This document shows positions 1 to 52,357 of a stretch of 52,357 nt of DNA, one piece after another (within the stretch, counting starts at the first letter, position 1; each line of letters begins with the position of its first letter). Source of the stretch: Planctomycetota bacterium. GTDB taxonomy: Bacteria > Planctomycetota > Planctomycetia > Pirellulales > UBA1268. Both the position numbers and the translations under genes were made by a program. The notes below the pieces were generated by a model. The model did no database searches. It saw nothing but the letters and a program-made list of their open reading frames with translations, and was not told the origin of the DNA. The stretch spans positions 1-52,357 of the forward strand of contig JBAXUW010000003.1 in assembly GCA_037129495.1 (NCBI GenBank), written 5' to 3'.

Positions 1-299
1 CTAGCCCCAGATCCGACATCGGGAGGCTCGTCATGGGCTCGCCTGCGTGTTGGGGGAGAGTGGCAGGGTGGGAGTCAACGTCGGGATCAAAATCAAGGTG
101 GTGCCTGCGTGGGCCAGCAGCGGCGGTCGCGGCTGCTCCCAAAAACACTGTACGACTCCGTCAGATTTCCTGCATCCGTCATATCCGGTACAGCCTGTAT
201 GAGTCGGGTGAGGCCTGCCAGCGAGCCCGCCCGCCGCGCCACGAACCGGCCTGTAGAGTTTGGATGGATGCTGCCCGGTTTGCAGGAAAGGACTCCCTG

Positions 300-3167
<2,868 letters not shown>

Positions 3168-3189
3168 TAGCATCGCCAAAGGCCTCCCT

Positions 3190-4803
3190 GTGCGCACGAT
3201 CGAGATCTACGACACGACACTCCGCGACGGCTCACAGGGCGAGGGCGTCAACTTCTCTCTCGCAGACAAGCTGGCGATCACGAAGCGGCTCGACGAGGCT
3301 GGCATCGACTTTATCGAGGGCGGCTACCCGCTCTCGAATCCTAAAGACGCCCAGTATTTTACCCGTGTCCGTGAACTTAAAATCCGGCACTCACGGGTCT
3401 GCGCGTTTGGTATGACTCGCCGCCGCGGCCTGACAGCCGCCGAGGATCCGGGCATGAAGGCCCTTCTCGACGCCGGCACGAGCGTCATCACGATCGTTGG
3501 CAAGACATCGGCGTTTCACGTGACGGAGGTGCTCGGCGTGTCGCACGCGGAAAACCTCGCCATGATCACCGACACAGTCCGCTTCCTCACCGACTCCGGT
3601 CGGGAGGTCTTCTACGACGCGGAGCATTTCTTCGACGGCTGGAAGATCGACTCGGCTTATTCCGCCGAGACGATCCTGGCCGCCTCTCGGGCCGGTGCCA
3701 CTCGAGTCGTGCTCTGTGATACCAACGGCGGCACATTGCCCGCCGAGGTTGCCCGCATGGTCCGTGAGGCGGCGGCCGCGCTTGAGGCTGGCGGCGCAGG
3801 GGTGCCCCTGGCGATCCACTGTCACAACGACTGTGATCTCGCGACAGCCAACTCGCTTGCGGCAGTCGCCGCCGGCGCGGTGCAGGTGCAGGGCACGATC
3901 AACGGCATTGGCGAACGCTGCGGCAATGCCGACCTGATTTCGGTCGTCGCCAATCTCGCGGTCAAGCTCCCCGGCTATGCCGTGCTCGGTGGCGGCGGCC
4001 GCGAAGGTAGTGGCACAGCCCACCTAACGGAGCTTTCCCGGTTTGTCTACGAAACCGCGAACATGAGCTACCGTCCCGGCCAGCCCTTTGTCGGAACGAG
4101 CGCCTTCGCCCACAAGGGTGGCATGCATGTGCATGCTGTGGCCAAGGCGACGGAATCGTACGAACACATTCCGCCCGAGAGCGTCGGCAATTCCCGGCGG
4201 ATTCTCGTGAGCGAGTTGTCGGGTCGGTCAAACATCGCCGCGCTCGTCCATCGGCCAGACGTGAAGAACGATCGGGTGATCCTCGACCGGGTGCTGGCGG
4301 AGGTCTGCCGACTGGAGAACGAAGGCTGGCAGTTTGAGGCAGCGGGGGCATCCTTCGACCTGCTTGTAGACCGCTGTGCGGGCACGTTCAGGCCGGCTTT
4401 TTCAAAGCTCTCCTACAACGTGACGGTCGACAGCCGCAACGAGTTGGCAGCAGACGCCGGTGGTGCGGATGTGACGACTGAAGCCACAGTGAAGCTGGTG
4501 ATCGGCGGCGTGCTGCTGCACGAGGTGGCCGAGGGGGATGGGCCGGTGAACGCCCTCGATGCGGCGCTTCGCAAGGCGCTCGCTGCGACCTTCCCTGCCC
4601 TGTCGCGGATGCACCTGCTCGACTACAAGGTCCGCGTGATCAACGCTCAGGAAGGCACGGCCGCGAAGGTCCGCGTATCGATTGAGAGCACCGACGGCGA
4701 CTCCGTCTGGGGCACGGTGGGCGTGAGCGAGAATGTGATTGAGGCCAGCTGGCTTGCGCTTGCTGATTCATTCGAGTATTTTCTTTCGCGGTCAGTCGGC
4801 TGA
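3190..4803 (+). CDS. cimA: Citramalate synthase (LeuA/CimA family)
   Basis: IYDTTLRDGSQGEG, HCHND, NGIGERCGNA, AHKGGMH, and a C-terminal regulatory domain (EGDGPVNALD, LLDYKVR). GTG start at 3190, 22 nt after the ftsK stop. Confidence 0.92.
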   Translation: MRTIEIYDTTLRDGSQGEGVNFSLADKLAITKRLDEAGIDFIEGGYPLSNPKDAQYFTRVRELKIRHSRVCAFGMTRRRGLTAAEDPGMKALLDAGTSVITIVGKTSAFHVTEVLGVSHAENLAMITDTVRFLTDSGREVFYDAEHFFDGWKIDSAYSAETILAASRAGATRVVLCDTNGGTLPAEVARMVREAAAALEAGGAGVPLAIHCHNDCDLATANSLAAVAAGAVQVQGTINGIGERCGNADLISVVANLAVKLPGYAVLGGGGREGSGTAHLTELSRFVYETANMSYRPGQPFVGTSAFAHKGGMHVHAVAKATESYEHIPPESVGNSRRILVSELSGRSNIAALVHRPDVKNDRVILDRVLAEVCRLENEGWQFEAAGASFDLLVDRCAGTFRPAFSKLSYNVTVDSRNELAADAGGADVTTEATVKLVIGGVLLHEVAEGDGPVNALDAALRKALAATFPALSRMHLLDYKVRVINAQEGTAAKVRVSIESTDGDSVWGTVGVSENVIEASWLALADSFEYFLSRSVG

Positions 4804-4840
4804 GCGATGCTCGTCGAGCTCGGGCTGGCAGAAGTCTCCT

Positions 4841-4855
4841 GTGGGATAAGGGTTT
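4841..4855 (+). repeat. REP-like motif, truncated copy
   Basis: GTGGGATAAG(GGTTT), immediately left of the ISL3 left IR. Confidence 0.7.
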
Positions 4856-4856
4856 A

Positions 4857-5366
4857 GGGTCTTCAGCAGAATCTGTGGGTAAAAATCGCTGCTGAATGGG
4901 CGCTGGGCAACTCTTTCTCACGGGTGTGCATCTGCGATATGGGCATGGAGCCGGCCGCGGAGTCGCAGTCACCCGTCGGCGATCTGGGGCAAGGGATTAC
5001 CGCTTGGACAGCCCCTTCCTGGAGGTGCACGTCGAGCCCCGGGCCAATGGGCGGGCCATCTGCTCTGGCTGCGGCGAGAAGCGGCCCGGTCTTGAGTCGT
5101 GGTGCACCAAAGCCCTCCGCAGTCGGCTTGCGCCGATGAAGAAGGTCGCCAAAAGCCTGCGGCGTCATAAATCGCTGATCCTCAACTGGTTCCTCGCCCT
5201 GGGCGGCATCTCGGCAGGCGTCGTCGAGGGATTCAACGGCAAGGCGAAACTGACCACCAGAAAAGCCTACGGCTTCAGAACGCCGCAGGGCATCGAAATG
5301 GCTCTGTTTCACGTCCTCGGACGACGACCCGAGCCAGAATGTACCCACAGATTCTGCTGAGGAGGC
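4857..5366 (+). mobile_element. Internally deleted, non-autonomous ISL3-family element (510 bp)
   Basis: Terminal inverted repeats GGGTCTTCAGCAGAATCTGTGGGTA (4857-4881) and 5342-5366 match at 22/25, with the inner 19 bp perfect. The internal ORF carries ISL3 N-terminal and C-terminal motifs. No target-site duplication found. Confidence 0.85.
4896..5360 (+). pseudogene. ISL3 transposase remnant: N-terminal Zn-finger start fused in frame to the C-terminus, catalytic core missing
   Basis: LEVHVEPRANGRAICSGCGEKRPG is joined at about 5090/5091 to LESWC..ALRSRLAPMKKVAKSLRRH..LILNWF..SAGVVEGFNGKAKLTTRKAYGFRT..EPECTHRFC. The protein is 154 aa, versus roughly 400 aa for intact ISL3 transposases. Confidence 0.85.
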
Positions 5367-5381
5367 GAAAACTTATCCCAC
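5367..5381 (-). repeat. REP-like motif, truncated inverted copy
   Basis: GAAAACTTATCCCAC is the reverse complement of GTGGGATAAGTTTTC. It abuts the ISL3 right IR. Confidence 0.8.
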
Positions 5382-5422
5382 GGGGGCAGCAACTGCCGTG
5401 CCGAAAACTACTGCTATTCGGC

Positions 5423-6637
5423 CTATTGTTCCGCCGCTGTGACGAGCGCCGCGGCGGCGGCTTCCTGAAATGCGCGACGCACAATGCTACCGTCGCTGTT
5501 TGGGAAATTCGCTCGCTGCACCATCAGGATCGTGGCGGTGTGCTGTACGGGATCGATCCAGGCCTGTGTGCCCCAGGCGCCGCCGTGGCCGAAGGTGCCC
5601 GCTGAAAGACCGGCGGCGACGCCGTCGTGCGGCACCTTCACCACGCATGTGCCGACGCCCCAGCCATAGTTCTGGCCGTGGCTGCCATAGGCCTCGGCCT
5701 GCAAGAAGCCAGTTGGTAGGTCGCCCGTCTGCACGGCTGAGAGCGTGCCAACAGCCTCTTGGCTGAGGATTCGCTGGCCGTCGAACAGGCCGCGGTTGAG
5801 CAGCATCGTGCAGAAGCGGGCGTAGTCGAGCGGCGTCGAGTAGAGCCCACCGTTCCCCAGCGGCGGCCGCGACCGGTCGCCATATTCTCGCCGCGGAATG
5901 GCGACATCAAGCTGGCCTGTGTTTTTGTTGCGGAGATAGCCGGTTGCCAGCCGCCCGCGCTGGGTGTCGGTGGGATAGAAGGTCGTGTCGACCATCCCCA
6001 GCGGATCGAAGAGCCGCTTCTGGAGAAAGGTGTCAAACGGCTGCCCGCTGATCACCTCGACGATCCGGCCTGCAAGATTGAGGCCCGACTGTGTATAGAC
6101 CCACTTCTCGCCGGGCTCATACTGCATCGGCGCCGTAAGCCATGCCGGCACGAGCTCGGCGAGCGTCTTCGCGTCGTGGGCTGCTTGCCAGGCCGCCTCG
6201 CCGACGCCCGAGGTGTGCGTGAGTATCTGCCGGATCGTGAGCCGCGCAGGCTTGCCGGAGGGAGTCCTCAATTCGGCGAACTCTGGGATGTGACGTTCCA
6301 CAAGATCGTCGAGCGAGAGCCGGCCTTCGTCGGCGAGGATCATAATCGCCACACCGGTGACCGGCTTGGTCATCGAGGCGATCCAGAAGAACGTGTCGGG
6401 CGTCATCGGCCGGCCCGCCGCGACATCGGCCAAGCCGGTGCACTCAAGGTGACGGAAGTGCTCCCGATCGACGACCACGGTCACGGCCCCAACGATTTCA
6501 TGGGCGTCGATCATTGCCTGCATGGCCGCGCCGATGCCGGGGAGCCGGGGCTCGTCCGCGGTTGCGTCAGGAATTGGGAGCTGAGACACGAAGAGGGTGA
6601 TCGGAAGCACGAGCATAACCGCGGTGAGGAGTCGCAT
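5423..6637 (-). CDS. Secreted serine hydrolase, beta-lactamase family (class C-like)
   Basis: SxxK motif (ASMTKP), LLTHTSG-like ILTHTSG, WVYTQ, FGHGGAWGT. Signal peptide MRLLTAVMLVLP; start set at ATG 6637. Confidence 0.88.
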   Translation of the reverse strand: MRLLTAVMLVLPITLFVSQLPIPDATADEPRLPGIGAAMQAMIDAHEIVGAVTVVVDREHFRHLECTGLADVAAGRPMTPDTFFWIASMTKPVTGVAIMILADEGRLSLDDLVERHIPEFAELRTPSGKPARLTIRQILTHTSGVGEAAWQAAHDAKTLAELVPAWLTAPMQYEPGEKWVYTQSGLNLAGRIVEVISGQPFDTFLQKRLFDPLGMVDTTFYPTDTQRGRLATGYLRNKNTGQLDVAIPRREYGDRSRPPLGNGGLYSTPLDYARFCTMLLNRGLFDGQRILSQEAVGTLSAVQTGDLPTGFLQAEAYGSHGQNYGWGVGTCVVKVPHDGVAAGLSAGTFGHGGAWGTQAWIDPVQHTATILMVQRANFPNSDGSIVRRAFQEAAAAALVTAAEQ

Positions 6638-6867
6638 GGACGGGGTAGATTTCGGCTGGATTGCCACAAGCACGGACCACGACAGAATATACGCGGCTCC
6701 GGCGGCACTGAGGAGCCCGGGGCTACCTGGGCATGTTCTCAGCAGTGCCGCCGCACCGCCGGCCCGGTAGCCGCCATGCAAGCTTCCAACTCGCAGCGTC
6801 GAACGCTGAGGTGGACCCCATTCTTCCGAATACAACTCTTGACAATAGCCTACAGGCGACCACCAAC

Positions 6868-8499
6868 TCAGCGCGATTGGCGGCGTTCGTAGGTGAATGT
6901 GAGCGTGCCCTCGGCCAGTGCGATCTTCTTCATGGCCGCTAGCAATTGGTCACGCGTCGAACCGTCCGCGGGTAGCTGCGGTGACTCTGAGAGGGCATAG
7001 ATTGTAATGTGATAGGCCTTGAGCCCCGGGCCCTTGGAGCACATTGGATCGTAGTCCCGGCGCCGCTTGTCGTTCAGACCGGTCGTGCCGACCCCGCGAG
7101 AGTTTTTTTCCAGCCGCGTCACTGTCGCCGGAATCTCGTGAACGACCCAGTATGACTTGAGCATGTCCGGTGCCTCGTGCCAGAGCACCAGGGCATAAGA
7201 CTTCGTGCCGGCCGGACCAACCTGCCATTCGATCGGCGGCGACACCCCTGCGCCGTCACACGTGAACTCCTTCGGTAGACTTTCATGCGGGCCAAACGCG
7301 GGGCTCGTGACAACGAGATCAGCGGCACCGAGCCGCTGCGGTCGCGATGAATTCTCGGATTGGCGGGCATCCTCACGCGGTGGGCGTCTTTCGCCGGGTC
7401 GGGGCGGTGGTGGTGGCCGATCGTTGGGCGGTCCACCGCGGCGTGGCGGTCCGCCGGGTCGCCGGTCGCCAGGCGAGTAGGTCTCTTCGGTCTTACGGCC
7501 TGACGGGTCGGTCGATGTCAATTTCACGGAGCCGTCGGCCTCGATCTCGTAGACCATGACGCCCTTCCGACCGCCCACCTCGTACGTGAGCTGGTGGCTC
7601 GTGGGCGTGGGCGACTCAAAGCCTGTGATCGTTGCGCCACGCAGCGGCGGGAGTGCCGGCCGCACCGGCTCCGCCCGGGGCTGCGGATCGACCTGTCCAT
7701 CTCGCTCGATCACTTCGCCGCGAAAGCCGCCATTTAAATACGGATAGTGCTTTGTGGCATGGTAGTGGTAGTTGCCGTTGGCGTCCTCGTGGCCGCCGAG
7801 CTTGTCGAGCCCCTGCACTGCCGAGCCATCAGGCTCGGTGTAGCCATAGATCGGATAGCCGTCGAGTGCGTAGGCGATCGGCATCCCCTTGCCGACCTGC
7901 TTCTCCAGGTGCACCGGGGCGATGTGGTAGTGGTAGTCGTCGGCCCGACCGCAGTGGCCGCCGTAGGCGTCGAGCTCACCGATCAAGAATGCGTCTTCGC
8001 CACGATTATTGAGCGGATTGAAGATCGGCACGCCGTTGACGGCTAACGCGATTGCGCCCCGCAGAAAACGGTTCTTCGTGGTGGCCGGATGCTGTGCCGG
8101 CACCGGCTCCAACGGGATCTGCCAGGCGTTGTCACCGACATACTTCTGCGGCAGTGGCACCTGCTGCTGCCAGTTGCGGATACCAACCATCAGCTGGTGG
8201 TCCGGCATACCAGTTGATTCAACGTAGAAAAACCGGTCATCGCTGCGACAGGAAATCGCCTGAAGATCACTAAACGGCTCAAAGGCCTTGGTGATAGTGA
8301 TGGCCGGCTCTCGTGGCGGTTTACGCTCTGAGGTGAAGATAAACCGTCCGCCGAGAGTGGAATCGTGAGCGGGCTCGTGGCTTGCCCGGTCGCCCTCCTG
8401 AATTCGGTGCCAAGGATGGGCGATGGCCTTGGGGGCGGTTCCTGCTAAGACCGACACAACGATGATCGCCGAGACGTGGACGCTGGTTGGAAAGGTCAT
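6868..8499 (-). CDS. YHYH-domain protein fused to a C-terminal YbhB/YbcL (PEBP-like) domain
   Basis: GAIALAVNGVPIFNP, DDYHYH, ALDGYPIYG, NYHYH, then a Pro/Arg linker, then SPAF..LPKEFTCDGAGVSPPIEW..TKSYALV..YWVV..YDPMC..YHITIYAL. N-terminal signal-like segment. Confidence 0.82.
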   Translation of the reverse strand: MTFPTSVHVSAIIVVSVLAGTAPKAIAHPWHRIQEGDRASHEPAHDSTLGGRFIFTSERKPPREPAITITKAFEPFSDLQAISCRSDDRFFYVESTGMPDHQLMVGIRNWQQQVPLPQKYVGDNAWQIPLEPVPAQHPATTKNRFLRGAIALAVNGVPIFNPLNNRGEDAFLIGELDAYGGHCGRADDYHYHIAPVHLEKQVGKGMPIAYALDGYPIYGYTEPDGSAVQGLDKLGGHEDANGNYHYHATKHYPYLNGGFRGEVIERDGQVDPQPRAEPVRPALPPLRGATITGFESPTPTSHQLTYEVGGRKGVMVYEIEADGSVKLTSTDPSGRKTEETYSPGDRRPGGPPRRGGPPNDRPPPPPRPGERRPPREDARQSENSSRPQRLGAADLVVTSPAFGPHESLPKEFTCDGAGVSPPIEWQVGPAGTKSYALVLWHEAPDMLKSYWVVHEIPATVTRLEKNSRGVGTTGLNDKRRRDYDPMCSKGPGLKAYHITIYALSESPQLPADGSTRDQLLAAMKKIALAEGTLTFTYERRQSR

Positions 8500-8535
8500 A
8501 GATGAGCCTGTTGTGGACCTCGCGACGCAGCAAAA

Positions 8536-10029
8536 CTACTTTCTGGCCAGGCGGTTGAGCGTATACCAGCCGGTGTCGTGGAGCAGCGGCAGACCGGAGG
8601 CATTGCGGATACCCGCCGCCTTGATCTCGTGGATCACGCCCTCGCGGAGATTGCCCAGCGTCAGCCGCACCCGCTTCCCGTCCGCGGTCGGCTCAGCCTT
8701 TTCAACCGTGCAGGCCTCCTCATCGACGACGGGACTGCCGTAGCTTGACTGATAAATGTATGTAAACCCCTTCGCGGCATAACTCTTCACGTCGGCGGCT
8801 GTAGCCGGATCGACCGGCTCCGTAAACTCGAGTTCAAAGCCACCCGGCACCGCCCGCATGGCCAGAATCTCCAGTGGCGTCTTACCTGTCCATGTCACCC
8901 GCTCCAGCGCATAGTCGCCGCCACCGCGTGAGCCCCAGCCGCGGTTGGTACCACCGACGTAGAGCGAACCATCGGGGGCAAACTGCAGAGCCAGCGAGCC
9001 GCTGTTAAACCCTTCGCGAACCTTAAAGCAGGCTCCCTGCATGACGCCGTCGATTGTCTCGAGGCTGCATCGCATCAGCATCGAGTGCGACTGGTCGCAG
9101 ACGAATACCTGACCCGCAAACGGACCAAACTTTCCGGCCGTCGTATCGCAGGCCACCCCCGCGGCGCTGTTTCCCATGATGCCGTGCGGAAACATTACCA
9201 CCGGTGGCCGCAGCCTGGGAATCTTTTTGACCTCGATGGCCCAGCGGCTACCGCTCTGCGGCTCCTGCGGCTTCTCTCCCATCTCGGGCGCGAGGTCATA
9301 CCACTTCAATCCACCCGGGTGCCCCACGAAGTCGCCGGGCACGAGGTGCTTGAGCGAACAGCAGCCGTTCCACGGCCCCTGGTTATCGGTGTAGAGCACG
9401 TTGCCAGCGGAGTCGAAGCCGATGCCGCCCGGCGAGCGGATCCCGGAGGTGGTTGGCACCAGTCTGCCATCGGGCGTTATGCGAACCGCCCAGCCCCGAA
9501 AGGGCACATCACTGTTAAAACTACCAGTCAGGCAGAGCACTACCCAGAGATTGCCGTCGCGGTCAAACTTCGAGCCGAATGCATATTCGTGGTAGTCGCC
9601 CGACACGCCCCAGCCATCGGCGACGGTCTCGAATTGGTCGGCCTCACCATCGCTATTGGTGTCACGGAGCCGGCTCACTTCCGGCCGCTGGGTCGTGTAA
9701 AGCCAGCCGTCCTTCCAGGCGAGGCCGAGCACCTCATGCAGCCCGTGCGCAAACCGTTTCCAGATAGGTTTATTGAAAGTGGGTGTGCCGCCCGTCGGTG
9801 CGGTCATTATCCAGATCTCGCCGCGGCGGGTAGCGACCGCCAGCCTGCCATCGGGTATCCATTCAAGGGCTCCCACTTCGAGAAACGCCTCGGCGGGAAT
9901 ATCGATCGCTTGGATGGCAAAGAAATCGGCCTCCTTGGGAAGCGAGACCGGCTCCGCGGCGGGACCCGAAAGGGCCGCCATGAGAGCCGCCGCCAGCGCG
10001 ACAAAGAGTGTAGATACCGCTCTTACCAT
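8536..10029 (-). CDS. Secreted PVC-type beta-propeller protein (glucose/sorbosone dehydrogenase-like fold)
   Basis: Signal peptide; propeller-like repeats (FAHGLHEVLGL, GDYHEYAFG, GIRSPGGIG, YTDNQGPW, FAPDGSLYVGGTNRGWGS); C-terminal Ig-like segment. Confidence 0.7.
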   Translation of the reverse strand: MVRAVSTLFVALAAALMAALSGPAAEPVSLPKEADFFAIQAIDIPAEAFLEVGALEWIPDGRLAVATRRGEIWIMTAPTGGTPTFNKPIWKRFAHGLHEVLGLAWKDGWLYTTQRPEVSRLRDTNSDGEADQFETVADGWGVSGDYHEYAFGSKFDRDGNLWVVLCLTGSFNSDVPFRGWAVRITPDGRLVPTTSGIRSPGGIGFDSAGNVLYTDNQGPWNGCCSLKHLVPGDFVGHPGGLKWYDLAPEMGEKPQEPQSGSRWAIEVKKIPRLRPPVVMFPHGIMGNSAAGVACDTTAGKFGPFAGQVFVCDQSHSMLMRCSLETIDGVMQGACFKVREGFNSGSLALQFAPDGSLYVGGTNRGWGSRGGGDYALERVTWTGKTPLEILAMRAVPGGFELEFTEPVDPATAADVKSYAAKGFTYIYQSSYGSPVVDEEACTVEKAEPTADGKRVRLTLGNLREGVIHEIKAAGIRNASGLPLLHDTGWYTLNRLARK

Positions 10030-12929
10030 GACAGCTCCTCGATTATTTCAGCGATTTCAGCAGTGGCCCTTTCACGGGGTTGGGCAGCGGTCCAGACGAT
10101 CGGATGTCTGAGTTGGATCTTGCCGTCGGCTGTGCGGGTCGCCTCGGCCGGCCCGGTCGATGAGCCGCTGACACGAACCCGCCATCGGCCATCGACCCGC
10201 TGCCAGCCGTCACCGGTAGCCTCAAGATTTGCGGCGACTGCGGCCCGGAAAAACACCTCTCCACGTTGCGGCCGGCCTTCCAATCGGATCGTACGGCGGA
10301 GGATCGGCCGATCACCACCCGTCGCCGGTTGAATTGTCTCGCGGATCCGCATTCCATCGAGTGACCAGGTGAACGTGGGCCGACCAGTCGCATCGAGGGC
10401 ATAGCCGCCAAACCGTGCACCGCGTTTTCTGGGATCGCTTGGCCAGGGGGACACTGAGCTTTCAAGCACCGCGATCGCTGCGGCAGCATCGGGCGTAAAG
10501 ACCGCATCGCCGAGCGGCGGCTGCCAGCCCTCTCCACGGCCCGTCCAATGCCTACCGGCATCGATGAAGGCTCCGCGCCACACAAGAGCGAGCCGCAGCT
10601 GCTCGGCATCCCAGGCCAGGTTCACTTTTTCGGGATAGCCCACGCCGATGGCCCGCGGCCCGGCCCCGGCGATAAAGTTGCGGTAAATGATCGGCCGGTC
10701 GATAGGCACGAGTTCGATTGGATTGCTGCCGACCCCAATTGGCGGCCGCGGCTTTGCACCGGCGAGATAACGCCAGACACCCTCGATCTGTCCCGCCGCC
10801 GTGCCGTCGAGAGTGTCTGGGTAAAACGTTTTGCCCTCGGGCCAACCTGCCGGCATCCGCGTGCCCGGTCGAAACTGCTGTGGATTGGCGACGTAGGCGA
10901 GGAACCACTCGTGCCGCAGCCGCTGCGGCGTCCGCGCCAGGTCGACGACGCCAGTGCTCTGTCCCTTCTCACCACCAAACGAGTGACACTTGATACAGCC
11001 CAGGGCCTTTGAGCCGACAAGGTGCCGACCCGCGTCGTCAATTTCGGCCTCGTTGTGGCCGGTGAGTGTAGGCACGGGCTGCTGCGTCTTGGGGTCATCC
11101 GCGAGGAGCCTGGCAAGTGGTTCGGCGACGGAGGCGTGCCACTTTGGCATGAGTGTGTGCATGTAAAGGCCGCGGTCTTTGCCCCCTTGCAGGAGAACCT
11201 CACGCAGAAACTCCGGCCGCAGCTTGTCGCCCGTACCTGTCAGTGTTGGCGGGAGGCGGCCCTCGTCGCCAAGTTCCTGCACCGCAGACGTAAAAAGCGC
11301 GTCGCGGGCGGCCTCCCTGAGGATAGGTTCGCCGTCGTCATCAACCGCGGCCAGCGCTGGTAATACGCCCCCTTTGCCGTCGCGGCCCGGAGTCAGACGG
11401 CTGTGACAGGCGTAGCAGTTGAGGGCTGTGAGCGTGCGGTCGATCGCCCGGTCGTGGTCCGGCGGAGCGATTGCCTCAGGCGACTGAAGCCAGGCGATCG
11501 CGGTCGCAACCGCCGTCCGCTGGGCATCATCGAGGCCATACCGCGGCCCGCGACCGCCGCCGCCCGCAGCCAGGCAGCCGGTATCGAGGGCATCGAGATC
11601 GGTGAGGGATTTTCCGCCCTCCTGCGGCGCGACAGGCTTGCCGTCGCCGGCGGCCAGCTGATGGCAGTGTGCACAGCCCACAGTGGCAAACGCCGCCCGA
11701 CCTGCTTCCACGAGCGTCGAATCGAGCGTGAAGCTTTCGGCTTCGTCGCCGGCATCCTCGGGCCGAAATGCAGGCGTGCCGTCCGCAGTTGGCGTCACAA
11801 AGGCGAGCGCCGACACCCGCGGCCCCCGCGGCGGCTTGATGTCGAGGGCTAACACTTCGCGGCCGCTGGCCTCGAAGTAGTCGATCCGGATCGGATGGAT
11901 GCCGGCCGTGAGCTGGATAGATCCGTACCGCTCGGAATCGGAATGGATGCCGTCATGATCGACGACGAGCGTGTTGTCGATAAAAAGTCGACTGCCGTCG
12001 TCGCTGAGCAGATAAAACTGATAGACGCCCGCCCGCGTCGCATGCAAAAACCCCTGTAATTGCACGACAAATCCATCCTGTGATCCCGCCAGCGCCACGA
12101 TATCGAAACCCTTGACTGCGGCCGCCTTTGTCGCAGCGCCGAGCGACTCGATGGCGGGTAGTTTGTCGACTTCCCGGAGCCAGGCCCGTCCGGAAAAAGC
12201 GACGGTATCACGGTAGCTGTGCTGGGGCGTTTGCGGCTTGCCAAGCAGGCTCGCCGTGAGCTGCCGCCGCTCATCATCCTTCAGCGGCAGCGCCGGCATC
12301 CGGCTCGACGGACGCACTGCCAGCGGGTCTTTGAGAAAATCATCGAGGGCCTGCGGCGACCATTTCGTGTCGATATCGATGAGTTGAGCCTGATCCGGCA
12401 GGAGCAGTGCGGAGTTCACGCGGGAGCCGTGGCAGACAGCGCAGCCGGCCCGCTCATAGACCCGCTGCCCCTCACCGGCATTTGCCTTTTCGGATCCTTG
12501 AAATAGACCGTTGTCGAAGCTGCCTGTCGAGGCGAGATAGTGGGCGAGCGCCGTCGCCGTGCGGCCGCGGTCGGCTTCGGGCAGGCTGGCAAGCAGATGC
12601 GGCATTGTTGTGCCGGGCTTCACCCCCTGCGGATCCTTGAGATAGCTCATCAGCCACTGGGGCGCAAGCCGCTGGCCAACTCTGTCGAGGATCGGCCCCC
12701 GCTTTGGCAGCAGGTGGGCAGCGGCAGTTGCGGTCGGAGCATGGCAGTTCACACAGCCGAGTTCGCCGATGAGCAGAAGCCCCGACTCGATCTGGGCCGC
12801 CGGATCAGTCGTCGGCCGACCAAACCGCTCAAAGCCCGCCACGATCGGGCCCGACGCCAGAGCCGCGGGCGAGATTGCCAGCACCACGAGTGCAGGGAAG
12901 AAAAGTTTGTTGAGACGAGAACATCTCAT
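10023..12929 (-). CDS. Multiheme c-type cytochrome with PA14 domain (5 CxxCH)
   Basis: CVNCH, CAVCH, CAHCH, CYACH, CIKCH; PA14 signature FYLLSDDGSRLFIDNTLVVDHDGIHS; signal peptide. Overlaps the downstream gene by 7 bp. Confidence 0.85.
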   Translation of the reverse strand: MRCSRLNKLFFPALVVLAISPAALASGPIVAGFERFGRPTTDPAAQIESGLLLIGELGCVNCHAPTATAAAHLLPKRGPILDRVGQRLAPQWLMSYLKDPQGVKPGTTMPHLLASLPEADRGRTATALAHYLASTGSFDNGLFQGSEKANAGEGQRVYERAGCAVCHGSRVNSALLLPDQAQLIDIDTKWSPQALDDFLKDPLAVRPSSRMPALPLKDDERRQLTASLLGKPQTPQHSYRDTVAFSGRAWLREVDKLPAIESLGAATKAAAVKGFDIVALAGSQDGFVVQLQGFLHATRAGVYQFYLLSDDGSRLFIDNTLVVDHDGIHSDSERYGSIQLTAGIHPIRIDYFEASGREVLALDIKPPRGPRVSALAFVTPTADGTPAFRPEDAGDEAESFTLDSTLVEAGRAAFATVGCAHCHQLAAGDGKPVAPQEGGKSLTDLDALDTGCLAAGGGGRGPRYGLDDAQRTAVATAIAWLQSPEAIAPPDHDRAIDRTLTALNCYACHSRLTPGRDGKGGVLPALAAVDDDGEPILREAARDALFTSAVQELGDEGRLPPTLTGTGDKLRPEFLREVLLQGGKDRGLYMHTLMPKWHASVAEPLARLLADDPKTQQPVPTLTGHNEAEIDDAGRHLVGSKALGCIKCHSFGGEKGQSTGVVDLARTPQRLRHEWFLAYVANPQQFRPGTRMPAGWPEGKTFYPDTLDGTAAGQIEGVWRYLAGAKPRPPIGVGSNPIELVPIDRPIIYRNFIAGAGPRAIGVGYPEKVNLAWDAEQLRLALVWRGAFIDAGRHWTGRGEGWQPPLGDAVFTPDAAAAIAVLESSVSPWPSDPRKRGARFGGYALDATGRPTFTWSLDGMRIRETIQPATGGDRPILRRTIRLEGRPQRGEVFFRAAVAANLEATGDGWQRVDGRWRVRVSGSSTGPAEATRTADGKIQLRHPIVWTAAQPRERATAEIAEIIEELSW

Positions 12930-13042
12930 ACGTTATTCGATTCCTCTGAGCACGTCTCTTGGGAGAATGGCTAACGGAGTCATCCTCAGTCTAGTCGCTG
13001 AGAGTGTGCCTGGTGCCAACCAATGCCTCTTATTGTTTCCTT

Positions 13043-13067
13043 GTGGGATAAGTTTTCCAACTTGTCC
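13043..13067 (+). repeat. REP-like motif
   Basis: GTGGGATAAGTTTTCCAACTTGTCC, in the divergent cytochrome/valS intergenic region. Confidence 0.85.
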
Positions 13068-13197
13068 AATGCGTTTTGCTGTGCAGTTCTGGCACTGCAC
13101 CGCCGGATTCCTCCGTGTACAGCCTGCCAGACGTCTATCTCCCCATGGCGGGAAACCATGGCTCTCCGCTAAAGTTTGGCGTTTTCCAGGAGACGCC

Positions 13198-16100
13198 ATG
13201 CACGAACTGCCAAAGCAATACGACCACGCCGCCGCCCAGGCCCGCTGCCGCGCCCTCTGGGATGCCGGTCGCTACTGGCATGCCGAACCGGCCGACCGCC
13301 GCCCCGGCCAAAAGGTCTTCTCGATCGTCATGCCGCCGCCCAATGTCACCGGCGCTCTTCATCTTGGCCACGCCCTCAACAACAGCCTGCAGGATCTGCT
13401 TGTCCGCACGCGGCGCATGCAGGGCTACCTCACGCTCTGGATGCCCGGCACCGACCATGCTGGCATCGCCACGCAGGCCGTTGTCGAACGTCGGCTGCTC
13501 GAGGAGGAAAAGCTCTCCCGGCACGATCTCGGCCGCGAGAAACTAGTCGAGCGAATCTGGGCCTGGAAAGAACAGTATGAGAAGCGGATCCTCGGACAGC
13601 TTCGCGACATGGGCTCCAGTTGCGACTGGGACCGCGTGCGGTTTACGCTCGACGACCAGTGCGGCCGGGCCGTTCGCGAGGCGTTCTTTCGGCTCTTTGA
13701 AAAGGGACTCGTCCGCCGCGGCAAGCGGCTCGTGAACTGGGACCCTTTCCTGCAGACTGCCGTCAGCGACGACGAGGTCTTTCATGAGCAGGTGAAGGGC
13801 CACTTCTGGCACATCCGCTATGACGTCATCGACCCCCAGCCGGGTGAGCCGGCCAGTGTGACGGTGGCGACCACGCGGCCCGAGACGCTGCTGGGCGACA
13901 CAGCCGTGGCCGTCCACCCCGAGCCAACTGCCGCACTGAACGCAGCAGAAACATCGCTCCGTGAGAAACGCACGGCCGCGCCGGCGAAGGAGCATGCCGA
14001 TATCGATCGACAGCTCGACGAGCTTGCCGCCCGCCGCACAGAACTCTTGCCGCTGCTTGAGACCCTCGCCGCGATGGCAAAGGCTGGCCGGCGGGTACGG
14101 CTGCCGCTGCTCGGTCGGGCGATTCCGCTCGTGGCCGACGAATGGGCCAAGCCCGAACTGGGCTCCGGCTGCGTGAAGATCACGCCGGCCCACGACCAAA
14201 ACGACTACGAAGTCGGCCTCCGGCAGCAGCTGCCGATGATCAACATCTTAAAGCCCGACGGCACGCTCAATACTGAGGCGGGTCCGTATGCGGGCCTGGC
14301 GATGATGAAGGCCCGCGCGCGGGTCGTGGCCGATCTCGAGGCTGCGGGTCAGCTCGTGCAGGTGGAAGACCGTGTTATCGACCTGGCCCACTCCGACCGG
14401 TCGAAGACGCCGATCGAGCCCTATCTCGCCGATCAGTGGTTTATCCGGATGAGCGAGATCGCGCAGCCCGCGCTCGATGCCGTCGAGCAGGGGAAGGTTC
14501 GGATCTTGCCGGAGCGGTATGCGAAGAGCTATCTCGACTGGCTCGGCGAGAAGCGCGACTGGCCGGTGAGCCGGCAGCTCTGGTGGGGCCACCGGATTCC
14601 GATCTGGCATGTGGAAGGAGTCACAGACGCCGATCTCAAGCTTGCCTTCGTCGGCCGCCCGACTGTTCGCTGGAAGACTGATGGTGGCACCGGCTGGCAT
14701 GTCTGTACTTCGGAAGAGTCGCTCGGCGTAGAGACTGTCGCCGGCCAGTCGCTCAGGTCCGATCCCGACACGCTCGACACCTGGTTTTCCTCAGCGCTCT
14801 GGCCCCACTCCACGCTCGGCTGGCCCGATCAGACGGCCGCGATCGACTGCTTCTATCCCACGACGACGCTCGTGACCAGCCGCGACATCATCACGCTCTG
14901 GGTAGCGCGGATGGTGATCATGGGGATCTTTGATACCGGCAAAATCCCGTTTCATGATGTCGCCATCCATCCCAAGATTCTCGACCGCTACGGCGAGACG
15001 ATGAGCAAGAGCAAGGGCAACGGCGTCGATCCGCTCGACGTGATCGAATCACTCGGCGCGGATGCGCTGCGGTTTGGGATGGTCAGCATGGCGACTGAGA
15101 CACAAGACGTGCGGATGCCGGTTGAGTATCAGTGCCCCCACTGCGAGGCTCACATTGAGCAGACCGTGCAAAATAGGATGCTCCCGCGGGTCGAGTGCCC
15201 GAAGTGCAAGAAGGCATTTCGCACGCAGTGGGCGCAGAAGCCCGAAGACATCGCCCTGCCCCGCGGGCCGGCGCTCTCCGAACGCTTTGAGTCGGGCCGA
15301 AACTTTTCCAACAAGCTCTGGAATGCGACCCGGTTTGTGCTCATGAACTTGGAAGAGTTTCAGGGGGAGGATCTTTCGCAGGGTGTTCTGGCTGGCGACG
15401 TGACTGCGCTTGAAGACCGCTGGCTTCTAAGCCGGCTGGCGAGCGTCACCCGCGCTACAACAAAGGCGATCGACGAATACAAATTCGCCGAGGCGTCTCG
15501 GATCCTCTATGCCTTCGCCTGGGACGAGTATTGCTCGGCCTATCTGGAACTCTGCAAGGCGCGGCTCGCCGATCCGGCGACTAGGAAGCAGGCGCAGTCG
15601 ATGCTGCTCTTGGGCCTCGACACGATCCTGCGGCTCCTCCACCCGATCATGCCGTTTGTGACGGAGGAGATCTGGCAGCACCTCCACGAGGCGGCAGGCA
15701 GCCGGCAGATGCCGTGGGATTCTTCCGGCCTTGCCACCGCGATCATGATCGCGCCGTGGCCTGCGCCGCCGGCTGAGTGGATCGACAGCCACACCGAGAC
15801 ACAGTTTGGCACGTTCCTTGGCGTGGTCGGCGCGATCCGCGAGATTCGCTCCCGGCAAAACGTGCCACCCAAGACCCGGTTGAAGGTGGCGATTCGGGCT
15901 CCACGAGACACAGCCGAATTACTCGCCCCCATGTATGCTTCGATCGAATCGATGGCGGCGGCGGATGTGACAGCCATGGGACCCGATGCGGCAGGCGCTC
16001 CCGGCGCGGCGACTGCCAACGCGGTGGGCTGCGACATCTTCGTCGATCTGGCCGATCTGATTGACGTCGGCGCCGAGATCACCCGGCTTGCCAAGGAAAA

Positions 16101-16272
16101 CGAGAAGACAGCCGGCTTCATCGCCGCCAAGCTGGCAAAGCTTGCCGACGAAAGATTTGCGGCCAAGGCCCCGCCCGCCGTGGTGCAGAAGGAGCGGGAG
16201 CAACTGGCTGAACTCGAAGCAAAACTCGTCAAGGGGAGGGTGACGCTGGCCGAACTGAAAGCCCGGCTTTAA
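13198..16272 (+). CDS. valS: Valine--tRNA ligase
   Basis: MPPPNVTGALHLGH, PGTDHAGIATQ, GSGCVKITPAHD, DWPVSRQLWWGHRIP, DTWFSSALWP, TMSKSKGNGVDP, C-terminal coiled-coil arm. ATG 13198 follows AGGAG. Confidence 0.97.
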   Translation: MHELPKQYDHAAAQARCRALWDAGRYWHAEPADRRPGQKVFSIVMPPPNVTGALHLGHALNNSLQDLLVRTRRMQGYLTLWMPGTDHAGIATQAVVERRLLEEEKLSRHDLGREKLVERIWAWKEQYEKRILGQLRDMGSSCDWDRVRFTLDDQCGRAVREAFFRLFEKGLVRRGKRLVNWDPFLQTAVSDDEVFHEQVKGHFWHIRYDVIDPQPGEPASVTVATTRPETLLGDTAVAVHPEPTAALNAAETSLREKRTAAPAKEHADIDRQLDELAARRTELLPLLETLAAMAKAGRRVRLPLLGRAIPLVADEWAKPELGSGCVKITPAHDQNDYEVGLRQQLPMINILKPDGTLNTEAGPYAGLAMMKARARVVADLEAAGQLVQVEDRVIDLAHSDRSKTPIEPYLADQWFIRMSEIAQPALDAVEQGKVRILPERYAKSYLDWLGEKRDWPVSRQLWWGHRIPIWHVEGVTDADLKLAFVGRPTVRWKTDGGTGWHVCTSEESLGVETVAGQSLRSDPDTLDTWFSSALWPHSTLGWPDQTAAIDCFYPTTTLVTSRDIITLWVARMVIMGIFDTGKIPFHDVAIHPKILDRYGETMSKSKGNGVDPLDVIESLGADALRFGMVSMATETQDVRMPVEYQCPHCEAHIEQTVQNRMLPRVECPKCKKAFRTQWAQKPEDIALPRGPALSERFESGRNFSNKLWNATRFVLMNLEEFQGEDLSQGVLAGDVTALEDRWLLSRLASVTRATTKAIDEYKFAEASRILYAFAWDEYCSAYLELCKARLADPATRKQAQSMLLLGLDTILRLLHPIMPFVTEEIWQHLHEAAGSRQMPWDSSGLATAIMIAPWPAPPAEWIDSHTETQFGTFLGVVGAIREIRSRQNVPPKTRLKVAIRAPRDTAELLAPMYASIESMAAADVTAMGPDAAGAPGAATANAVGCDIFVDLADLIDVGAEITRLAKENEKTAGFIAAKLAKLADERFAAKAPPAVVQKEREQLAELEAKLVKGRVTLAELKARL

Positions 16273-16381
16273 GGCCCCGGCGTGAAACAGGCTGCGATTT
16301 TAAGGTAGGATGTGGGTAGGCGGCAGCAAGTCGGGAGGACGCGTCGCAGGTGCCACGGTCGCATGTAACCGGAGACAAATC

Positions 16382-16783
16382 ATGAGTGTCCAGATGGAAC
16401 TCTCGCGGATCATCATCAGTGAGATTAACGATCAGCAGGTGGTCTACCTGAAGGAGGTGGAGGGTGACCGCACCTTCCCAATCCTGATCGGCCTCTTCGA
16501 GGCGACGAGCATCGACCGCCGTGTAAAGCATCACCAGTCCCCGCGGCCGCTCACGCACGACCTGCTCGTGGCCGCCGTCGAACTGCTCGGCGGTGAGTTT
16601 CAGGATGTGGTGATCTCAGAGCTCAAGGAGCACACCTACTTTGCCACGATTCGGGTGCTGAAGAATGGCGAGACCGTCGAGATCGACGCCCGTCCTTCCG
16701 ACGCGATCGCTGTGGCGGTGACCTGCGAGCCAAACCTACCGATCTACGTCGCCGAGGAAGTTCTCGCCGACGTCCTGGGCTGA
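16382..16783 (+). CDS. Bifunctional nuclease family protein (DUF151/BFN)
   Basis: RTFPILIGLFEATSI, RPLTHDL, YFATI, IDARPSDAIAVA. Confidence 0.9.
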   Translation: MSVQMELSRIIISEINDQQVVYLKEVEGDRTFPILIGLFEATSIDRRVKHHQSPRPLTHDLLVAAVELLGGEFQDVVISELKEHTYFATIRVLKNGETVEIDARPSDAIAVAVTCEPNLPIYVAEEVLADVLG

Positions 16784-16804
16784 GCGTGCCTATTCCTCAC
16801 TGAA

Positions 16805-16824
16805 GGCGAGTTTTCCAACGTGCC
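16805..16824 (+). repeat. Degenerate REP-like motif
   Basis: GGCGAGTTTTCCAACGTGCC shares AGTTTTCCAACGTG with the 47751 copy. Lies in a convergent intergenic gap. Confidence 0.5.
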
Positions 16825-16832
16825 GGTCCTCC

Positions 16833-18593
16833 CTACACGCCAAACGCCTTGCGGAGCACCTGGAGCGACTTCTCGCCGTGCTCGGCAGCGACGACAACGT
16901 TGAGTCGGACCTCGCTTGTGCTCACGAGGTCGATGTTGATGCCCTCGTCAGCCAGCGGCTTGAAAAGCCGGTCTGCCACACCTGCATGGCTGCGGATGCC
17001 CACGCCCATGATCGAGAGTTTAGCGACATGCGGCACGTCGGCTACCTTCGCTCCGCGGGCGGCGGCGATCTTGCCGGCGACTTCGATCGCCCGGTCGTGG
17101 CTTTCAGCCGGCACTGTAAACGAGATCTCGGCTCGGCCGTTTCGGGGGTGACTTTGCACGATCATGTCGACGACCAGACCTGCTCGGCCCACCTCCTCGA
17201 AGACGTCGGCTGCCACGCCGGGCGTGTCAGGAAGATCGGTGAACGTGACGAGCGCCTGCGATTCGTCGAGCTGGCAATCCTCGACCGCAAGATCTTCCAT
17301 CCCATCAAGTCGGCACACGACGTCGAGTGGGCTCGATTTCGCGAGATGCGTGGCCGCGATGTCGGCCGCATCACCCGGCTTCTCCTGCTCTAGGCCGAAT
17401 GCCTTGTGAACCGCCTGCACAGCGGCCGGGCCATCTTTCTTATCGACGAGGACGGAGATCTTGATCTCGCTGGTGGTGATCATGCGAACATTGATCTTCT
17501 CGCGGGAGAGCGCCGAGAACATCCGGCCGGCGACCCCCTCCTCTGTCTTCATGCCGACGCCGACCACCGACACCTTTGCCAGTGCGCTGTCGTGCGAGAC
17601 GCCAGTCGCACCCAGCTTCAAGGCGACGCGAGTGGAGAGCTCAAGCGACTCGGCAAGATCGTCGGCCGGCACCGTGAACGAGATATCCGCCTGGCCACCC
17701 TGACCGACGTTTTGCACGATCATGTCGACCGCGATCCCGGACGCAGCGAGTTGCGAGAAGAGTGCATGGCTCGATCCCGGCTGGTCGGGGACGTTTTCCA
17801 GCGTGATCCGCGCCTCGTCTCGGGCCAGGGCCACGCCGCTGGCGGGCCTTGGCGTCGCCTCTTCGGCTGCGAGGATCACCGTGCCCGGCACATCCTTGAA
17901 GCTCGAACGCACGAGCACCTTGACGCCAAACTTCTTGGCAAACTCGATCGACCGCGAGTGCATGACTCCGGCGCCGAGGCTGGCAAGCTCCAGCATCTCG
18001 TCATAGCTGATCGATGCCAGCCGGCGGGCGTCAGGGAGCATCCGAGGGTCGGTTGTGTAGACGCCGTCGACGTCGGTATAGATCTCGCAGAGATCGGCGT
18101 CGAGTACGGCCGCCAGGGCGACGGCTGTTGTGTCGGAGCCGCCCCGGCCGAGCGTTGTGATGTTGCCATGCTGGTCGATCCCCTGAAAGCCCGCTGCGAT
18201 CACGATCGCGCCGTCATCAAGAAATTTTTTCATCTGGTCGGTCGAGATCGATTTGATGCGGGCCTTGGTGTGGGTGGAGTCGGTGCGGATGCCGATTTGT
18301 GCGCCGGTGAGGCTCACGGCCTTGTGCCCGAGCGAATGGATTGCCATCGCAAACAGGGCCACGCTCACCTGCTCGCCCGTGGAAAGGAGCATGTCCATTT
18401 CGCGGGCGCTTGGCCGCTCGGAAATCTGCTTTGCCAGGTCGACGAGCACGTCGGTCTGCTGGCCCATGGCGCTGACGACCACGACAACCTGATGGCCAGC
18501 CTGCTGCCGCGCGATCGCCTTCCTTGCAGCCGCGAGGATCTTCTGGGGATCGGCCACGCTCGTCCCGCCAAACTTCTGCACCACCAGAGCCAT
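16833..18593 (-). CDS. lysC: Aspartate kinase with four ACT repeats
   Basis: MALVVQKFGGTSV, VVVVSAMG, TTLGRGGSDTTAV, IYTDVDGVYTTDPR, and duplicated ACT pairs (ITTSEIKISV / VSTSEVRLNV). Confidence 0.95.
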   Translation of the reverse strand: MALVVQKFGGTSVADPQKILAAARKAIARQQAGHQVVVVVSAMGQQTDVLVDLAKQISERPSAREMDMLLSTGEQVSVALFAMAIHSLGHKAVSLTGAQIGIRTDSTHTKARIKSISTDQMKKFLDDGAIVIAAGFQGIDQHGNITTLGRGGSDTTAVALAAVLDADLCEIYTDVDGVYTTDPRMLPDARRLASISYDEMLELASLGAGVMHSRSIEFAKKFGVKVLVRSSFKDVPGTVILAAEEATPRPASGVALARDEARITLENVPDQPGSSHALFSQLAASGIAVDMIVQNVGQGGQADISFTVPADDLAESLELSTRVALKLGATGVSHDSALAKVSVVGVGMKTEEGVAGRMFSALSREKINVRMITTSEIKISVLVDKKDGPAAVQAVHKAFGLEQEKPGDAADIAATHLAKSSPLDVVCRLDGMEDLAVEDCQLDESQALVTFTDLPDTPGVAADVFEEVGRAGLVVDMIVQSHPRNGRAEISFTVPAESHDRAIEVAGKIAAARGAKVADVPHVAKLSIMGVGIRSHAGVADRLFKPLADEGINIDLVSTSEVRLNVVVAAEHGEKSLQVLRKAFGV

Positions 18594-18610
18594 CGACATT
18601 CACTCCTGCG

Positions 18611-19876
18611 TTATGACACGCTCTTGGAACCTAAAAAATCGCCCATCAGCTTCCAGCCCGGCTCGATCCGCTCTCCGCTCTCCGCGGCAGCCACTTCGTC
18701 GTAGGTCTGCTGGCCCGACGGTGTGATGCCGGCGCCGGCCATCACAAAGGGCACAGGTCCGCGGGAATGCGTCTTGGTGCGAATGAAGGTCGGGTGGTCG
18801 GGGCAGACGAGAATCCGGTGATCGGGCCCGCCAGCCAGATGCGCCGCGATCGGACCCACGATCTTGGCGTCAATCTCCTCGATCGCCTTCACCTTCTCTG
18901 TGGCGTTGCCCTGATGGCTCGCCTCGTCTGGCGCCTCGACATGCACGCAGACTAAGTCCGCGGTGGCAAGCTCCGCGATCGCGGCCCGACCCTTGCCGGC
19001 ATAGTCGGTATCGAGATAGCCCGTCGCGCCCCGCACCTCCAGCCGCTTCCAGCCGGCGAGCGACGCCAGTCCGCGGAGCAGGTCGACGGCCGTAATCATC
19101 GTGCCACTGATGCCGTATTTCTCTGCAAATGGCTCCATGGCGGGAGCCCGCCCCACGCCCCAGAGCCAGACATGCGTGGCTGGCCGCTTGCCGGCCGCGA
19201 TCCGTGCCTGGTTGACGGGATGCCCGGCCAGCCAGACGGCACTGCGCGACATGACCTCTGTCAGCAGCCGGCTGCCAGTGCCGCGGGGGAACGAGTCGGC
19301 GACGGATTTATCCATGAGATCGTGCGGCGGCGTGGCCCGCAGATCGGCACCCAGCGGCGCGGCGGTGCCGGCCTGTCCGCGATAGAGCAGAAGATTGCGG
19401 TAGCTGACGCCCGGCTTAAATTCCCAAGCCGCGGCAAGTTCCGGGAATTCGGCGGCGAGGCCCCGCTGGGCGGCCGCCAGCAGCTCCTTGCCCTCTGCCG
19501 TTGTGATATGGCCGGCGGTGAAGTCTTCCATCATGGCGTCCATGGCATCTGGCGGGCCCTCAGCGGCGGTTCTGATCGTGACCAGGTTGCACCGCACCGC
19601 CCAGTCGTCCGGTCCGAGCGTGATGCCCTGGGCTGCCGCCTCCAGCGGCGCGCGGCCGGTAAAGTAGACCAATGGGTCGTATCCCAAGAGGCTCATGCAG
19701 GCCACTTCAGAGCCGGGGGGCAGGCTGTCGGGCACATGGTTGGTGAGGCCGACCCGGCCGCGGACGACGAGCGCATCCATGGCTGGCGTGCGGGCGGCCT
19801 GAAATGCCGTTTTGCCGCCCAGCGACTCCTGTGGGGCGTCGGCTGCACCGTCGGGGATCACGATTACGTATTTCAT
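18611..19876 (-). CDS. apgM: Cofactor-independent phosphoglycerate mutase family protein (ApgM; 'proposed homoserine kinase' subgroup)
   Basis: MKYVIVIPDGAAD, PGSEVACMSLLGYDP, YFTGRAPLEAAAQGI, GATGYLDTDY, VHVEAPDEASH, CPDHPT..THS. Confidence 0.85.
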   Translation of the reverse strand: MKYVIVIPDGAADAPQESLGGKTAFQAARTPAMDALVVRGRVGLTNHVPDSLPPGSEVACMSLLGYDPLVYFTGRAPLEAAAQGITLGPDDWAVRCNLVTIRTAAEGPPDAMDAMMEDFTAGHITTAEGKELLAAAQRGLAAEFPELAAAWEFKPGVSYRNLLLYRGQAGTAAPLGADLRATPPHDLMDKSVADSFPRGTGSRLLTEVMSRSAVWLAGHPVNQARIAAGKRPATHVWLWGVGRAPAMEPFAEKYGISGTMITAVDLLRGLASLAGWKRLEVRGATGYLDTDYAGKGRAAIAELATADLVCVHVEAPDEASHQGNATEKVKAIEEIDAKIVGPIAAHLAGGPDHRILVCPDHPTFIRTKTHSRGPVPFVMAGAGITPSGQQTYDEVAAAESGERIEPGWKLMGDFLGSKSVS

Positions 19877-19885
19877 AAAGGTCCT

Positions 19886-21187
19886 CTACTCCTCAAGCAC
19901 GCTCAGGCAGACGCTCTTGCCCCGGACAACATCCGATTGATCGATAGTCGCGATCGCCTTTTGCACCGCGCTCGACGCGCAGGCATGGGTCATGATCACC
20001 AGCGGCACGCCCGCGTCAGAGGCGTTCGCGACATCGTGCTGGATCACCGACGCGATCGAGATGCCATGCACACCGAGGATGCCGGTGATCTTTGCCAACA
20101 CTCCCGGCCGATCGTTGACCCGAATCTGGAGAAAGTGCCGCTCAAGGGTATCCGCGGCGGTGATTTTTGCGGCCGGTGTGTCTGACTCCAGCACGCCCGT
20201 GGTTCGAAACGTGATCGCCGCCCGGCCTACAACGGTGTCGATAATGTCGGCCACGACGGCCGATGCAGTCGGCATCTGTCCCGCCCCCAGACCATGGAAA
20301 AACATCCGCCCCACGGCGTCGCCCACGATACTGACAGCGTTGTAGGCGCCCCGCGTTTCGGCGAGCGGCGTGCCAATCTTCACAAGTGCCGGCGCCACGC
20401 GCATCGCAAGCCTGCCGTCGTTGCGGCTGGCTACTGCGACCAGCCGGATGCGGTAGCCGAGTTCACGGGCGTAGTTGATGAGGTCGAGGTCGAGCCCCTC
20501 GATGCCGGTCCGGGGGATCTCGGCCCACGGCACCCAGACGCCGAAGGCCAGATGGGCCAGGATCGCCAGTTTCTGCGTGGCGTCGGTGCCATCGACATCC
20601 ATGGAGGGATCAGCCTCAGCAAAGCCCTTCGCCTGCGCAAGCCTGAGCACGTCGGCATAGTCGGCGCCGTCTTCTTCCATGCGGGTGAGAATGAAGTTGC
20701 TCGTGCCATTCAAGATGCCGCGGATCGAATCGATGCGGTTGGCCGCCAGGCATTCGCTGATGGCCGCCACGATCGGGATGCCACCGGCCACGGCGGCCTC
20801 AAACGCGATCGACCGGCCCCGCTTGCGGGCGATCTCAAAGAGCTCCGGACCATGCTCGGCCAGCAGGGCCTTGTTGGCAGTGACGACGTCTTTGCCATGT
20901 TCGAGAAGTTCGATCATCATGGTTCTTGCGGGCTCAAGGCCGCCGACCAGAAGAACCGCTACGGAGATCGACGGATCCTCAGAGATGTCGCGGATGTTGC
21001 CGGAGATCCGGTCGCCTCGCACTGCCACGTTTCGCGGCTTGGTAATGTCGTGGACGACCGCTTTCTCGACAACGATGGGCCGACCAGCATGCCGGGTAAT
21101 GTGGTCGGCCGATTCGACGAGGAGACGGACCACGCCCGACCCGACGGTGCCCAAACCGACAACGCCGACACGAACTGGTTCGATCAT
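19886..21187 (-). CDS. hom: Homoserine dehydrogenase with C-terminal ACT domain
   Basis: VGVVGLGTVGSG, VVTANKA, FEAAVAGGIP, GILNGTSNFIL, GFAEADPSMDVDGTDA, GAGQMPTASAV, ACT motif DRPGVLAKIT. Confidence 0.96.
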   Translation of the reverse strand: MIEPVRVGVVGLGTVGSGVVRLLVESADHITRHAGRPIVVEKAVVHDITKPRNVAVRGDRISGNIRDISEDPSISVAVLLVGGLEPARTMMIELLEHGKDVVTANKALLAEHGPELFEIARKRGRSIAFEAAVAGGIPIVAAISECLAANRIDSIRGILNGTSNFILTRMEEDGADYADVLRLAQAKGFAEADPSMDVDGTDATQKLAILAHLAFGVWVPWAEIPRTGIEGLDLDLINYARELGYRIRLVAVASRNDGRLAMRVAPALVKIGTPLAETRGAYNAVSIVGDAVGRMFFHGLGAGQMPTASAVVADIIDTVVGRAAITFRTTGVLESDTPAAKITAADTLERHFLQIRVNDRPGVLAKITGILGVHGISIASVIQHDVANASDAGVPLVIMTHACASSAVQKAIATIDQSDVVRGKSVCLSVLEE

Positions 21188-21333
21188 AGGGGCAACGACT
21201 CCGAAAATGTGGAACGATCAACAGATCGTAATGAGCCTAGCTTGCGGCTGGAAGCACTGCTCGTGGTTCACGGCCAAGGGCCAGATGTGCGGGTCGTGCG
21301 AGCCGTGCTCGGCATGGTTTTTATCCCTGCCAC

Positions 21334-21358
21334 GGGGGATCATTTTTTCCAACTTGCC
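21334..21358 (+). repeat. Degenerate REP-like motif
   Basis: GGGGGATCATTTTTTCCAACTTGCC aligns to GTGGGATAAGTTTTCCAACTTGTC with a few substitutions and one extra T. Divergent hom/M42 gap. Confidence 0.55.
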
Positions 21359-21399
21359 TTTTCGCCTTTCCGCCTGATCACATACAACTTCTCATCCAA

Positions 21400-22500
21400 G
21401 TGACTGATCCCTGTCTCGCAGCCTCAGGAGCTCCTGCTTTGGAAACATCGGCCCGCGAATTTCTTGTCCGCCTGCTCGAAACACCGAGCCCGTCCGGCTA
21501 CGAACAGCCGATCCAGCGGGTTGTGCGCGATTACCTCACGGGGATCGCCGACACCATCTCGACCGACTCGCACGGCAACGTGATCGGTGCAAAAAATGCC
21601 ACCGCGCCCACGCGGATGCTGCTGGCCGGCCACTGCGACCAGATCGGCCTGATCGTGCAATACATCGACTCCGACGGCTTTATTTCGGTGCAACCGATCG
21701 GCGGCTGGGATCCAATCCAGCTCGTTGGGGCGCGGGTGGTGATCTGGGCCCAGCTGGGCCCAGTCAATGGCGTTATGTCGCGGAAGCCGATCCATCTGCT
21801 CACCGAAGAGGAGCGGAAAGTCGTGCCAAAAATGAAGGACCTCTGGATAGACATCGGCGCTGGCGACAAGGCGGATGCCGAGAGTGTCGTGCGGGTGGGA
21901 GATCCGGTGACGTTCGAACTGAAATTCATGCCCTTACGTCGGAATCTCGCTTGCTCTGTTGCGATGGACGACAAGGTCGGCCTGTGGGTGGTGTTGGAGG
22001 CCTTCCGTCGCGCCGCGGCTGCGGGGCCCCTGCCCTGTGCGCTCTATGTGGCGTCTACCGTGCAGGAGGAGATTGGCCTCCGCGGTGCGCAGACGAGTTG
22101 CTACGGCGTTGATCCACATGTTGCCATTGCGGTGGATGTGACGCATGCCACCGACTGTCCCACCATCGATAAAAAATCGGAAGGTGATGTTTCGCTCGGC
22201 AAGGGTCCGGTGGTATATCGCGGGCCAAACATGAACCCGCATGTGGTCGACCGGTTGTTTGCGGCAGCGAAGGCTCACGATATTCCAGTCCAGCCGGGCG
22301 CGAGTGGCCGGGCGACCCCCACCGATGCCAATGTCCTGCAGACCACGCGATCAGGCGTGGCCACGGGACTCGTGAGCGTGCCCAATCGCTACATGCACTC
22401 CGCAGTTGAGACGATCTCGCTCGAAGATGCCGACCGAACGGCCGACCTCTTGGCAGCGTTTGTGCTGGGACTCGAGGGCTCGATCAACTGGGCACCATAG
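21400..22500 (+). CDS. M42 family metallopeptidase (TET-like aminopeptidase)
   Basis: PSPSGYE, AGHCDQIG, MDDKVG, STVQEEIGLRGA, AVDVTHA, RYMHS. Exact start uncertain. Confidence 0.92.
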   Translation: MTDPCLAASGAPALETSAREFLVRLLETPSPSGYEQPIQRVVRDYLTGIADTISTDSHGNVIGAKNATAPTRMLLAGHCDQIGLIVQYIDSDGFISVQPIGGWDPIQLVGARVVIWAQLGPVNGVMSRKPIHLLTEEERKVVPKMKDLWIDIGAGDKADAESVVRVGDPVTFELKFMPLRRNLACSVAMDDKVGLWVVLEAFRRAAAAGPLPCALYVASTVQEEIGLRGAQTSCYGVDPHVAIAVDVTHATDCPTIDKKSEGDVSLGKGPVVYRGPNMNPHVVDRLFAAAKAHDIPVQPGASGRATPTDANVLQTTRSGVATGLVSVPNRYMHSAVETISLEDADRTADLLAAFVLGLEGSINWAP

Positions 22501-22654
22501 TCCGAAGGTCGAACGCCCCCGCCAGGGCGACGGCGGGCTCCTGCCAAAACGGCACTCCCAGCAGATGCCGCGGAAACATAATTCTATGAGCAAAGACAGC
22601 AAAAATCCCGCACTGACAATGAAGCCATTCAAAACCCGTCGCTCCGCGCTTACT

Positions 22655-22671
22655 TTGGCACGCCGGTTGCT
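22655..22671 (+). promoter_or_regulatory. Sigma-54 (-24/-12) promoter upstream of groEL1
   Basis: TTGGCACGCCGGTTGCT has GG-N10-GC spacing and matches YTGGCACG-N4-TTGCW. About 95 nt before the start codon. Confidence 0.78.
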
Positions 22672-22764
22672 TTGATATTCCGCCGCCCGGCAGAGACTGC
22701 CAATTCAACACGTTCTTTTTCTGCTCTTTTTTCCTGATCGCGTCCATCCTTGAAGGAGTTTCTC

Positions 22765-24489
<1,725 letters not shown>

Positions 24490-24509
24490 TCGTCGCTGCC
24501 AACTGTCCC

Positions 24510-24525
24510 TTGGCATACCGCTTGT
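24510..24525 (+). promoter_or_regulatory. Possible imperfect sigma-54 promoter upstream of groES
   Basis: TTGGCATACCGCTTGT has correct GG-N10 spacing, but GT instead of GC at -12. Confidence 0.35.
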
Positions 24526-24610
24526 GGCGGCCTGATGAAAACGTAACTCGCAACGACACGAAATTGTTTCTTTTCTCTTTTTCTGTTCCCCGTTTTGGAG
24601 TAACAAACAC

Positions 24611-24916
24611 ATGGCTGCAAAGAATCTGAAGATCCGTCCGCTTGATGACCGCGTGGTTGTAGAACCCGTTGAGGCCGAAGAGCGAACTGCTGGCGGCATC
24701 GTGCTGCCCGACTCCGCCAAAGAGAAGCCCCAGCGGGGCCATGTTGTGGCGATGGGCCCCGGCAAGTTGCTCGAAAATGGCGGTCGTGCGCCGCTCTCCG
24801 TTGCTGTTGGCGATCAGGTGATCTACGGCAAGTATTCCGGCAGCGATATTGAGGTCGATGGTCATGAAGTGAAGATCCTCCGCGAGAGCGACATCCTCGC
24901 GAAGGTCGTCGGCTAG
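24611..24916 (+). CDS. groS: Co-chaperonin GroES
   Basis: [49 protein letters not shown]. Confidence 0.97.
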
Positions 24917-25033
24917 GGTGAGCTGGTTTCAAGCTCGCGCGCTCGACGGTTCACCGCTTCTCTGTTCATTGGTTGATAGCCCAGACACCCTTTCAGCACT
25001 ACTTTCCGTAGCCTTTTTCAGGAGTATCGACTC

Positions 25034-26653
25034 GTGCCCAAGCAACTGCTGTTCGAAGACAACGCCCGTGCCAAACTGCTCAAGGGTGTCGAGAAACTGG
25101 CCGGTGCCGTCGCGGTCACCATGGGGCCCACCGGCCGCAACGTGATCATCGACAAGTCGTTTGGCGGTCCCACCGTGACCAAAGACGGTGTGACGGTAAG
25201 TAAGGAAGTCGATCTCGAAGATCCATTTGAGAATATGGGCGCCAAACTCGTGAACGAGGTCGCCTCAAAGACCTCCGATCTGGCCGGTGACGGCACGACC
25301 ACGGCCACGGTGCTCGCCCGGGCAATCTTTCGCGAGGGCACGCGAAATGTTGCTGCCGGCAGCAACCCAACCGCGGTTCGTCGCGGTATCGATAAGGGTG
25401 TTACGGCGGCCGTCGAGCGGCTTATGGAGATGGCACGGAAGGTGGAGCGGCCCGAGGAGGTTGCTCAGGTTGGTGCAATCAGCGCGAATAACGACCGCTC
25501 GATCGGCGACCTTCTGGCCGAGGCTCTGCAGAAGGTGGGCAAGGACGGTGTGATCACTGTCGAGGAAGGGAAGACGACCGAGACGACCGTCCGGTTCGTT
25601 GACGGCATGCAGTTTGACAAGGGTTTTGTTTCCCCCTACTTCGTCAATAAGCCGGCCGAGATGATCTGCCAACTCGACGACGCCCTGATCCTGATTCACG
25701 AAAAGAAGATCTCGAACCTCCGCGACCTGTTGCCACTCCTCGAGAAGGTGGCCCAGTCGGGAAAACCGCTATTGATCATCGCGGAGGATGTCGATGGCGA
25801 CGCCCTCACGGCCTTGGTTGTTAATAAACTCCGTGGTGTGCTCAACGTCTGCGCTTCAAAGGCGCCCGGCTTCGGCGACCGCCGCAAGGCAATGCTTGGC
25901 GACGTCGCTATGCTTACCGGTGGCACGCTGATTTCGGAGGATCTTGGCATAAAGCTTGAAAACCTCGACCTGTCGCATCTCGGTCGGGCCAAAAAGATCA
26001 CGGTCGACAAGGGCGAGACCACGATCGTGCAGGGCGCGGGCAAGCAGGAAGACGTGCAGGCCCGCGTCCATCAACTTCGCACCCAGATTGAGGGCACCGA
26101 GAGCGAGTATGACCGCGAGAAGCTTCAGGAGCGGCTGGCAAAACTGACTGGCGGCGTCGCGATCGTCTCCGTCGGGGCCGGCACCGAGGCCGAGATGAAG
26201 CAGAAGAAGGCTCGCGTCGAGGATGCCCTTCATGCCACGCGAGCGGCCGTTGAAGAAGGCATTGTTCCGGGCGGTGGCGTGGCCTTGCTCCGCTGCCGCG
26301 AGGCAGTGGAAAGGGCTCGTTCGCAGGCCAAGGGTGACGAGAAGATCGGCGTCGATATTGTGCTGCATGCCCTCGAGGCTCCGATCCGACAGATCGCTGA
26401 TAACTGCGGCATCGACGGGGCGGTCGTGGCCGACGAGGTCGCCGATAAAGATCTCAACATGGGCTACGATGCCAACAAGGGCGAGTATGTCGACATGCTT
26501 AAGGCTGGAATCATCGACCCGGTAAAGGTCGTCCGCGTGGCACTGACCAACGCGGCGAGTATCGCCGGCCTGATGCTCACGACGCAGGTTCTTGTCACGA
26601 ACCTTGACAAGGACAACGCCAAGAAGCACCGAACTGAAGGCAGCGTGCGGTAG
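25034..26653 (+). CDS. groL: Chaperonin GroEL (copy 2, no GGM tail)
   Basis: [50 protein letters not shown]. Ends ..KHRTEGSVR. Confidence 0.97.
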
Positions 26654-26688
26654 CTGTCAGTGGCGCAAAGCCATATCGGCATCTGATC

Positions 26689-27897
26689 ATGCCCAACGAG
26701 CGCGATTACTACGAAGTGCTTGAAGTGGAACGCCGTGCCGACGGTGCGGCCATCTCGAATGCCTATCGGAAGCTGGCAATCCAGTTTCATCCCGATAAGA
26801 ATCCTGGCAATCCAGCGGCTGCCGACCGCTTTAAAGAGGCGGCGAGGGCATTTGAAGTGCTCTCAAACGATGAACTTCGGGCGCGGTATGACCGCTATGG
26901 CCATGCGGGCCTGCAGGGGGGCGGTCGTCATGAGTTTAACGACCTCTCCGACATTTTCGACACGTTCGGAGATTTGTTTGGTGGTGCGCTAGGTGGCGGT
27001 GGGCTAGGTGGTGGTGGGCGGCGAGCGAACCGCGCGAGGCCAGGACGCGACGTATTTTCAAGTATATCGCTGTCGCTTTTGGAAGCCGCCCGCGGAGCGT
27101 CCAAGACAATTCAGTTTTCTCGGCATGAGCTCTGCGGCACCTGCGATGGCAGCGGCGCAAAGAAGGGCACAAAGCCTCAAGCCTGCGAGTATTGCGGTGG
27201 CCACGGTCAGGTGATCCAGTCGGCTGGCGTCTTTCGCCTGCAGACGACCTGCCCCTCCTGCCGCGGCGTCGGCACCGTAATTCGCGAGAAGTGCGGGCCC
27301 TGTGCGGGCGAAGGGCTGACTGTCGAGCATGTTGAACGGCGGGTGACGATTCCTGCGGGTGTTGATCGCGATGTAAGGGTCCGACTGGCCGGCGAGGGAG
27401 AGCCCGGCGGTAACGGCGGGCCTCCGGGCGACTGCTACTGCGTGATCGAAATCGAGGAGCATCCGTTTCTCACCCGCGAAGGCCGCGATTTACACTGCGA
27501 GGTGCCGATTACATTCAGTCAGGCGGCGCTCGGGGCAACAGTCGAGGTGCCAACGCTCGATGGCCCGAAGCCGCTCGCAATCGCCAGGGGCATTCAGGCC
27601 GCCGATGTCATCCGCATCAAGGGACTCGGGATGCCTGAGGTTCGGGGCCGTGGCATCGGCGACCTGCACGTCCATATCCATGTGGAGGTGCCGAAGACGC
27701 TCTCGCCAAAGGCGGAGCAACTGCTGCGAGACCTAGCTGCCGAAGAGCAGAAGGAGGTCAGCCCGAAGCGTTCCAGCTTTTTTAGCCGGCTTGCCGAATA
27801 CTTCCAGCCAAAGGATGCAGCCGGCCAGCCCGAAGAACCACGGGATCAAAAACAACCCACAACACAGCCAGCGTCACAAAAGGAAAGGAAGAAATGA
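26689..27897 (+). CDS. dnaJ: Molecular chaperone DnaJ
   Basis: J-domain with HPD, G/F-rich linker, four CxxCxGxG repeats, C-terminal domain. Confidence 0.96.
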   Translation: MPNERDYYEVLEVERRADGAAISNAYRKLAIQFHPDKNPGNPAAADRFKEAARAFEVLSNDELRARYDRYGHAGLQGGGRHEFNDLSDIFDTFGDLFGGALGGGGLGGGGRRANRARPGRDVFSSISLSLLEAARGASKTIQFSRHELCGTCDGSGAKKGTKPQACEYCGGHGQVIQSAGVFRLQTTCPSCRGVGTVIREKCGPCAGEGLTVEHVERRVTIPAGVDRDVRVRLAGEGEPGGNGGPPGDCYCVIEIEEHPFLTREGRDLHCEVPITFSQAALGATVEVPTLDGPKPLAIARGIQAADVIRIKGLGMPEVRGRGIGDLHVHIHVEVPKTLSPKAEQLLRDLAAEEQKEVSPKRSSFFSRLAEYFQPKDAAGQPEEPRDQKQPTTQPASQKERKK

Positions 27898-28415
27898 ATC
27901 CACCTGACTACGATCCAGAACAACCCGATCAGGTAGACAGCGGTCCGCAGCCGGGTGAGGTTTCCGGCGGCGACCTGTTCGCCCAGCAACTCCAGGACGC
28001 GGAAGACCGCCTGCTGAGGTCGCAGGCGGAGTTGGAGAATTACCGCAAGCGATCGCGACGGGAATACGAGGAGGCGCTCCGCTACCGTGAGATCGATCTG
28101 CTTCGTGACCTGCTGCCGGTGCTTGACACGATCCGCCGGGCAATCGAAGCCAGCGAGAAGACGACTGACGTCGAGAGCCTACGGTCGGGATTCCGGATGA
28201 CTGCCCAGCAGATTGAGAAACTGATCGACAGCCATGGCTGCAAGACGATCGAGACCGACGGCAAACTCTTCGATCCGAATGTTCACGACGCGATCATGCA
28301 GCAGGTTGTGGCCGGTGTTCCGGCGGGAACAATCGTCGGCGTTGCCAGCCAAGGCTACCGGCTGCACGATCGTGTGGTGCGGCCTGCCCAGGTGCTTGTC
28401 TCCAAGGAGGATTGA
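27894..28415 (+). CDS. grpE: Nucleotide exchange factor GrpE
   Basis: LLRSQAELENYRKR, LLPVLD, FDPNVHDAI, GYRLHDRVVRPAQVLV. ATGA overlap with dnaJ. Confidence 0.95.
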   Translation: MNPPDYDPEQPDQVDSGPQPGEVSGGDLFAQQLQDAEDRLLRSQAELENYRKRSRREYEEALRYREIDLLRDLLPVLDTIRRAIEASEKTTDVESLRSGFRMTAQQIEKLIDSHGCKTIETDGKLFDPNVHDAIMQQVVAGVPAGTIVGVASQGYRLHDRVVRPAQVLVSKED

Positions 28416-28418
28416 TCC

Positions 28419-28751
28419 ATGCCAACGTATGATTATGTCTGCGACGGCTGCGGGCATGCCTATGAGCTGTTTCAGTCGATGACCGACGGGGTGAAGAGGA
28501 CCTGCCCAAAGTGTGGCAAGAAAAAACTCCGCCGATTGATCGGTAGCGGCGGCGCGATCGTGTTTAAGGGGTCAGGTTTTTACAAGACGGACTACCGCAG
28601 CGAATCGTATAAAAAAGGCGCGGCTGCCGATTCTGCTGGTTCATCCGGCGGCAAGACCGAGGGCAAATCCGAGGGCAAATCCGAGGGCAAGTCGGAAGGT
28701 GGCTCCAAGGGTTCGGAATCGGCTGGCGGTGGATCGAAGGGAGCAGAGTAG
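28419..28751 (+). CDS. FmdB family zinc-ribbon protein
   Basis: MPTYDYVCDGCGH..CPKCG..LRRLIG..FKGSGFYKTDY, followed by a low-complexity tail. Confidence 0.9.
   Translation: MPTYDYVCDGCGHAYELFQSMTDGVKRTCPKCGKKKLRRLIGSGGAIVFKGSGFYKTDYRSESYKKGAAADSAGSSGGKTEGKSEGKSEGKSEGGSKGSESAGGGSKGAE
28657..28690 (+). repeat. 12-bp in-frame tandem repeat (about 3 copies; SEGK/EGKS)
   Basis: CCGAGGGCAAAT twice plus CCGAGGGCAA, in the FmdB tail. Confidence 0.8.
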
Positions 28752-28754
28752 ACA

Positions 28755-28937
28755 ATGCCCCTCTGCCCGGTCTGCGACGCAAAAGTCAGACTCGATGCCA
28801 CCCCTTCAGCGCCCTTCTGCAGCGACCGCTGTCGGTTGATCGACCTCGGCCGCTGGCTGGACGAAGCCTACGCCCTCCCCGAAAAGCCGAGTGCTGAAGA
28901 CGACGAGGAAGCGGGCCCCGGCGAGCCTGCTGGCTGA
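28755..28937 (+). CDS. yacG: DNA gyrase inhibitor YacG
   Basis: [24 protein letters not shown]. Confidence 0.9.
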
Positions 28938-29036
28938 GAGCGAGCCTGAGTTCTGACGGATTGCGCCGCCCGCCGTATACTTTTGTCCGCGGAATTACTG
29001 CGACCCGCAGTGCAAGCAGACCACGAAAGCCAAACC

Positions 29037-30245
29037 ATGACCGACATCGACAGCCCTGCGATCTACGACCAGTCCCCGTCCCCAAGCGGGCCGCACACAG
29101 ACCGGATCGTCCAAGAGATTCAGTGGAGCGAGGCGCTGCCCTGGTGGGTGTTGTTTCGCGCTGCCGGAGTCGCCTTCTCGCCGACAGTCATCCTGCTCGC
29201 CGCCCTCGGGTGTCTGGCCACATGGGCCGGGTGGTCACTGGCCGACAGCATGCAACTTGCCGGCGTTCCTCAGCCGGCCGCCACTGGACTGGCCCTGCCC
29301 GCGGAGCCGAGCGGCGTGTTGAATGACGTGTTGAATAGTGGTCGCCTGCTGGCTCCGAGCCAGCAGGTGCTGCCCTGGCTGCTCGGCATCCTCGACCGCC
29401 TACCGATCGCGGCCGCCGACGTGCTGCGGTTGGTGGCGGTGCCGTTTCGGCCAGCAGCCACGTTTGCCCAGATGTTTGGCGCCCTCGTCCGGATCGGCTG
29501 GTTCGTGCTCGTCTGGTCAATCTTCGGCACGGCGATCACCCGGCACGTGGCACTTGCACTTGTGGGTGAAGAAACCCAGGGGCTCAGCGGAGCGATCTGG
29601 TACGGCACCCGCAAGTGGCTCGCGTCGTTCAACGCAGTTGCCTTCGTGCTGCTCGGTATTCTCAGTCTGTCTGTGCCCGGGGCGATCCTCGGCCTGCTGA
29701 TGCGGACCGACATCGGCCTGGCTTTGGCGGGTGCGATCTGGCCGCTGGTGCTTGCAGGCGCGATTGTGGTCGCGATCCTGGCCATCGGCATGGTGGCCGG
29801 CTGGCCGCTGATGGTGGCGGCTGTCGGTGTCGAGCGCGGCGATAGTTTTCAGGCCATCTCCACGTCGTTTTCCTATCTCTACCAGCGTCCGCTGCACTAC
29901 GCCTTTTATGGGCTCATTGCCGCGCTGGTGGCCCTGCCGGCGCTCGCTGCCGCGGGCGTCTTCGCCGATGCAACCGGCACGCTGGCTATGTGGGCGGCAA
30001 GCTTCGGGATGGGGCACGAGCGGACCAAGGCCGTCATGGAGGGAATCAGCGCGGGCGGCGCTGGTGTGCCCTGGGGCGCCCGGGCGATTGGCTTCTGGAT
30101 GAGTGGCCTCGAGGCGCTGCTCTCGTCGTTTGGCTGGGGCTATTTCTGGGCGATCGCTACGGCGGGCTACCTGCTCCTGCGGAAGGATGTGGACGGCACA
30201 GAATTTGACGAGGTGGTGGTGGAAGAGCCCGTTGGTGGATCCTGA
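29037..30245 (+). CDS. Multi-pass membrane protein of unknown function
   Basis: About 8 hydrophobic segments; motifs DSFQAISTSFSYLYQRPLHY and YLLLRKDVDGTEFDEV. Start 28983 or 29037. Confidence 0.75.
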   Translation: MTDIDSPAIYDQSPSPSGPHTDRIVQEIQWSEALPWWVLFRAAGVAFSPTVILLAALGCLATWAGWSLADSMQLAGVPQPAATGLALPAEPSGVLNDVLNSGRLLAPSQQVLPWLLGILDRLPIAAADVLRLVAVPFRPAATFAQMFGALVRIGWFVLVWSIFGTAITRHVALALVGEETQGLSGAIWYGTRKWLASFNAVAFVLLGILSLSVPGAILGLLMRTDIGLALAGAIWPLVLAGAIVVAILAIGMVAGWPLMVAAVGVERGDSFQAISTSFSYLYQRPLHYAFYGLIAALVALPALAAAGVFADATGTLAMWAASFGMGHERTKAVMEGISAGGAGVPWGARAIGFWMSGLEALLSSFGWGYFWAIATAGYLLLRKDVDGTEFDEVVVEEPVGGS

Positions 30246-30278
30246 ATCTCCCGCCTACTCGGGACCCTTCCCTCCCCT

Positions 30279-30304
30279 GTGGGATAAGTTTTTGGAGCTT
30301 GTCC
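30279..30304 (+). repeat. REP-like motif
   Basis: GTGGGATAAGTTTTTGGAGCTTGTCC, in a convergent gap. Confidence 0.8.
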
Positions 30305-30330
30305 TTTCTCTCCCCCGTGTCGGCTCCGTC

Positions 30331-30750
30331 TTATGGGCACCAGCGTTTGATGATGGCAGGGAAGCCACCGAGGAGTTCGCCGCGGCTAACCGACGCATCG
30401 GCACCGGCGGCCTCCGCCTGCTCGAGCCGATTTTTTGCTACGTGTGGTCCGAAAGCGATCAATCGAGCCGCCTTGCCCGCCGCCGACCGCTGCGGCTCGA
30501 TGATCGCCAGCACCCGCGTCACCAGTACGGCCGGGTCGCCGCTCACCGCCTGCAGATCGAGCAGCACAAGGTCGTAGGGCCCGCTTGGCAGTGGATCGTC
30601 GAGGCTGCGGAGCGTTTCCAGCCGGCCTCCGGCCTCCCGCGCCAGTCCTGCAATCCGACTGGTCGAGAGCAGGTCGGGCGAGACGAGCAAAATTCGCAGT
30701 CCGTCGCCACGGTCATCAGTCGGCAGTGAGTTGACAATCGAGAAAGTCAT
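30331..30750 (-). CDS. Stand-alone atypical response-regulator receiver-like protein
   Basis: RILLVSPDL, YDLVLLDL (phospho-Asp position), IAFGPHV, AGADASVSR. ATGA overlap with the upstream P-II gene. Confidence 0.7.
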   Translation of the reverse strand: MTFSIVNSLPTDDRGDGLRILLVSPDLLSTSRIAGLAREAGGRLETLRSLDDPLPSGPYDLVLLDLQAVSGDPAVLVTRVLAIIEPQRSAAGKAARLIAFGPHVAKNRLEQAEAAGADASVSRGELLGGFPAIIKRWCP

Positions 30751-31094
30751 ACAGCCTCCGGGCCACGCACTTCACGGTAGATCTGCACAGCCTCGTCGAT
30801 CGGCAGCACGAACAGGCTGCCGGCCTCACTGTGGGAATCAGCACCAGCATTCTGTGGCGACCCCAGCTGCATCGCCTTTCGGATCGTCTCAACGGCCCGC
30901 TTGAGAAAATCATCGTTGACCGCGATTTCCATCACCGACTCCTGAACAAGGCCATGGCTCTCGTGACCGACTCCGCCGGGAAGATCGTAGCCTTGGGCGT
31001 CGCAGACCGTGAGCCGGGTGACGTGGACGGCGGCCAGAGCCTGCCTCACCGCTTCCAATTGCGCGGGTCTGAGCACGGCGACAACAAGACGCAT
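30747..31094 (-). CDS. Divergent P-II (GlnB/GlnK-fold) family protein
   Basis: MRLVVAVLRPAQLEAVRQAL..TRLTVCDAQGY..MEIAVNDDF..LFVLPIDEAVQI..RGPEAV follows the P-II scaffold, but the ligand-binding loops are altered. Confidence 0.8.
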   Translation of the reverse strand: MRLVVAVLRPAQLEAVRQALAAVHVTRLTVCDAQGYDLPGGVGHESHGLVQESVMEIAVNDDFLKRAVETIRKAMQLGSPQNAGADSHSEAGSLFVLPIDEAVQIYREVRGPEAV

Positions 31095-31149
31095 GGTGGG
31101 GACTTCACAGAGATGCGACTGACAAAAGTGAGGCGGCAATCCGGCCGGC

Positions 31150-33870
31150 TCACGGGCTGGGGAGTTCGAGACTGGCGTCGAGCACCTTCCGAATCCGGCC
31201 CTGCATTTCTCCCAGATGTGCCCGCGAATAATCGTCGAGCTTCACATCGTTCTTGGCCAGCAGTGTACCGATCCGGCCCTCGAGTGACCGCAACTGGGCC
31301 GCCGCGATCGCCTGAGCGTCGGGAGACCCACCGGCGGAGCCGATGGTCAGGGCAGATAGCCGTGAGACATAGAGCCGCTGCAGGCCGCGCCGGAGGCTGC
31401 CCACCGCCGGCTTGCGAACGGTGTAGTCGCCGGGACCGGTCGCATCGACCTCTGTCATAATCGACTTCGTGAGCCGATCGAGTAGCTCAGCCGTGGTGAA
31501 GGCGTCTTGGTCGGCGGGCACCTTCAGCTCGCTGTCGCGGATCCGCTCGAGCGTGAGCGGATTGAGTAACCGGCCGAGCACGCGGCCCTGCCACATGAGG
31601 ATCACATCGTGGATGGGATAGTCTTCCCGGTCGGGTGGATGACTGCCCCAGTGCATCCAGTTGGTGGCAACGAGCTGGTTGTAGAGCTCGGCCGAAAACG
31701 AAAAGGGCTGAGCGCTAAACATCTGTCGCTCAAGCAGCGCGAGCGCATCCCGCTGCTTCTGCGGCTCGACCACCTTGAAGGGCGCGGGGGCGCTGGCATC
31801 CCCCTTGTGGCTCCGCGATGTATAGAGGCCGCCAACGAGCCGCGAGGCCGTATACATTGACTGCCCGTGGGCTGACAGCAAGACGCCAAACGCCTGCCGC
31901 ACCCGCTCATAGCTCTGGTCCTTCGCCGTCAGGCGATCGGCGATCAGCGGCATCACCTGTGCCACCAGTTCGGCACGGCTCCGGGCGAATTCCAGCGGGT
32001 CATTGCCGAGATCAAACCGGTTGGAGAGCGGGTCGGGGTCGCCAAACTCGGTTTCCTCGTCGGTGGCGTAAGCGAGCACTGCCTCGCCGCTACGGGTCGC
32101 GATCTTCTCAAGTTCCGGGAGTTCTCCCTCCGGAGTACCGGCAGTGATCGGCTTGTACCCATACTCGATCGCCCACATGTCGTAGGGGCCGAGCTTTGCG
32201 GTGTAGTAGTCGCCCTGTGTCTTACCTTTCGGCACGATGTTGACCGGGATGTAGTCCATCACGCTCGTGCTCGCCCCCGACTGCGCGGTCTTGGTGACAT
32301 CATTGATATCAGCCAGCGACTTGAAGGCGCTGCCCTTGAAGTTGTGCCGCAGGCCGAGTGTATGGCCCACCTCGTGCATTGCCACAAGCTTGAGGCCTTG
32401 CATCACGAGCTTCTCCTTGTTGTCATCCGAGAGCCCGCCCTCGGCAGCGGCCGCCAGCGCCGTGGCCGCCAGGGCAGTCTCGCGGGCATGGCCGTCGAAG
32501 AGCGCGCAGGCGCCGCAGGAATGAGCCCCACCGTGGCCGTGACGCGCGCTCCCACGGGGTTCGCCCCCGGTCATTCGGGCCACGCTCTGCGGGGTAAACG
32601 TCTCGTATTCTGTCCGCCAAAATCGCAGAAAGTCGCCGTCGAAGATGATGTCTGCATCGAGAATCTGACCCGTCCGCGGGTTCACGCGGGAGGGACCCAT
32701 GGCGAAGCTTGCGCCTGCAGTGATCCAGCGAAACGTATTGTAGTTGACGTCTTCGGGATCCCAGTCGGTTACGTCCGGTTGCTGGCGGACCTCGATGGCG
32801 GTGGCGAAGCCGGCCTTCTCGAAGGCCTCGTTCCAGGCCTCGATCCCCGCGCGGATCGGCTGCCGATACTTAAACGGCACCGTCTTTTCGATCCAAAACA
32901 CGATCGGCTTCTTGGGCGGCGATATGGCCGCCGTGGGGTCGGACTTCTCGAGGTTCCAGCGATTGATGAAACGGACAAACCGGTCTTCATCCACGTTCTG
33001 CGAGAAGTCTTTGAGGGCAGTCACGAAGTAACCGACACGGTTATCGGCCAGCCGCGGCTTGTAGCTATTTTGCGGCAGCAGGCTCAGCGAATAGTGAATC
33101 ATCATCGTGGCCCCCCGCGAATCGGGTACTGTGTCGATGTCCTGCGTGCCGCTCGAGCCGTAGGTTGCGGCCACCTCAAGCTCCACGTTGTCTGGAAAAC
33201 CCTTGACGCGGGCCCAGGTCGATCGGTCGCGGGCAAATGAAAACCCGGGCAGCACCGTAGAAATCTGGGGTAGGTCGGTGAAGAAGATCGGCGCGAGGTC
33301 GATGACGTAGCCACCGGAGGGGCCGGTCGTTGCGATCGGCACGCTGAAAAGCACGCTGTCGGTGTAGGCAAGATCGACCGCCTTCTCCTCGGGGCTCCCC
33401 TTGTCGGCGAAGAATCGGACGTTCTTGCGGACAATTTGTATGTTGTCGTCGACCTTGCGAAACTGCCAGACCCAATCATCGCCGAAACCGAGGCTCATGC
33501 CGCCAAGCAGGAAGCGGTCACCGATCCCGCGGGCGATTGAGATCAGCACAAAAAATTCCTTGCCGAGCAGGGCGTCGGTGAGTTCCGCATAGACCTTGTC
33601 GTCCTTCCGCCAGAGCGGAATCAGGCCATTGATCTTGGTGGCGTCTTTGAGCAAGACGGCAAAGGCTGGTTTGCCGCCCTTGGATTCGGCCTTGGATTCG
33701 GCCTTGGACTCGGCTGGGGCGGCATCCTTAGCGGGGGCGGGCGACGTGGGCGCGGGCGCATCGGCAGTTGGTTCTTGGGCCGCGACCATGCCTGTTGTTA
33801 GAAGGGTCATCATGGTCATCATGGTCATCAGCAGAAATACAGCCACCACCATCGTCCGCCAGTTGTTCAT
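31150..33870 (-). CDS. Secreted zinc-dependent metalloprotease (DUF5117/DUF5118/DUF4953-type)
   Basis: HEVGHTLGLRHNF zincin motif with SVMDY Met-turn, PRLADNRVGYF, YDMWAIEYGY, signal peptide. Confidence 0.9.
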   Translation of the reverse strand: MNNWRTMVVAVFLLMTMMTMMTLLTTGMVAAQEPTADAPAPTSPAPAKDAAPAESKAESKAESKGGKPAFAVLLKDATKINGLIPLWRKDDKVYAELTDALLGKEFFVLISIARGIGDRFLLGGMSLGFGDDWVWQFRKVDDNIQIVRKNVRFFADKGSPEEKAVDLAYTDSVLFSVPIATTGPSGGYVIDLAPIFFTDLPQISTVLPGFSFARDRSTWARVKGFPDNVELEVAATYGSSGTQDIDTVPDSRGATMMIHYSLSLLPQNSYKPRLADNRVGYFVTALKDFSQNVDEDRFVRFINRWNLEKSDPTAAISPPKKPIVFWIEKTVPFKYRQPIRAGIEAWNEAFEKAGFATAIEVRQQPDVTDWDPEDVNYNTFRWITAGASFAMGPSRVNPRTGQILDADIIFDGDFLRFWRTEYETFTPQSVARMTGGEPRGSARHGHGGAHSCGACALFDGHARETALAATALAAAAEGGLSDDNKEKLVMQGLKLVAMHEVGHTLGLRHNFKGSAFKSLADINDVTKTAQSGASTSVMDYIPVNIVPKGKTQGDYYTAKLGPYDMWAIEYGYKPITAGTPEGELPELEKIATRSGEAVLAYATDEETEFGDPDPLSNRFDLGNDPLEFARSRAELVAQVMPLIADRLTAKDQSYERVRQAFGVLLSAHGQSMYTASRLVGGLYTSRSHKGDASAPAPFKVVEPQKQRDALALLERQMFSAQPFSFSAELYNQLVATNWMHWGSHPPDREDYPIHDVILMWQGRVLGRLLNPLTLERIRDSELKVPADQDAFTTAELLDRLTKSIMTEVDATGPGDYTVRKPAVGSLRRGLQRLYVSRLSALTIGSAGGSPDAQAIAAAQLRSLEGRIGTLLAKNDVKLDDYSRAHLGEMQGRIRKVLDASLELPSP
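33679..33714 (-). repeat. 12-bp in-frame tandem repeat x3 (AESK)
   Basis: CTTGGATTCGGC, CTTGGATTCGGC, CTTGGACTCGGC. Confidence 0.8.
33805..33830 (-). repeat. 9-bp tandem repeat x3 in the signal-peptide coding region (MMT)
   Basis: GGTCATCAT twice plus GGTCATCA. Confidence 0.8.
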
Positions 33871-33991
33871 CGCGCGTGCACTCCTGAAAGCGTTTCCCGG
33901 CCGTCGTTGACCGAGCCTTTTAAGGATATCATCGCCGCCCCCGGCCGACCAATTCTGGGCTCCTATCTTGCGTTCTGGGCACTGTTCGCCC

Positions 33992-34025
33992 GTGGGATAA
34001 GTTTTCTAACTTGTCCAATCCGTGC
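33992..34025 (+). repeat. REP-like motif, 34-bp direct repeat copy A
   Basis: GTGGGATAAGTTTTCTAACTTGTCCAATCCGTGC, identical to 34177-34210. Confidence 0.9.
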
Positions 34026-34050
34026 TGCTGCCCCCTTCCGGCACTGCGCC

Positions 34051-34164
34051 GCCGGGCCGGCAGAAGTCTCCTTCGCGGGGACTTTCGCCGTGGGTCTTGT
34101 TGGTTGTCCAGACCTTGGCAGGGCGAAATTCCTACGCTCGTCGAGCTTCAGCCGCTCCCGGCTC
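34051..34164 (+). repeat. 114-bp REP-associated module, copy 1
   Basis: Colinear and gap-free with 47846-47959; 100/114 identical by manual count. Confidence 0.9.
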
Positions 34165-34176
34165 CAGCTGTCTTTT

Positions 34177-34210
34177 GTGGGATAAGTTTTCTAACTTGTC
34201 CAATCCGTGC
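34177..34210 (+). repeat. REP-like motif, 34-bp direct repeat copy B
   Basis: Identical to 33992-34025. Confidence 0.9.
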
Positions 34211-34262
34211 CGCTACCCAATCCCGACTCCGTCTCTCGTGAGGAGACGAAGGAACTCTGCTC

Positions 34263-35363
34263 ATGCTCTCCCCTGACCCGCTCGTCATGCTCTGTCGCCG
34301 GTGGTGTGCCGAAGCGCCGGTTGAGATTCAGCCGCTGGGCATCCCCGGCTTTAGCGGGTCGCAGGTCTTTCGAATCGAGCGTTGCGATACCGGGGAGCAG
34401 TTTGTACTCAAGAGTTTCCCTGCCAGCGCGTCGGTTGAGCACGCTCTCTGGGTTCACCACCTGGTTCGACACCTACGCGCTGAAGGGATGCGCGAGGTGC
34501 CGGAGGTGATGGACCCGCTCGTGGGCGACACCGTCGTGGCCGATGCCAGCGGTGGGCTCTGGGAGTTGACCCGCCTGATGCCCGGCGTGGCAGTACCCCG
34601 CCCCACGCCGTTGCAGGCGGCCGCGGCGGCGGCGCGGCTGGCGCGATTCCATCTCGCCGCCTCCCGACTGCCTGCTGACCCATCGTGCGAAGGTTTTTCG
34701 CCGGGACTCAAGCGACGCATCGCCCAGGCCCGCGATCTTCGTGACCTGCCGTGGCGAGTGCGGCGAGGGAGGCTGTCGCGGACGTCTGATTCGCGCTTCC
34801 ACGAACAGTTCACGGCGGCGTTGACCGCCCGATTCGATGCCGCGATCGAGATCTTCGCTGCCGCTGGCGGCCCAGCGCTGATTGCCAATTTCGCCACCAT
34901 GAATCCGGTCTGCTCAGTCCTGCAGGCGGTGCTCCGTGATGTCTGGTGCGATCATGTCTTGTTTGCCGATTACGATGCGGCCGACGTGACTGCGATCATC
35001 GATCTGCACGCGGCGGGTGTCGACACGCCAGCTACCGACCTCGCCCGGCTCCTGGGCAGCTGGGCAGCCCCGGCGGGCCGGGAACAGCTCACGCTCTTCG
35101 ACCGGTGGCCGGAGGCGATCGTGGCCTACACTCAGATCCGGCCGCTCTCCGCCGAGGAACGCGGTCTGATACCGTTGCTCCACACCACTGGTGTCATCCT
35201 CGGTCTCGACAACTGGTTTCGCTGGACGCTCGAGGAACGTCGTGAATTTTCTGACGCCAGCCGGGTGCTGGCGCGGATCGACAGTCTGTTGCAGGAGTTG
35301 CAGCCGGCCGTCGCAAGCCTCTCGGCAGGAGCGAAGATGATCGGACTGAAGAATGTCGATTGA
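34263..35363 (+). CDS. Phosphotransferase (APH / type II homoserine kinase-like fold)
   Basis: GFSGSQVFRI, FVLK, WELTRLMPG, catalytic-loop-like LRDVWCDHVLF, AIIDL, DLARLLGSW. Confidence 0.75.
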   Translation: MLSPDPLVMLCRRWCAEAPVEIQPLGIPGFSGSQVFRIERCDTGEQFVLKSFPASASVEHALWVHHLVRHLRAEGMREVPEVMDPLVGDTVVADASGGLWELTRLMPGVAVPRPTPLQAAAAAARLARFHLAASRLPADPSCEGFSPGLKRRIAQARDLRDLPWRVRRGRLSRTSDSRFHEQFTAALTARFDAAIEIFAAAGGPALIANFATMNPVCSVLQAVLRDVWCDHVLFADYDAADVTAIIDLHAAGVDTPATDLARLLGSWAAPAGREQLTLFDRWPEAIVAYTQIRPLSAEERGLIPLLHTTGVILGLDNWFRWTLEERREFSDASRVLARIDSLLQELQPAVASLSAGAKMIGLKNVD

Positions 35364-35389
35364 CCATTTGAAATTGCAGCCTGTAAAAT
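35360..35389 (+). promoter_or_regulatory. Probable sigma-70-type promoter for dsbD
   Basis: TTGACC-N18-TAAAAT, about 90 nt upstream of the start. Confidence 0.5.
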
Positions 35390-35478
35390 AAGAGTCCGAC
35401 AGAGAGATTGCAGTTACGGTCGCCCCACGGTGGCTCAGGCAGCTGTGTTCCGGTAGAGCTTGGGTTTCATGACGTCGA

Positions 35479-37446
35479 ATGGAAAGCATGCGCATTATTT
35501 TCCGTCTGCCCAAGATCTGCCGCCTGTGCACTCTGCTGGTAACAGCAGCGGTGTGGATATGTGCAGCGCCGGTCCAGGCAGCGCCAGTCAAGAAAGATGC
35601 AGCCCAGGCGGCCCCCTTTGGTCTGCTGGTTGACCCGCTGGCGTCTATCAACGCTGGCCTTGGGGGCCCCGCCCAGGTTGCGGCTCGGATCGAGCCTGGT
35701 CAAGACGGCGACCGGCTGATCGTAACAGCCACGCTCGAGGACGGCTGGCACCTCTATTCCCTGGAGCAGAAGCCCGGCGGCCCCCAAGCCACCCGGATCG
35801 CGCTTGCGGCCGACGCTCCGCAGAGGTTGGCCGGACCATTCCAGCCGGACGAACCGCCTCACAAACGAACGGTCAAGGACGTGCCGGGCTGGAACGGTCT
35901 CGTAGTTGAGGAGCATGCCGGCACCGTGATTTGGCGGGCACCGCTCGCCCCGAACCCTGACGGCAAGGCTGCGGCGGTCCAGGGCACGGTGAGCCTGCAG
36001 CTTTGCCGGGATAACGCCTGCACTCCGCCGGAGACGATTCCCTTTACGGCCAGCCGTGCCACTCCGTCAGCAGCCATCCCAGTGGCGGCCGCCAACCCCG
36101 CTGTCTCTGCCCTGGCGTCGCCGCCTGTGACTGCGGCCCCAGCTTCCAGTGCGGGCGCAAATGTGCCGGTGTCGCTGGCCGCCGCCTTGCTGATGGGCTT
36201 GGTAGGTGGCCTGATCCTCAACTTGATGCCGTGCGTGCTGCCCGTGCTCGGTCTCAAACTGATGTCGTTTGCCCAGCAGTCGGGTAAGGCCCGACAGGAA
36301 ATCTTCCGGCTGAACCTCTGGTATTGCGCTGGCCTCTATGCCGTGTTTTTCGTGCTGGCCACTGCCAGCGTGGCGGCGAATCTTGGCCTCGCGGGCTCAA
36401 ACCTCGCCTGGGGCGAGCAGTTCACCTCGTCAGGCTTCAACATCGCGATGGCGGCGATCGTATTTGCGTTTGCGCTGTCGTTCTTGGGCGTCTGGGAATT
36501 GCCAATCCCCGGCTTCATTGGTGAGAAGGCCGGCAGCGTGCAGTCGCAGGAAGGGCCGACCGCATCATTTTTGAAGGGCGTCCTCAGTACCGTGCTCGCC
36601 ACGCCTTGCAGCGGACCATTCCTTGGGCCTGTCTTTGGCTTCACGCTCTCGCAGTCGACGGGTGTGACCTATGCCGTCTTCGCCGCGATCGCCACTGGCA
36701 TGGCGCTGCCCTACTTGCTCGTGGGCCTGTTTCCAGGACTCATCAAATTTCTGCCGAAGCCGGGCGCCTGGATGGAAACACTGAAGGAGGTGCTCGGCTT
36801 CGTGATGCTGGGCACGGTCGTGTTTCTCTTTACCTTCCTCCAACACGACTGGTTCGTGCCAACCTTTGCGCTCTTGATTGGCATTTGGGCCGCCTGTTGG
36901 TGGATCGGCCGGGCGCAGGAGGCACAGGGCGGGTCGATCGCCCTCGGTCGCTGGCTGCAGGCCGGCGGCATCGTGGCTACGGTAGGCACGCTGGCCTTCA
37001 TGTTTCTGGGGCCGGTAACGTCGGTGATCCCGTGGGAGCCGTTCTCACGGGAGCGGCTCGCCGACCTCCGGCAGAAGGGTGCGACGGTACTCGTCGACTT
37101 CTCGGCCGACTGGTGTATGACCTGCAAATACAACCTGGCCACGGCGATCGAAACATCGAAAGTGAAGGCCGAGCTCGAACGTAACAAGGTTGTGCCGCTG
37201 CTGGCCGATTGGACGAATGGTTCGCCTGAGATCAAGCTCATGCTTGAGAGCCTGCAGAGCAAGTCAATTCCCGTGCTGGCGATCTTTCCGCCGGCTCCTG
37301 TGGGAGATCGGCCGCCGGAGCCGATCGTGTTGCGTGACCTGATCACCGAGAAGCAGGTGCTTTCTGCGATCCGCGAGGCTGGGCCTTCGCGGGCCGCCCC
37401 AGCAGAGATCCGCGCGGCAGCAAAGCCCTTTTCCGCCGGCCACTGA
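35479..37446 (+). CDS. dsbD: Thiol:disulfide interchange protein, DsbD family
   Basis: N-terminal domain with GWHLYS and CRDNAC; TM domain cysteines in LNLMPCVLPVL and ATPCSGPF; C-terminal thioredoxin with DFSADWCMTCKYN. Confidence 0.88.
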   Translation: MESMRIIFRLPKICRLCTLLVTAAVWICAAPVQAAPVKKDAAQAAPFGLLVDPLASINAGLGGPAQVAARIEPGQDGDRLIVTATLEDGWHLYSLEQKPGGPQATRIALAADAPQRLAGPFQPDEPPHKRTVKDVPGWNGLVVEEHAGTVIWRAPLAPNPDGKAAAVQGTVSLQLCRDNACTPPETIPFTASRATPSAAIPVAAANPAVSALASPPVTAAPASSAGANVPVSLAAALLMGLVGGLILNLMPCVLPVLGLKLMSFAQQSGKARQEIFRLNLWYCAGLYAVFFVLATASVAANLGLAGSNLAWGEQFTSSGFNIAMAAIVFAFALSFLGVWELPIPGFIGEKAGSVQSQEGPTASFLKGVLSTVLATPCSGPFLGPVFGFTLSQSTGVTYAVFAAIATGMALPYLLVGLFPGLIKFLPKPGAWMETLKEVLGFVMLGTVVFLFTFLQHDWFVPTFALLIGIWAACWWIGRAQEAQGGSIALGRWLQAGGIVATVGTLAFMFLGPVTSVIPWEPFSRERLADLRQKGATVLVDFSADWCMTCKYNLATAIETSKVKAELERNKVVPLLADWTNGSPEIKLMLESLQSKSIPVLAIFPPAPVGDRPPEPIVLRDLITEKQVLSAIREAGPSRAAPAEIRAAAKPFSAGH

Positions 37447-37449
37447 GGC

Positions 37450-37466
37450 TCAGCCGCTCCCGGCTC
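37450..37466 (+). repeat. Fragment of the 114-bp module (3' end)
   Basis: TCAGCCGCTCCCGGCTC is identical to 34148-34164. Lies in the convergent dsbD/purM gap. Confidence 0.6.
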
Positions 37467-37497
37467 TTCCGTTGCGGCAAGTCGGCAAAACCACCAG

Positions 37498-38568
<1,071 letters not shown>

Positions 38569-38675
38569 GCCCGGTATCTTCGCCGCCACGCGCCAGCTCG
38601 CAAGCCCGCCCTGCCGTCCTGCGGCGATCGGGCAACAGGGCGGCCGCCGGCAGCGGGAATGGTATGCTAGGAGGC

Positions 38676-40928
<2,253 letters not shown>

Positions 40929-40984
40929 GCGGTATGCTGGGAGGCAGCGGCTTGAAACCACTCGTCCTGCATAGGAGATTTGTG

Positions 40985-41563
40985 ATGGCGATGGCATTTT
41001 CTCGTAACCGGGGCCTGATTTGCGCCTCGTCGGCGGTCATCCAGACGGCCAGACTCGGCGCGGTTTCGCTCGCCTTTCTACCGGGCTGCAGTCCCGCTCC
41101 GACGCCCCCGGCGGTTGTCAAGCCAGTGGCAGTTCAGGTTGATCACGACCATGATCACGGCAGGCCCAGCGACAACGACCACGATGACCACCATGACCAC
41201 GATGACCACGATCATGCCCACCCCGAGACGCTTGCCGCTGCCGTGACTGACTTAGAGTTGCTGTGGGGCCACGTGAAGGGGTCGCTGCAATCCGGCGACC
41301 GCGAAAAGGCGGATGACAAGGTGCACATGGTCGGCCACCTACTAGAAGACTTTGAAAGCCTGCTCGCTCAGGAGTCGAAGGCCGTGGAGGAAGCGGGCAA
41401 GCAGGCGGTTGGGGAGGTCTTTGACTGCTTTGACTCGATCGATGTCGCTCTGCATGCCGATGAGAATGATGCCAAGAGTAAGATCAACCTCGACAAACTG
41501 TCCCCAAGGCTCGAGGCGGCCATCAAGACGCTCAAGGATCTCGTTTCGGGAGAGGCAAAGTAG
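40985..41563 (+). CDS. His/Asp-rich putative lipoprotein
   Basis: Lipobox-like FLPGC; tract DHDHDHGRPSDNDHDDHHDHDDHDHAH; helical C-terminus with VHMVGHLLE and LHAD. AGGAG upstream. Confidence 0.65.
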   Translation: MAMAFSRNRGLICASSAVIQTARLGAVSLAFLPGCSPAPTPPAVVKPVAVQVDHDHDHGRPSDNDHDDHHDHDDHDHAHPETLAAAVTDLELLWGHVKGSLQSGDREKADDKVHMVGHLLEDFESLLAQESKAVEEAGKQAVGEVFDCFDSIDVALHADENDAKSKINLDKLSPRLEAAIKTLKDLVSGEAK

Positions 41564-41570
41564 CAGATGG

Positions 41571-41586
41571 TGGCACGCTGGTTGCA
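41571..41586 (+). promoter_or_regulatory. Sigma-54 (-24/-12) promoter
   Basis: TGGCACGCTGGTTGCA is an exact GG-N10-GC consensus, intergenic, 44 nt before ATG 41630. Confidence 0.8.
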
Positions 41587-41629
41587 GTGAGGCGAACGTA
41601 CTTCAAGGACTCAATCAACGAGGATATTC

Positions 41630-42184
41630 ATGCTGGCGATCGAGTGGTTGAAACGGGTGGCAGGTGGTCTCATCCTGGGTTTGATTGTGGTCCTGACATT
41701 CGTGCCGGCCACGCCCTGTCTGGGGCTCGAGATCGACCCGGCTGCAGCTCGGGGACAACTCATGCTGCAGGCCGAGCCTGAGGGGGCGATCACGCCTACA
41801 GCAGCCAAGGCAAAGCTCACCAAAGAGCCGCAGCTGGTGGTGATTGCGGGCCGCGTGGGCGCCCGGGGAATGGACCCGTTTCTGGAAGACAGGGCGTCAT
41901 TTGTACTCGTCGAGATCCCCCAAGACGACCATGCCAAGAAGCCAGGGCACGACAACGACAACTGCCCATTCTGTAAAAAGCGGCAGGCCAACGCGCCGAT
42001 GACGGCCGTGCAGTTTCTGGGGGCCGACGGCAAGGTGATCGGTGTCGACTCCCGCAAGCTCTTCAATCTGCAAAAGGGTGCGGATGTCGTGGTGAAGGGT
42101 CAGGGCGTCTTCGACCCGAAACTGGCGATCCCTGTGATCCAGCTCACCGCCGAGAGCATCTTCGTTCGCCCACCCGCCAAGTAG
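41630..42184 (+). CDS. Secreted hypothetical protein with His/CxxC loop (possibly OB-fold-like)
   Basis: Signal peptide; DDHAKKPGHDNDNCPFCKK; beta-rich pattern (VVIAGRVG, VVVKGQG). GAGGA RBS. Confidence 0.7.
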   Translation: MLAIEWLKRVAGGLILGLIVVLTFVPATPCLGLEIDPAAARGQLMLQAEPEGAITPTAAKAKLTKEPQLVVIAGRVGARGMDPFLEDRASFVLVEIPQDDHAKKPGHDNDNCPFCKKRQANAPMTAVQFLGADGKVIGVDSRKLFNLQKGADVVVKGQGVFDPKLAIPVIQLTAESIFVRPPAK

Positions 42185-42199
42185 CCGGTGGCTTTTTGT

Positions 42200-42676
42200 A
42201 TGAACGCTGCCTTTAAGGAGTGGGCGGTAATCTGCCGGGCGCTGGCGCAGGGGCGGCAGCGGGTGATCCTGCGAAAGGGCGGCATTGTGGAGCCAGGCGG
42301 TGCATTCCGCGTCGAGCACCACGAGTTTTTTCTGCTGCCGACATTCCTGCACCAGTCGTCGGAGAGTCTCATCCCCGAGGCCCGCGACCTGCTGGTCGAT
42401 ATCGATGCCGACCGGCCACCGGAGGGCACGGTCGTGTTGCGGCATCGAGTCAGCGTGAGGAGCGCCGTGCGGATTCTCTCGCTCGTCGACCTGGCCCAGT
42501 TCCGGCCTGAGCATGTCTGGGCAGACGCCGTGGTGGCAGAACGCTTCCACCGCTGGCAGAACGAACTGTACGTGCTCTGGGTCGAGGTGGTAGCCCTGCC
42601 CGAACCCCTCAGCCTGCCGTGGCACGATTCTTATGGCGGCTGCAAGTCGTGGGTCGACCTCGTCCCATCAGTCTGA
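42200..42676 (+). CDS. DUF1802 family protein
   Basis: AFKEWAVICRALAQGRQRVILRKGGI, FFLLPTFLHQ, YGGCKSWVDL. Confidence 0.85.
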   Translation: MNAAFKEWAVICRALAQGRQRVILRKGGIVEPGGAFRVEHHEFFLLPTFLHQSSESLIPEARDLLVDIDADRPPEGTVVLRHRVSVRSAVRILSLVDLAQFRPEHVWADAVVAERFHRWQNELYVLWVEVVALPEPLSLPWHDSYGGCKSWVDLVPSV

Positions 42677-42704
42677 CCCGGTTTGAGAGCTCATCTTCTC
42701 CCCC

Positions 42705-42728
42705 GTGGGATAAGTTTTCCAACTTGTC
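42705..42728 (+). repeat. REP-like motif
   Basis: GTGGGATAAGTTTTCCAACTTGTC, in the convergent DUF1802/kdgK gap. Confidence 0.85.
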
Positions 42729-42740
42729 TCAGCCGGCTTG

Positions 42741-43838
42741 TTACCTCACCACCCGCGCGCCGCCACCCTGGATTTGCTTCTCGACCTCGGCCCGAGTCGC
42801 CATTGAGGTGTCACCGGGAGTCGTTGAGGCGAGCGCGCCGTGGGCGGCACCGTAGTCGACCGCCTTTTGTGGGCAGTTCAATTCCAGAAACCCAAAGACG
42901 AGGCCGCTGGCAAAGCTGTCGCCACCGCCCACGCGGTCGAGAATCTCAAGCTCGGGATATTTTCGGCTGTCGTAAAACTTGCCGTCGTGCCAGAGGATCG
43001 CGCTCCAGTCGTTCTTCGTGGCTGTGATCACGCGGCGAAGCGTGGTGGCCGCCACCTTGAAATTCGGAAACTCTTTCACGGCCGTCTCGATCATCTTCCG
43101 GAAGGCGTCGGTTTCAATGGCGCTGATGTTGTGGTCGACGCCCTTCACCTCAAAGCCCAGCGACGCCGTGAAATCTTCCTCGTTGCCGATCATGACATCG
43201 ACGTGCCGGGCGATCTCGCGGTTTACCTCGCGGGCCTTCGTCTGCCCACCGATACTCTTCCAGAGACTCGGCCGGTAGTTGAGATCGTAGGAGACGATTG
43301 TGCCATGCTTCTTGGCGGCCCTCACCGCCTCGACCGTCAGGGCGGCCGTCGTCTCTGACAGAGCGGCAAAGATCCCGCCGGTGTGAAACCATCGCACGCC
43401 GAGCGTGCCGAAGAGCCGGTCCCAGTCGATGTCGCCCGGCTTTAACTGGCTGGCGGCTGTGTTGCCCCGGTCGGGCACGCCCACCGCTCCGCGGATACCG
43501 AAGCCCCGCTCGGTGAAGTTAAGCCCGTTGCGAACACTCCGACCAATGCCGTCATCGGGCCGCCAGACGAGGAAGTCGGTGTTGACGCCCCCCTGCATGA
43601 TGAAGTCTTCGACGAGGTGGCCGACCTCGTTGTCCACAAAGGCCGACACCACCGCCGTCTTGAGTCCGAAGCACTTCCGCAGGCCGCGGGCTACGTTGTA
43701 CTCACCGCCCCCCTCCCAAACTTTAAAATCGCGGGCCGTGCGAATTCGACCCTCGCCTGGATCCAGTCGGAGCATGACTTCTCCAAGTGAGATCTGATCA
43801 AACGCACACAGATCCTTGGACTTCATCGGAAGAGACAT
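42741..43838 (-). CDS. kdgK: PfkB family sugar kinase, 2-dehydro-3-deoxygluconokinase-like
   Basis: SLGEVMLRLDP, GGGEYNVA, WFHTGGI, SYDLNYRPSLW, IGNEED, anion hole DRVGGGDSFASG. Confidence 0.88.
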   Translation of the reverse strand: MSLPMKSKDLCAFDQISLGEVMLRLDPGEGRIRTARDFKVWEGGGEYNVARGLRKCFGLKTAVVSAFVDNEVGHLVEDFIMQGGVNTDFLVWRPDDGIGRSVRNGLNFTERGFGIRGAVGVPDRGNTAASQLKPGDIDWDRLFGTLGVRWFHTGGIFAALSETTAALTVEAVRAAKKHGTIVSYDLNYRPSLWKSIGGQTKAREVNREIARHVDVMIGNEEDFTASLGFEVKGVDHNISAIETDAFRKMIETAVKEFPNFKVAATTLRRVITATKNDWSAILWHDGKFYDSRKYPELEILDRVGGGDSFASGLVFGFLELNCPQKAVDYGAAHGALASTTPGDTSMATRAEVEKQIQGGGARVVR

Positions 43839-43888
43839 AATGGCTCCGGGCGTTCGATGGCGTTCGAGAGATTTACTGAGGGGCAGGA

Positions 43889-44977
43889 TTAGACAGTTTT
43901 GAGCATCGCGATGTTGAGCTCTGGCGTTCCCGCTTCATGAGCGATTTCATTCAAGGCCTCGACTTCCGCCTGTGAGAAGAGCAGGCCGCCCGCCTGTTCG
44001 CTCCGCCTGGCAGACTCGGCCTCCAGTTGCCCGGGTAGCATGCAGAGGTCGTTCCCATGGCCGAGAATATCAGCCAGCACGGCCTTGACGTTGGCCGCCT
44101 GGTTGCGGCCCTGAGCGAAGACGCCACCTGAGATCGCGTCTGGATGGATGACCTGAAAGAAGAACGTGCACGACTGCTTCTCGCCCGCCACCAGGCTACG
44201 GCTGCGAAGTGTGGGGAGCGAACCACCGATATAGCCGGCGACGATCTCGTTGATCAACGACAGGCCGTAGCCCTTGTGGTCGCCGAATGGCAAGAGGTAT
44301 ACCGCCTGATCGGGATCGGTCGTTGGCTGGCCGTCCTTGTCGACCGCAGCATGTGGCGGGAGTGATTTCCCCTCGCGTTTGAGCTGCTGCACGCGGCCCA
44401 TCGCGATCACCGAGGTGGCCCAGTCGATCACGATTGGATACCCGATGGCATCCGTCGTCGGAAAGCCCCACGAATGCGGATTCGTGCCGAGCGTGGGAAA
44501 CTTCCCCTTAAACGGCACGACTTCCGCCAGCGACGCCGTACAGTTTGTGTAGGCAATGTAGCCCTTCTTTGCAGCCTCCATCACATACCCACCACCCCAC
44601 AGATAATGGAAGGCGTTGTCAATCGAGACGGTACCCGTGCCGTGCCTGTCGGCCAGTTTCATGCAGGTGTTGATTGCCTCCCAGGCCACTGCCTGCCCGA
44701 GCTTCTTTTGGGCGTCCCAGACCTCGGCTGCGTCAAACCGGCTGGGGAGCTTCTTGATCGTCGCCTTTGGCACGCAGCCTCCAGCCTTCGATCCAAAGAG
44801 GTCGTCGAGATGCATGGCCTTGATGGCGTTGTGTGTGCGGATGCCGTGCCGTGTGGCGGCCGTAGCCAGTTTCACTGCCTGCTCAGCCTCGGCCCCGTCG
44901 AAGCCACGATGCAGATAAGCCGACCGGACGATCGACTCGTGGGCGTCGACCGGCACAACAAAAAACGTTTCCGCCAT
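43889..44977 (-). CDS. Ldh_2 family oxidoreductase (malate/L-lactate dehydrogenase, YiaK/AllD-like)
   Basis: GIRTHN, LGTNPHSWGFP, IDWATSVIAMGRV, LPFGDHKGYGLSL, LPGQLE. Confidence 0.85.
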   Translation of the reverse strand: MAETFFVVPVDAHESIVRSAYLHRGFDGAEAEQAVKLATAATRHGIRTHNAIKAMHLDDLFGSKAGGCVPKATIKKLPSRFDAAEVWDAQKKLGQAVAWEAINTCMKLADRHGTGTVSIDNAFHYLWGGGYVMEAAKKGYIAYTNCTASLAEVVPFKGKFPTLGTNPHSWGFPTTDAIGYPIVIDWATSVIAMGRVQQLKREGKSLPPHAAVDKDGQPTTDPDQAVYLLPFGDHKGYGLSLINEIVAGYIGGSLPTLRSRSLVAGEKQSCTFFFQVIHPDAISGGVFAQGRNQAANVKAVLADILGHGNDLCMLPGQLEAESARRSEQAGGLLFSQAEVEALNEIAHEAGTPELNIAMLKTV

Positions 44978-45016
44978 GAGGATTCAAAACCTTTGAGAGG
45001 GGTCGGAAAGGTGGCC

Positions 45017-46000
45017 TCAGACACACCGCGTGACCGGCACCTCGGGATTCACTTGAGCCAGTGGCTTTTCGCCGTGCAGCGCCCGGATCAGGTTGGTGAC
45101 GGCCGCCAGCGCCTGCCGCTGCACGCTCTCGGCGGTCCGCGAGCCGATGTGCGGCGTGACGATGCAGTTGGAGAGTTTGGTCAGCGGATGGTCGGCCCGC
45201 GGCGGCTCCTCGTCGAGCACGTCGGTGCCGTACCCACGAACATGGCCCGACTCAAGCGCCGCAGCGATGTCGGCTGTGTTGACGATCTCACCGCGGGCAC
45301 AGTTTAAAATGAGAACCCCCGGCTTCATGCTCGCGATCGACTCAGCCCGGATCAGGTCGCGGGTCTCGGGCGTGAGGTTTGTATGAAGCGAGAGATAGTC
45401 GGCCACGGCGTAGATCTCGTCGATCGCTGCTGCCCGGATGATGCCGGCTTGAGTGGCAAACGTTTCGTCCCAATAGACGCCGTAGCCGATGACGTTCATG
45501 CCGAAGGCCCGCGCCCGGATCGCCACCTCCTTGCCAATCCGACCCATGCCAATGATGCCGATCGTCTTCCCAAGCAGTTCATGGCCGGTCTGCCGCTTCC
45601 AGCCGCCCGCCCGGGTGGAATCGACATGAAAGAGAAAATGTTTCTCAAGCGCCAGCAAAAGTAGAAACGTGTGCTCGGCGACAGTCGTGTGGTTGACACC
45701 AGGGGTAAAGAGCAGCGGGATGCCAAACTCTGTACAGCTCTTAACGTCGATCTTGTCGACGCCGATGCCGTATTTACTCAAGACCTTCAGTCGCGGTCGG
45801 GACTTTTCCAGGACGGCCCGGGTGATCCTGTCGTCGCCACAGATAAAGCCGTCAATGTCACCAACGAGGGTGAGTGTATCGGCCTCAGAGAGGGGGCCGC
45901 GGGCGGTGACGATCTCCCAGCCGGTGTCGGCGAGTGTCTTGTGATGGTCGCCGGGAGTTTCTTGAAAGGATGTGGTGGTAACCAGAATACGGGGCTGCAT
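45017..46000 (-). CDS. D-isomer-specific 2-hydroxyacid dehydrogenase (SerA catalytic-domain-like, no ACT)
   Basis: SKYGIGVDKID, NHTTVAEH, GIIGMGRIG, LNCARG, DVLDEEP, TPHIGSRT. Confidence 0.9.
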   Translation of the reverse strand: MQPRILVTTTSFQETPGDHHKTLADTGWEIVTARGPLSEADTLTLVGDIDGFICGDDRITRAVLEKSRPRLKVLSKYGIGVDKIDVKSCTEFGIPLLFTPGVNHTTVAEHTFLLLLALEKHFLFHVDSTRAGGWKRQTGHELLGKTIGIIGMGRIGKEVAIRARAFGMNVIGYGVYWDETFATQAGIIRAAAIDEIYAVADYLSLHTNLTPETRDLIRAESIASMKPGVLILNCARGEIVNTADIAAALESGHVRGYGTDVLDEEPPRADHPLTKLSNCIVTPHIGSRTAESVQRQALAAVTNLIRALHGEKPLAQVNPEVPVTRCV

Positions 46001-46077
46001 TGAGTTCTCCAGACAAGCTTGGGCCCTCACAAAATTATAGGAATTGCGGCGAAATCACAATTCGGTCGCTGCGGCCG

Positions 46078-46686
46078 CTATGAAGAACCCAGCCCGATCA
46101 CCCGCTCGTCGACAAACGGCTGCAATAGGCTCACGGTTGTGCCGGTCCATTTCCAGAGATGACAAAACCGACGGTCGGCGCCGGCACCGACCGTGCCGGT
46201 GCGGTGCAGCCAGTACGACTCGCCATCCCCTAGCGGCCATTGCTGAAATGCCGCCCACCGCTGCGGTGGCACGCGGGTCTTCAGCCAGTTCCAATGGTTG
46301 ATGTGGTGCCGATAGTCGGGATCAGGATGGCCGATGCACCAGAGCCTGTATTCACGCTCGGTAACGCAGGCGAATCGGTCGCGCCATGTGGCCATGAGGG
46401 GGGCGTCGCGGTCCAAAATATCGATGGCCGCGCCGATGCCGGCAGTGGTGGTGGTGAGCACGATCGCCGGCTCGGGATCGAGGCCTCGCTGCCTGACCGC
46501 GGTCCCACGCTCAACGAGCAGGCCGGTGAGGTCTGAGTCGACCCAGGTCACCAAATGGGCCGCGAGCACCGCCCGCTCTGCCGCCCGCTCCGCTGGGGTG
46601 CCGGCAACGGCAGCTGACTGAACGTGGCGGGCGGCCGCGGCCGACAACCGTAGCCCGTCGAGCCAGGCCTGGGTATCAGGGGTCAT
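46078..46686 (-). CDS. Hypothetical protein (Trp/His-rich C-terminal half)
   Basis: 202-aa ORF that fills the gap with plausible codon use. No family recognised. Confidence 0.6.
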   Translation of the reverse strand: MTPDTQAWLDGLRLSAAAARHVQSAAVAGTPAERAAERAVLAAHLVTWVDSDLTGLLVERGTAVRQRGLDPEPAIVLTTTTAGIGAAIDILDRDAPLMATWRDRFACVTEREYRLWCIGHPDPDYRHHINHWNWLKTRVPPQRWAAFQQWPLGDGESYWLHRTGTVGAGADRRFCHLWKWTGTTVSLLQPFVDERVIGLGSS

Positions 46687-46774
46687 GGCGTGGATTGCCC
46701 ATAAAAAACACCGGCCTCTGCGGACAAGGTATTATCAGCGAGTCATTCTCCGCCGCGGTCATACGGGTGCAACC

Positions 46775-47302
46775 ATGTCGAAACAATCGCCAGGCTCAGC
46801 CCCGCTCGTCTGCATCGTTATGGGAGTCTGTGGGAGCGGCAAAACAAAGGTGGGCCAACTCCTCGCGGCCAAACTGGGGTTTGTATTTCACGATGCCGAC
46901 GACTTCCATCCCCCGGAAAACGTTGCCCTCATGCGTCAGGGAATTCCGCTGGACGACGAGAAACGGCAGCCCTGGCTAGACCGCCTCCGGCGTCTGATCG
47001 ACGAGGCGGTGGTCTCTCGCCAAGGCATCGTGCTGGCGTGCTCGGCACTCAAACGCAGCTACCGCCTTCGCATGGGCGGTCGCGAGCCACAGGTGGTGCT
47101 GATCCACCTCGATGGATCGGAAGCCTTGATCCGCGAACGCCTCGAGCAGCGCACTGGGCATTTTATGCCCGCGTCGCTGCTCGCCAGTCAGTGTGCGCTG
47201 CTCGAGCGTCCAACGGTAGATGAGGCCGCGATCGTCGCCGATATCACCCCACCGCCCGCTGTGATTATAGAGACGATCTTGGCAGCCCTTGCCGCACGCT
47301 GA
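46775..47302 (+). CDS. gntK: Gluconokinase (GntK/IdnK)
   Basis: IVMGVCGSGKT, DADDFHPPEN, GIPLDDEKRQPWL, LACSALKRSYR, GHFMPASLLASQ. Confidence 0.92.
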   Translation: MSKQSPGSAPLVCIVMGVCGSGKTKVGQLLAAKLGFVFHDADDFHPPENVALMRQGIPLDDEKRQPWLDRLRRLIDEAVVSRQGIVLACSALKRSYRLRMGGREPQVVLIHLDGSEALIRERLEQRTGHFMPASLLASQCALLERPTVDEAAIVADITPPPAVIIETILAALAAR

Positions 47303-47341
47303 TGTCCGCAGGTTCGGGCCACCTGCTCCCCATGAGGTGAA

Positions 47342-47527
47342 CTACTTGTTGAGGAACTGCTGACGCAGCCACTCGTTCTTCCGCTTCTCAAGCTCGACAA
47401 GCTTTTTAACCGGACCCCGGCGGGTCGCGGTGCTCTCCGAGTTGTTCATACGCGACTGCGAGGCAGACGCGGTGCTGGCGATGACGAGGCTGGAAAGGAT
47501 AGCAAAGACGAAAACGATCCGACGCAT
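47342..47527 (-). CDS. Small secreted protein (61 aa)
   Basis: MRRIVFVFAILSSLVIASTASA signal peptide, then a basic amphipathic helix ..GPVKKLVELEKRKNEWLRQQFLNK. AGGAG upstream. Confidence 0.65.
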   Translation of the reverse strand: MRRIVFVFAILSSLVIASTASASQSRMNNSESTATRRGPVKKLVELEKRKNEWLRQQFLNK

Positions 47528-47750
47528 GAGGGGGGCTCCTGCAGGGGACTGGGATGAGGGCATCGCACGCCACGGGGCACGTCGCCGCGGGAACTGTGTG
47601 ACCTTGTCTGTCGTCGACACCGTGGGCTGTCTGAAATCAGCAGTCGTCAGCGCGGCTGCGCACGAGACATAAACCACACGTCCGGTGCGCACGGCATTCC
47701 GGGCAAGGCTCGTACAACCGGACGCGCGGATGTTGCCTCTTTCCCTCGCC

Positions 47751-47819
47751 GTGGGATAAGTTTTCCAACGTGTCGCTTTTGTCCCCCGTGGCATAAGTTT
47801 TTAGAGCTTTCCAATCCGT
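47751..47819 (+). repeat. Two tandem REP-like motifs
   Basis: GTGGGATAAGTTTTCCAACGTGTC (47751-47774) and GTGGCATAAGTTTTTAGAGCTTTCCAATCCGT (47788-47819). Confidence 0.82.
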
Positions 47820-47845
47820 TTTGCGACCCGCTGTGGTGCTGCAGC

Positions 47846-47959
47846 GCCGGGCCGAAAGAAGTCTCCTTCGCGGCGACTTTCGTCGTGGGGCTTGTGAGGA
47901 GATCAGACCTTGGCAGGGCGAAATTCCAACGCTCGTCGAGCTTCAGCCGTTCCTGGCTC
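47846..47959 (+). repeat. 114-bp REP-associated module, copy 2
   Basis: About 88% identical to 34051-34164, at a similar distance downstream of a REP copy ending CCAATCCGT. Confidence 0.9.
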
Positions 47960-48011
47960 TCCGGATTTCAGTGGGTTCGTTTTTACCTCTTAAAATCTGT
48001 GCCGTAGCTCT

Positions 48012-50597
48012 CTAACGGCGGCCTGATTGACCGCCGGTGAGCGGGTCTTCGGGCCAGGCATGCTTGGGATAGCGGCGGCGGAGTTCTTTCCGCACCTCGG
48101 CGTAAGTGGTTTTCCAGAAACTGGCCAGATCGCTGGTGACCTGCTGCGGACGGTGGTTGGGCCCAAGCAGATGGAGCAGCACCGGCACGCGGCCGCCGGC
48201 CACCGTGGGCGTCTCACGGACGCCGAAAAGCTCTTGAATCCGCACCGCCAAGATCGGAGCCTTTCCCGTCTCGTAAGCCAGTTTGTAGCGTTTGCCAGTG
48301 GGGAGCTCGAGCTGTTGTGGCGCCAGTCGGTCGATCTCCGCCAGTCGGTCGTAGCCGACGAGCCCTTGGAGCCGCGAGAGCCAATCAGCCGTGGCGATCT
48401 CGTCAAGTGAACGGAGGCCGGAGCAAACCTCTGGCAGGAGCGCAGCGAGGTCGGCGGTGGCTAGGGACGGCAGGCCGAGGTCGGGCGCGGCCGTGGCCAG
48501 CCAGCAGAGTCGGGCCAGAAAACTCCCGGCCGCGGTGTCGTTGCCAGGCAGCAGGCGGGCGAGCTGCGGGAGGGCCTCCGCGGCGAGGAGTTGCGAAGCG
48601 GCCGCCTGATCGCGGATCGCGATAGGGGTCTCGTCGAGAACGAGGTCGTTCCAATATCTTCTCCGGCGGGCCTCGACCTGCCGCCGCGACGGGTGGTAGA
48701 GCAGCTCCTCGACTGTCCGAAGGTTGGTGGCGGCCAGCGGGTCGGCCTCGAGCCAGGCCGGTTCGACGGCCGACGCCTGTCGCACCGCGGCCTCGCCGCC
48801 CGCGTCGCTGAGATCGATCGCGAGGAAAAATGGCTCTTGCCGCACGCGGGAGCCGCCGTCGAGCCGCACTCCCCTGCCCCCGACCATCGTGCCGCGGTCC
48901 TGCGCGCCGGGGCGGAGCCGCACGAGCCGGTCGGGAAACGCCTCAAGAAGTGCCTGCATGAGGGCCGTCTCAGGCTCAGCCGCGCGGGGGGCAAGATCCC
49001 TGTCAACGAGCCGATAGAGCTGCTCCGCCGCCCGCAGCACGTTGTGTGCGCCGCCTGGATGCAGTTCAAGGTCGGTCCGGCTGGGTGGGAGGCCGGCATG
49101 AAACCCCTGCAGGGCCGCCACACGATCGACAACGTCTGAGCGGATCCGCACCGTGACCCGGTCGCGAGGGCCCGGCCGGCCGTGGCTGCCGGCGCGAAAC
49201 GGATCCCGCTCGGAAAGGAGCGCGGCGGCGATTGAGGTCTCGCGGAGCACACCATGCCGGCCGCCGGCCAGCAGCAGTCGGGCCAGCCGGGGATGCGCGG
49301 GGAGGCGTGCCAATTCCTCGCCCAGCGGCGTGACACGATCGGCGGATGCTGTCTCGCTGAGTTCGATGGCACCGAGCTGGTGGAGTAGCCGTCGGGCATT
49401 TTCCAGACTGTCGGCAGGCGGCACATCGAGCCAGGGAAAGTCACGCTGTTCGCCGACCGTCAGCAGATGAAGCAGCGGCCCGGCGAGATCGCCGCGAAGG
49501 GCCTCGGGCGTATCGGCGGTTGGTCGGTGATGGTGCGAGGCCTCATCCCAGAGCCGCCAGCAGATGCCGGGGCCGGTGCGTCCTGCTCGCCCGGCCCGCT
49601 GCTCAGCCGACGCCTTTGAAATCTGGATCAGTTCCAGGCGAGGCAGGCCCGTCTCGGGCGACACACGGAGCTGGCGAGCGAGCCCAGAGTCGATTACGGC
49701 TGTGATGCCCGGGATCGTGAGCGAGGTCTCGGCGACGTTGGTGGCAAGGATGATCTTCCGCCGGCCCGTATCGGTGAGCACGCGGTCTTGCTGCTCTGGC
49801 GGCAGGTCGCCAAAGAGCGGTAACAGCGCGTGGCCCTGCCGCTCGGCAAACGCTGCCAGTTCCCGTTCACACCGCATGATCTCGCCGACGCCCGGCAGAA
49901 ATACGAGCACATGGCCGGACGTGCCACGGACTGCCTCAGGCACGGCGGTGGTGACTTGTTCGATCAGGTCACGTTGTTCGCCGCGGCTAGCAAACCGCAT
50001 CTCGACTGGAAAGACACGGCCCTGGGCCGACACGACAGGGCAGGGCGAGCCCCCCTGCCCCCCAGCGCCGAGGAGACGGGCCACCGGCTCCGCGGCCAGT
50101 GTCGCGCTCATCACCACGATCCGGAGGTCGGGCCTCACGGTCTGCCGCAGGCGGACGAGAAGACCGAGCACGAGGTCCATTTCGATCGTGCGTTCGTGAA
50201 ACTCGTCGAGCACGACCGCCCCGATCCGATCCAGCGAGATGTCGCCGAGCAGCCGCCTGAGCATGATGCCGGTGGTCTCGACGACGAGCCGCGTGTCGCG
50301 ACTCACACACGAGTCAAACCTCACCTGATAGCCCACCTCGCCACCGAGCACCACGGCGCGGAGTTTCGCGATCTGATGAGCTACGGCCCGCGCTGCCAGT
50401 CGCCGCGGCTGCAGCAAGACGAGCCGCTCACGCGGCGGCAGGTCGTCGAGAATCGCCGCTGGCACAAGCATCGTCTTGCCGGAGCCAGGCGGCGCGGTGA
50501 CGACAACGGCCCCGGTCCGCGACGCCGCCACGACGTCGCTGAGAACCTCGGCCACGGGCAGATCGGCAGGCAGCAGTGGGCGAGCGGATAGACTCAT
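48012..50597 (-). CDS. hrpB: ATP-dependent helicase HrpB
   Basis: APPGSGKT, QPRRLAAR, LDEFHER, MSATL, VFLPG, ATNVAETSLTI, QRAGRAGR, C-terminal LAVRIQELFG..LHLLGPNHRPQQVTSDLASFW..KHAWPEDP. Confidence 0.96.
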   Translation of the reverse strand: MSLSARPLLPADLPVAEVLSDVVAASRTGAVVVTAPPGSGKTMLVPAAILDDLPPRERLVLLQPRRLAARAVAHQIAKLRAVVLGGEVGYQVRFDSCVSRDTRLVVETTGIMLRRLLGDISLDRIGAVVLDEFHERTIEMDLVLGLLVRLRQTVRPDLRIVVMSATLAAEPVARLLGAGGQGGSPCPVVSAQGRVFPVEMRFASRGEQRDLIEQVTTAVPEAVRGTSGHVLVFLPGVGEIMRCERELAAFAERQGHALLPLFGDLPPEQQDRVLTDTGRRKIILATNVAETSLTIPGITAVIDSGLARQLRVSPETGLPRLELIQISKASAEQRAGRAGRTGPGICWRLWDEASHHHRPTADTPEALRGDLAGPLLHLLTVGEQRDFPWLDVPPADSLENARRLLHQLGAIELSETASADRVTPLGEELARLPAHPRLARLLLAGGRHGVLRETSIAAALLSERDPFRAGSHGRPGPRDRVTVRIRSDVVDRVAALQGFHAGLPPSRTDLELHPGGAHNVLRAAEQLYRLVDRDLAPRAAEPETALMQALLEAFPDRLVRLRPGAQDRGTMVGGRGVRLDGGSRVRQEPFFLAIDLSDAGGEAAVRQASAVEPAWLEADPLAATNLRTVEELLYHPSRRQVEARRRRYWNDLVLDETPIAIRDQAAASQLLAAEALPQLARLLPGNDTAAGSFLARLCWLATAAPDLGLPSLATADLAALLPEVCSGLRSLDEIATADWLSRLQGLVGYDRLAEIDRLAPQQLELPTGKRYKLAYETGKAPILAVRIQELFGVRETPTVAGGRVPVLLHLLGPNHRPQQVTSDLASFWKTTYAEVRKELRRRYPKHAWPEDPLTGGQSGRR

Positions 50598-50739
50598 AAG
50601 AAATCAGTGGCAAGGAAAAGGGAAAAGGAAAAGGTGGCAGCCACAAATATAGGGAAGACAGGTAAGCTGCCTGCGGAGATTTCCCAGATTTGGTGCCAGG
50701 CACTGTTTTTCCCGTTTTTCGTTTTGAGAAGGACATTCC

Positions 50740-52092
50740 ATGCGTTGGAGAAGTTGCTTTACGGCGACCGTGCTTGTGCACGGAGCCTTCGCGATGGGCC
50801 CATGGGCGCACGCCCAAGAGTGGTCGCAGTTTCGCGGTGGGCCGGCGCTCGGCATCACGACCGCGGCCAATCTGCCGACGCAGTGGAGTAACACCGACCA
50901 TCTGGCATGGCGGACCGCCATTCCCGGAGCGGGCTGGTCACAGCCGATTGTCTCCGGCGGCAGGATTTTCCTGACGACCGCCGTCGACCCCAAGGCCAAC
51001 CGACCCAGTGGCATGGGGGGCGCGATGTCGTTCTCGACGTGGGGCATGGCGTCAACGCCGAAAAACCCTGTGCAATGGCGGGTGCTCTGCCTCGATCCGG
51101 CAGACGGAAAAATTCTCTGGACGAAGACCGTCGTGGAGGCGGTGCCGCAGTTTGGCAAGCATGCGTCCAACACCTACGCGACCGAAACACCCTGCGCGTC
51201 AGACGACACTATCTTCGCGTTTTTCGGTGGCACCGGCACGCTCGCCGCCCTCGACCGGGAGGGGAACGAACGCTGGCGGCGAAACTTTGGTCCCCAGCCG
51301 ATCCAAAACCAGTTCGGCACCGGCTCGTCCCCCGTTTTCCATCGCGATCCCGCGGGCGACCGCTTGCTGCTGCAGCTCTACAACGAAGACTCCGCCCGGC
51401 TCTATTGCATCGACCCGCAGACGGGCCGCGATCTCTGGACCGCCGATCGAAACAAGGGCACGTCGTGGAGCACACCCGTAGTGTGGAACAACAGCGGCAC
51501 CCCCGAGGTGATCACGGCCGGTCAGGGCTCGGTGATCGCCTACGGCATCGCTGACGGTAACGAACGCTGGCGGCTCGGCGGCCTCGACACTTCGTTTGCG
51601 TGTTCGGTTGTCGCCGATGCCGACGGCGTCTACTTCGGCACGTCGAGCCCCGGCAGCAAGGCGCCCGTGTATGCGATCAACCGTGGCCACCTCGGCGATC
51701 TGACGCCAGCGAAGGTGGGGAGTGCGACGGCGGCCGTGCCCTGGTCGAGGAATAAGAGCGGCGCAGGGATGCCGTCGCCGGTTGTCGTGGGGAATCTCAT
51801 CTATTTCTTCGGCGACAAGGCAGTCTGCTACGACAAGACGACCGGCGCTGAAAAATATCGCAAGCGGTTACCGAACGGCACAACGGCCGTTGGCTGTCCG
51901 CTGGTGATTGGCAACAAGATCTATCTTGTCAACGAACTGGGCCGGACAGTCGTGCTGGAGGCGGGGCCTGAATTGAAGGTGCTCGCCGAGTCGGCGATCG
52001 GCACCGATAATGAGGTTTTCTGGGCAACCCCGGCCGTCGCGGGCGATGCTTTACTGATCCGCTCCTCAGACGCCGTCTATTGCATTCGCTAA
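50740..52092 (+). CDS. Secreted PQQ-like beta-propeller protein (BamB-like; expanded in Planctomycetota)
   Basis: EWSQFRG, LPTQWS, GWSQPIV, ETPC, GTGSSPV, SWSTPVVW, MPSPV, WATPA, LIRS..VYCI. Confidence 0.85.
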   Translation: MRWRSCFTATVLVHGAFAMGPWAHAQEWSQFRGGPALGITTAANLPTQWSNTDHLAWRTAIPGAGWSQPIVSGGRIFLTTAVDPKANRPSGMGGAMSFSTWGMASTPKNPVQWRVLCLDPADGKILWTKTVVEAVPQFGKHASNTYATETPCASDDTIFAFFGGTGTLAALDREGNERWRRNFGPQPIQNQFGTGSSPVFHRDPAGDRLLLQLYNEDSARLYCIDPQTGRDLWTADRNKGTSWSTPVVWNNSGTPEVITAGQGSVIAYGIADGNERWRLGGLDTSFACSVVADADGVYFGTSSPGSKAPVYAINRGHLGDLTPAKVGSATAAVPWSRNKSGAGMPSPVVVGNLIYFFGDKAVCYDKTTGAEKYRKRLPNGTTAVGCPLVIGNKIYLVNELGRTVVLEAGPELKVLAESAIGTDNEVFWATPAVAGDALLIRSSDAVYCIR

Positions 52093-52357
52093 AAAGGTGC
52101 AGGCGGTAGAAAAGCTTGACCCGCGGAGAGGACACTCCCCCTAACTGGGTGTTTGGCAGGGCTCTGCCGGCAAAAACAGGTTTTTGCTCGGGAGTCATGG
52201 TGTCTGCGCACGGCGTGTCCGCTTCAAGTAGTCTAGGGGATTCCCGCCCGCCAATCCTTCCAGCCTAGGCCAAATTCTCATGCCGGATTCACACGCCGAT
52301 CGCAGTCCTGCTCCCGTTCCCCAGCCCGCCCCAGCCCGCCCCGGCCACGTTCCATTC

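Follow-up and report, generated by a model that had tools for sequence, protein, structure and literature searches.

Hairpin boxes in the window

The window, a 52,357-nt stretch of one contig in the 3.8-Mb draft MAG of an uncultured lake planctomycete (92% complete, 496 contigs), carries short hairpin boxes in the gaps between its genes. Our gene map contains six convergent and six divergent junctions, and 7 of these 12 strand switches hold a copy, the same count as in a preliminary description of this DNA. The main box, Y, reads GTGGGATAAGTTTTCCAACTTGTCC; a sister type, Z, is built to the same plan and reads GTGGAGGCGAGTTTT..CTTGCC. The hairpin core gave 10 matches in the window (5 sites, both strands counted) compared with 0.07 expected from shuffles. 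Its 25 nt are exact at 13043, 33992, 34177 and 42705, differ by one mismatch at 47751 and occur as loop variants at 30279 and 47788.

The leftmost site is split. Positions 4822..4850 (+) hold the end of an upstream module (GGCAGAAGTCTCCT) and then a Y box reduced to its head half (GTGGGATAAG, 4841-4850), cut at the loop by an insertion; the left flank of this head is the common junction 'ggccggcagaagtctcctc GTGGGATAAG', found on many contigs. A second head half (GTGGGATAAGTTTTC, 5381 down to 5367) lies within 5367..5404 on the minus strand, where it scores 20.5 bits with the profile and is preceded by the common upstream module TTCGGCACGGCAGTTGCTGCCCCC; its flank has counterparts at more than 25 other loci. 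Both sites have the head half only, with or without TTTT. Between the halves sits an ISL3-family remnant (a mini-IS; 4851..5366, +) that is outside the repeat family, with partial copies on contigs C58, C238 and C122 and an ORF (5004-5360) matching positions 170-234 of the 240 in PF01610 (DDE_Tnp_ISL3; E=8.5e-18). Insertion of this element between the half boxes explains the only minus-strand copy in the window.

The remaining copies all lie on the plus strand. An exact Y box (13043-13067), with its pyrimidine tract and a partial downstream module (AATGCGT...GGCACTGCACCGCCGG), occupies 13037..13113 (42 bits) in the divergent gap between a cytochrome/PA14 gene and valS. A 49-nt convergent gap contains a Z-type box without the GTGG head at 16795..16828 (GAAGGCGAGTTTTCCAACGTGCCGG; 30.2 bits with the Z model), and a weak, degenerate box in a divergent gap at 21334..21362 (GGGGGATCATTTTTTCCAACTTGCC) may be a decayed copy. 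Single Y boxes with unique flanks were found at 30273..30304, a loop variant (GTGGGATAAGTTTTTGGAGCTTGTCC) in an 85-nt convergent gap, and at 42700..42729 (37.8 bits), where the box follows a pyrimidine tract in the 64-nt convergent gap of the DUF1802 and PfkB genes. Another divergent gap holds a cassette (33992..34201) in which a Y box (33992-34016), a 160-nt hairpin module (34017-34176) and a direct Y box (34177-34201) follow one another. Finally, an array at 47751..47990, located 3' of an hrpB-like helicase gene and antisense to it, combines a Y box (47751-47775), a Y variant (47788-47813; GTGGCATAAGTTTTTAGAGCTTTCC) and the very modules found at 34017-34176.

The motif is therefore present at every position previously listed, with the qualifications that the copy at 16805 is a headless Z type, that at 21334 is degenerate, and those at 4841 and 5381 are head halves. 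The reported count of 10 of 11 copies on the plus strand also stands, though the copies are not independent: 33992 and 34177 belong to one cassette, 47751 and 47788 are in tandem, and 4841 and 5381 are halves of one site, leaving about six independent loci with a 5:1 orientation.

Repeat unit, copy number and gene context

The Y unit is about 30 nt long and consists of a degenerate pyrimidine tract, a GTGG tag and a hairpin with a 9-bp stem (GGATAAGTT/AACTTGTCC) that includes one T.G wobble and a loop of TTCC or TTCT. Each letter of the tag is kept by 253 or more of the 263 aligned Y copies (G 254, T 253, G 259, G 258), bearing out the REP-like architecture of GTGG plus imperfect hairpin that had been proposed. 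The pyrimidine tract noted before the motif also holds genome-wide, with a C/T share of 79-90% at positions -6 to -1 in 214 genome copies. Compensatory stem changes occur among Y copies (T-A to A-T in 13, A-T to C-G in 14). As RNA, the hairpin folds at -10.1 kcal/mol on the GTGG strand (z=-2.7) and -7.6 on the opposite strand; as DNA, the GTGG strand folds at -5.1 kcal/mol, with z of about -2.3 to -2.7 across DNA and RNA folds. A Y-Z pair reaches -34.8 kcal/mol (z=-6.2), about -35 on both strands. The head GTGGGATAAG is the best-conserved part of the box and is also found at 96 places that lack the full hairpin.

We counted Y copies across the whole draft genome with a mismatch scan (up to three mismatches) and a profile search. 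The scan found 227 copies, compared with 0 for a reversed-sequence control; 54 copies are exact and 82 have one mismatch. The profile search found 306 Y and 129 Z boxes, spread over several hundred contigs. Only one copy is genic and the remainder are extragenic, in agreement with the intergenic placement described for the window. Among 271 Y copies, 137 (51%) are single, as had been noted of many window copies, 78 (29%) lie within 250 nt of an inverted neighbour and 56 (21%) have direct neighbours only. The inverted neighbours are mostly Y-Z pairs with GTGG outward, including 51 tight pairs with linkers of 0-19 nt. In direct arrays, boxes join other hairpin modules, producing mosaics and tandem arrays (contigs C98, C376 and C140) with periods of 74-184 nt in this genome and 40-41 nt in the congener G013. 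Single Y copies have unique flanks and are no more diverged than copies paired with an inverted one (mean mismatches 1.32 versus 1.58, p=0.36). We rejected a CRISPR array, as the sequences between boxes are repeated modules rather than unique spacers and most copies are dispersed.

Boxes occupy 86 of 360 convergent gaps (23.9%), 72 of 1628 co-directional gaps (4.4%) and 23 of 405 divergent gaps (5.7%). Thus, the earlier view that they mark strand-switch junctions holds for convergent gaps, which are enriched about 5-fold (odds ratio 6.8, p=2e-27), but not for divergent ones. Within co-directional gaps, the median distance of a box is 43 nt to the upstream stop and 151 nt to the next start. The upstream stop is the nearer gene end in 78 of 104 cases. 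In the convergent-gap excess we recognise the preference for gene 3' ends that is classical for REPs. Intrinsic terminators were also considered and rejected: the stem is AT-rich, AATSCGT or TCTTC follows the hairpin instead of a T-run, and boxes in co-directional gaps are sense and antisense to transcription in near-equal numbers (33 versus 35), so that orientation does not follow transcription there.

Orientation, insertion sites and the search for a transposase

The preliminary description had read the plus-strand run as strong polarity, produced by replication-strand-biased insertion or a polar site. Genome-wide, box orientation is random with respect to neighbours, replication-like skew and transcription. 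Neighbouring copies more than 400 nt apart have the same orientation in 50 cases and opposite orientations in 44. Replication-like GC skew, valid as a proxy for the replichore (r=0.53, p=2e-9), agrees with the orientation of 73 loci and disagrees with that of 62 (p=0.39), or 41:29 on strongly skewed contigs; a weak replication bias, at 54-59% concordance, may exist. Orientation was not overdispersed among contigs (chi-square 19.1, df 19, p=0.45), and single copies split 40:30. In convergent gaps, boxes are sense to the nearer gene 45:28, and a hand count in G013 gave about 16 same and 19 opposite orientations among the matches listed. Because orientation is random genome-wide, the outcome that the preliminary description itself had set against its proposal, we reject strong polarity; the run of 10 of 11 is a local accident, produced by sampling and exaggerated by linked copies.

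We compared filled and empty orthologous gaps, as had been suggested. The gap holding the box at 30279 is 85 nt long here and 1-4 nt in G005, G013 and G015; this empty site in three congeners identifies the element as inserted DNA. The orthologue of the 16805 gap in G001 is 28 nt long and has no box, and the place of the 21334 box holds other modules in G005 and G013, the latter with GTGG boxes of its own. The inner module (about 34046-34165) was found in 6 of 6 congeners searched at 72-89% identity. This 160-nt module is genus-wide but the box is not: boxes are absent from five same-genus genomes and are thus dispensable. The box superfamily is limited to one genus of lake Pirellulales, within which its distribution is patchy.

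A RAYT gene flanked by the motif, the expected partner, was not found in this assembly by profile search with Y1_Tnp (PF01797), which gave no match, or in a tblastn search that used 15 RAYT-like proteins of this genus as queries (best E=0.045). Nor was a Y1 or RAYT gene found on 48 box-carrying contigs of the source metagenome (245 kb) or in the box-rich congeners G008 and G015, themselves fragmented MAGs that break at repeats. The RAYTs that other members of the genus carry have unrelated hairpins at their flanks and no GTGG boxes. The genes that boxes enclose most closely, housekeeping genes or one for a Uma2-type nuclease, offer no candidate enzyme. As this MAG is incomplete and broken at repeats (105 of 992 contig ends lie at the family), the missing gene is not proof of absence; the enzyme may be unassembled, lost or of another kind.

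Relationship to known repeats and alternative explanations

We consider it likely that this motif represents the principal box in a family of REP/BIME-like intergenic hairpins that spread through single-stranded DNA, a GTGG-tagged relative within the GTAG-tagged REP superfamily. The sequence of the family is new; the kind of repeat is already known. GTAG-tagged REPs, which include the GTGG-tagged GTAG-20 of Opitutus terrae, are stem-loops (6-9 bp) whose 5' GT[AG]G tag is unpaired and whose stems contain G.T pairs. They have hundreds of dispersed extragenic copies and species- or genus-specific sequences, occur as singles and as head-head, tail-tail and head-tail dimers, and prefer convergent and unidirectional gaps, where they follow ORFs (Di Nocera, De Gregorio and Rocco 2013, PMC3733652). 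The Y box shares all of these, being a 20-40-nt stem-loop with a GT[AG]G foot, a high extragenic copy number and an ORF-downstream placement. It differs in its sequence, confined to one Pirellulales genus, in the half of its copies that are single, in the pyrimidine tract before the tag and in the undetected RAYT.

As in E. coli BIMEs, which comprise Y, Z1 and Z2 REPs with linkers (Ton-Hoang et al. 2012, PMC3333891), two subtypes with imperfect stems pair inverted across linkers, form mosaics with other motifs (short in E. coli, modules of about 160 nt with several hairpins here) and amplify in tandem, and CT-rich flanks could provide cleavage sites. TnpA-REP depends both on the 5' tag and on a mismatch in the stem, cleaves at CT and is able to generate tandem BIMEs (PMC3333891). 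Singles account for only 84 of the 584 E. coli REPs, and that genome has a REPtron with tnpA-REP, whereas 51% are single here and a REPtron was not found. The family also resembles Pseudomonas REPIN-RAYT systems in its extragenic master sequence with a cloud of variants at 1-3 mismatches, its inverted doublets folding into long hairpins and its tandem clusters (Bertels and Rainey 2011, PMC3116915). However, doublets make up 61% there (PMC3116915) and a 29% minority here, and singlets, decayed remnants in the REPIN model, are no more decayed than paired copies. An inverted-doublet majority, divergent singlets and a flanked single-copy Y1 gene, the marks of REPIN-RAYT systems, were not found in this 92%-complete MAG. 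Spread would proceed via single-stranded DNA intermediates: the hairpin of the GTGG strand would be recognised and the DNA cleaved and rejoined at C/T sites close by, as the E. coli REP transposase does in vitro. Insertions that harm promoters or operons would subsequently be lost. The boxes persist almost only outside genes, mainly at gene 3' ends and above all in convergent gaps.

The two polarised readings fared worst. Elements such as IS608 and ISDra2 of the IS200/IS605 family have an orientation tied to the lagging-strand template, and the boxes share with them a subterminal hairpin, a short 5' guide-like tag and the lack of an evident target duplication. Insertion of this kind, polarised by replichore, would fit the plus-strand run on a contig of positive replication-like skew (+0.014) and the non-significant genome-wide lean towards skew concordance, but it is very unlikely: a polarised element would agree with its neighbours nearly always, not 50:44, the hand count in G013 is about 16 same to 19 opposite among the matches listed, contigs show no overdispersion and a Y1 transposase (TnpA) was not found in this MAG. 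A putative polar protein-binding site of the KOPS/Chi type or resembling a DnaA box would account for the conserved head and its 96 hairpin-less occurrences, and the reverse complement of the head, TTATCCCAC, is similar to TTATCCACA, with one inserted base relative to the DnaA box. The same lack of orientation skew weighs against such a site, as do the dnaN/dnaA-like intergenic regions, free of box and head, two proteins with a DnaA C-terminal domain that are ordinary DnaA-like proteins rather than RAYT fusions, and zero copies in five congeners; we regard it as highly improbable.

Two further readings are somewhat less remote. Boxes may be putative functional gene-end elements (3' stabilisers, roadblocks or, in convergent gaps, bidirectional terminators) kept by selection rather than selfish. 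The strong excess in convergent gaps and near stop codons, the wobble favouring GTGG-strand folding, the stability of Y-Z pairs on both strands and the sense lean in convergent gaps accord with this, and E. coli REPs are established stabilisers of upstream mRNA (discussed in PMC3733652). Yet transcription does not govern box orientation in co-directional gaps, a hairpin on its own is weak, AT-rich and without a T-run, five same-genus genomes have no boxes, and orthologous gaps of relatives are empty or hold other repeats, making selective retention unlikely as the main explanation. It is also unlikely that boxes are RAYT-independent joints, at which another recombinase or nuclease copies the 30-nt boxes and swaps ready-made hairpin modules. 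This would suit the RAYTs not found in three box-rich genomes, the genus RAYTs without flanking GTGG boxes, the equal conservation of single and paired boxes, the boxes that flank modules as direct repeats or form tandem arrays, and the genus-wide inner module. Against it, a repeat-embedded single-copy gene could be missed in fragmented MAGs, TnpA-REP also makes tandem arrays and mosaics in vitro (PMC3333891), and the box-bracketed genes offer no enzyme. We therefore hold only as an outside chance that GTGG boxes spread without a RAYT, the single 30-nt box replicating through recognition by some other enzyme and doubling as a joint for the capture, exchange and tandem amplification of older, genus-wide hairpin modules. 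If true, such RAYT-free spread would be a second route to REP-type repeats.

Anatomy and number of the boxes

The boxes belong to a real GTGG-tagged REP/BIME family in a genus of lake Pirellulales. The main unit, which we call the Y box, joins a pyrimidine tract, the GTGG tag and a 9-bp hairpin, the plan of GTAG-tagged REPs and BIMEs (PMC3733652, PMC3333891). Pattern searches and a gene map of the window bore out the motif at the positions and junctions first reported. The core GATAAGTT-N4-AACTTGTC is exact at 13043, 33992, 34177 and 42705 and has one mismatch at 47751; with both strands counted, there are 10 core matches in the window compared with 0.07 expected. The copies at 30279 and 47788 vary in the loop, the one at 21334 is degenerate and that at 16805 matches a sister box of the same plan, the Z box. 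The copies at 4841(+) and 5381(-) are heads only (GTGGGATAAG with or without TTTT) and flank an ISL3 transposase remnant (PF01610), so the sole minus-strand copy is half a site that an insertion sequence either split or carried along. The 11 window copies represent about six independent loci, with an orientation split of 5:1. The ISL3-family remnant itself spans 4851-5366, exactly between the inverted half boxes GTGGGATAAG and AAAACTTATCCCAC; its open reading frame (5004-5360) aligns with the final third of PF01610 only, and partial copies lie on contigs C58, C238 and C122. An Rfam scan of the window returned no match.

The window is one contig (C223) of a 3.80-Mb genome in 496 contigs that is 92% complete. 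Genome-wide, the 25-mer GTGGGATAAGTTTTCCAACTTGTCC is matched exactly 54 times and with a single mismatch 82 times; copies total 227 at up to three mismatches, compared with 0 for a reversed control, and 263 at up to five. Profile searches at a threshold of at least 15 bits gave 306 copies of the Y box and 129 of the Z box (GTGGAGGCGAGTTTT..CTTGCC), and the true number is higher than these counts because a box lies no more than 150 nt away from 105 of the 992 contig ends. With about one-tenth of contig ends at a box, the boxes account for the poor assembly of these metagenome-assembled genomes (MAGs). Among public lake metagenome contigs aligned to the window, the short ones end at boxes. The GTGG tag is nearly invariant among Y copies, and positions -6 to -1 are 79-90% pyrimidine with no fixed sequence. 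The stem GGATAAGTT/AACTTGTCC includes one T.G wobble, and an in-register count over copies found pairing-preserving double changes at two stem pairs: 13 copies have A-T in place of T-A, and 14 have C-G in place of A-T. Apart from the consensus wobble, mismatches in variant copies (32 G.T vs 22 A.C) showed no clear asymmetry between strands. The hairpin is modest on the GTGG strand (-10.1 kcal/mol as RNA, -5.1 as DNA) and weaker on the complement. The Y box is followed either by AATSCGT, the start of a longer module, or by TCTTC and then an inverted Z box. The 10-nt head GTGGGATA[AC]G also occurs without the standard hairpin, in 96 copies across the genome, where it directly abuts other modules or a variant hairpin, for example TTTTTAGAGCTTTCC; it behaves as a module in its own right.

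Y and Z boxes form 51 pairs in the genome with GTGG tags outward and linkers of 0-19 nt; the folding energy of these pairs is about -35 kcal/mol for both strands. Of the strong Y copies (271 in all), 137 stand alone, 78 lie beside an inverted neighbour and the other 56 have neighbours in direct orientation only. In direct arrangements, a box stands at both sides of other hairpin modules, as at 33992-34201, and tandem arrays have periods of 74-184 nt. The inner module of about 160 nt at 33992-34201 was found in all six congeners searched, in contrast to the box. Its core of about 120 nt (34046-34165 and 47846-47959) is a separate repeat family, with 72-89% identity in six congeners, dozens of copies in one of them (G001) and copies in genomes without any GTGG boxes. 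In another congener, G013, tandem arrays of the sister box GTGGCGGCAAGTTTTYAACTTGTC are frequent and repeat every 40-41 nt (for example, C7:27911-28015 and C10:37676-37779), much tighter than the arrangement in the window genome.

Position and orientation

The preliminary description held that the family marks strand-switch junctions. The window gene map, based on codon usage with 20 genes checked by Pfam, contains six convergent and six divergent junctions, seven of which carry a copy, as had been stated. Across the genome, boxes occupy 86 of 360 convergent gaps (23.9%) compared with 72 of 1,628 co-directional gaps (4.4%; odds ratio 6.8, p=2e-27). The enrichment therefore holds for convergent gaps but not for divergent ones, in which occupancy (23 of 405, 5.7%) did not differ significantly from that of the 1,628 co-directional gaps. 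Boxes in co-directional gaps lie a median of 43 nt from the upstream stop and 151 nt from the next start, and only one copy is genic. Together, occupancy and closeness to stops indicate that boxes mark gene 3' ends rather than strand switches as such. What looked like a strand-switch link is the usual preference of REPs for convergent gaps, and a gene-3'-end distribution of REPs has been reported across many phyla (PMC3733652).

A small 61-aa frame at 47342-47527 (-) has a signal-peptide-like N terminus; if it is real, the boxes at 47751 and 47788 lie antisense in a co-directional gap rather than in a convergent one. The PfkB-family kinase at 42741-43838 (-) encodes a protein 80-87% identical to those of many Verrucomicrobiota MAGs (Opitutaceae, Akkermansiaceae), little below the 88-92% within its own genus, which suggests cross-phylum transfer or unusual conservation.

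Strong polarity, with orientation following the replichore, was not upheld genome-wide; four independent tests found orientation to be random, the outcome that the preliminary description had set against its own proposal of replication-strand-biased insertion. A replichore-polarised element would give near-constant agreement between neighbours, whereas same-contig neighbours more than 400 nt apart shared orientation in 50 cases and differed in 44 (53%). GC skew served as a replichore proxy: on 111 contigs, the skews of plus-strand and minus-strand genes, both read on the contig plus strand, were correlated (r=0.53, p=2e-9), indicating a skew component independent of transcription. Y loci were concordant with skew sign in 73 cases and discordant in 62 (54%, p=0.39), with ratios of 41:29 where the absolute skew of the contig reached 0.02 and 40:30 for single copies. 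Per-contig orientation counts showed no overdispersion (chi-square 19.1, df 19, p=0.45), a comparison in which the 5:1 split of the window is unremarkable, and Y boxes in co-directional gaps were 33 sense and 35 antisense. In G013, a hand count among the matches listed gave about 16 same and 19 opposite orientations, which looks random. The polarity of the family is not real, and the fragmented assembly is compatible with at most a slight bias, no higher than about 60%. Had strong polarity held, it would have provided a handle on single-REP movement or on chromosome organisation in Planctomycetota.

The head resembles TGTGGATAA, which raised a DnaA-box reading. We dropped it as no heads occur in dnaN/dnaA-like gaps, and two proteins with a DnaA C-terminal domain, which are ordinary DnaA-like proteins, also count against it. 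The genome has two DnaA-type genes (C379:8539-9339 and C491:8399-10036), of which one is full-length (545 aa) and the other short (266 aa); a 700-nt AT-rich stretch in which canonical DnaA boxes are few separates the short one from the neighbouring dnaN.

Insertion and range within the genus

Comparison of empty and filled orthologous gaps confirmed insertion at 30279, where the gap is 85 nt in the window and 1-4 nt in three congeners (G005, G013 and G015), in which two stop codons almost abut. The sequences flanking the 30279 and 42705 copies occur nowhere else in the genome, which limits the recurrent unit to the box and its tract. Orthologous gaps at other window sites hold different repeats in relatives; gaps of this kind undergo repeated colonisation. 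We dropped 42705 and 33992-34201 as clean empty sites because of differences in synteny or the presence of other repeats at these places in relatives.

The nearest named relatives of the genome are 'Planctomycetaceae' and 'Pirellulales' MAGs, and all 20 public runs listed with it are DNA metagenomes, almost all from lakes or other fresh water. The exact box (GTGGGATAAGTTTTCCAACTTGTCC, up to three mismatches) is absent from the 40 relatives searched, which pointed to a species-specific family. That was wrong: a degenerate pattern finds related boxes in eight congeners, with 221 copies in G010, 218 in G013, 187 in G000, 123 in G016, 116 in G008, 95 in G007, 60 in G015 and 24 in G006, compared with 0 in each of five congeners, G001, G002, G011, G018 and G019. 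The same pattern has 0 copies in all 21 genomes from other genera. By this pattern, the superfamily is confined to one lake Pirellulales genus, unevenly, with 0 to about 220 copies per genome.

Candidate enzymes and spread

A RAYT flanked by the motif was not found in the assembly. The PF01797 (Y1_Tnp) profile had no match in the genome, with controls responding, and tblastn with 15 RAYT-like proteins of the genus gave a best E of 0.045. Nor was there a Y1 gene on 48 box-carrying contigs of the source metagenome (245 kb, about 99.9% identical). Y1 matches occur in 13 of 19 congeners; the genes examined have an HxH (HUH-type) motif, nearly all are flanked by hairpins of their own, such as AAAAGGGGACGCAGCTC and AAATGGGGACGGGAGCG, and none by GTGG boxes. 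Among box-rich genomes, G008 and G015 gave no Y1 match, and the sole match in G010 is truncated. Classic RAYT-like Y1 genes, encoding 220-260 aa, are present in the genus (loci L007-L018 and L124-L131), and the hairpin repeats bracketing nearly all of its Y1 genes also include AAAGGTGCCAGCCACC and AAAAGCCCTGAGCGCAAGCGACGGGATC; the window genome keeps nine copies of the AAAAGGGGACGCAGCTC repeat without a RAYT-like Y1 gene. A search for a bracketed transposase yielded none: from their sequences, we take the genes closely box-flanked on both sides to be MnmE-like, SecA-like, a glycosyltransferase and a Uma2-type nuclease. Because all these genomes are MAGs that break at repeats, the searches could overlook a single-copy gene bracketed by repeats.

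Single boxes match paired ones in conservation, unlike REPIN singlets (PMC3116915). This and the apparent lack of a RAYT weaken membership of the REPIN-RAYT system without overturning the resemblance to REPs and BIMEs. Our results show boxes that are inserted, multicopy, hairpin-forming and tolerated at gene 3' ends, with no orientation rule. They may spread via a single-stranded intermediate, with the GTGG tag and imperfect stem as the features recognised and with cuts made in the CT-rich flanks, as by E. coli TnpA-REP. TnpA-REP depends on both the tag and a mismatch in the stem, cleaves at CT and is able to produce units in tandem (PMC3333891). Purifying selection would then clear promoters and operons of insertions, and a putative secondary role at RNA 3' ends is possible. 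The apparent absence of a RAYT is the one point of interest of the family. With RAYTs in the genus that serve other hairpins but apparently none of its own, the family bears on whether all REPs depend on RAYTs, and its patchiness within the genus offers a natural comparison set for finding the enzyme that spreads the boxes.

Follow-up and report, generated by a model that had tools for sequence, protein, structure and literature searches.

ISL3-family insertion sequences (ISs) present imperfect terminal inverted repeats (IRs) of 15–39 bp and 8-bp direct repeats produced by target duplication (PMC5395568). On the other hand, the ISs found inserted in REPs by Tobes and Pareja in 2006 comprise ISPsy8, ISPa11, ISPpu9/10, ISRm22, ISRm19 and IS1397, and the REP-targeting ISs belong to the families IS3, IS110, IS4, IS256 and IS5, ISL3 not being included among them (PMC1525189). 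In these elements the insertion point within the REP hairpin is reproducible and close to the axis of the palindrome, all or nearly all of their copies lie in REPs, and the ISRm22 hybrids with unmatched direct repeats have been ascribed to recombination between IS copies (PMC1525189). As for the REPs, those of the GTAG/GTGG-tagged REP/BIME type consist of short palindromic units that are imperfect and carry a GTGG tag at the 5′ end; their copies are extragenic, run into the hundreds, and occur both in combination with other modules and as tandem arrays (Ton-Hoang et al. 2012, PMC3333891). Finally, MITEs and other non-autonomous derivatives are small elements with intact terminal repeats and an internal transposase deletion, MITEs being found at several loci, each of them with a target duplication.

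The stretch of DNA analysed here (52,357 nucleotides, hereafter the window) is contig C223 of a MAG of 3.8 Mb in 496 contigs, with 63% G+C and 92% completeness. It contains a dead, non-autonomous ISL3-family remnant fixed downstream of cimA in an uncultured planctomycete, which belongs to known kinds of structure, being a deletion remnant of ISL3, an IS located in a REP and a hybrid formed by recombination of ISs (Table 1). A protein identical to that of the left neighbouring gene showed the Pfam domains HMGL-like and LeuA_dimer. The synteny of cimA with an upstream FtsK-like gene was retained in congeners. In particular, FtsK-cimA was present in the ten closest genomes (only ~80% nucleotide identity), but the downstream DNA differed, and the empty site was not recovered in any of these ten. 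Moreover, the genes on the right of the element were located elsewhere in congeners (70 kb away in genome G011), and thus the IS marks a synteny break.

Table 1. Features of the ISL3 remnant and its surroundings, in window coordinates.
Feature	Position	Strand	Basis
cimA/leuA-like synthase gene, 548 aa, left neighbour, with REP(+) after its 3′ end	3157–4803	+	ORF
Left half of REP(+), 'GAGCT' variant, interrupted by the IS within the loop (junction F1)	4821–4856	+	Match to the REP repeated in the C98 tandem array
IRL of the ISL3 remnant	4857–4881	+	End set by C379, L162, L163 and 112 public flanks
5′ untranslated region (UTR) of the parent IS (A type), with a chance ATG at 4896	4882–5005	+	99.3% identity to L163 4619–4767
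Chance ORF of 154 aa: UTR-derived N-terminus, zinc-finger fragment and last ~90 aa of DDE_Tnp_ISL3	4896–5360	+	ORF and PF01610
Fragment encoding PFLEVHVEPRANGRAICSGCGEKRPG, with the first CxxC of the zinc finger	5006–5089	+	Alignment to L147, L104 and L163
Start of the C-terminal transposase fragment, A type (..GTCATAAATCG)	5090–5172	+	Identical in L165, L160, L161, L163 and L164; different in L167, L162 and C58
25-bp stretch common to A- and B-type copies (A-to-B switch, crossover interval)	5173–5197	+	Alignment of copies
B-type right part, including IRR (5342–5366)	5198–5366	+	SNPs of L167, L168 and C58, not of the A2 type (L165, L171, L161, L163, L164)
Left half of REP(−), GTGGGATAAGTTTTC with upstream module GGCACGGCAGTTGCTGCCCCC, interrupted within the loop (junction F2)	5367–5405	−	nhmmer match 5389–5367
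Gene for a serine hydrolase of beta-lactamase fold (404 aa), on the right and convergent with cimA	5423–6637	−	PF00144, identical protein

The ISL3 derivative was 510 bp long (4857–5366), with IRL reading GGGTCTTCAGCAGAATCTGTGGGTA and IRR reading GCCTCCTCAGCAGAATCTGTGGGTA on the reverse strand. Both were identical at 22 of 25 positions, which bore out the 510-bp element with 25-bp IRs proposed in the preliminary description of this DNA. These imperfect repeats share their core with more than 118 public loci, and the 19-nt core appeared in more than 118 species-representative genomes from many phyla. The clade characterized by the end G(G/C)NTCN-TCAGCAGAATCTGTGGGTA is widespread, and its members have the same terminal IRs, the same PF01610 C-terminal domain and the same A/T-rich 8-bp target as the window element, with ~85% nucleotide identity over the parts that the latter retains. 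Full-length relatives (L007, L104, L147 and L156) measured 1581–1593 bp and encoded a 432-aa transposase, the closest of them, L147 (1593 bp, 432 aa) and L104/L156, coming from Planctomycetia MAGs. Compared to this clade, the window element keeps 510 of ~1590 bp, lacks the DDE core, the HTH, the native start and the target duplication, and is a mosaic of two diverged copies. The domain DDE_Tnp_ISL3 was recognized (PF01610, E = 1.5e−17), only over profile positions 170–234 of 240, and the C-terminus had ~90% amino acid identity to that of the L147 transposase. A complete transposase (zf-ISL3, HTH and DDE) is no longer encoded, as ~1070 bp are deleted and just the first CxxC is left.

Other copies of the lineage, both in the MAG (C58, C238, C379, C442 and C481) and in other assemblies (L160–L166), had the ends GGGTC.. 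and ..GAGGAGGC, and the DNA outside them was unrelated. Thus, the REP halves around the window element are flank and not an extended IS terminus, a longer IS end including them being ruled out. The extended imperfect IR of about 40 bp that had been described is accordingly an appearance, which consists of 44 and 43 nt, needs an offset of 1 nt and takes in these flanks. Furthermore, the 8-bp target duplication of the family was absent at the window copy, as had been noted, with the 8-mers AGGGTTTA on the left and GAAAACTT on the right.

The 10-mer GTGGGATAAG was found at 4841–4850 (+) and 5372–5381 (−), so that the element is flanked by this motif and by its reverse complement, as described before. 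The copy at 5372 is also the sole minus-strand REP in the window, in agreement with the same description. Allowing one mismatch, this 10-mer occurred 9 times in the window versus 1.65 expected, and a total of 249 exact boxes (263 nhmmer matches) were found in the 3.8-Mb MAG. The box is the left arm of the hairpin repeat (c)cGTGGGATAAGTTTTCYAACTTGTCC, which has a 9-bp stem (GGATAAGTT/AACTTGTCC) and the loop TTCY, with variants that include GTGGGATAAG-TTTTTAGAGCTTGTCC. The repeat often appeared inside larger modules, and one 81-bp tandem array was found. Being a short imperfect palindrome, extragenic and of high copy number, it is a REP, and it resembles the GTAG/GTGG-tagged REP/BIME in its 5′ tag, its hundreds of copies and its mixing with other modules in arrays. 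However, it differs from them in that the cognate RAYT (Y1 transposase) was not found, as PF01797 had no match in the 92%-complete MAG where the controls scored, and in that the T/C asymmetry of the host stem leaves a G-U pair on one strand only.

The two REP halves beside the element carry different REP upstream modules. On the left, the module GGGCTGGCAGAAGTCTCCT is followed by the box and by the loop remnant GGTTTA (4851–4856), and a variant of this REP reading GTGGGATAAGGGTTGAGAGCT was found at C90:21413. Junction F1 appeared in 12 further assemblies, with the loop hexamer alleles TTTTTA, ATTTTA and GGTTTA. On the right, the 39-bp flank matched ~30 REP copies in the MAG; junction F2 was also present in L167, L168 and L172, and the same REP(−) was intact in L171. 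Both REPs had been described as truncated at the hairpin loop. Only in the right one is this loop a canonical one, the IS following GTGGGATAAGTTTTC; the left one is the 'GAGCT' variant with a polymorphic loop hexamer, the IS following GTGGGATAAGGGTTTA.

The target choice of the clade was established from 112 distinct public flanks, where the eight bases adjoining the ends were 62–91% A/T (75–91% at positions −7 to −2), in contrast to ~50% beyond position −11. This A/T-rich pattern persisted in hosts with more than 58% G+C. Moreover, 8 complete copies, including three minis of 328–460 bp, were located outside REPs and flanked by perfect 8-bp duplications. The ISL3 clade targets A/T-rich 8-mers everywhere, not REPs as such. 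A log-odds target matrix was built from the clade flanks and scored over the MAG and along the REP consensus. The REP-loop junction, with insertion right after ATAAGTTTTC, scored 6.7 bits, which is within the top 0.2% of MAG positions and near the median score of real sites. Along the plus strand of the REP consensus, the highest score was reached exactly after gtgggataagttttc (6.7 bits), which is the right junction of the window. In the 'GAGCT' variant, the position after gtgggataagttttta scored 8.1 bits, second to the adjacent position (8.4), and corresponds to the left junction with the TTTTTA allele. Therefore, a target preference measured in other phyla predicts both window junctions to the base.

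REPs hold ~3% of the good-scoring target sites of the MAG, versus four of the about nine distinct junctions of the host species that were found in REP loops, namely the two of the window (F1 and F2), F3 (the IS following GGACAAGCGCTTAAAACTT, C379/L162) and F4 (the IS preceding AGTTTTTAAGCTACC.., C58/L162). These four junctions occupy two positions, 1 nt apart. Such an excess may be due to selection, as these sites are harmless, or to some recognition of the hairpin structure. The junctions F5 (C481:3454, a position that is empty in the MAG) and those of L161, L163 and L164 were located in non-REP A/T-rich DNA, and hence the lineage is not a REP-specific IS of type 1 in the sense of Tobes and Pareja. 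Relatives in other genera and phyla were also found outside REPs, as indicated by a solo-IRL relic of three congeners and by the cross-phylum flanks. The earlier suggestion that this lineage targets the REP loop is thus acceptable in the weak sense that REP loops are among the best A/T-rich sites, but REP-specific targeting is refuted by the relatives in other phyla, whose copies have normal 8-bp duplications outside REPs. Compared to the REP-inserted ISs known so far, the position of the break near the palindrome axis is equally reproducible, whereas the REP use of the window lineage is facultative, because its target preference is a generic one for A/T-rich DNA.

Regarding the interior of the remnant, the closest parent-like copy was L163. 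Right after the UTR-derived part, L163 runs on into 252 bp absent from the remnant, including the native ATG (start MHLKSILN), and this loss probably consists of two short-repeat deletions. A second loss of ~817 bp with respect to L163 generated the junction CCCGGT/CTTGAG, read as RPG/LESW, at 5089/5090, so the fragment in between (PFLEV..CSGCGEKRPG) has a deletion junction on either side. At least three internal alleles were found at the cimA locus, all of them with the RPG/LESW junction: 135 bp of UTR absent from the window are still present in the L171 type, the native ATG region survives in the L178/179 type, although its frame is broken, and the window type has neither. Each of the first two retains one of the two pieces lost at ~5005. 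The preliminary description had proposed a deletion of the DDE core that kept the frame, with the start of the zinc finger fused to the C-terminus. The frame of 154 aa is indeed open and the DDE core is gone, but the deletions are plural; likewise, the first CxxC is kept, but the first 38 of the 154 codons are translated 5′ UTR and the native start has been deleted. The search for a full-length partner, which the same description called for, gave four fragments only, no intact ISL3 transposase being assembled in the 92%-complete MAG.

A second arrangement of the locus was provided by L171, a 33-kb scaffold from sample ERZ19401112 whose CimA and hydrolase proteins are identical to those of the window. 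Its order is the cimA 3′ end, GTGGGATAAGTTTTTA, a 645-bp remnant allele (A1+A2 type, with the same left junction as the window), 382 bp that are a fragment of another dispersed repeat, an intact REP(−) reading GGACAAGTTAGAAAAATTATCCCAC, and the hydrolase gene. This layout means that the two REPs are separate elements ~1 kb apart, only the first of which is interrupted in L171. In addition, when the 290 bp at the right end of all copies were aligned, two sequence types, A and B, became apparent. Over block 1, which extends from the junction to ..CATAAATCG, the window agreed with the A-type copies L165, L160, L161, L163 and L164, and in blocks 2–3, through IRR, it agreed with the B-type copies L167, L168 and C58, the A-to-B switch falling within 25 identical bases (5173–5197). 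L167 has a copy with a B-type block 1 at the same REP(−) junction. Furthermore, in sample ERZ27300155 the F1/A1 contig (L176) ended at 5162 and the F2/B contig (L167) entered a B-type block 1, a pattern that fits two tandem copies.

Taking these data together, two insertions followed by recombination between direct ISL3 copies, with survival of an A-left/B-right product, constitute the probable origin of the window arrangement. The starting point is the insertion of the clade into A/T-rich 8-bp targets, with their duplication, for which the REP loop and inner stem (..ATAAGTTTTC.. or ..AAGTTTTTA..) rank among the best-scoring sites, as the matrix indicated. Since REP loops are top-scoring in a genome with 63% G+C, copies tend to land in them. 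Judging from the left junction, an old A-type copy would have entered the REP(+) loop after cimA and decayed by at least three internal deletions, giving a remnant followed by the 382-bp fragment and the intact REP(−) before the hydrolase gene, the stage that L171 shows. A B-type copy in the same orientation would then have entered the REP(−) loop, its right junction being observed in L167 and L168 and its left one presumed. Subsequently, direct A × B recombination, with a crossover in 5173–5197 as suggested by the mosaic SNP pattern, would have eliminated the right end of A, the 382-bp fragment, the right arm of REP(−), one copy of the duplicated target and the left part of B. In the survivor, the left end is of A type and adjoins the REP(+) left half, and the right end is of B type and adjoins that of REP(−).

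Such a recombination would explain why the REP halves are inverted, why the IR seems to extend over 40 bp and why no target duplication is present, in the same way that recombination between copies accounts for the hybrids without matched repeats among the REP-inserted ISs (PMC1525189). The REP-IS-REP composite offered as the other option in the preliminary description was the claim closest to this evidence, although the structure is a scar and not a mobile unit, its halves coming from two REPs joined by recombination. On the other hand, the switch interval amounts to 25 bp of perfect identity inside ~95%-identical DNA, which is a poor RecA substrate and counts against this history. At REP(−), the left junction expected for the B copy (..GGACAAGTTAGAAAAMTT followed by GGGTC..) was not found, nor was any contig with both tandem ISL3 copies in one piece. 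It should also be considered that a comparable outcome would be expected from gene conversion accompanied by an independent deletion, or from a one-ended adjacent deletion.

The latter event is the foremost alternative to two insertions with recombination, though a rather improbable one. According to it, the A-type right end, with the transposase acting in trans, attacked the REP(−) loop, thereby removing the 382 bp and the REP right arm without a second IS copy at the locus; a version with later conversion of the right end was given the same low likelihood. In its favour, ~393 bp of L171 are absent in the window, exactly from IRR to the matrix-preferred position of the REP(−) loop, and events of this kind leave no duplication (PMC1525189; bioRxiv 10.1101/2024.06.02.596822). 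However, the right ~170–190 bp of the window element have the B-type SNPs of L167 and C58 and not the A2-type ones of L171 and L165, L167 harbours a copy with a B-type interior at this very junction, and the MAG assembly yielded no intact transposase.

An assembly artefact, either by pairing the wrong entry and exit of a repeat or by collapse of a full-length IS, was also weighed. The window and contig C58 have in common an exact repeat of 153 bp (5173–5325), and the short contigs L160 and L165 present the same left junction with other right flanks, so a mis-join was a serious possibility; moreover, many contigs break within the right part of the element. This concern was nevertheless refuted by L172, an independent k141 contig from another sample (ERZ27300057), which is 99.7% identical to window positions 4780–5480 (2 mismatches) and spans the cimA end, the REP(+) half with F1, the 510-bp element, F2 with the REP(−) half and the end of the hydrolase gene. 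The right junction appeared as well in L167 (a 47-kb contig) and in L168 (JGI). In the scans of JGI metagenomes, F1 had no match and F2 was found in a single contig, one already found otherwise. In addition, the stretch specific to the window joins A-specific bases to the first B-specific base over only 25 bp, the RPG/LESW junction recurs in at least eight assemblies, and no leftover A-type right end was found in the MAG. All this makes an artefact very unlikely.

Still less credible is a single insertion, without duplication, of a REP-recognizing ISL3 lineage into a palindrome of two head-to-head REP left arms, even though the REP left halves on the two sides are symmetrically spaced, REP loops contain four of the junctions and the L162 element also has flanks resembling an inverted repeat (two right halves). 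Against it, the REPs are 1 kb apart in L171 with REP(−) intact, insertions of the clade at non-REP sites elsewhere are accompanied by normal 8-bp duplications, and the two halves have different upstream modules. A target class of double left arms was likewise discarded, as no uninterrupted short-loop palindrome GTGGGATAAG-loop-CTTATCCCAC was found in the MAG. Separately, a reciprocal inversion with the C379/C58 element (L162, with two REP right halves) was considered, given the seemingly complementary flanks, and rejected for this locus: L171 has an uninterrupted REP(−) preceded by other DNA, and the 8-mers that match (7/8 and 6/8, or 8/8 if the allele TTTTTA is taken) form part of the REP consensus and are thus unspecific.

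Finally, the idea that the 154-aa product is a maintained truncated transposase that inhibits or regulates full-length copies, based on an open frame with the last ~90 residues of DDE_Tnp_ISL3 that is open in L165 too, can be dismissed with hardly any reservation, as its first 38 residues derive from the UTR, the native start, the HTH and the second CxxC are missing, the sister alleles have stops (an internal TAG in L171, L173 and L174, and an early stop of the native-ATG frame in L178/179), the L160 C-terminus has 14 replacements in 48 codons, and no full-length partner is assembled in the MAG. An exact look-up of this ORF returned no record other than that of the window, and no locus other than the cimA one encodes it. 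The ORF is an accidental by-product of the deletions.

The remnant was also compared with MITEs, given that the clade includes minis of 328–460 bp with 8-bp duplications (L077, L115 and L130) which have the same small size, intact terminal repeats and internal transposase deletion. In contrast to MITEs, the deletion form of the window was found at one locus only, with no amplification and no duplication. The RPG/LESW junction, which appeared in 13 assemblies, was restricted to the cimA locus, so the same in-frame deletion does not recur elsewhere and the element has not spread as a MITE. A single-locus form without duplication is therefore a remnant and not a proven mobile MITE.

Taken alone, the window element is a scar of the ordinary kind that the turnover of mobile elements leaves. 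Annotators should be cautious with 'extended inverted repeats' and in-frame mini-transposases at such sites, since these features can be accidents of recombination and deletion. Moreover, the public assemblies of one uncultured species preserve successive stages of the process, namely a remnant with an intact REP, a second copy in that REP and a recombined mosaic. A broader reading, in which REP loops are the main safe harbour and a recombination hub for ISL3 elements in G+C-rich planctomycetes beyond what the matrix predicts, is speculative and seems unlikely. If true, the ISL3 transposase itself would recognize the extruded hairpin or the single-stranded loop, ISL3 would join the REP-targeting IS families, and REPs would drive strain-level rearrangement. 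More directly, a clade-wide A/T-rich preference suffices to predict, to the base, the entry of an ISL3 element into a REP hairpin in a G+C-rich genome, and, as ISL3 has so far been absent from the lists of REP-associated IS families, this case modestly widens their range.

A second derivative of the ISL3 type was found in the species, located between pgk and a gene of 358 aa, and in no congener were these two genes found together on one contig. Its internal junction, following GHTYLTLVYQ, was out of frame, and its flanks consisted of two inverted right halves of the REP (the host's GTGG-tagged hairpin repeat), being the mirror image of the flanks of the window element. Moreover, a very A/T-rich segment in another assembly was bounded by the right end of one copy of the window's IS lineage and the left end of another, both in direct orientation, and it could represent composite-transposon-like cargo. 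Furthermore, a repeat of about 60 bp (TTCAGAGGGCAGTTTCAGCC..AAAACTGCAAAAGCCGAG) was located immediately 3′ of the right ends in two distinct ISL3-type lineages, and often formed contig ends. This repeat may be a favoured target or a piece of a larger composite.

Features found in the MAG (C, contigs) and in other public genomes or assemblies (L)
Feature	Location	Description
Second ISL3 derivative, 792 bp	L162 3668-4459; start of C379 plus end of C58	between pgk and 358-aa gene
A/T-rich segment, 1.4 kb	L163 3232-4618	carries 430-aa gene; between two copies of the window's IS lineage
About 60-bp repeat	C481:1-15, C44:1-55, C242:1-50, C27:5530, C182:1773, C211:99	MAG
About 60-bp repeat	L160 571-711, L166 489-672	other assemblies
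382-bp module	L171 4851-5232; C1:60545-60933, C22:9918-10224, C279:55-231	
REP tandem array	C98:6028-6318	outside the window; at least 4 head-to-tail copies, 81-bp unit
Solo IRL of the window's IS lineage	L013 1501-1526, L014 757-784, L016 1501-1526	three congeneric genomes

The 382-bp module is a further dispersed composite repeat in the species of the MAG, with an 83-aa ORF resembling the tail of another transposase. A minus-strand REP followed both full-length copies checked (strain scaffold L171 and C1). In the window, all seven intact REPs (13043, 30279, 33992, 34177, 42705, 47751 and 47788) were on the + strand, independently of the direction of the adjacent genes. The REP stem presented a T/C asymmetry (GGATAAGTT/AACTTGTCC), from which a G-U pair arises only with the + strand as RNA. 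REP modules in the MAG can form tandem arrays, as on C98, where the unit comprised the REP hairpin, a GCTGCC..GGCA hairpin and GGGCCGGCAGAAGTCTCCTC, and the array extended up to the end of the contig.

Minis of the window's ISL3 clade (328-460 bp) with perfect 8-bp duplications were found in public genomes of other phyla (L077, L115 and L130); therefore, the clade has true MITE-like derivatives elsewhere. Finally, the solo IRL (left terminal inverted repeat) was found in three congeneric species together with about 40 bp of the IS next to it, apparently at one shared locus, bordered by non-REP, A/T-rich DNA. It is an old relic, and the window's IS lineage is thus ancient in the genus.

Follow-up and report, generated by a model that had tools for sequence, protein, structure and literature searches.

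Few metabolic sensors are as widespread as the P-II proteins, which are homotrimers with clefts between their subunits; P-II paralogues also form heterotrimers, as do GlnB and GlnK of Escherichia coli. To our knowledge, nearly all P-II biology described to date runs via the binding of nucleotides and 2-oxoglutarate and via the T-loop. In canonical GlnB/GlnK sensors, Mg-ATP and 2-oxoglutarate are held by R38 and Q39 at the base of the T-loop and by K58, and the phosphates of ATP are contacted by R101 and R103 of the C-loop. [quoted passage not shown] A further group, PII-NG, has reportedly been linked to genes for heavy-metal/cation efflux pumps (by Sant'Anna et al. in 2009). In Polytomella, the P-II protein of the PII-NAGK complex no longer responds to energy or carbon effectors and now belongs permanently to its target as a subunit; its sequence is reported to be that of a canonical plant P-II, and it is still able to transmit glutamine (PMC7027753). 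PstA/DarA proteins (PF06153) are P-II-like trimers in which the T-loop is short and the B-loop is long and disordered (PMC12435418).

The window analyzed here, a stretch of 52,357 nucleotides from a planctomycete of the order Pirellulales, contains a P-II family gene that has lost its sensing parts while its scaffold is kept by selection. The gene and its neighbors are as follows.

30747-31094, minus strand: degenerate P-II family gene, 115 amino acids and a stop codon, supported by the Pfam P-II family, by AlphaFold2 and Foldseek, and by more than 600 orthologues.
30331-30750, minus strand: stand-alone gene for a CheY-like receiver fold, 139 amino acids, with its start overlapping the P-II stop (ATGA).
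28983-30245, plus strand: uncharacterized multi-pass membrane protein, 420 amino acids, with homology beginning near position 29073; convergent with the receiver-like gene.
31150-33870, minus strand: DUF5118/DUF5117/DUF4953 Met-zincin, 906 amino acids, assigned with Pfam and ending its reading 55 bp before the P-II start; a neighbor and not part of the core.

The P-II reading frame opens with MRLVVAVL and comprises 115 codons followed by a stop codon. Its product matched the Pfam P-II family PF00543 with 47.5 bits (E value of 2.4e-12, gathering cut-off of 25), as did all 30 of the aligned orthologues, but it reached only 29.7 and 29.0 bits with the NCBIfam equivalog models for GlnB/GlnK, for which the cut-offs are 202 and 181. 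A single-chain AlphaFold2 model built on 30 orthologues (pLDDT of 83) showed the β-α-β-β-α-β order of a ferredoxin-like fold, with strands at residues 2-8, 27-36, 49-59, and 93-98 and helices at residues 10-20 and 61-77, and low confidence in this model was confined to two loop regions. The top Foldseek matches of the model were structures of GlnZ, GlnK, and PII, each with a probability of 1.00. The best genuine match by sequence among solved structures was 8tge_J (55 bits), which we take to be the archaeal-type GlnK1 of Methanosarcina. The gene product is thus a member of the P-II superfamily that fails every defining feature of GlnB/GlnK sensors that we tested, and the retention of the β/α scaffold, as proposed in the initial annotation, was confirmed by both the Pfam score and the structure model. 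The highest-scoring PDB sequence match overall, the TAL effector 3ugm_A (67 bits), was rejected as an artefact, given that it was the sum of 23 sub-threshold matches between residues 45-75 and the 34-amino acid repeats of that protein. Other long multi-stretch matches probably have the same origin.

To map individual residues, we aligned the degenerate P-II with the canonical GlnB of the same genome, which is collinear with the E. coli GlnB numbering. A set of departures from GlnB had been read from the sequence alone in the initial annotation, and the alignment bore out every one of them. The GFGRQKG segment is replaced by GYDLPGG, with D, L, and P at the positions of G37, R38, and Q39. The T-loop is shorter by 6 residues (13 versus 19), lacks Y51, and contains two histidines, H44 and H47. 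K58 is likewise absent, its equivalent being E52. In the B-loop, IGDGKIF has become SEAGSLF after a lengthened stretch, with S93 in place of K90, and the C-loop RIRTG has become QIYRE, with Q104 and Y106, both of which are invariant in the family, in place of R101 and R103. With regard to the PROSITE patterns, the T-loop modification motif Y-[KR]-G-[AS]-[AE]-Y is deleted, so that no target tyrosine is present although the genome encodes GlnD, and the B-loop signature T-x3-G-[DY]-G-[KR]-[IV]-[FW], which includes G84, G87, D88, G89, and K90, does not occur in the protein. Three segments of the gene correspond to these remodeled regions.

30948-30986, minus strand: T-loop remnant, residues D37-L49 (13 amino acids), a variable linker without R38, Q39, or Y51; pLDDT of about 63.
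30819-30863, minus strand: B-loop remnant, residues G78-G92, an extended variable linker in place of GxxGDGK; pLDDT below 50 at residues 82-88.
30750-30785, minus strand: C-terminal motif Q104-I-Y106-R107-x-V-R110-G-P-E-A-V, family-specific and invariant, which replaces the RxR C-loop.

The segment that carries the C-terminal motif was predicted to be helical (residues 99-110). Judged from its sequence, the protein has lost essentially the whole of the canonical site for Mg-ATP, ADP, and 2-oxoglutarate together with the modification site.

The gene is real and well conserved in uncultured lake planctomycetes. A word-indexed search identified 641 relatives, of which the best 120 were of similar length and 58-76% identical, with those that carried labels being Planctomycetia metagenome bins. 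An alignment of 30 orthologues (61-79% identity to the query) contained 34 invariant columns, all of them in the scaffold and the C-terminus, whereas both loop regions varied in length and sequence. Q104, Y106, R107, V109, R110, and G111 were invariant in this alignment. Among 115 parsed orthologues, the linker that takes the place of the T-loop ranged from 5 to 24 residues (median of 10) and that in place of the B-loop from 5 to 30 residues. At the position of K58, each of the 115 sequences carried E, Q, or D; the position of K90 was occupied by R in 75, by S in 22, by G in 10, and by K in 1. The sequence (V)Q(I/L)YR(D/E)VRG was present in 109 of the 115, with each of the remaining six differing at one position. 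The loss of sensing residues is therefore common to the whole orthologue family and not a matter of chance in one sequence, and such family-wide replacement of the canonical contacts supports the earlier suggestion that the protein no longer senses ATP, ADP, or 2-oxoglutarate.

Pairwise dN/dS values (Nei-Gojobori) were 0.08-0.3 for the P-II core and approximately 1 for the T- and B-loop regions (about 0.5-1.3 in the closest pairs), with these values being rough because third-position GC is high and alignment of the loops is uncertain. Neither stop codons nor frameshifts were found in more than 600 orthologues or in nine of ten family genomes. The contrast between loops and core in both conservation and dN/dS shows the scaffold to be under purifying selection, with the former ligand loops now serving as free linkers. 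The gene is thus, on these substitution patterns, not a pseudogene but one kept by selection, and QIYRxVRGPEAV represents a new invariant C-terminal motif that is likewise under purifying selection. Relaxed selection or pseudogenization, which the initial annotation had named as a result that would speak against its reading, is removed for the gene as a whole by the purifying selection on the core.

The genome from which the window derives (3.8 Mb in 496 contigs) contains five P-II family genes including the degenerate one. The other four encode a canonical GlnB with Y51, an amtB-linked GlnK, a 102-residue P-II, and a P-II-like protein adjacent to an SbtA-like permease, and GlnD and GlnE are also encoded. 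Ordinary nitrogen sensing is thus covered elsewhere in the genome, given the presence of canonical GlnB, amtB-glnK, GlnD, and GlnE. The degenerate P-II is 38% identical to the amtB-linked GlnK (contig C445), its closest paralogue in the genome, and yielded no BLAST match to GlnB of this genome.

Gene order at the locus is kept in four metagenomic relatives, in which it reads Met-zincin, P-II, a gene for 130-140 residues, a membrane protein of 410-420 residues, yacG, Zn-ribbon, grpE, dnaJ, groEL, and groES. The same block is present in G370, a genome that belongs to a different family within the order, with groES, groEL, dnaJ, grpE, Zn-ribbon, yacG, membrane protein, receiver-like gene, and P-II, and its P-II at the equivalent position has a canonical T-loop and GDGKIF. 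The family profile was matched in 145 of 151 genomes of the order, most of them with two copies, one of the receiver-linked lineage and one of the GlnK type, and a single receiver-linked copy per genome beside the GlnK type was found both inside and outside the family of the window. We examined 34 copies of the receiver-linked P-II from families other than that of the window. G41, R47, G48, Y51, K58, G84, G87, D88, G89, and K90 were each kept in all 34, Q39 in 33, Y46 in 30, R38 in 28, and R101 in 10, with R103 being kept in none. Given that a full T-loop with Y51, K58, and GDGKIF is present in every one of these sister copies, they look like working ATP/2-oxoglutarate sensors. All 12 aligned members of the window's family lacked the canonical sensing residues, with G41 and G48 surviving in a few and G89 in seven. 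A quick maximum-likelihood search with IQ-TREE placed the family in one clade (support of 93) on a long stem, separate from the GlnB/GlnK clade. The shared syntenic position and the sensor-intact sister copies indicate that the degenerate P-II is the orthologue of an apparently working sensor, and, by these sequence comparisons, only a single family within the order has lost the sensor parts.

The receiver-like gene lies directly downstream of the degenerate P-II, and the ATGA overlap between the two was read in the sequence. More than 470 orthologues of its product were found (63-85% identity). The AlphaFold2 model (pLDDT of 83) has the (β-α)5 fold of CheY, and Foldseek matched it to the receiver domains 1dcf, 4hnr, 1nat, and 7qz2 with TM scores of 0.6-0.7. 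The Pfam family Response_reg (PF00072) did not match the window's protein and gave 26.5 bits for the homologue in G466 against a cut-off of 30.2; precomputed PF00072 matches are present on many homologues across the order. The catalytic quintet of receivers, D12, D13, D57, T87, and K109, was mapped on the model by eye; D13 and D57 would correspond approximately to D26 and D65, both of which are invariant, the D12 position would be occupied by S, T, A, or P, T87 would be replaced by G101 within an invariant AFGPHV, and K109 would be replaced by R123. The gene was present in 125 of the 151 genomes of the order, and at least 78 of the 125 copies followed a P-II gene directly downstream in the same orientation, the two being separated by -10 to 372 bp. 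Natural fusions of P-II with the receiver were sought and rejected, with long proteins composed of P-II plus an extension being mostly read-through junk. One GlnK-type P-II (P0166), the sequence of which is truncated, was observed to run into the start of a receiver-like protein.

The membrane protein contains at least five hydrophobic segments and matched no Pfam or NCBIfam family. Its gene was present in 146 of the 151 genomes of the order. In 72 of 122 genomes no more than 1.5 kb separated it from the receiver-like gene, and in 71 it was downstream and convergent; in one relative it has been inverted but has remained adjacent. A more distant lineage (L056) has a P-II with a degenerate T-loop that faces a homologue of the membrane protein directly, no receiver gene lying in between. 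The Met-zincin was considered as a core functional partner and rejected, because the upstream gene differs between families: a Met-zincin precedes P-II in the window's family and in G466, whereas G370 has a glucuronyl esterase in this slot and G330 has DsbD. A scan for promoters and terminators between the zincin, P-II, and receiver genes yielded nothing informative.

Two relatives of the window's genome show what has become of the gene beyond the loss of its sensor. In one genus of the family (G500), P-II has been cleanly deleted, with the zincin gene ending right at the receiver-like gene and no trace of P-II between them, and the receiver-like protein of this genus retains all of its invariant residues. 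In a close relative (L057), P-II has decayed further, with the QIYR motif also gone. Genomes of the family are small and streamlined (3-4 Mb). The initial annotation had noticed neither this deletion, nor the translationally coupled CheY-like gene, nor the orthology to a P-II with an intact sensor in sister families.

We consider the chances to be about even that the degenerate P-II is a signal-blind scaffold acting as a constitutive accessory partner of the receiver-like protein, with the partnership itself being suggested solely by gene adjacency. The protein, which we assume still forms the P-II trimer scaffold, would no longer report on ATP, ADP, or 2-oxoglutarate. It would act constitutively and independently of any signal as a partner or adaptor for the receiver-like protein with which it is co-translated, with the adjacent membrane protein perhaps being a second partner. 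Binding would take place via the body of the P-II and its C-terminal surface rather than via the T-loop. Such a protein would have an accessory, modulating role and would not be essential, given that one genus has deleted P-II and yet kept the receiver-like and membrane-protein genes intact.

With regard to the distribution of the two genes, each occurs alone in some lineages, an observation that counts against an adaptor: a family of the order (f3) carries P-II but no receiver-like gene, and in a further family of the class (f4) the receiver-like gene is present and P-II is absent. A second observation of this kind is that residues invariant only in the window's family, Q51/E52, Q104, Y106, R107, and R110, together with a mostly conserved R at the K90 position, ring the former ligand cleft, an arrangement that a remodeled site would also fit.

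The degenerate P-II might instead be a sensor that has been re-tuned, with the cleft between subunits rebuilt for another effector such as a cyclic (di)nucleotide and with the loop geometry of PstA/DarA attained by convergence, a possibility that we regard as unlikely but worth weighing. The invariant polar and aromatic residues at former ligand positions (K90 having given way to R in 75 of the 115 orthologues) are what such a site would be expected to show, and the short T-loop and long disordered B-loop of PstA (PMC12435418) offer a precedent for the loop pattern. In addition, a diadenylate cyclase is encoded in the genome, and in L056 a DAC gene lies 2.8 kb from the related P-II with a degenerate T-loop, although this proximity is a single case. 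The CdAMP_rec model was, however, matched weakly by only 4 of 30 members (E values of 0.005 or more), a hypervariable stretch has taken the place of the glycine-rich, phosphate-binding B-loop, and the K90 position is not fixed. The close relative without the QIYR motif and the genus without the gene also argue against a re-tuned sensor. A more specific form of this proposal, in which a cleft rebuilt from Q51/E52, R93, Q104, Y106, R107, and R110 binds another messenger, for example a cyclic dinucleotide, and the signal is passed to the CheY-like and membrane proteins, with the short T-linker and the long, floppy B-linker being a convergent version of the PstA/DarA design, seems to us distinctly unlikely.

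Loss of the sensor parts, the clean deletion in one genus, the further-decayed C-terminus of one relative, and the small, streamlined genomes might alternatively mark a gene that is being lost, now a relic with hardly any function, if any, that is kept by its position in the operon only. We consider such a fate improbable, given the low dN/dS of the core, the 34 columns that are invariant over 30 sequences, the more than 600 orthologues and nine of ten family genomes free of stops and frameshifts, and the gain of a new invariant motif.

A dominant-negative subunit, which would form heterotrimers with canonical GlnK or GlnB and thereby leave these with fewer functional T-loops, is conceivable in that heterotrimers of P-II paralogues are known from E. 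coli, the core strands are conserved, and GlnB and GlnK are both encoded in the same genome. This role is quite improbable, however, in view of the low similarity to GlnK and the lack of a BLAST match to GlnB, and because the sensor-intact orthologues constitute a separate, order-wide lineage with a context of its own (receiver-like gene and membrane protein) that is unrelated to amtB or glnA. Finally, the suggestion that the two histidines of the shortened T-loop, H44 and H47 in the window's protein, bind a metal ligand did not hold up and is barely credible for a metal sensor, since no histidine is present in the T-linker of 54 of the 115 orthologues and the linker is variable in length (5-24 residues), unconserved, and evolving with a dN/dS of approximately 1.

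If the degenerate P-II is indeed a constitutive partner of the receiver-like protein, the locus is an example of a metabolic sensor that has been retained as a signal-blind component. One syntenic site provides a natural series, with the P-II being sensor-intact in most families, sensor-dead but strongly conserved in the family of the window, further decayed in one relative, and deleted in one genus. This series makes it possible to test the role of a P-II scaffold without its sensor and to determine which surface other than the T-loop carries the function. The order-wide module of P-II, stand-alone receiver-like gene, and membrane-protein gene could represent a new P-II target in planctomycetes. 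Our searches of the literature retrieved no description of the degenerate P-II family, of a P-II/receiver pair in planctomycetes, or of a module of P-II, receiver-like protein, and membrane protein, and as far as these searches show the receiver-linked P-II lineage has not been described. The labels currently applied to members of the window's family, "P-II family nitrogen regulator" and "nitrogen regulatory protein P-II," are probably misleading.

The degenerate P-II resembles SbtB and other transporter-linked P-II-like proteins in that its gene neighbors a gene for a membrane protein. The membrane protein here, however, belongs to no known transporter family, the genes are convergent rather than in one operon, and they are usually separated by the receiver-like gene. 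A separate SbtA/SbtB-like pair is located on contig C119 of the genome, and the degenerate P-II does not share an operon with an SbtA bicarbonate transporter, as SbtB-type regulators do. The neighborhood also differs from that of PII-NG, consisting of the Met-zincin, the receiver-like gene, and the membrane protein; no efflux pump gene was found in the conserved neighborhood of the degenerate P-II.

The loop-length pattern of the window's family is similar to that of PstA/DarA. The B-linker of the family is unconserved, however, and the family derives from a GlnK-like P-II, outside the PstA lineage; a search with PF06153 (CdAMP_rec) did not match the window's protein.

With GlnB and GlnK, the degenerate P-II shares the Pfam family, the ferredoxin-like fold, and the core motifs (V)TRLT, EIAVNDxF, (I/L)FVLP, and C-terminal GPEA(I/V). 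It differs from them in the absence of R38, Q39, Y51, K58, the G84-K90 B-loop, R101, and R103, in its hypervariable loops, and in the location of its gene, which adjoins neither amtB nor glnA. Counterparts within the order are the receiver-linked P-II proteins (for example in G466 and G370), which occupy the same locus with a downstream CheY-like gene and a neighboring membrane-protein gene, are 40-48% identical to the degenerate P-II, share C31/D32/A33/Q34 and NDDFLERT with it, and have a C-loop that already lacks R103. These proteins have kept the full T-loop, K58, and GDGKIF, none of which is left in the window's family, where QIYRxVRG has been gained. The P-II of Polytomella parva PII-NAGK provides a precedent for a sensor that has turned into a subunit, being insensitive to energy and carbon effectors and permanently associated with its target (PMC7027753), whereas the degenerate P-II of the window has lost the T-loop and the residues for binding as such.

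A membrane protein encoded beside the receiver-like gene may be what the P-II and receiver-like proteins actually act on. The loci described, in the window and in other genomes, are as follows.

Window 28983-30245, plus strand: multi-pass membrane protein, 420 residues, no Pfam or NCBIfam family
Window 30331-30750, minus strand: stand-alone receiver-like gene, divergent CheY-like
Window 31095-31149, minus strand: 55-bp spacer from Met-zincin stop to P-II start
L024 (G500:C30:12000-16500), 1408-4500: locus in one genus of the window's family, P-II gene cleanly absent
L056 (GCA_900174595.1 contig), 3001-6348: T-loop-degenerate P-II and membrane-protein homologue, more distant lineage

The family of this candidate target was found in 146 of the 151 genomes of the order, with its gene convergent with the receiver-like gene in most cases. 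Residues W48, E50, P53 and W54 near the NH2-terminus are invariant, and the COOH-terminal region carries the motif YFWA..Y.LLR..VDG.E.DEV. At L056, a P-II protein with a degenerate T-loop that retains the B-loop Lys (EDGKIF versus GDGKIF) faces a member of this membrane-protein family without an intervening receiver gene; the gene for a DacZ/DAC diadenylate cyclase is located 2.8 kb away.

The receiver-like family is a divergent CheY-like branch of unassigned function that is distributed across the order and beyond. An invariant AFGPHV occupies the place of the usual conserved Thr/Ser of receivers, and SRG that of their Lys-Pro. Neither a promoter-like nor a terminator-like site was found in the 55-bp spacer, a sequence feature suggesting that the Met-zincin, P-II and receiver-like genes may form a single transcript. 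In the genus that lacks the P-II gene, the receiver-like ORF begins at the end of the Met-zincin ORF. The incomplete sequence of protein P0166, a GlnK-type P-II, runs on at its COOH-terminus into LLLCDDLIFTSRIIGTA, which is similar to the start of the receiver-like protein; this junction may represent a natural fusion or a frameshift.

The top PDB sequence-search match of the P-II protein, a TAL effector, is misleading, because residues 45-75 (ESHGLVQESVMEIAVNDDFLKRAVETIRKAM) weakly resemble each 34-residue TAL-effector repeat.

P-II-family genes also lie outside the window, among them those on two other contigs of its genome. Contig C45 (5810-6618) encodes a 102-residue P-II with GFGRQK and GDGKIF intact and without the COOH-terminal segment, preceded by a Cys-containing ORF that, judged by eye, is possibly ferredoxin-like. 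On contig C119 (107-1721), a gene for a 401-residue SbtA-like permease is directly followed by one for a 129-residue P-II-like protein, probably an SbtA/SbtB-type pair in a heterotrophic planctomycete.

Follow-up and report, generated by a model that had tools for sequence, protein, structure and literature searches.

The segment at positions 33992-34210 is probably one unit of a BIME/NIME-like mosaic that is confined to a single genus and built of non-autonomous hairpin modules, in which units have multiplied by tandem duplication and some copies have been exapted, a reading to which we assign a probability of roughly 0.6. The window, by which we mean the whole 52,357-nt stretch of DNA that was analyzed, is contig C223 of a 496-contig MAG (3.8 Mb, 63% G+C, 92% complete), whose relatives carry the label uncultured freshwater Pirellulales. 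Two kinds of module make up the mosaic: a small REP-type hairpin that forms the junctions, and a palindromic rod of 113 to 117 nt with conserved ends and variable interiors.

Results

Architecture of the composite unit

The unit follows the order REP, linker, rod, and tail over 182 to 185 nt (Table 1). As the initial annotation had reported, the 34-mers at 33992-34025 and 34177-34210 are identical (GTGGGATAAGTTTTCTAACTTGTCCAATCCGTGC), with identity stopping at both edges. They are copies of the REP-type hairpin that start neighboring units of a tandem mosaic, not a target duplication. The REP copy ending CCAATCCGT that had been described ahead of both cores is also present, at a distance of ~27 to 33 nt. 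Family-wide, this hairpin has the form GTGG followed by GGATAAGTT-TTCY-AACTTGTCC, with a stem of 9 bp and a tag that is GTGG, not GTAG. The stem contains a conserved T.G pair on the + strand, because of which that strand folds better, and a pyrimidine tract precedes REP copy 1. The genome holds 246 copies of the REP head at ≤4 mismatches, and 275 matches to a 15-mer at ≤1 mismatch; among the 246, compensatory stem changes recur in the form of A8>C (42 copies), T19>G (41 copies), and swaps at T10/A17. The element is an extragenic hairpin in the 20- to 40-nt class, with a conserved tetranucleotide end tag and a high copy number, the features by which REPs are defined. Its orientation lacks replication-related polarity, 129 of the 246 copies lying on the G-rich strand with no GC skew correlation. 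The linker of ~33 nt ends in GCGC directly before the first rod and in GCAC in most copies, and two variants of the tail, TCTCCGGATTCCC and TTCGTCTTTTTT, recur behind rods. The second unit, which begins at 34177, lacks a rod and continues into the APH-family gene's leader.

The first copy (33992-34210) is located in the gap from which a Met-zincin gene and the APH-family gene diverge; it simply occupies this divergent promoter region, and we ascribe no role to it. The rod of the second copy sits where two genes converge, at 53 nt from the stop of an HrpB-like helicase gene. At the first locus, a separate hairpin (CGTCTC-TCGTGAG-GAGACG, 34230-34250) stands directly before a Shine-Dalgarno-like AAGGA, which sits 10 nt upstream of the APH-family ATG. 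On the Met-zincin side, contigs of two public freshwater metagenomes lack 9 nt at 33805 (within 33787-33827), a three-codon strain polymorphism in an MTMMTMMT repeat of the signal-peptide region. Public metagenome contigs stop at the repeat itself.

Table 1. Features of the mosaic in the window and of the rod in rlmKL
Feature	Position	Strand	Description
Rod-less unit	13043..13111	+	REP and linker ending ...GCACTGCACCGCCGG, joined directly to ATTCC
REP-type hairpin, copy 1	33992..34016	+	GTGG tag and GGATAAGTT-TTCT-AACTTGTCC; predicted to fold
Linker with small hairpin	34017..34049	+	GTGC-TGCC...GGCA-CT-GCAC; predicted fold; conserved after most REPs and before most rods
Rod, subfamily A	34050..34162		113-nt imperfect palindrome; termini CGCCGGGCCGGCAGAAG ... 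CTTCAGCCGCTCCCGGC
Tail and pyrimidine tract	34163..34176	+	TCCAGCTGTCTTTT, leading into the next REP
REP hairpin, copy 2 (34177-34201), and first 9 nt of linker	34177..34210	+	Identical to 33992-34025
APH-family gene	ATG at 34263		Preceded by the rod-less second unit
Two adjacent REPs before the second rod	47751..47812	+	47751-47775 with degenerate 3' arm; 47788-47812 variant GTGGCATAAGTTTTTAGAGCTTTCC
Second subfamily-A rod of the window	47845..47957		100/114 identical to the first over the span of the initial annotation
Tail, then decayed REP head	47958..47985	+	TCTCCGGATTTCA, then GTGGGTTCGTTTTTACC
rlmKL rod	L063:2600-2725 (G011 contig C2)		Same site in L067-L077 and L082

Fold and covariation of the rod

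The alignment of the core at 34051-34164 with 47846-47959 is gap-free, with 100 of 114 positions identical as first reported, and the cluster of six among the 14 mismatches (34101-34108) falls at the tip of the palindrome, within a variable region at ~34093-34112. Of the two structures singled out in the core, a small stem-loop (AAGTCTCC-TTCGC-GGGGACTT) and a near-palindrome (GCTCGTCGAGC), both can indeed be drawn, but the stem-loop is superseded as the functional fold: minimum free energy and covariation both pair the segments of these two structures with each other over the length of the element, in one long rod. The terminal inverted repeats of the rod are CGCCGGG-CCGGCAGAAG at one end and, at the opposite end, its reverse complement AGCCGGGATCGGCTGAAG (also written CGCCGGGCCGGCAGAAG ... 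CTTCAGCCGATCCCGGC as a pair), and they are common to all subfamilies. About 17 nt of these termini and a purine-rich internal loop, reading GACGA/GAAG on the minus strand, are conserved genus-wide, and they are kept in sequence, beyond what pairing alone accounts for. In subfamily A a second helix reads UUUCGCC/GGCGAAA.

Covariation was tested on an alignment of 51 sequences from five subfamilies, over the outer helices and the core of the inner helix. Paired cells amounted to 95.1%, versus 88.3% in shuffles and 28 to 51% when the partners were slid, and 10 of the 20 rod pairs had changed on both sides, a count that none of 500 shuffles equaled. Covariation, which had been named as a check on the core, is thus found, and it belongs to the rod fold. 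The independent events are few because most double changes separate subfamilies, and within subfamilies 97 to 99% of stem cells are paired, with little variation. The minus strand is the better folder in A2, A3, A4, and B, though not in A; for subfamily B this holds in 17 of 17 copies, by a mean of 13.5 kcal/mol. One-sided stem changes, read on the minus strand, comprise 52 that are G.U-compatible versus 18 A.C. Consistent with the earlier remark that the core resembled no known RNA family, Rfam gave no match at the gathering score across the whole window and none up to E = 10 for 33900-34300.

Copy number, arrays, and distribution

The case in which the core would exist in just two copies, which the initial annotation had named as a refutation, does not hold: nhmmer returned 63 matches in this genome, far more than chance would give, of which ~40 are full length and many are cut by contig ends, and we put the number of rods here at about 60 to 100. 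The accompanying proposal of a REP-plus-module unit of about 175 to 185 bp that moves as a non-autonomous element survives in part. A composite of 182 to 185 nt does recur and is non-coding and non-autonomous, but the conserved dispersing unit is the palindromic rod of 113 to 117 nt, which in several species stands without any REP. Tandem arrays of identical REP-linker-rod-tail units are found on contigs C195 and C376, and identical 81-nt units on C98 hold just the first bases of a rod. The periods of such units are 182 to 185, 119 to 125, and 81 to 83 nt, which correspond to REP plus rod A, REP plus a three-hairpin module (module D), and truncated forms; units that lack a rod measure 81 to 83 nt, and their joints lie at the short direct repeats GCCG(G/A) or CCGGC. 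The array units, of 81 to 185 nt, contain no ORFs. Distinct modules in variable order, joined by a small hairpin in intergenic DNA, are the hallmarks of a mosaic repeat.

Within the genus, 19 of 20 species contain the core, as against 0 of 21 genomes outside it, and the terminus motif is present in 56 copies here versus 0 to 3 in each of 150 other Pirellulales genomes. There are at least five rod subfamilies, whose stems differ yet stay complementary, all of 113 to 117 nt; A, A2, A3, A4, B, and C share termini and this length around different interiors. Several species carry 15 to 26 or more copies of subfamily B, which is absent here. In type C, as found in this genome, the rod termini CGCCGGGCCGGCAGAAGT...GCCGATCCCGGC enclose three small hairpins in place of the rod over 116 to 117 nt (examples are C13:1375(-), C46:30181(-), C90:21470(+), and C113:14571(+)). 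The three-hairpin module also stands alone between REPs, as the 119- to 125-nt units, and its copies show covarying stems. In its exact sequence the REP is limited to this species, and REP-linker-rod-tail arrays of the same layout in sister species carry their own REP variant, GTGGCGGCAAGTTTTTAACTTGTCC.

Rods in this genome lie mostly near gene 3' ends (10 in convergent gaps, 3 in divergent gaps). Copies of the rod turn up in coding sequence as well as in 5' and 3' regions. Between tandem gene pairs the element is co-oriented in 7 cases and opposed in 8, showing no strand preference. At the orthologous Met-zincin/APH locus (window 33871-34262), six species have a subfamily-B rod directly upstream of the APH-family ATG and no REP (L009, L010, L013, L016, L017, and L020); in one of them, G008 (L017), two subfamily-B rods stand in tandem. 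No base-precise empty site was found at this locus among 14 species, the intergenic DNA being too diverged.

A rod within a coding sequence

In at least 10 species, the gene for an RlmKL-like protein carries a 116-nt rod of subfamily A4 in the linker that joins its two methyltransferase domains; the rod is in frame and encodes RDRRKLDEHGSFRPEEE...GERSPRGDFCRPGD, with the minus strand of the rod as the mRNA sense. The linker length is divisible by three in every case. In the rod arms 27 of 30 third codon positions are invariant, versus 81 of 280 in the flanking domains (Fisher p = 6e-11), and the rod tip varies freely. Among the matches listed, each genome has one A4-type match, always at rlmKL, so that gene conversion from paralogues is unlikely, and the simplest reading of these sequences is that selection acts on the nucleotides of the rlmKL rod. 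In four species (L080, L075, L073, and L078, from G002, G001, G004, and G015), the palindrome at this site is shorter and has another interior between the same termini, GACGGGATCGG...CCGNCCCGNCGAC, which suggests that the interior was replaced between conserved ends. The rlmKL site of the genome that contains the window has neither rod nor palindrome. In L082 (G010 contig C27), a long run of 15-nt tandem repeats directly follows the rod; these repeats encode DNPSD/DNLPS/DDLPS pentapeptides and roughly double the linker, to 528 nt, in frame.

Search for a mobilizing partner

A Y1 transposase (PF01797) had no match in this 92%-complete genome. Y1 genes are present in 13 of 20 sister species, and we rejected them as partners since the repeat on their flanks is another one, AAAAGGGGAC..., while neither this REP nor the rods border them. 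Three of these loci (L089, L092, and L093, from G018, G017, and G007) are RAYT/TIRYT-like Y1 genes of ~220 aa flanked by inverted AAAAGGGGACGCAGCTC / AAAAGGGGACATTCTGC, and motifs like these are scattered through the present genome, which itself has no Y1 gene. As an Ssn-like partner we considered the one small GIY-YIG gene (C320:1515-1730) and set it aside, there being no REP or rod match on C320. Inverted REP pairs bracketed nothing but ordinary genes and a single IS4-like fragment. In this genome, no two rod termini enclose an insert the size of an IS, the sole pairing at 400 to 5,000 nt joining two separate elements; draft MAGs often lose IS copies. A search for target-site duplications at all boundary offsets, with k = 3 to 6, in 40 copies that have no upstream REP detected none, the best combination giving matches in 5 of 40 versus 1.2 expected. 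The attC cores R''/R' (RYYYAAC / GTTRRRY), read directly from the sequence, are found in neither the REP nor the rod termini.

Discussion

Mosaic hairpin repeats such as REP/BIME, NIME, ERIC, and RPE are common in bacteria, and for most of them the means of spread and the function are unclear. Full-text searches for planctomycete REPs and related repeat names yielded no description of the rod/REP family reported here. This family of uncultured lake planctomycetes is uncatalogued, yet apart from the conserved in-gene copy it belongs to an ordinary type of bacterial repeat, and that frozen copy in rlmKL is the most surprising part of our results.

The species-specific REP-type hairpin serves as the junction module, with the linker hairpin and the rod behind it. 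We propose that the rods are non-autonomous and may have spread, or had their interiors exchanged between termini, through a putative enzyme that recognizes a folded single strand; we infer dispersal by such an agent because the ends are conserved, the interiors variable, the bursts lineage specific, and the contexts varied. Replication slippage or unequal recombination, acting between REPs and short direct repeats, would then multiply and shorten the composite units in place. Such local gain and loss of sequence, by duplication and deletion, is well supported by the identical tandem units and rod-less joints. Most copies would be selfish or neutral, and some may have been exapted, to judge from the nucleotide-level selection on the rlmKL copy. 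Counting against this proposal is the conservation of stems within subfamilies and in rlmKL, which exceeds what the neutral decay of selfish DNA would leave.

Each of several known systems shares part of this organization. Like the BIMEs formed by REP/PU clusters in enterobacteria, the repeats consist of a tagged short hairpin in hundreds of copies, arranged with other motifs in intergenic mosaics, mostly behind genes and in species-specific copy number. BIMEs differ in their alternating REP orientation, their short linker motifs, and their RAYT transposases, which are themselves REP-flanked, whereas the REPs described here run in direct orientation and are partnered by a palindrome of ~115 nt, and no REP-flanked RAYT was found. 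Comparable too are the Neisseria NIME and dRS3-NTS repeats, which likewise form arrays of ~50- to 150-bp units bracketed by a small, directly oriented hairpin with a non-palindromic tag (PMC11893778), and in which the ssnA gene is flanked by its own repeats (PMC11893778). The sequences of the two systems are unrelated, the sole small GIY-YIG gene here is not repeat-flanked, and the present repeats are not known to be linked to transformation. The rods themselves recall ERIC/IRU, Correia, palindromic MITE, and RPE sequences, which are dispersed imperfect palindromes of ~100 to 150 nt that form one long hairpin and fall into subfamilies with lineage bursts; in the case of the RPE (Rickettsia palindromic elements), a copy can even lie in frame inside a protein-coding gene. 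Unlike these, the rods show no duplication of a TA or other target and no parent IS in this genome, they conserve both internal loop and length, and their in-gene copy is under nucleotide-level selection and is not decaying. More distantly, the rods resemble integron attC sites, with which they share a structure more recognizable than the sequence, built of a base helix, an unpaired spacer, a second helix, and a variable end, and an asymmetry between strands in folding. They lack the RYYYAAC/GTTRRRY core of attC, have longer stems and a fixed length of 113 to 117 nt, and carry no ORF cassettes.

In another account of the family, the rods would be a new class of functional, multi-copy, structured nucleic-acid modules, and not parasites, in which the closing helix and GACGA/GAAG loop dock a host factor, the intervening helices covary, and the interiors are swappable between termini (A, B, C, and the short rlmKL form), with copies kept by selection through the radiation of the genus, as in the rlmKL linker; we consider this unlikely. 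A further reading, about which we are just as doubtful, would make the rods functional structured RNAs, or cis-acting mRNA elements, of the minus strand, with the purine-rich GACGA/GAAG loop docking a protein or RNase that controls mRNA stability, processing, or translation. The minus strand is indeed the better folder in four of five subfamilies, its one-sided stem changes are mostly compatible with G.U pairing, covariation backs the rod fold, and the internal loop and the length of 113 to 117 nt are conserved; the rlmKL copy, moreover, is mRNA-sense on the minus strand and subject to nucleotide-level selection. Among RNA runs, none contained the neighboring gene. A 241-nt wetland metatranscriptome contig (run X21) carries rod-like sequence, aligned to window 34058-34145 over 88 nt with 9 differences, a weak sign that could represent either a transcribed rod of a relative or DNA carry-over. 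The genomic distribution of the rods is harder to reconcile with an RNA, however, as rods in tandem pairs are not biased in orientation with respect to transcription, copies lie in coding sequence no less than in 5' and 3' regions, and copy number and subfamily differ widely between species. Furthermore, the REP stem, with T.G on the + strand, favors the opposite strand, subfamily A, to which the rods of the window belong, has no strand asymmetry, and Rfam has no match.

Orientation that is independent of transcription would fit REP and rod as host DNA-level sites, where a protein binds or cuts folded ssDNA or a cruciform (such as an Ssn-like site-specific ssDNA nuclease, a nucleoid protein, or a recombination factor), in likeness to NTS/dRS3 with SsnA in Neisseria or to BIMEs with IHF and gyrase. 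The REP is an oriented tag plus hairpin, as are NTS and GTAG REPs (PMC11893778; PMC3733652), the rod termini and internal loop are sequence-conserved across the genus, and the constraint on the rlmKL copy is at the nucleotide level. Since these repeats flank no gene for a candidate protein, and since the REPs lack polarity relative to the G-rich strand or GC skew, we regard such sites as quite unlikely. A cassette system, with REPs as integron/attC-like recombination sites between which rod cargo is excised as a circle and re-inserted, is in our view very improbable. It would account for the direct REPs that bracket each module, for the REP-to-REP slot shared by rod A, module D, and truncated forms, and for the different interiors between the same termini; the R-box (GTT/AAC) features of attC are missing from the REP, however, several species have rods unaccompanied by a REP, and the identity of the tandem units in arrays is what plain duplication would produce.

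The mosaic of non-autonomous hairpin modules, which we favor, separates its parts cleanly, the junction hairpin being species-specific and the rod conserved genus-wide, and it accommodates several unrelated interiors between the same termini at a fixed length. For those who work with freshwater Pirellulales, these repeats explain many of the contig breaks in MAGs and generate spurious ORFs. The dated in-gene copy in rlmKL, with its frozen synonymous sites, is direct evidence that nucleotide-level selection can act on such a repeat.
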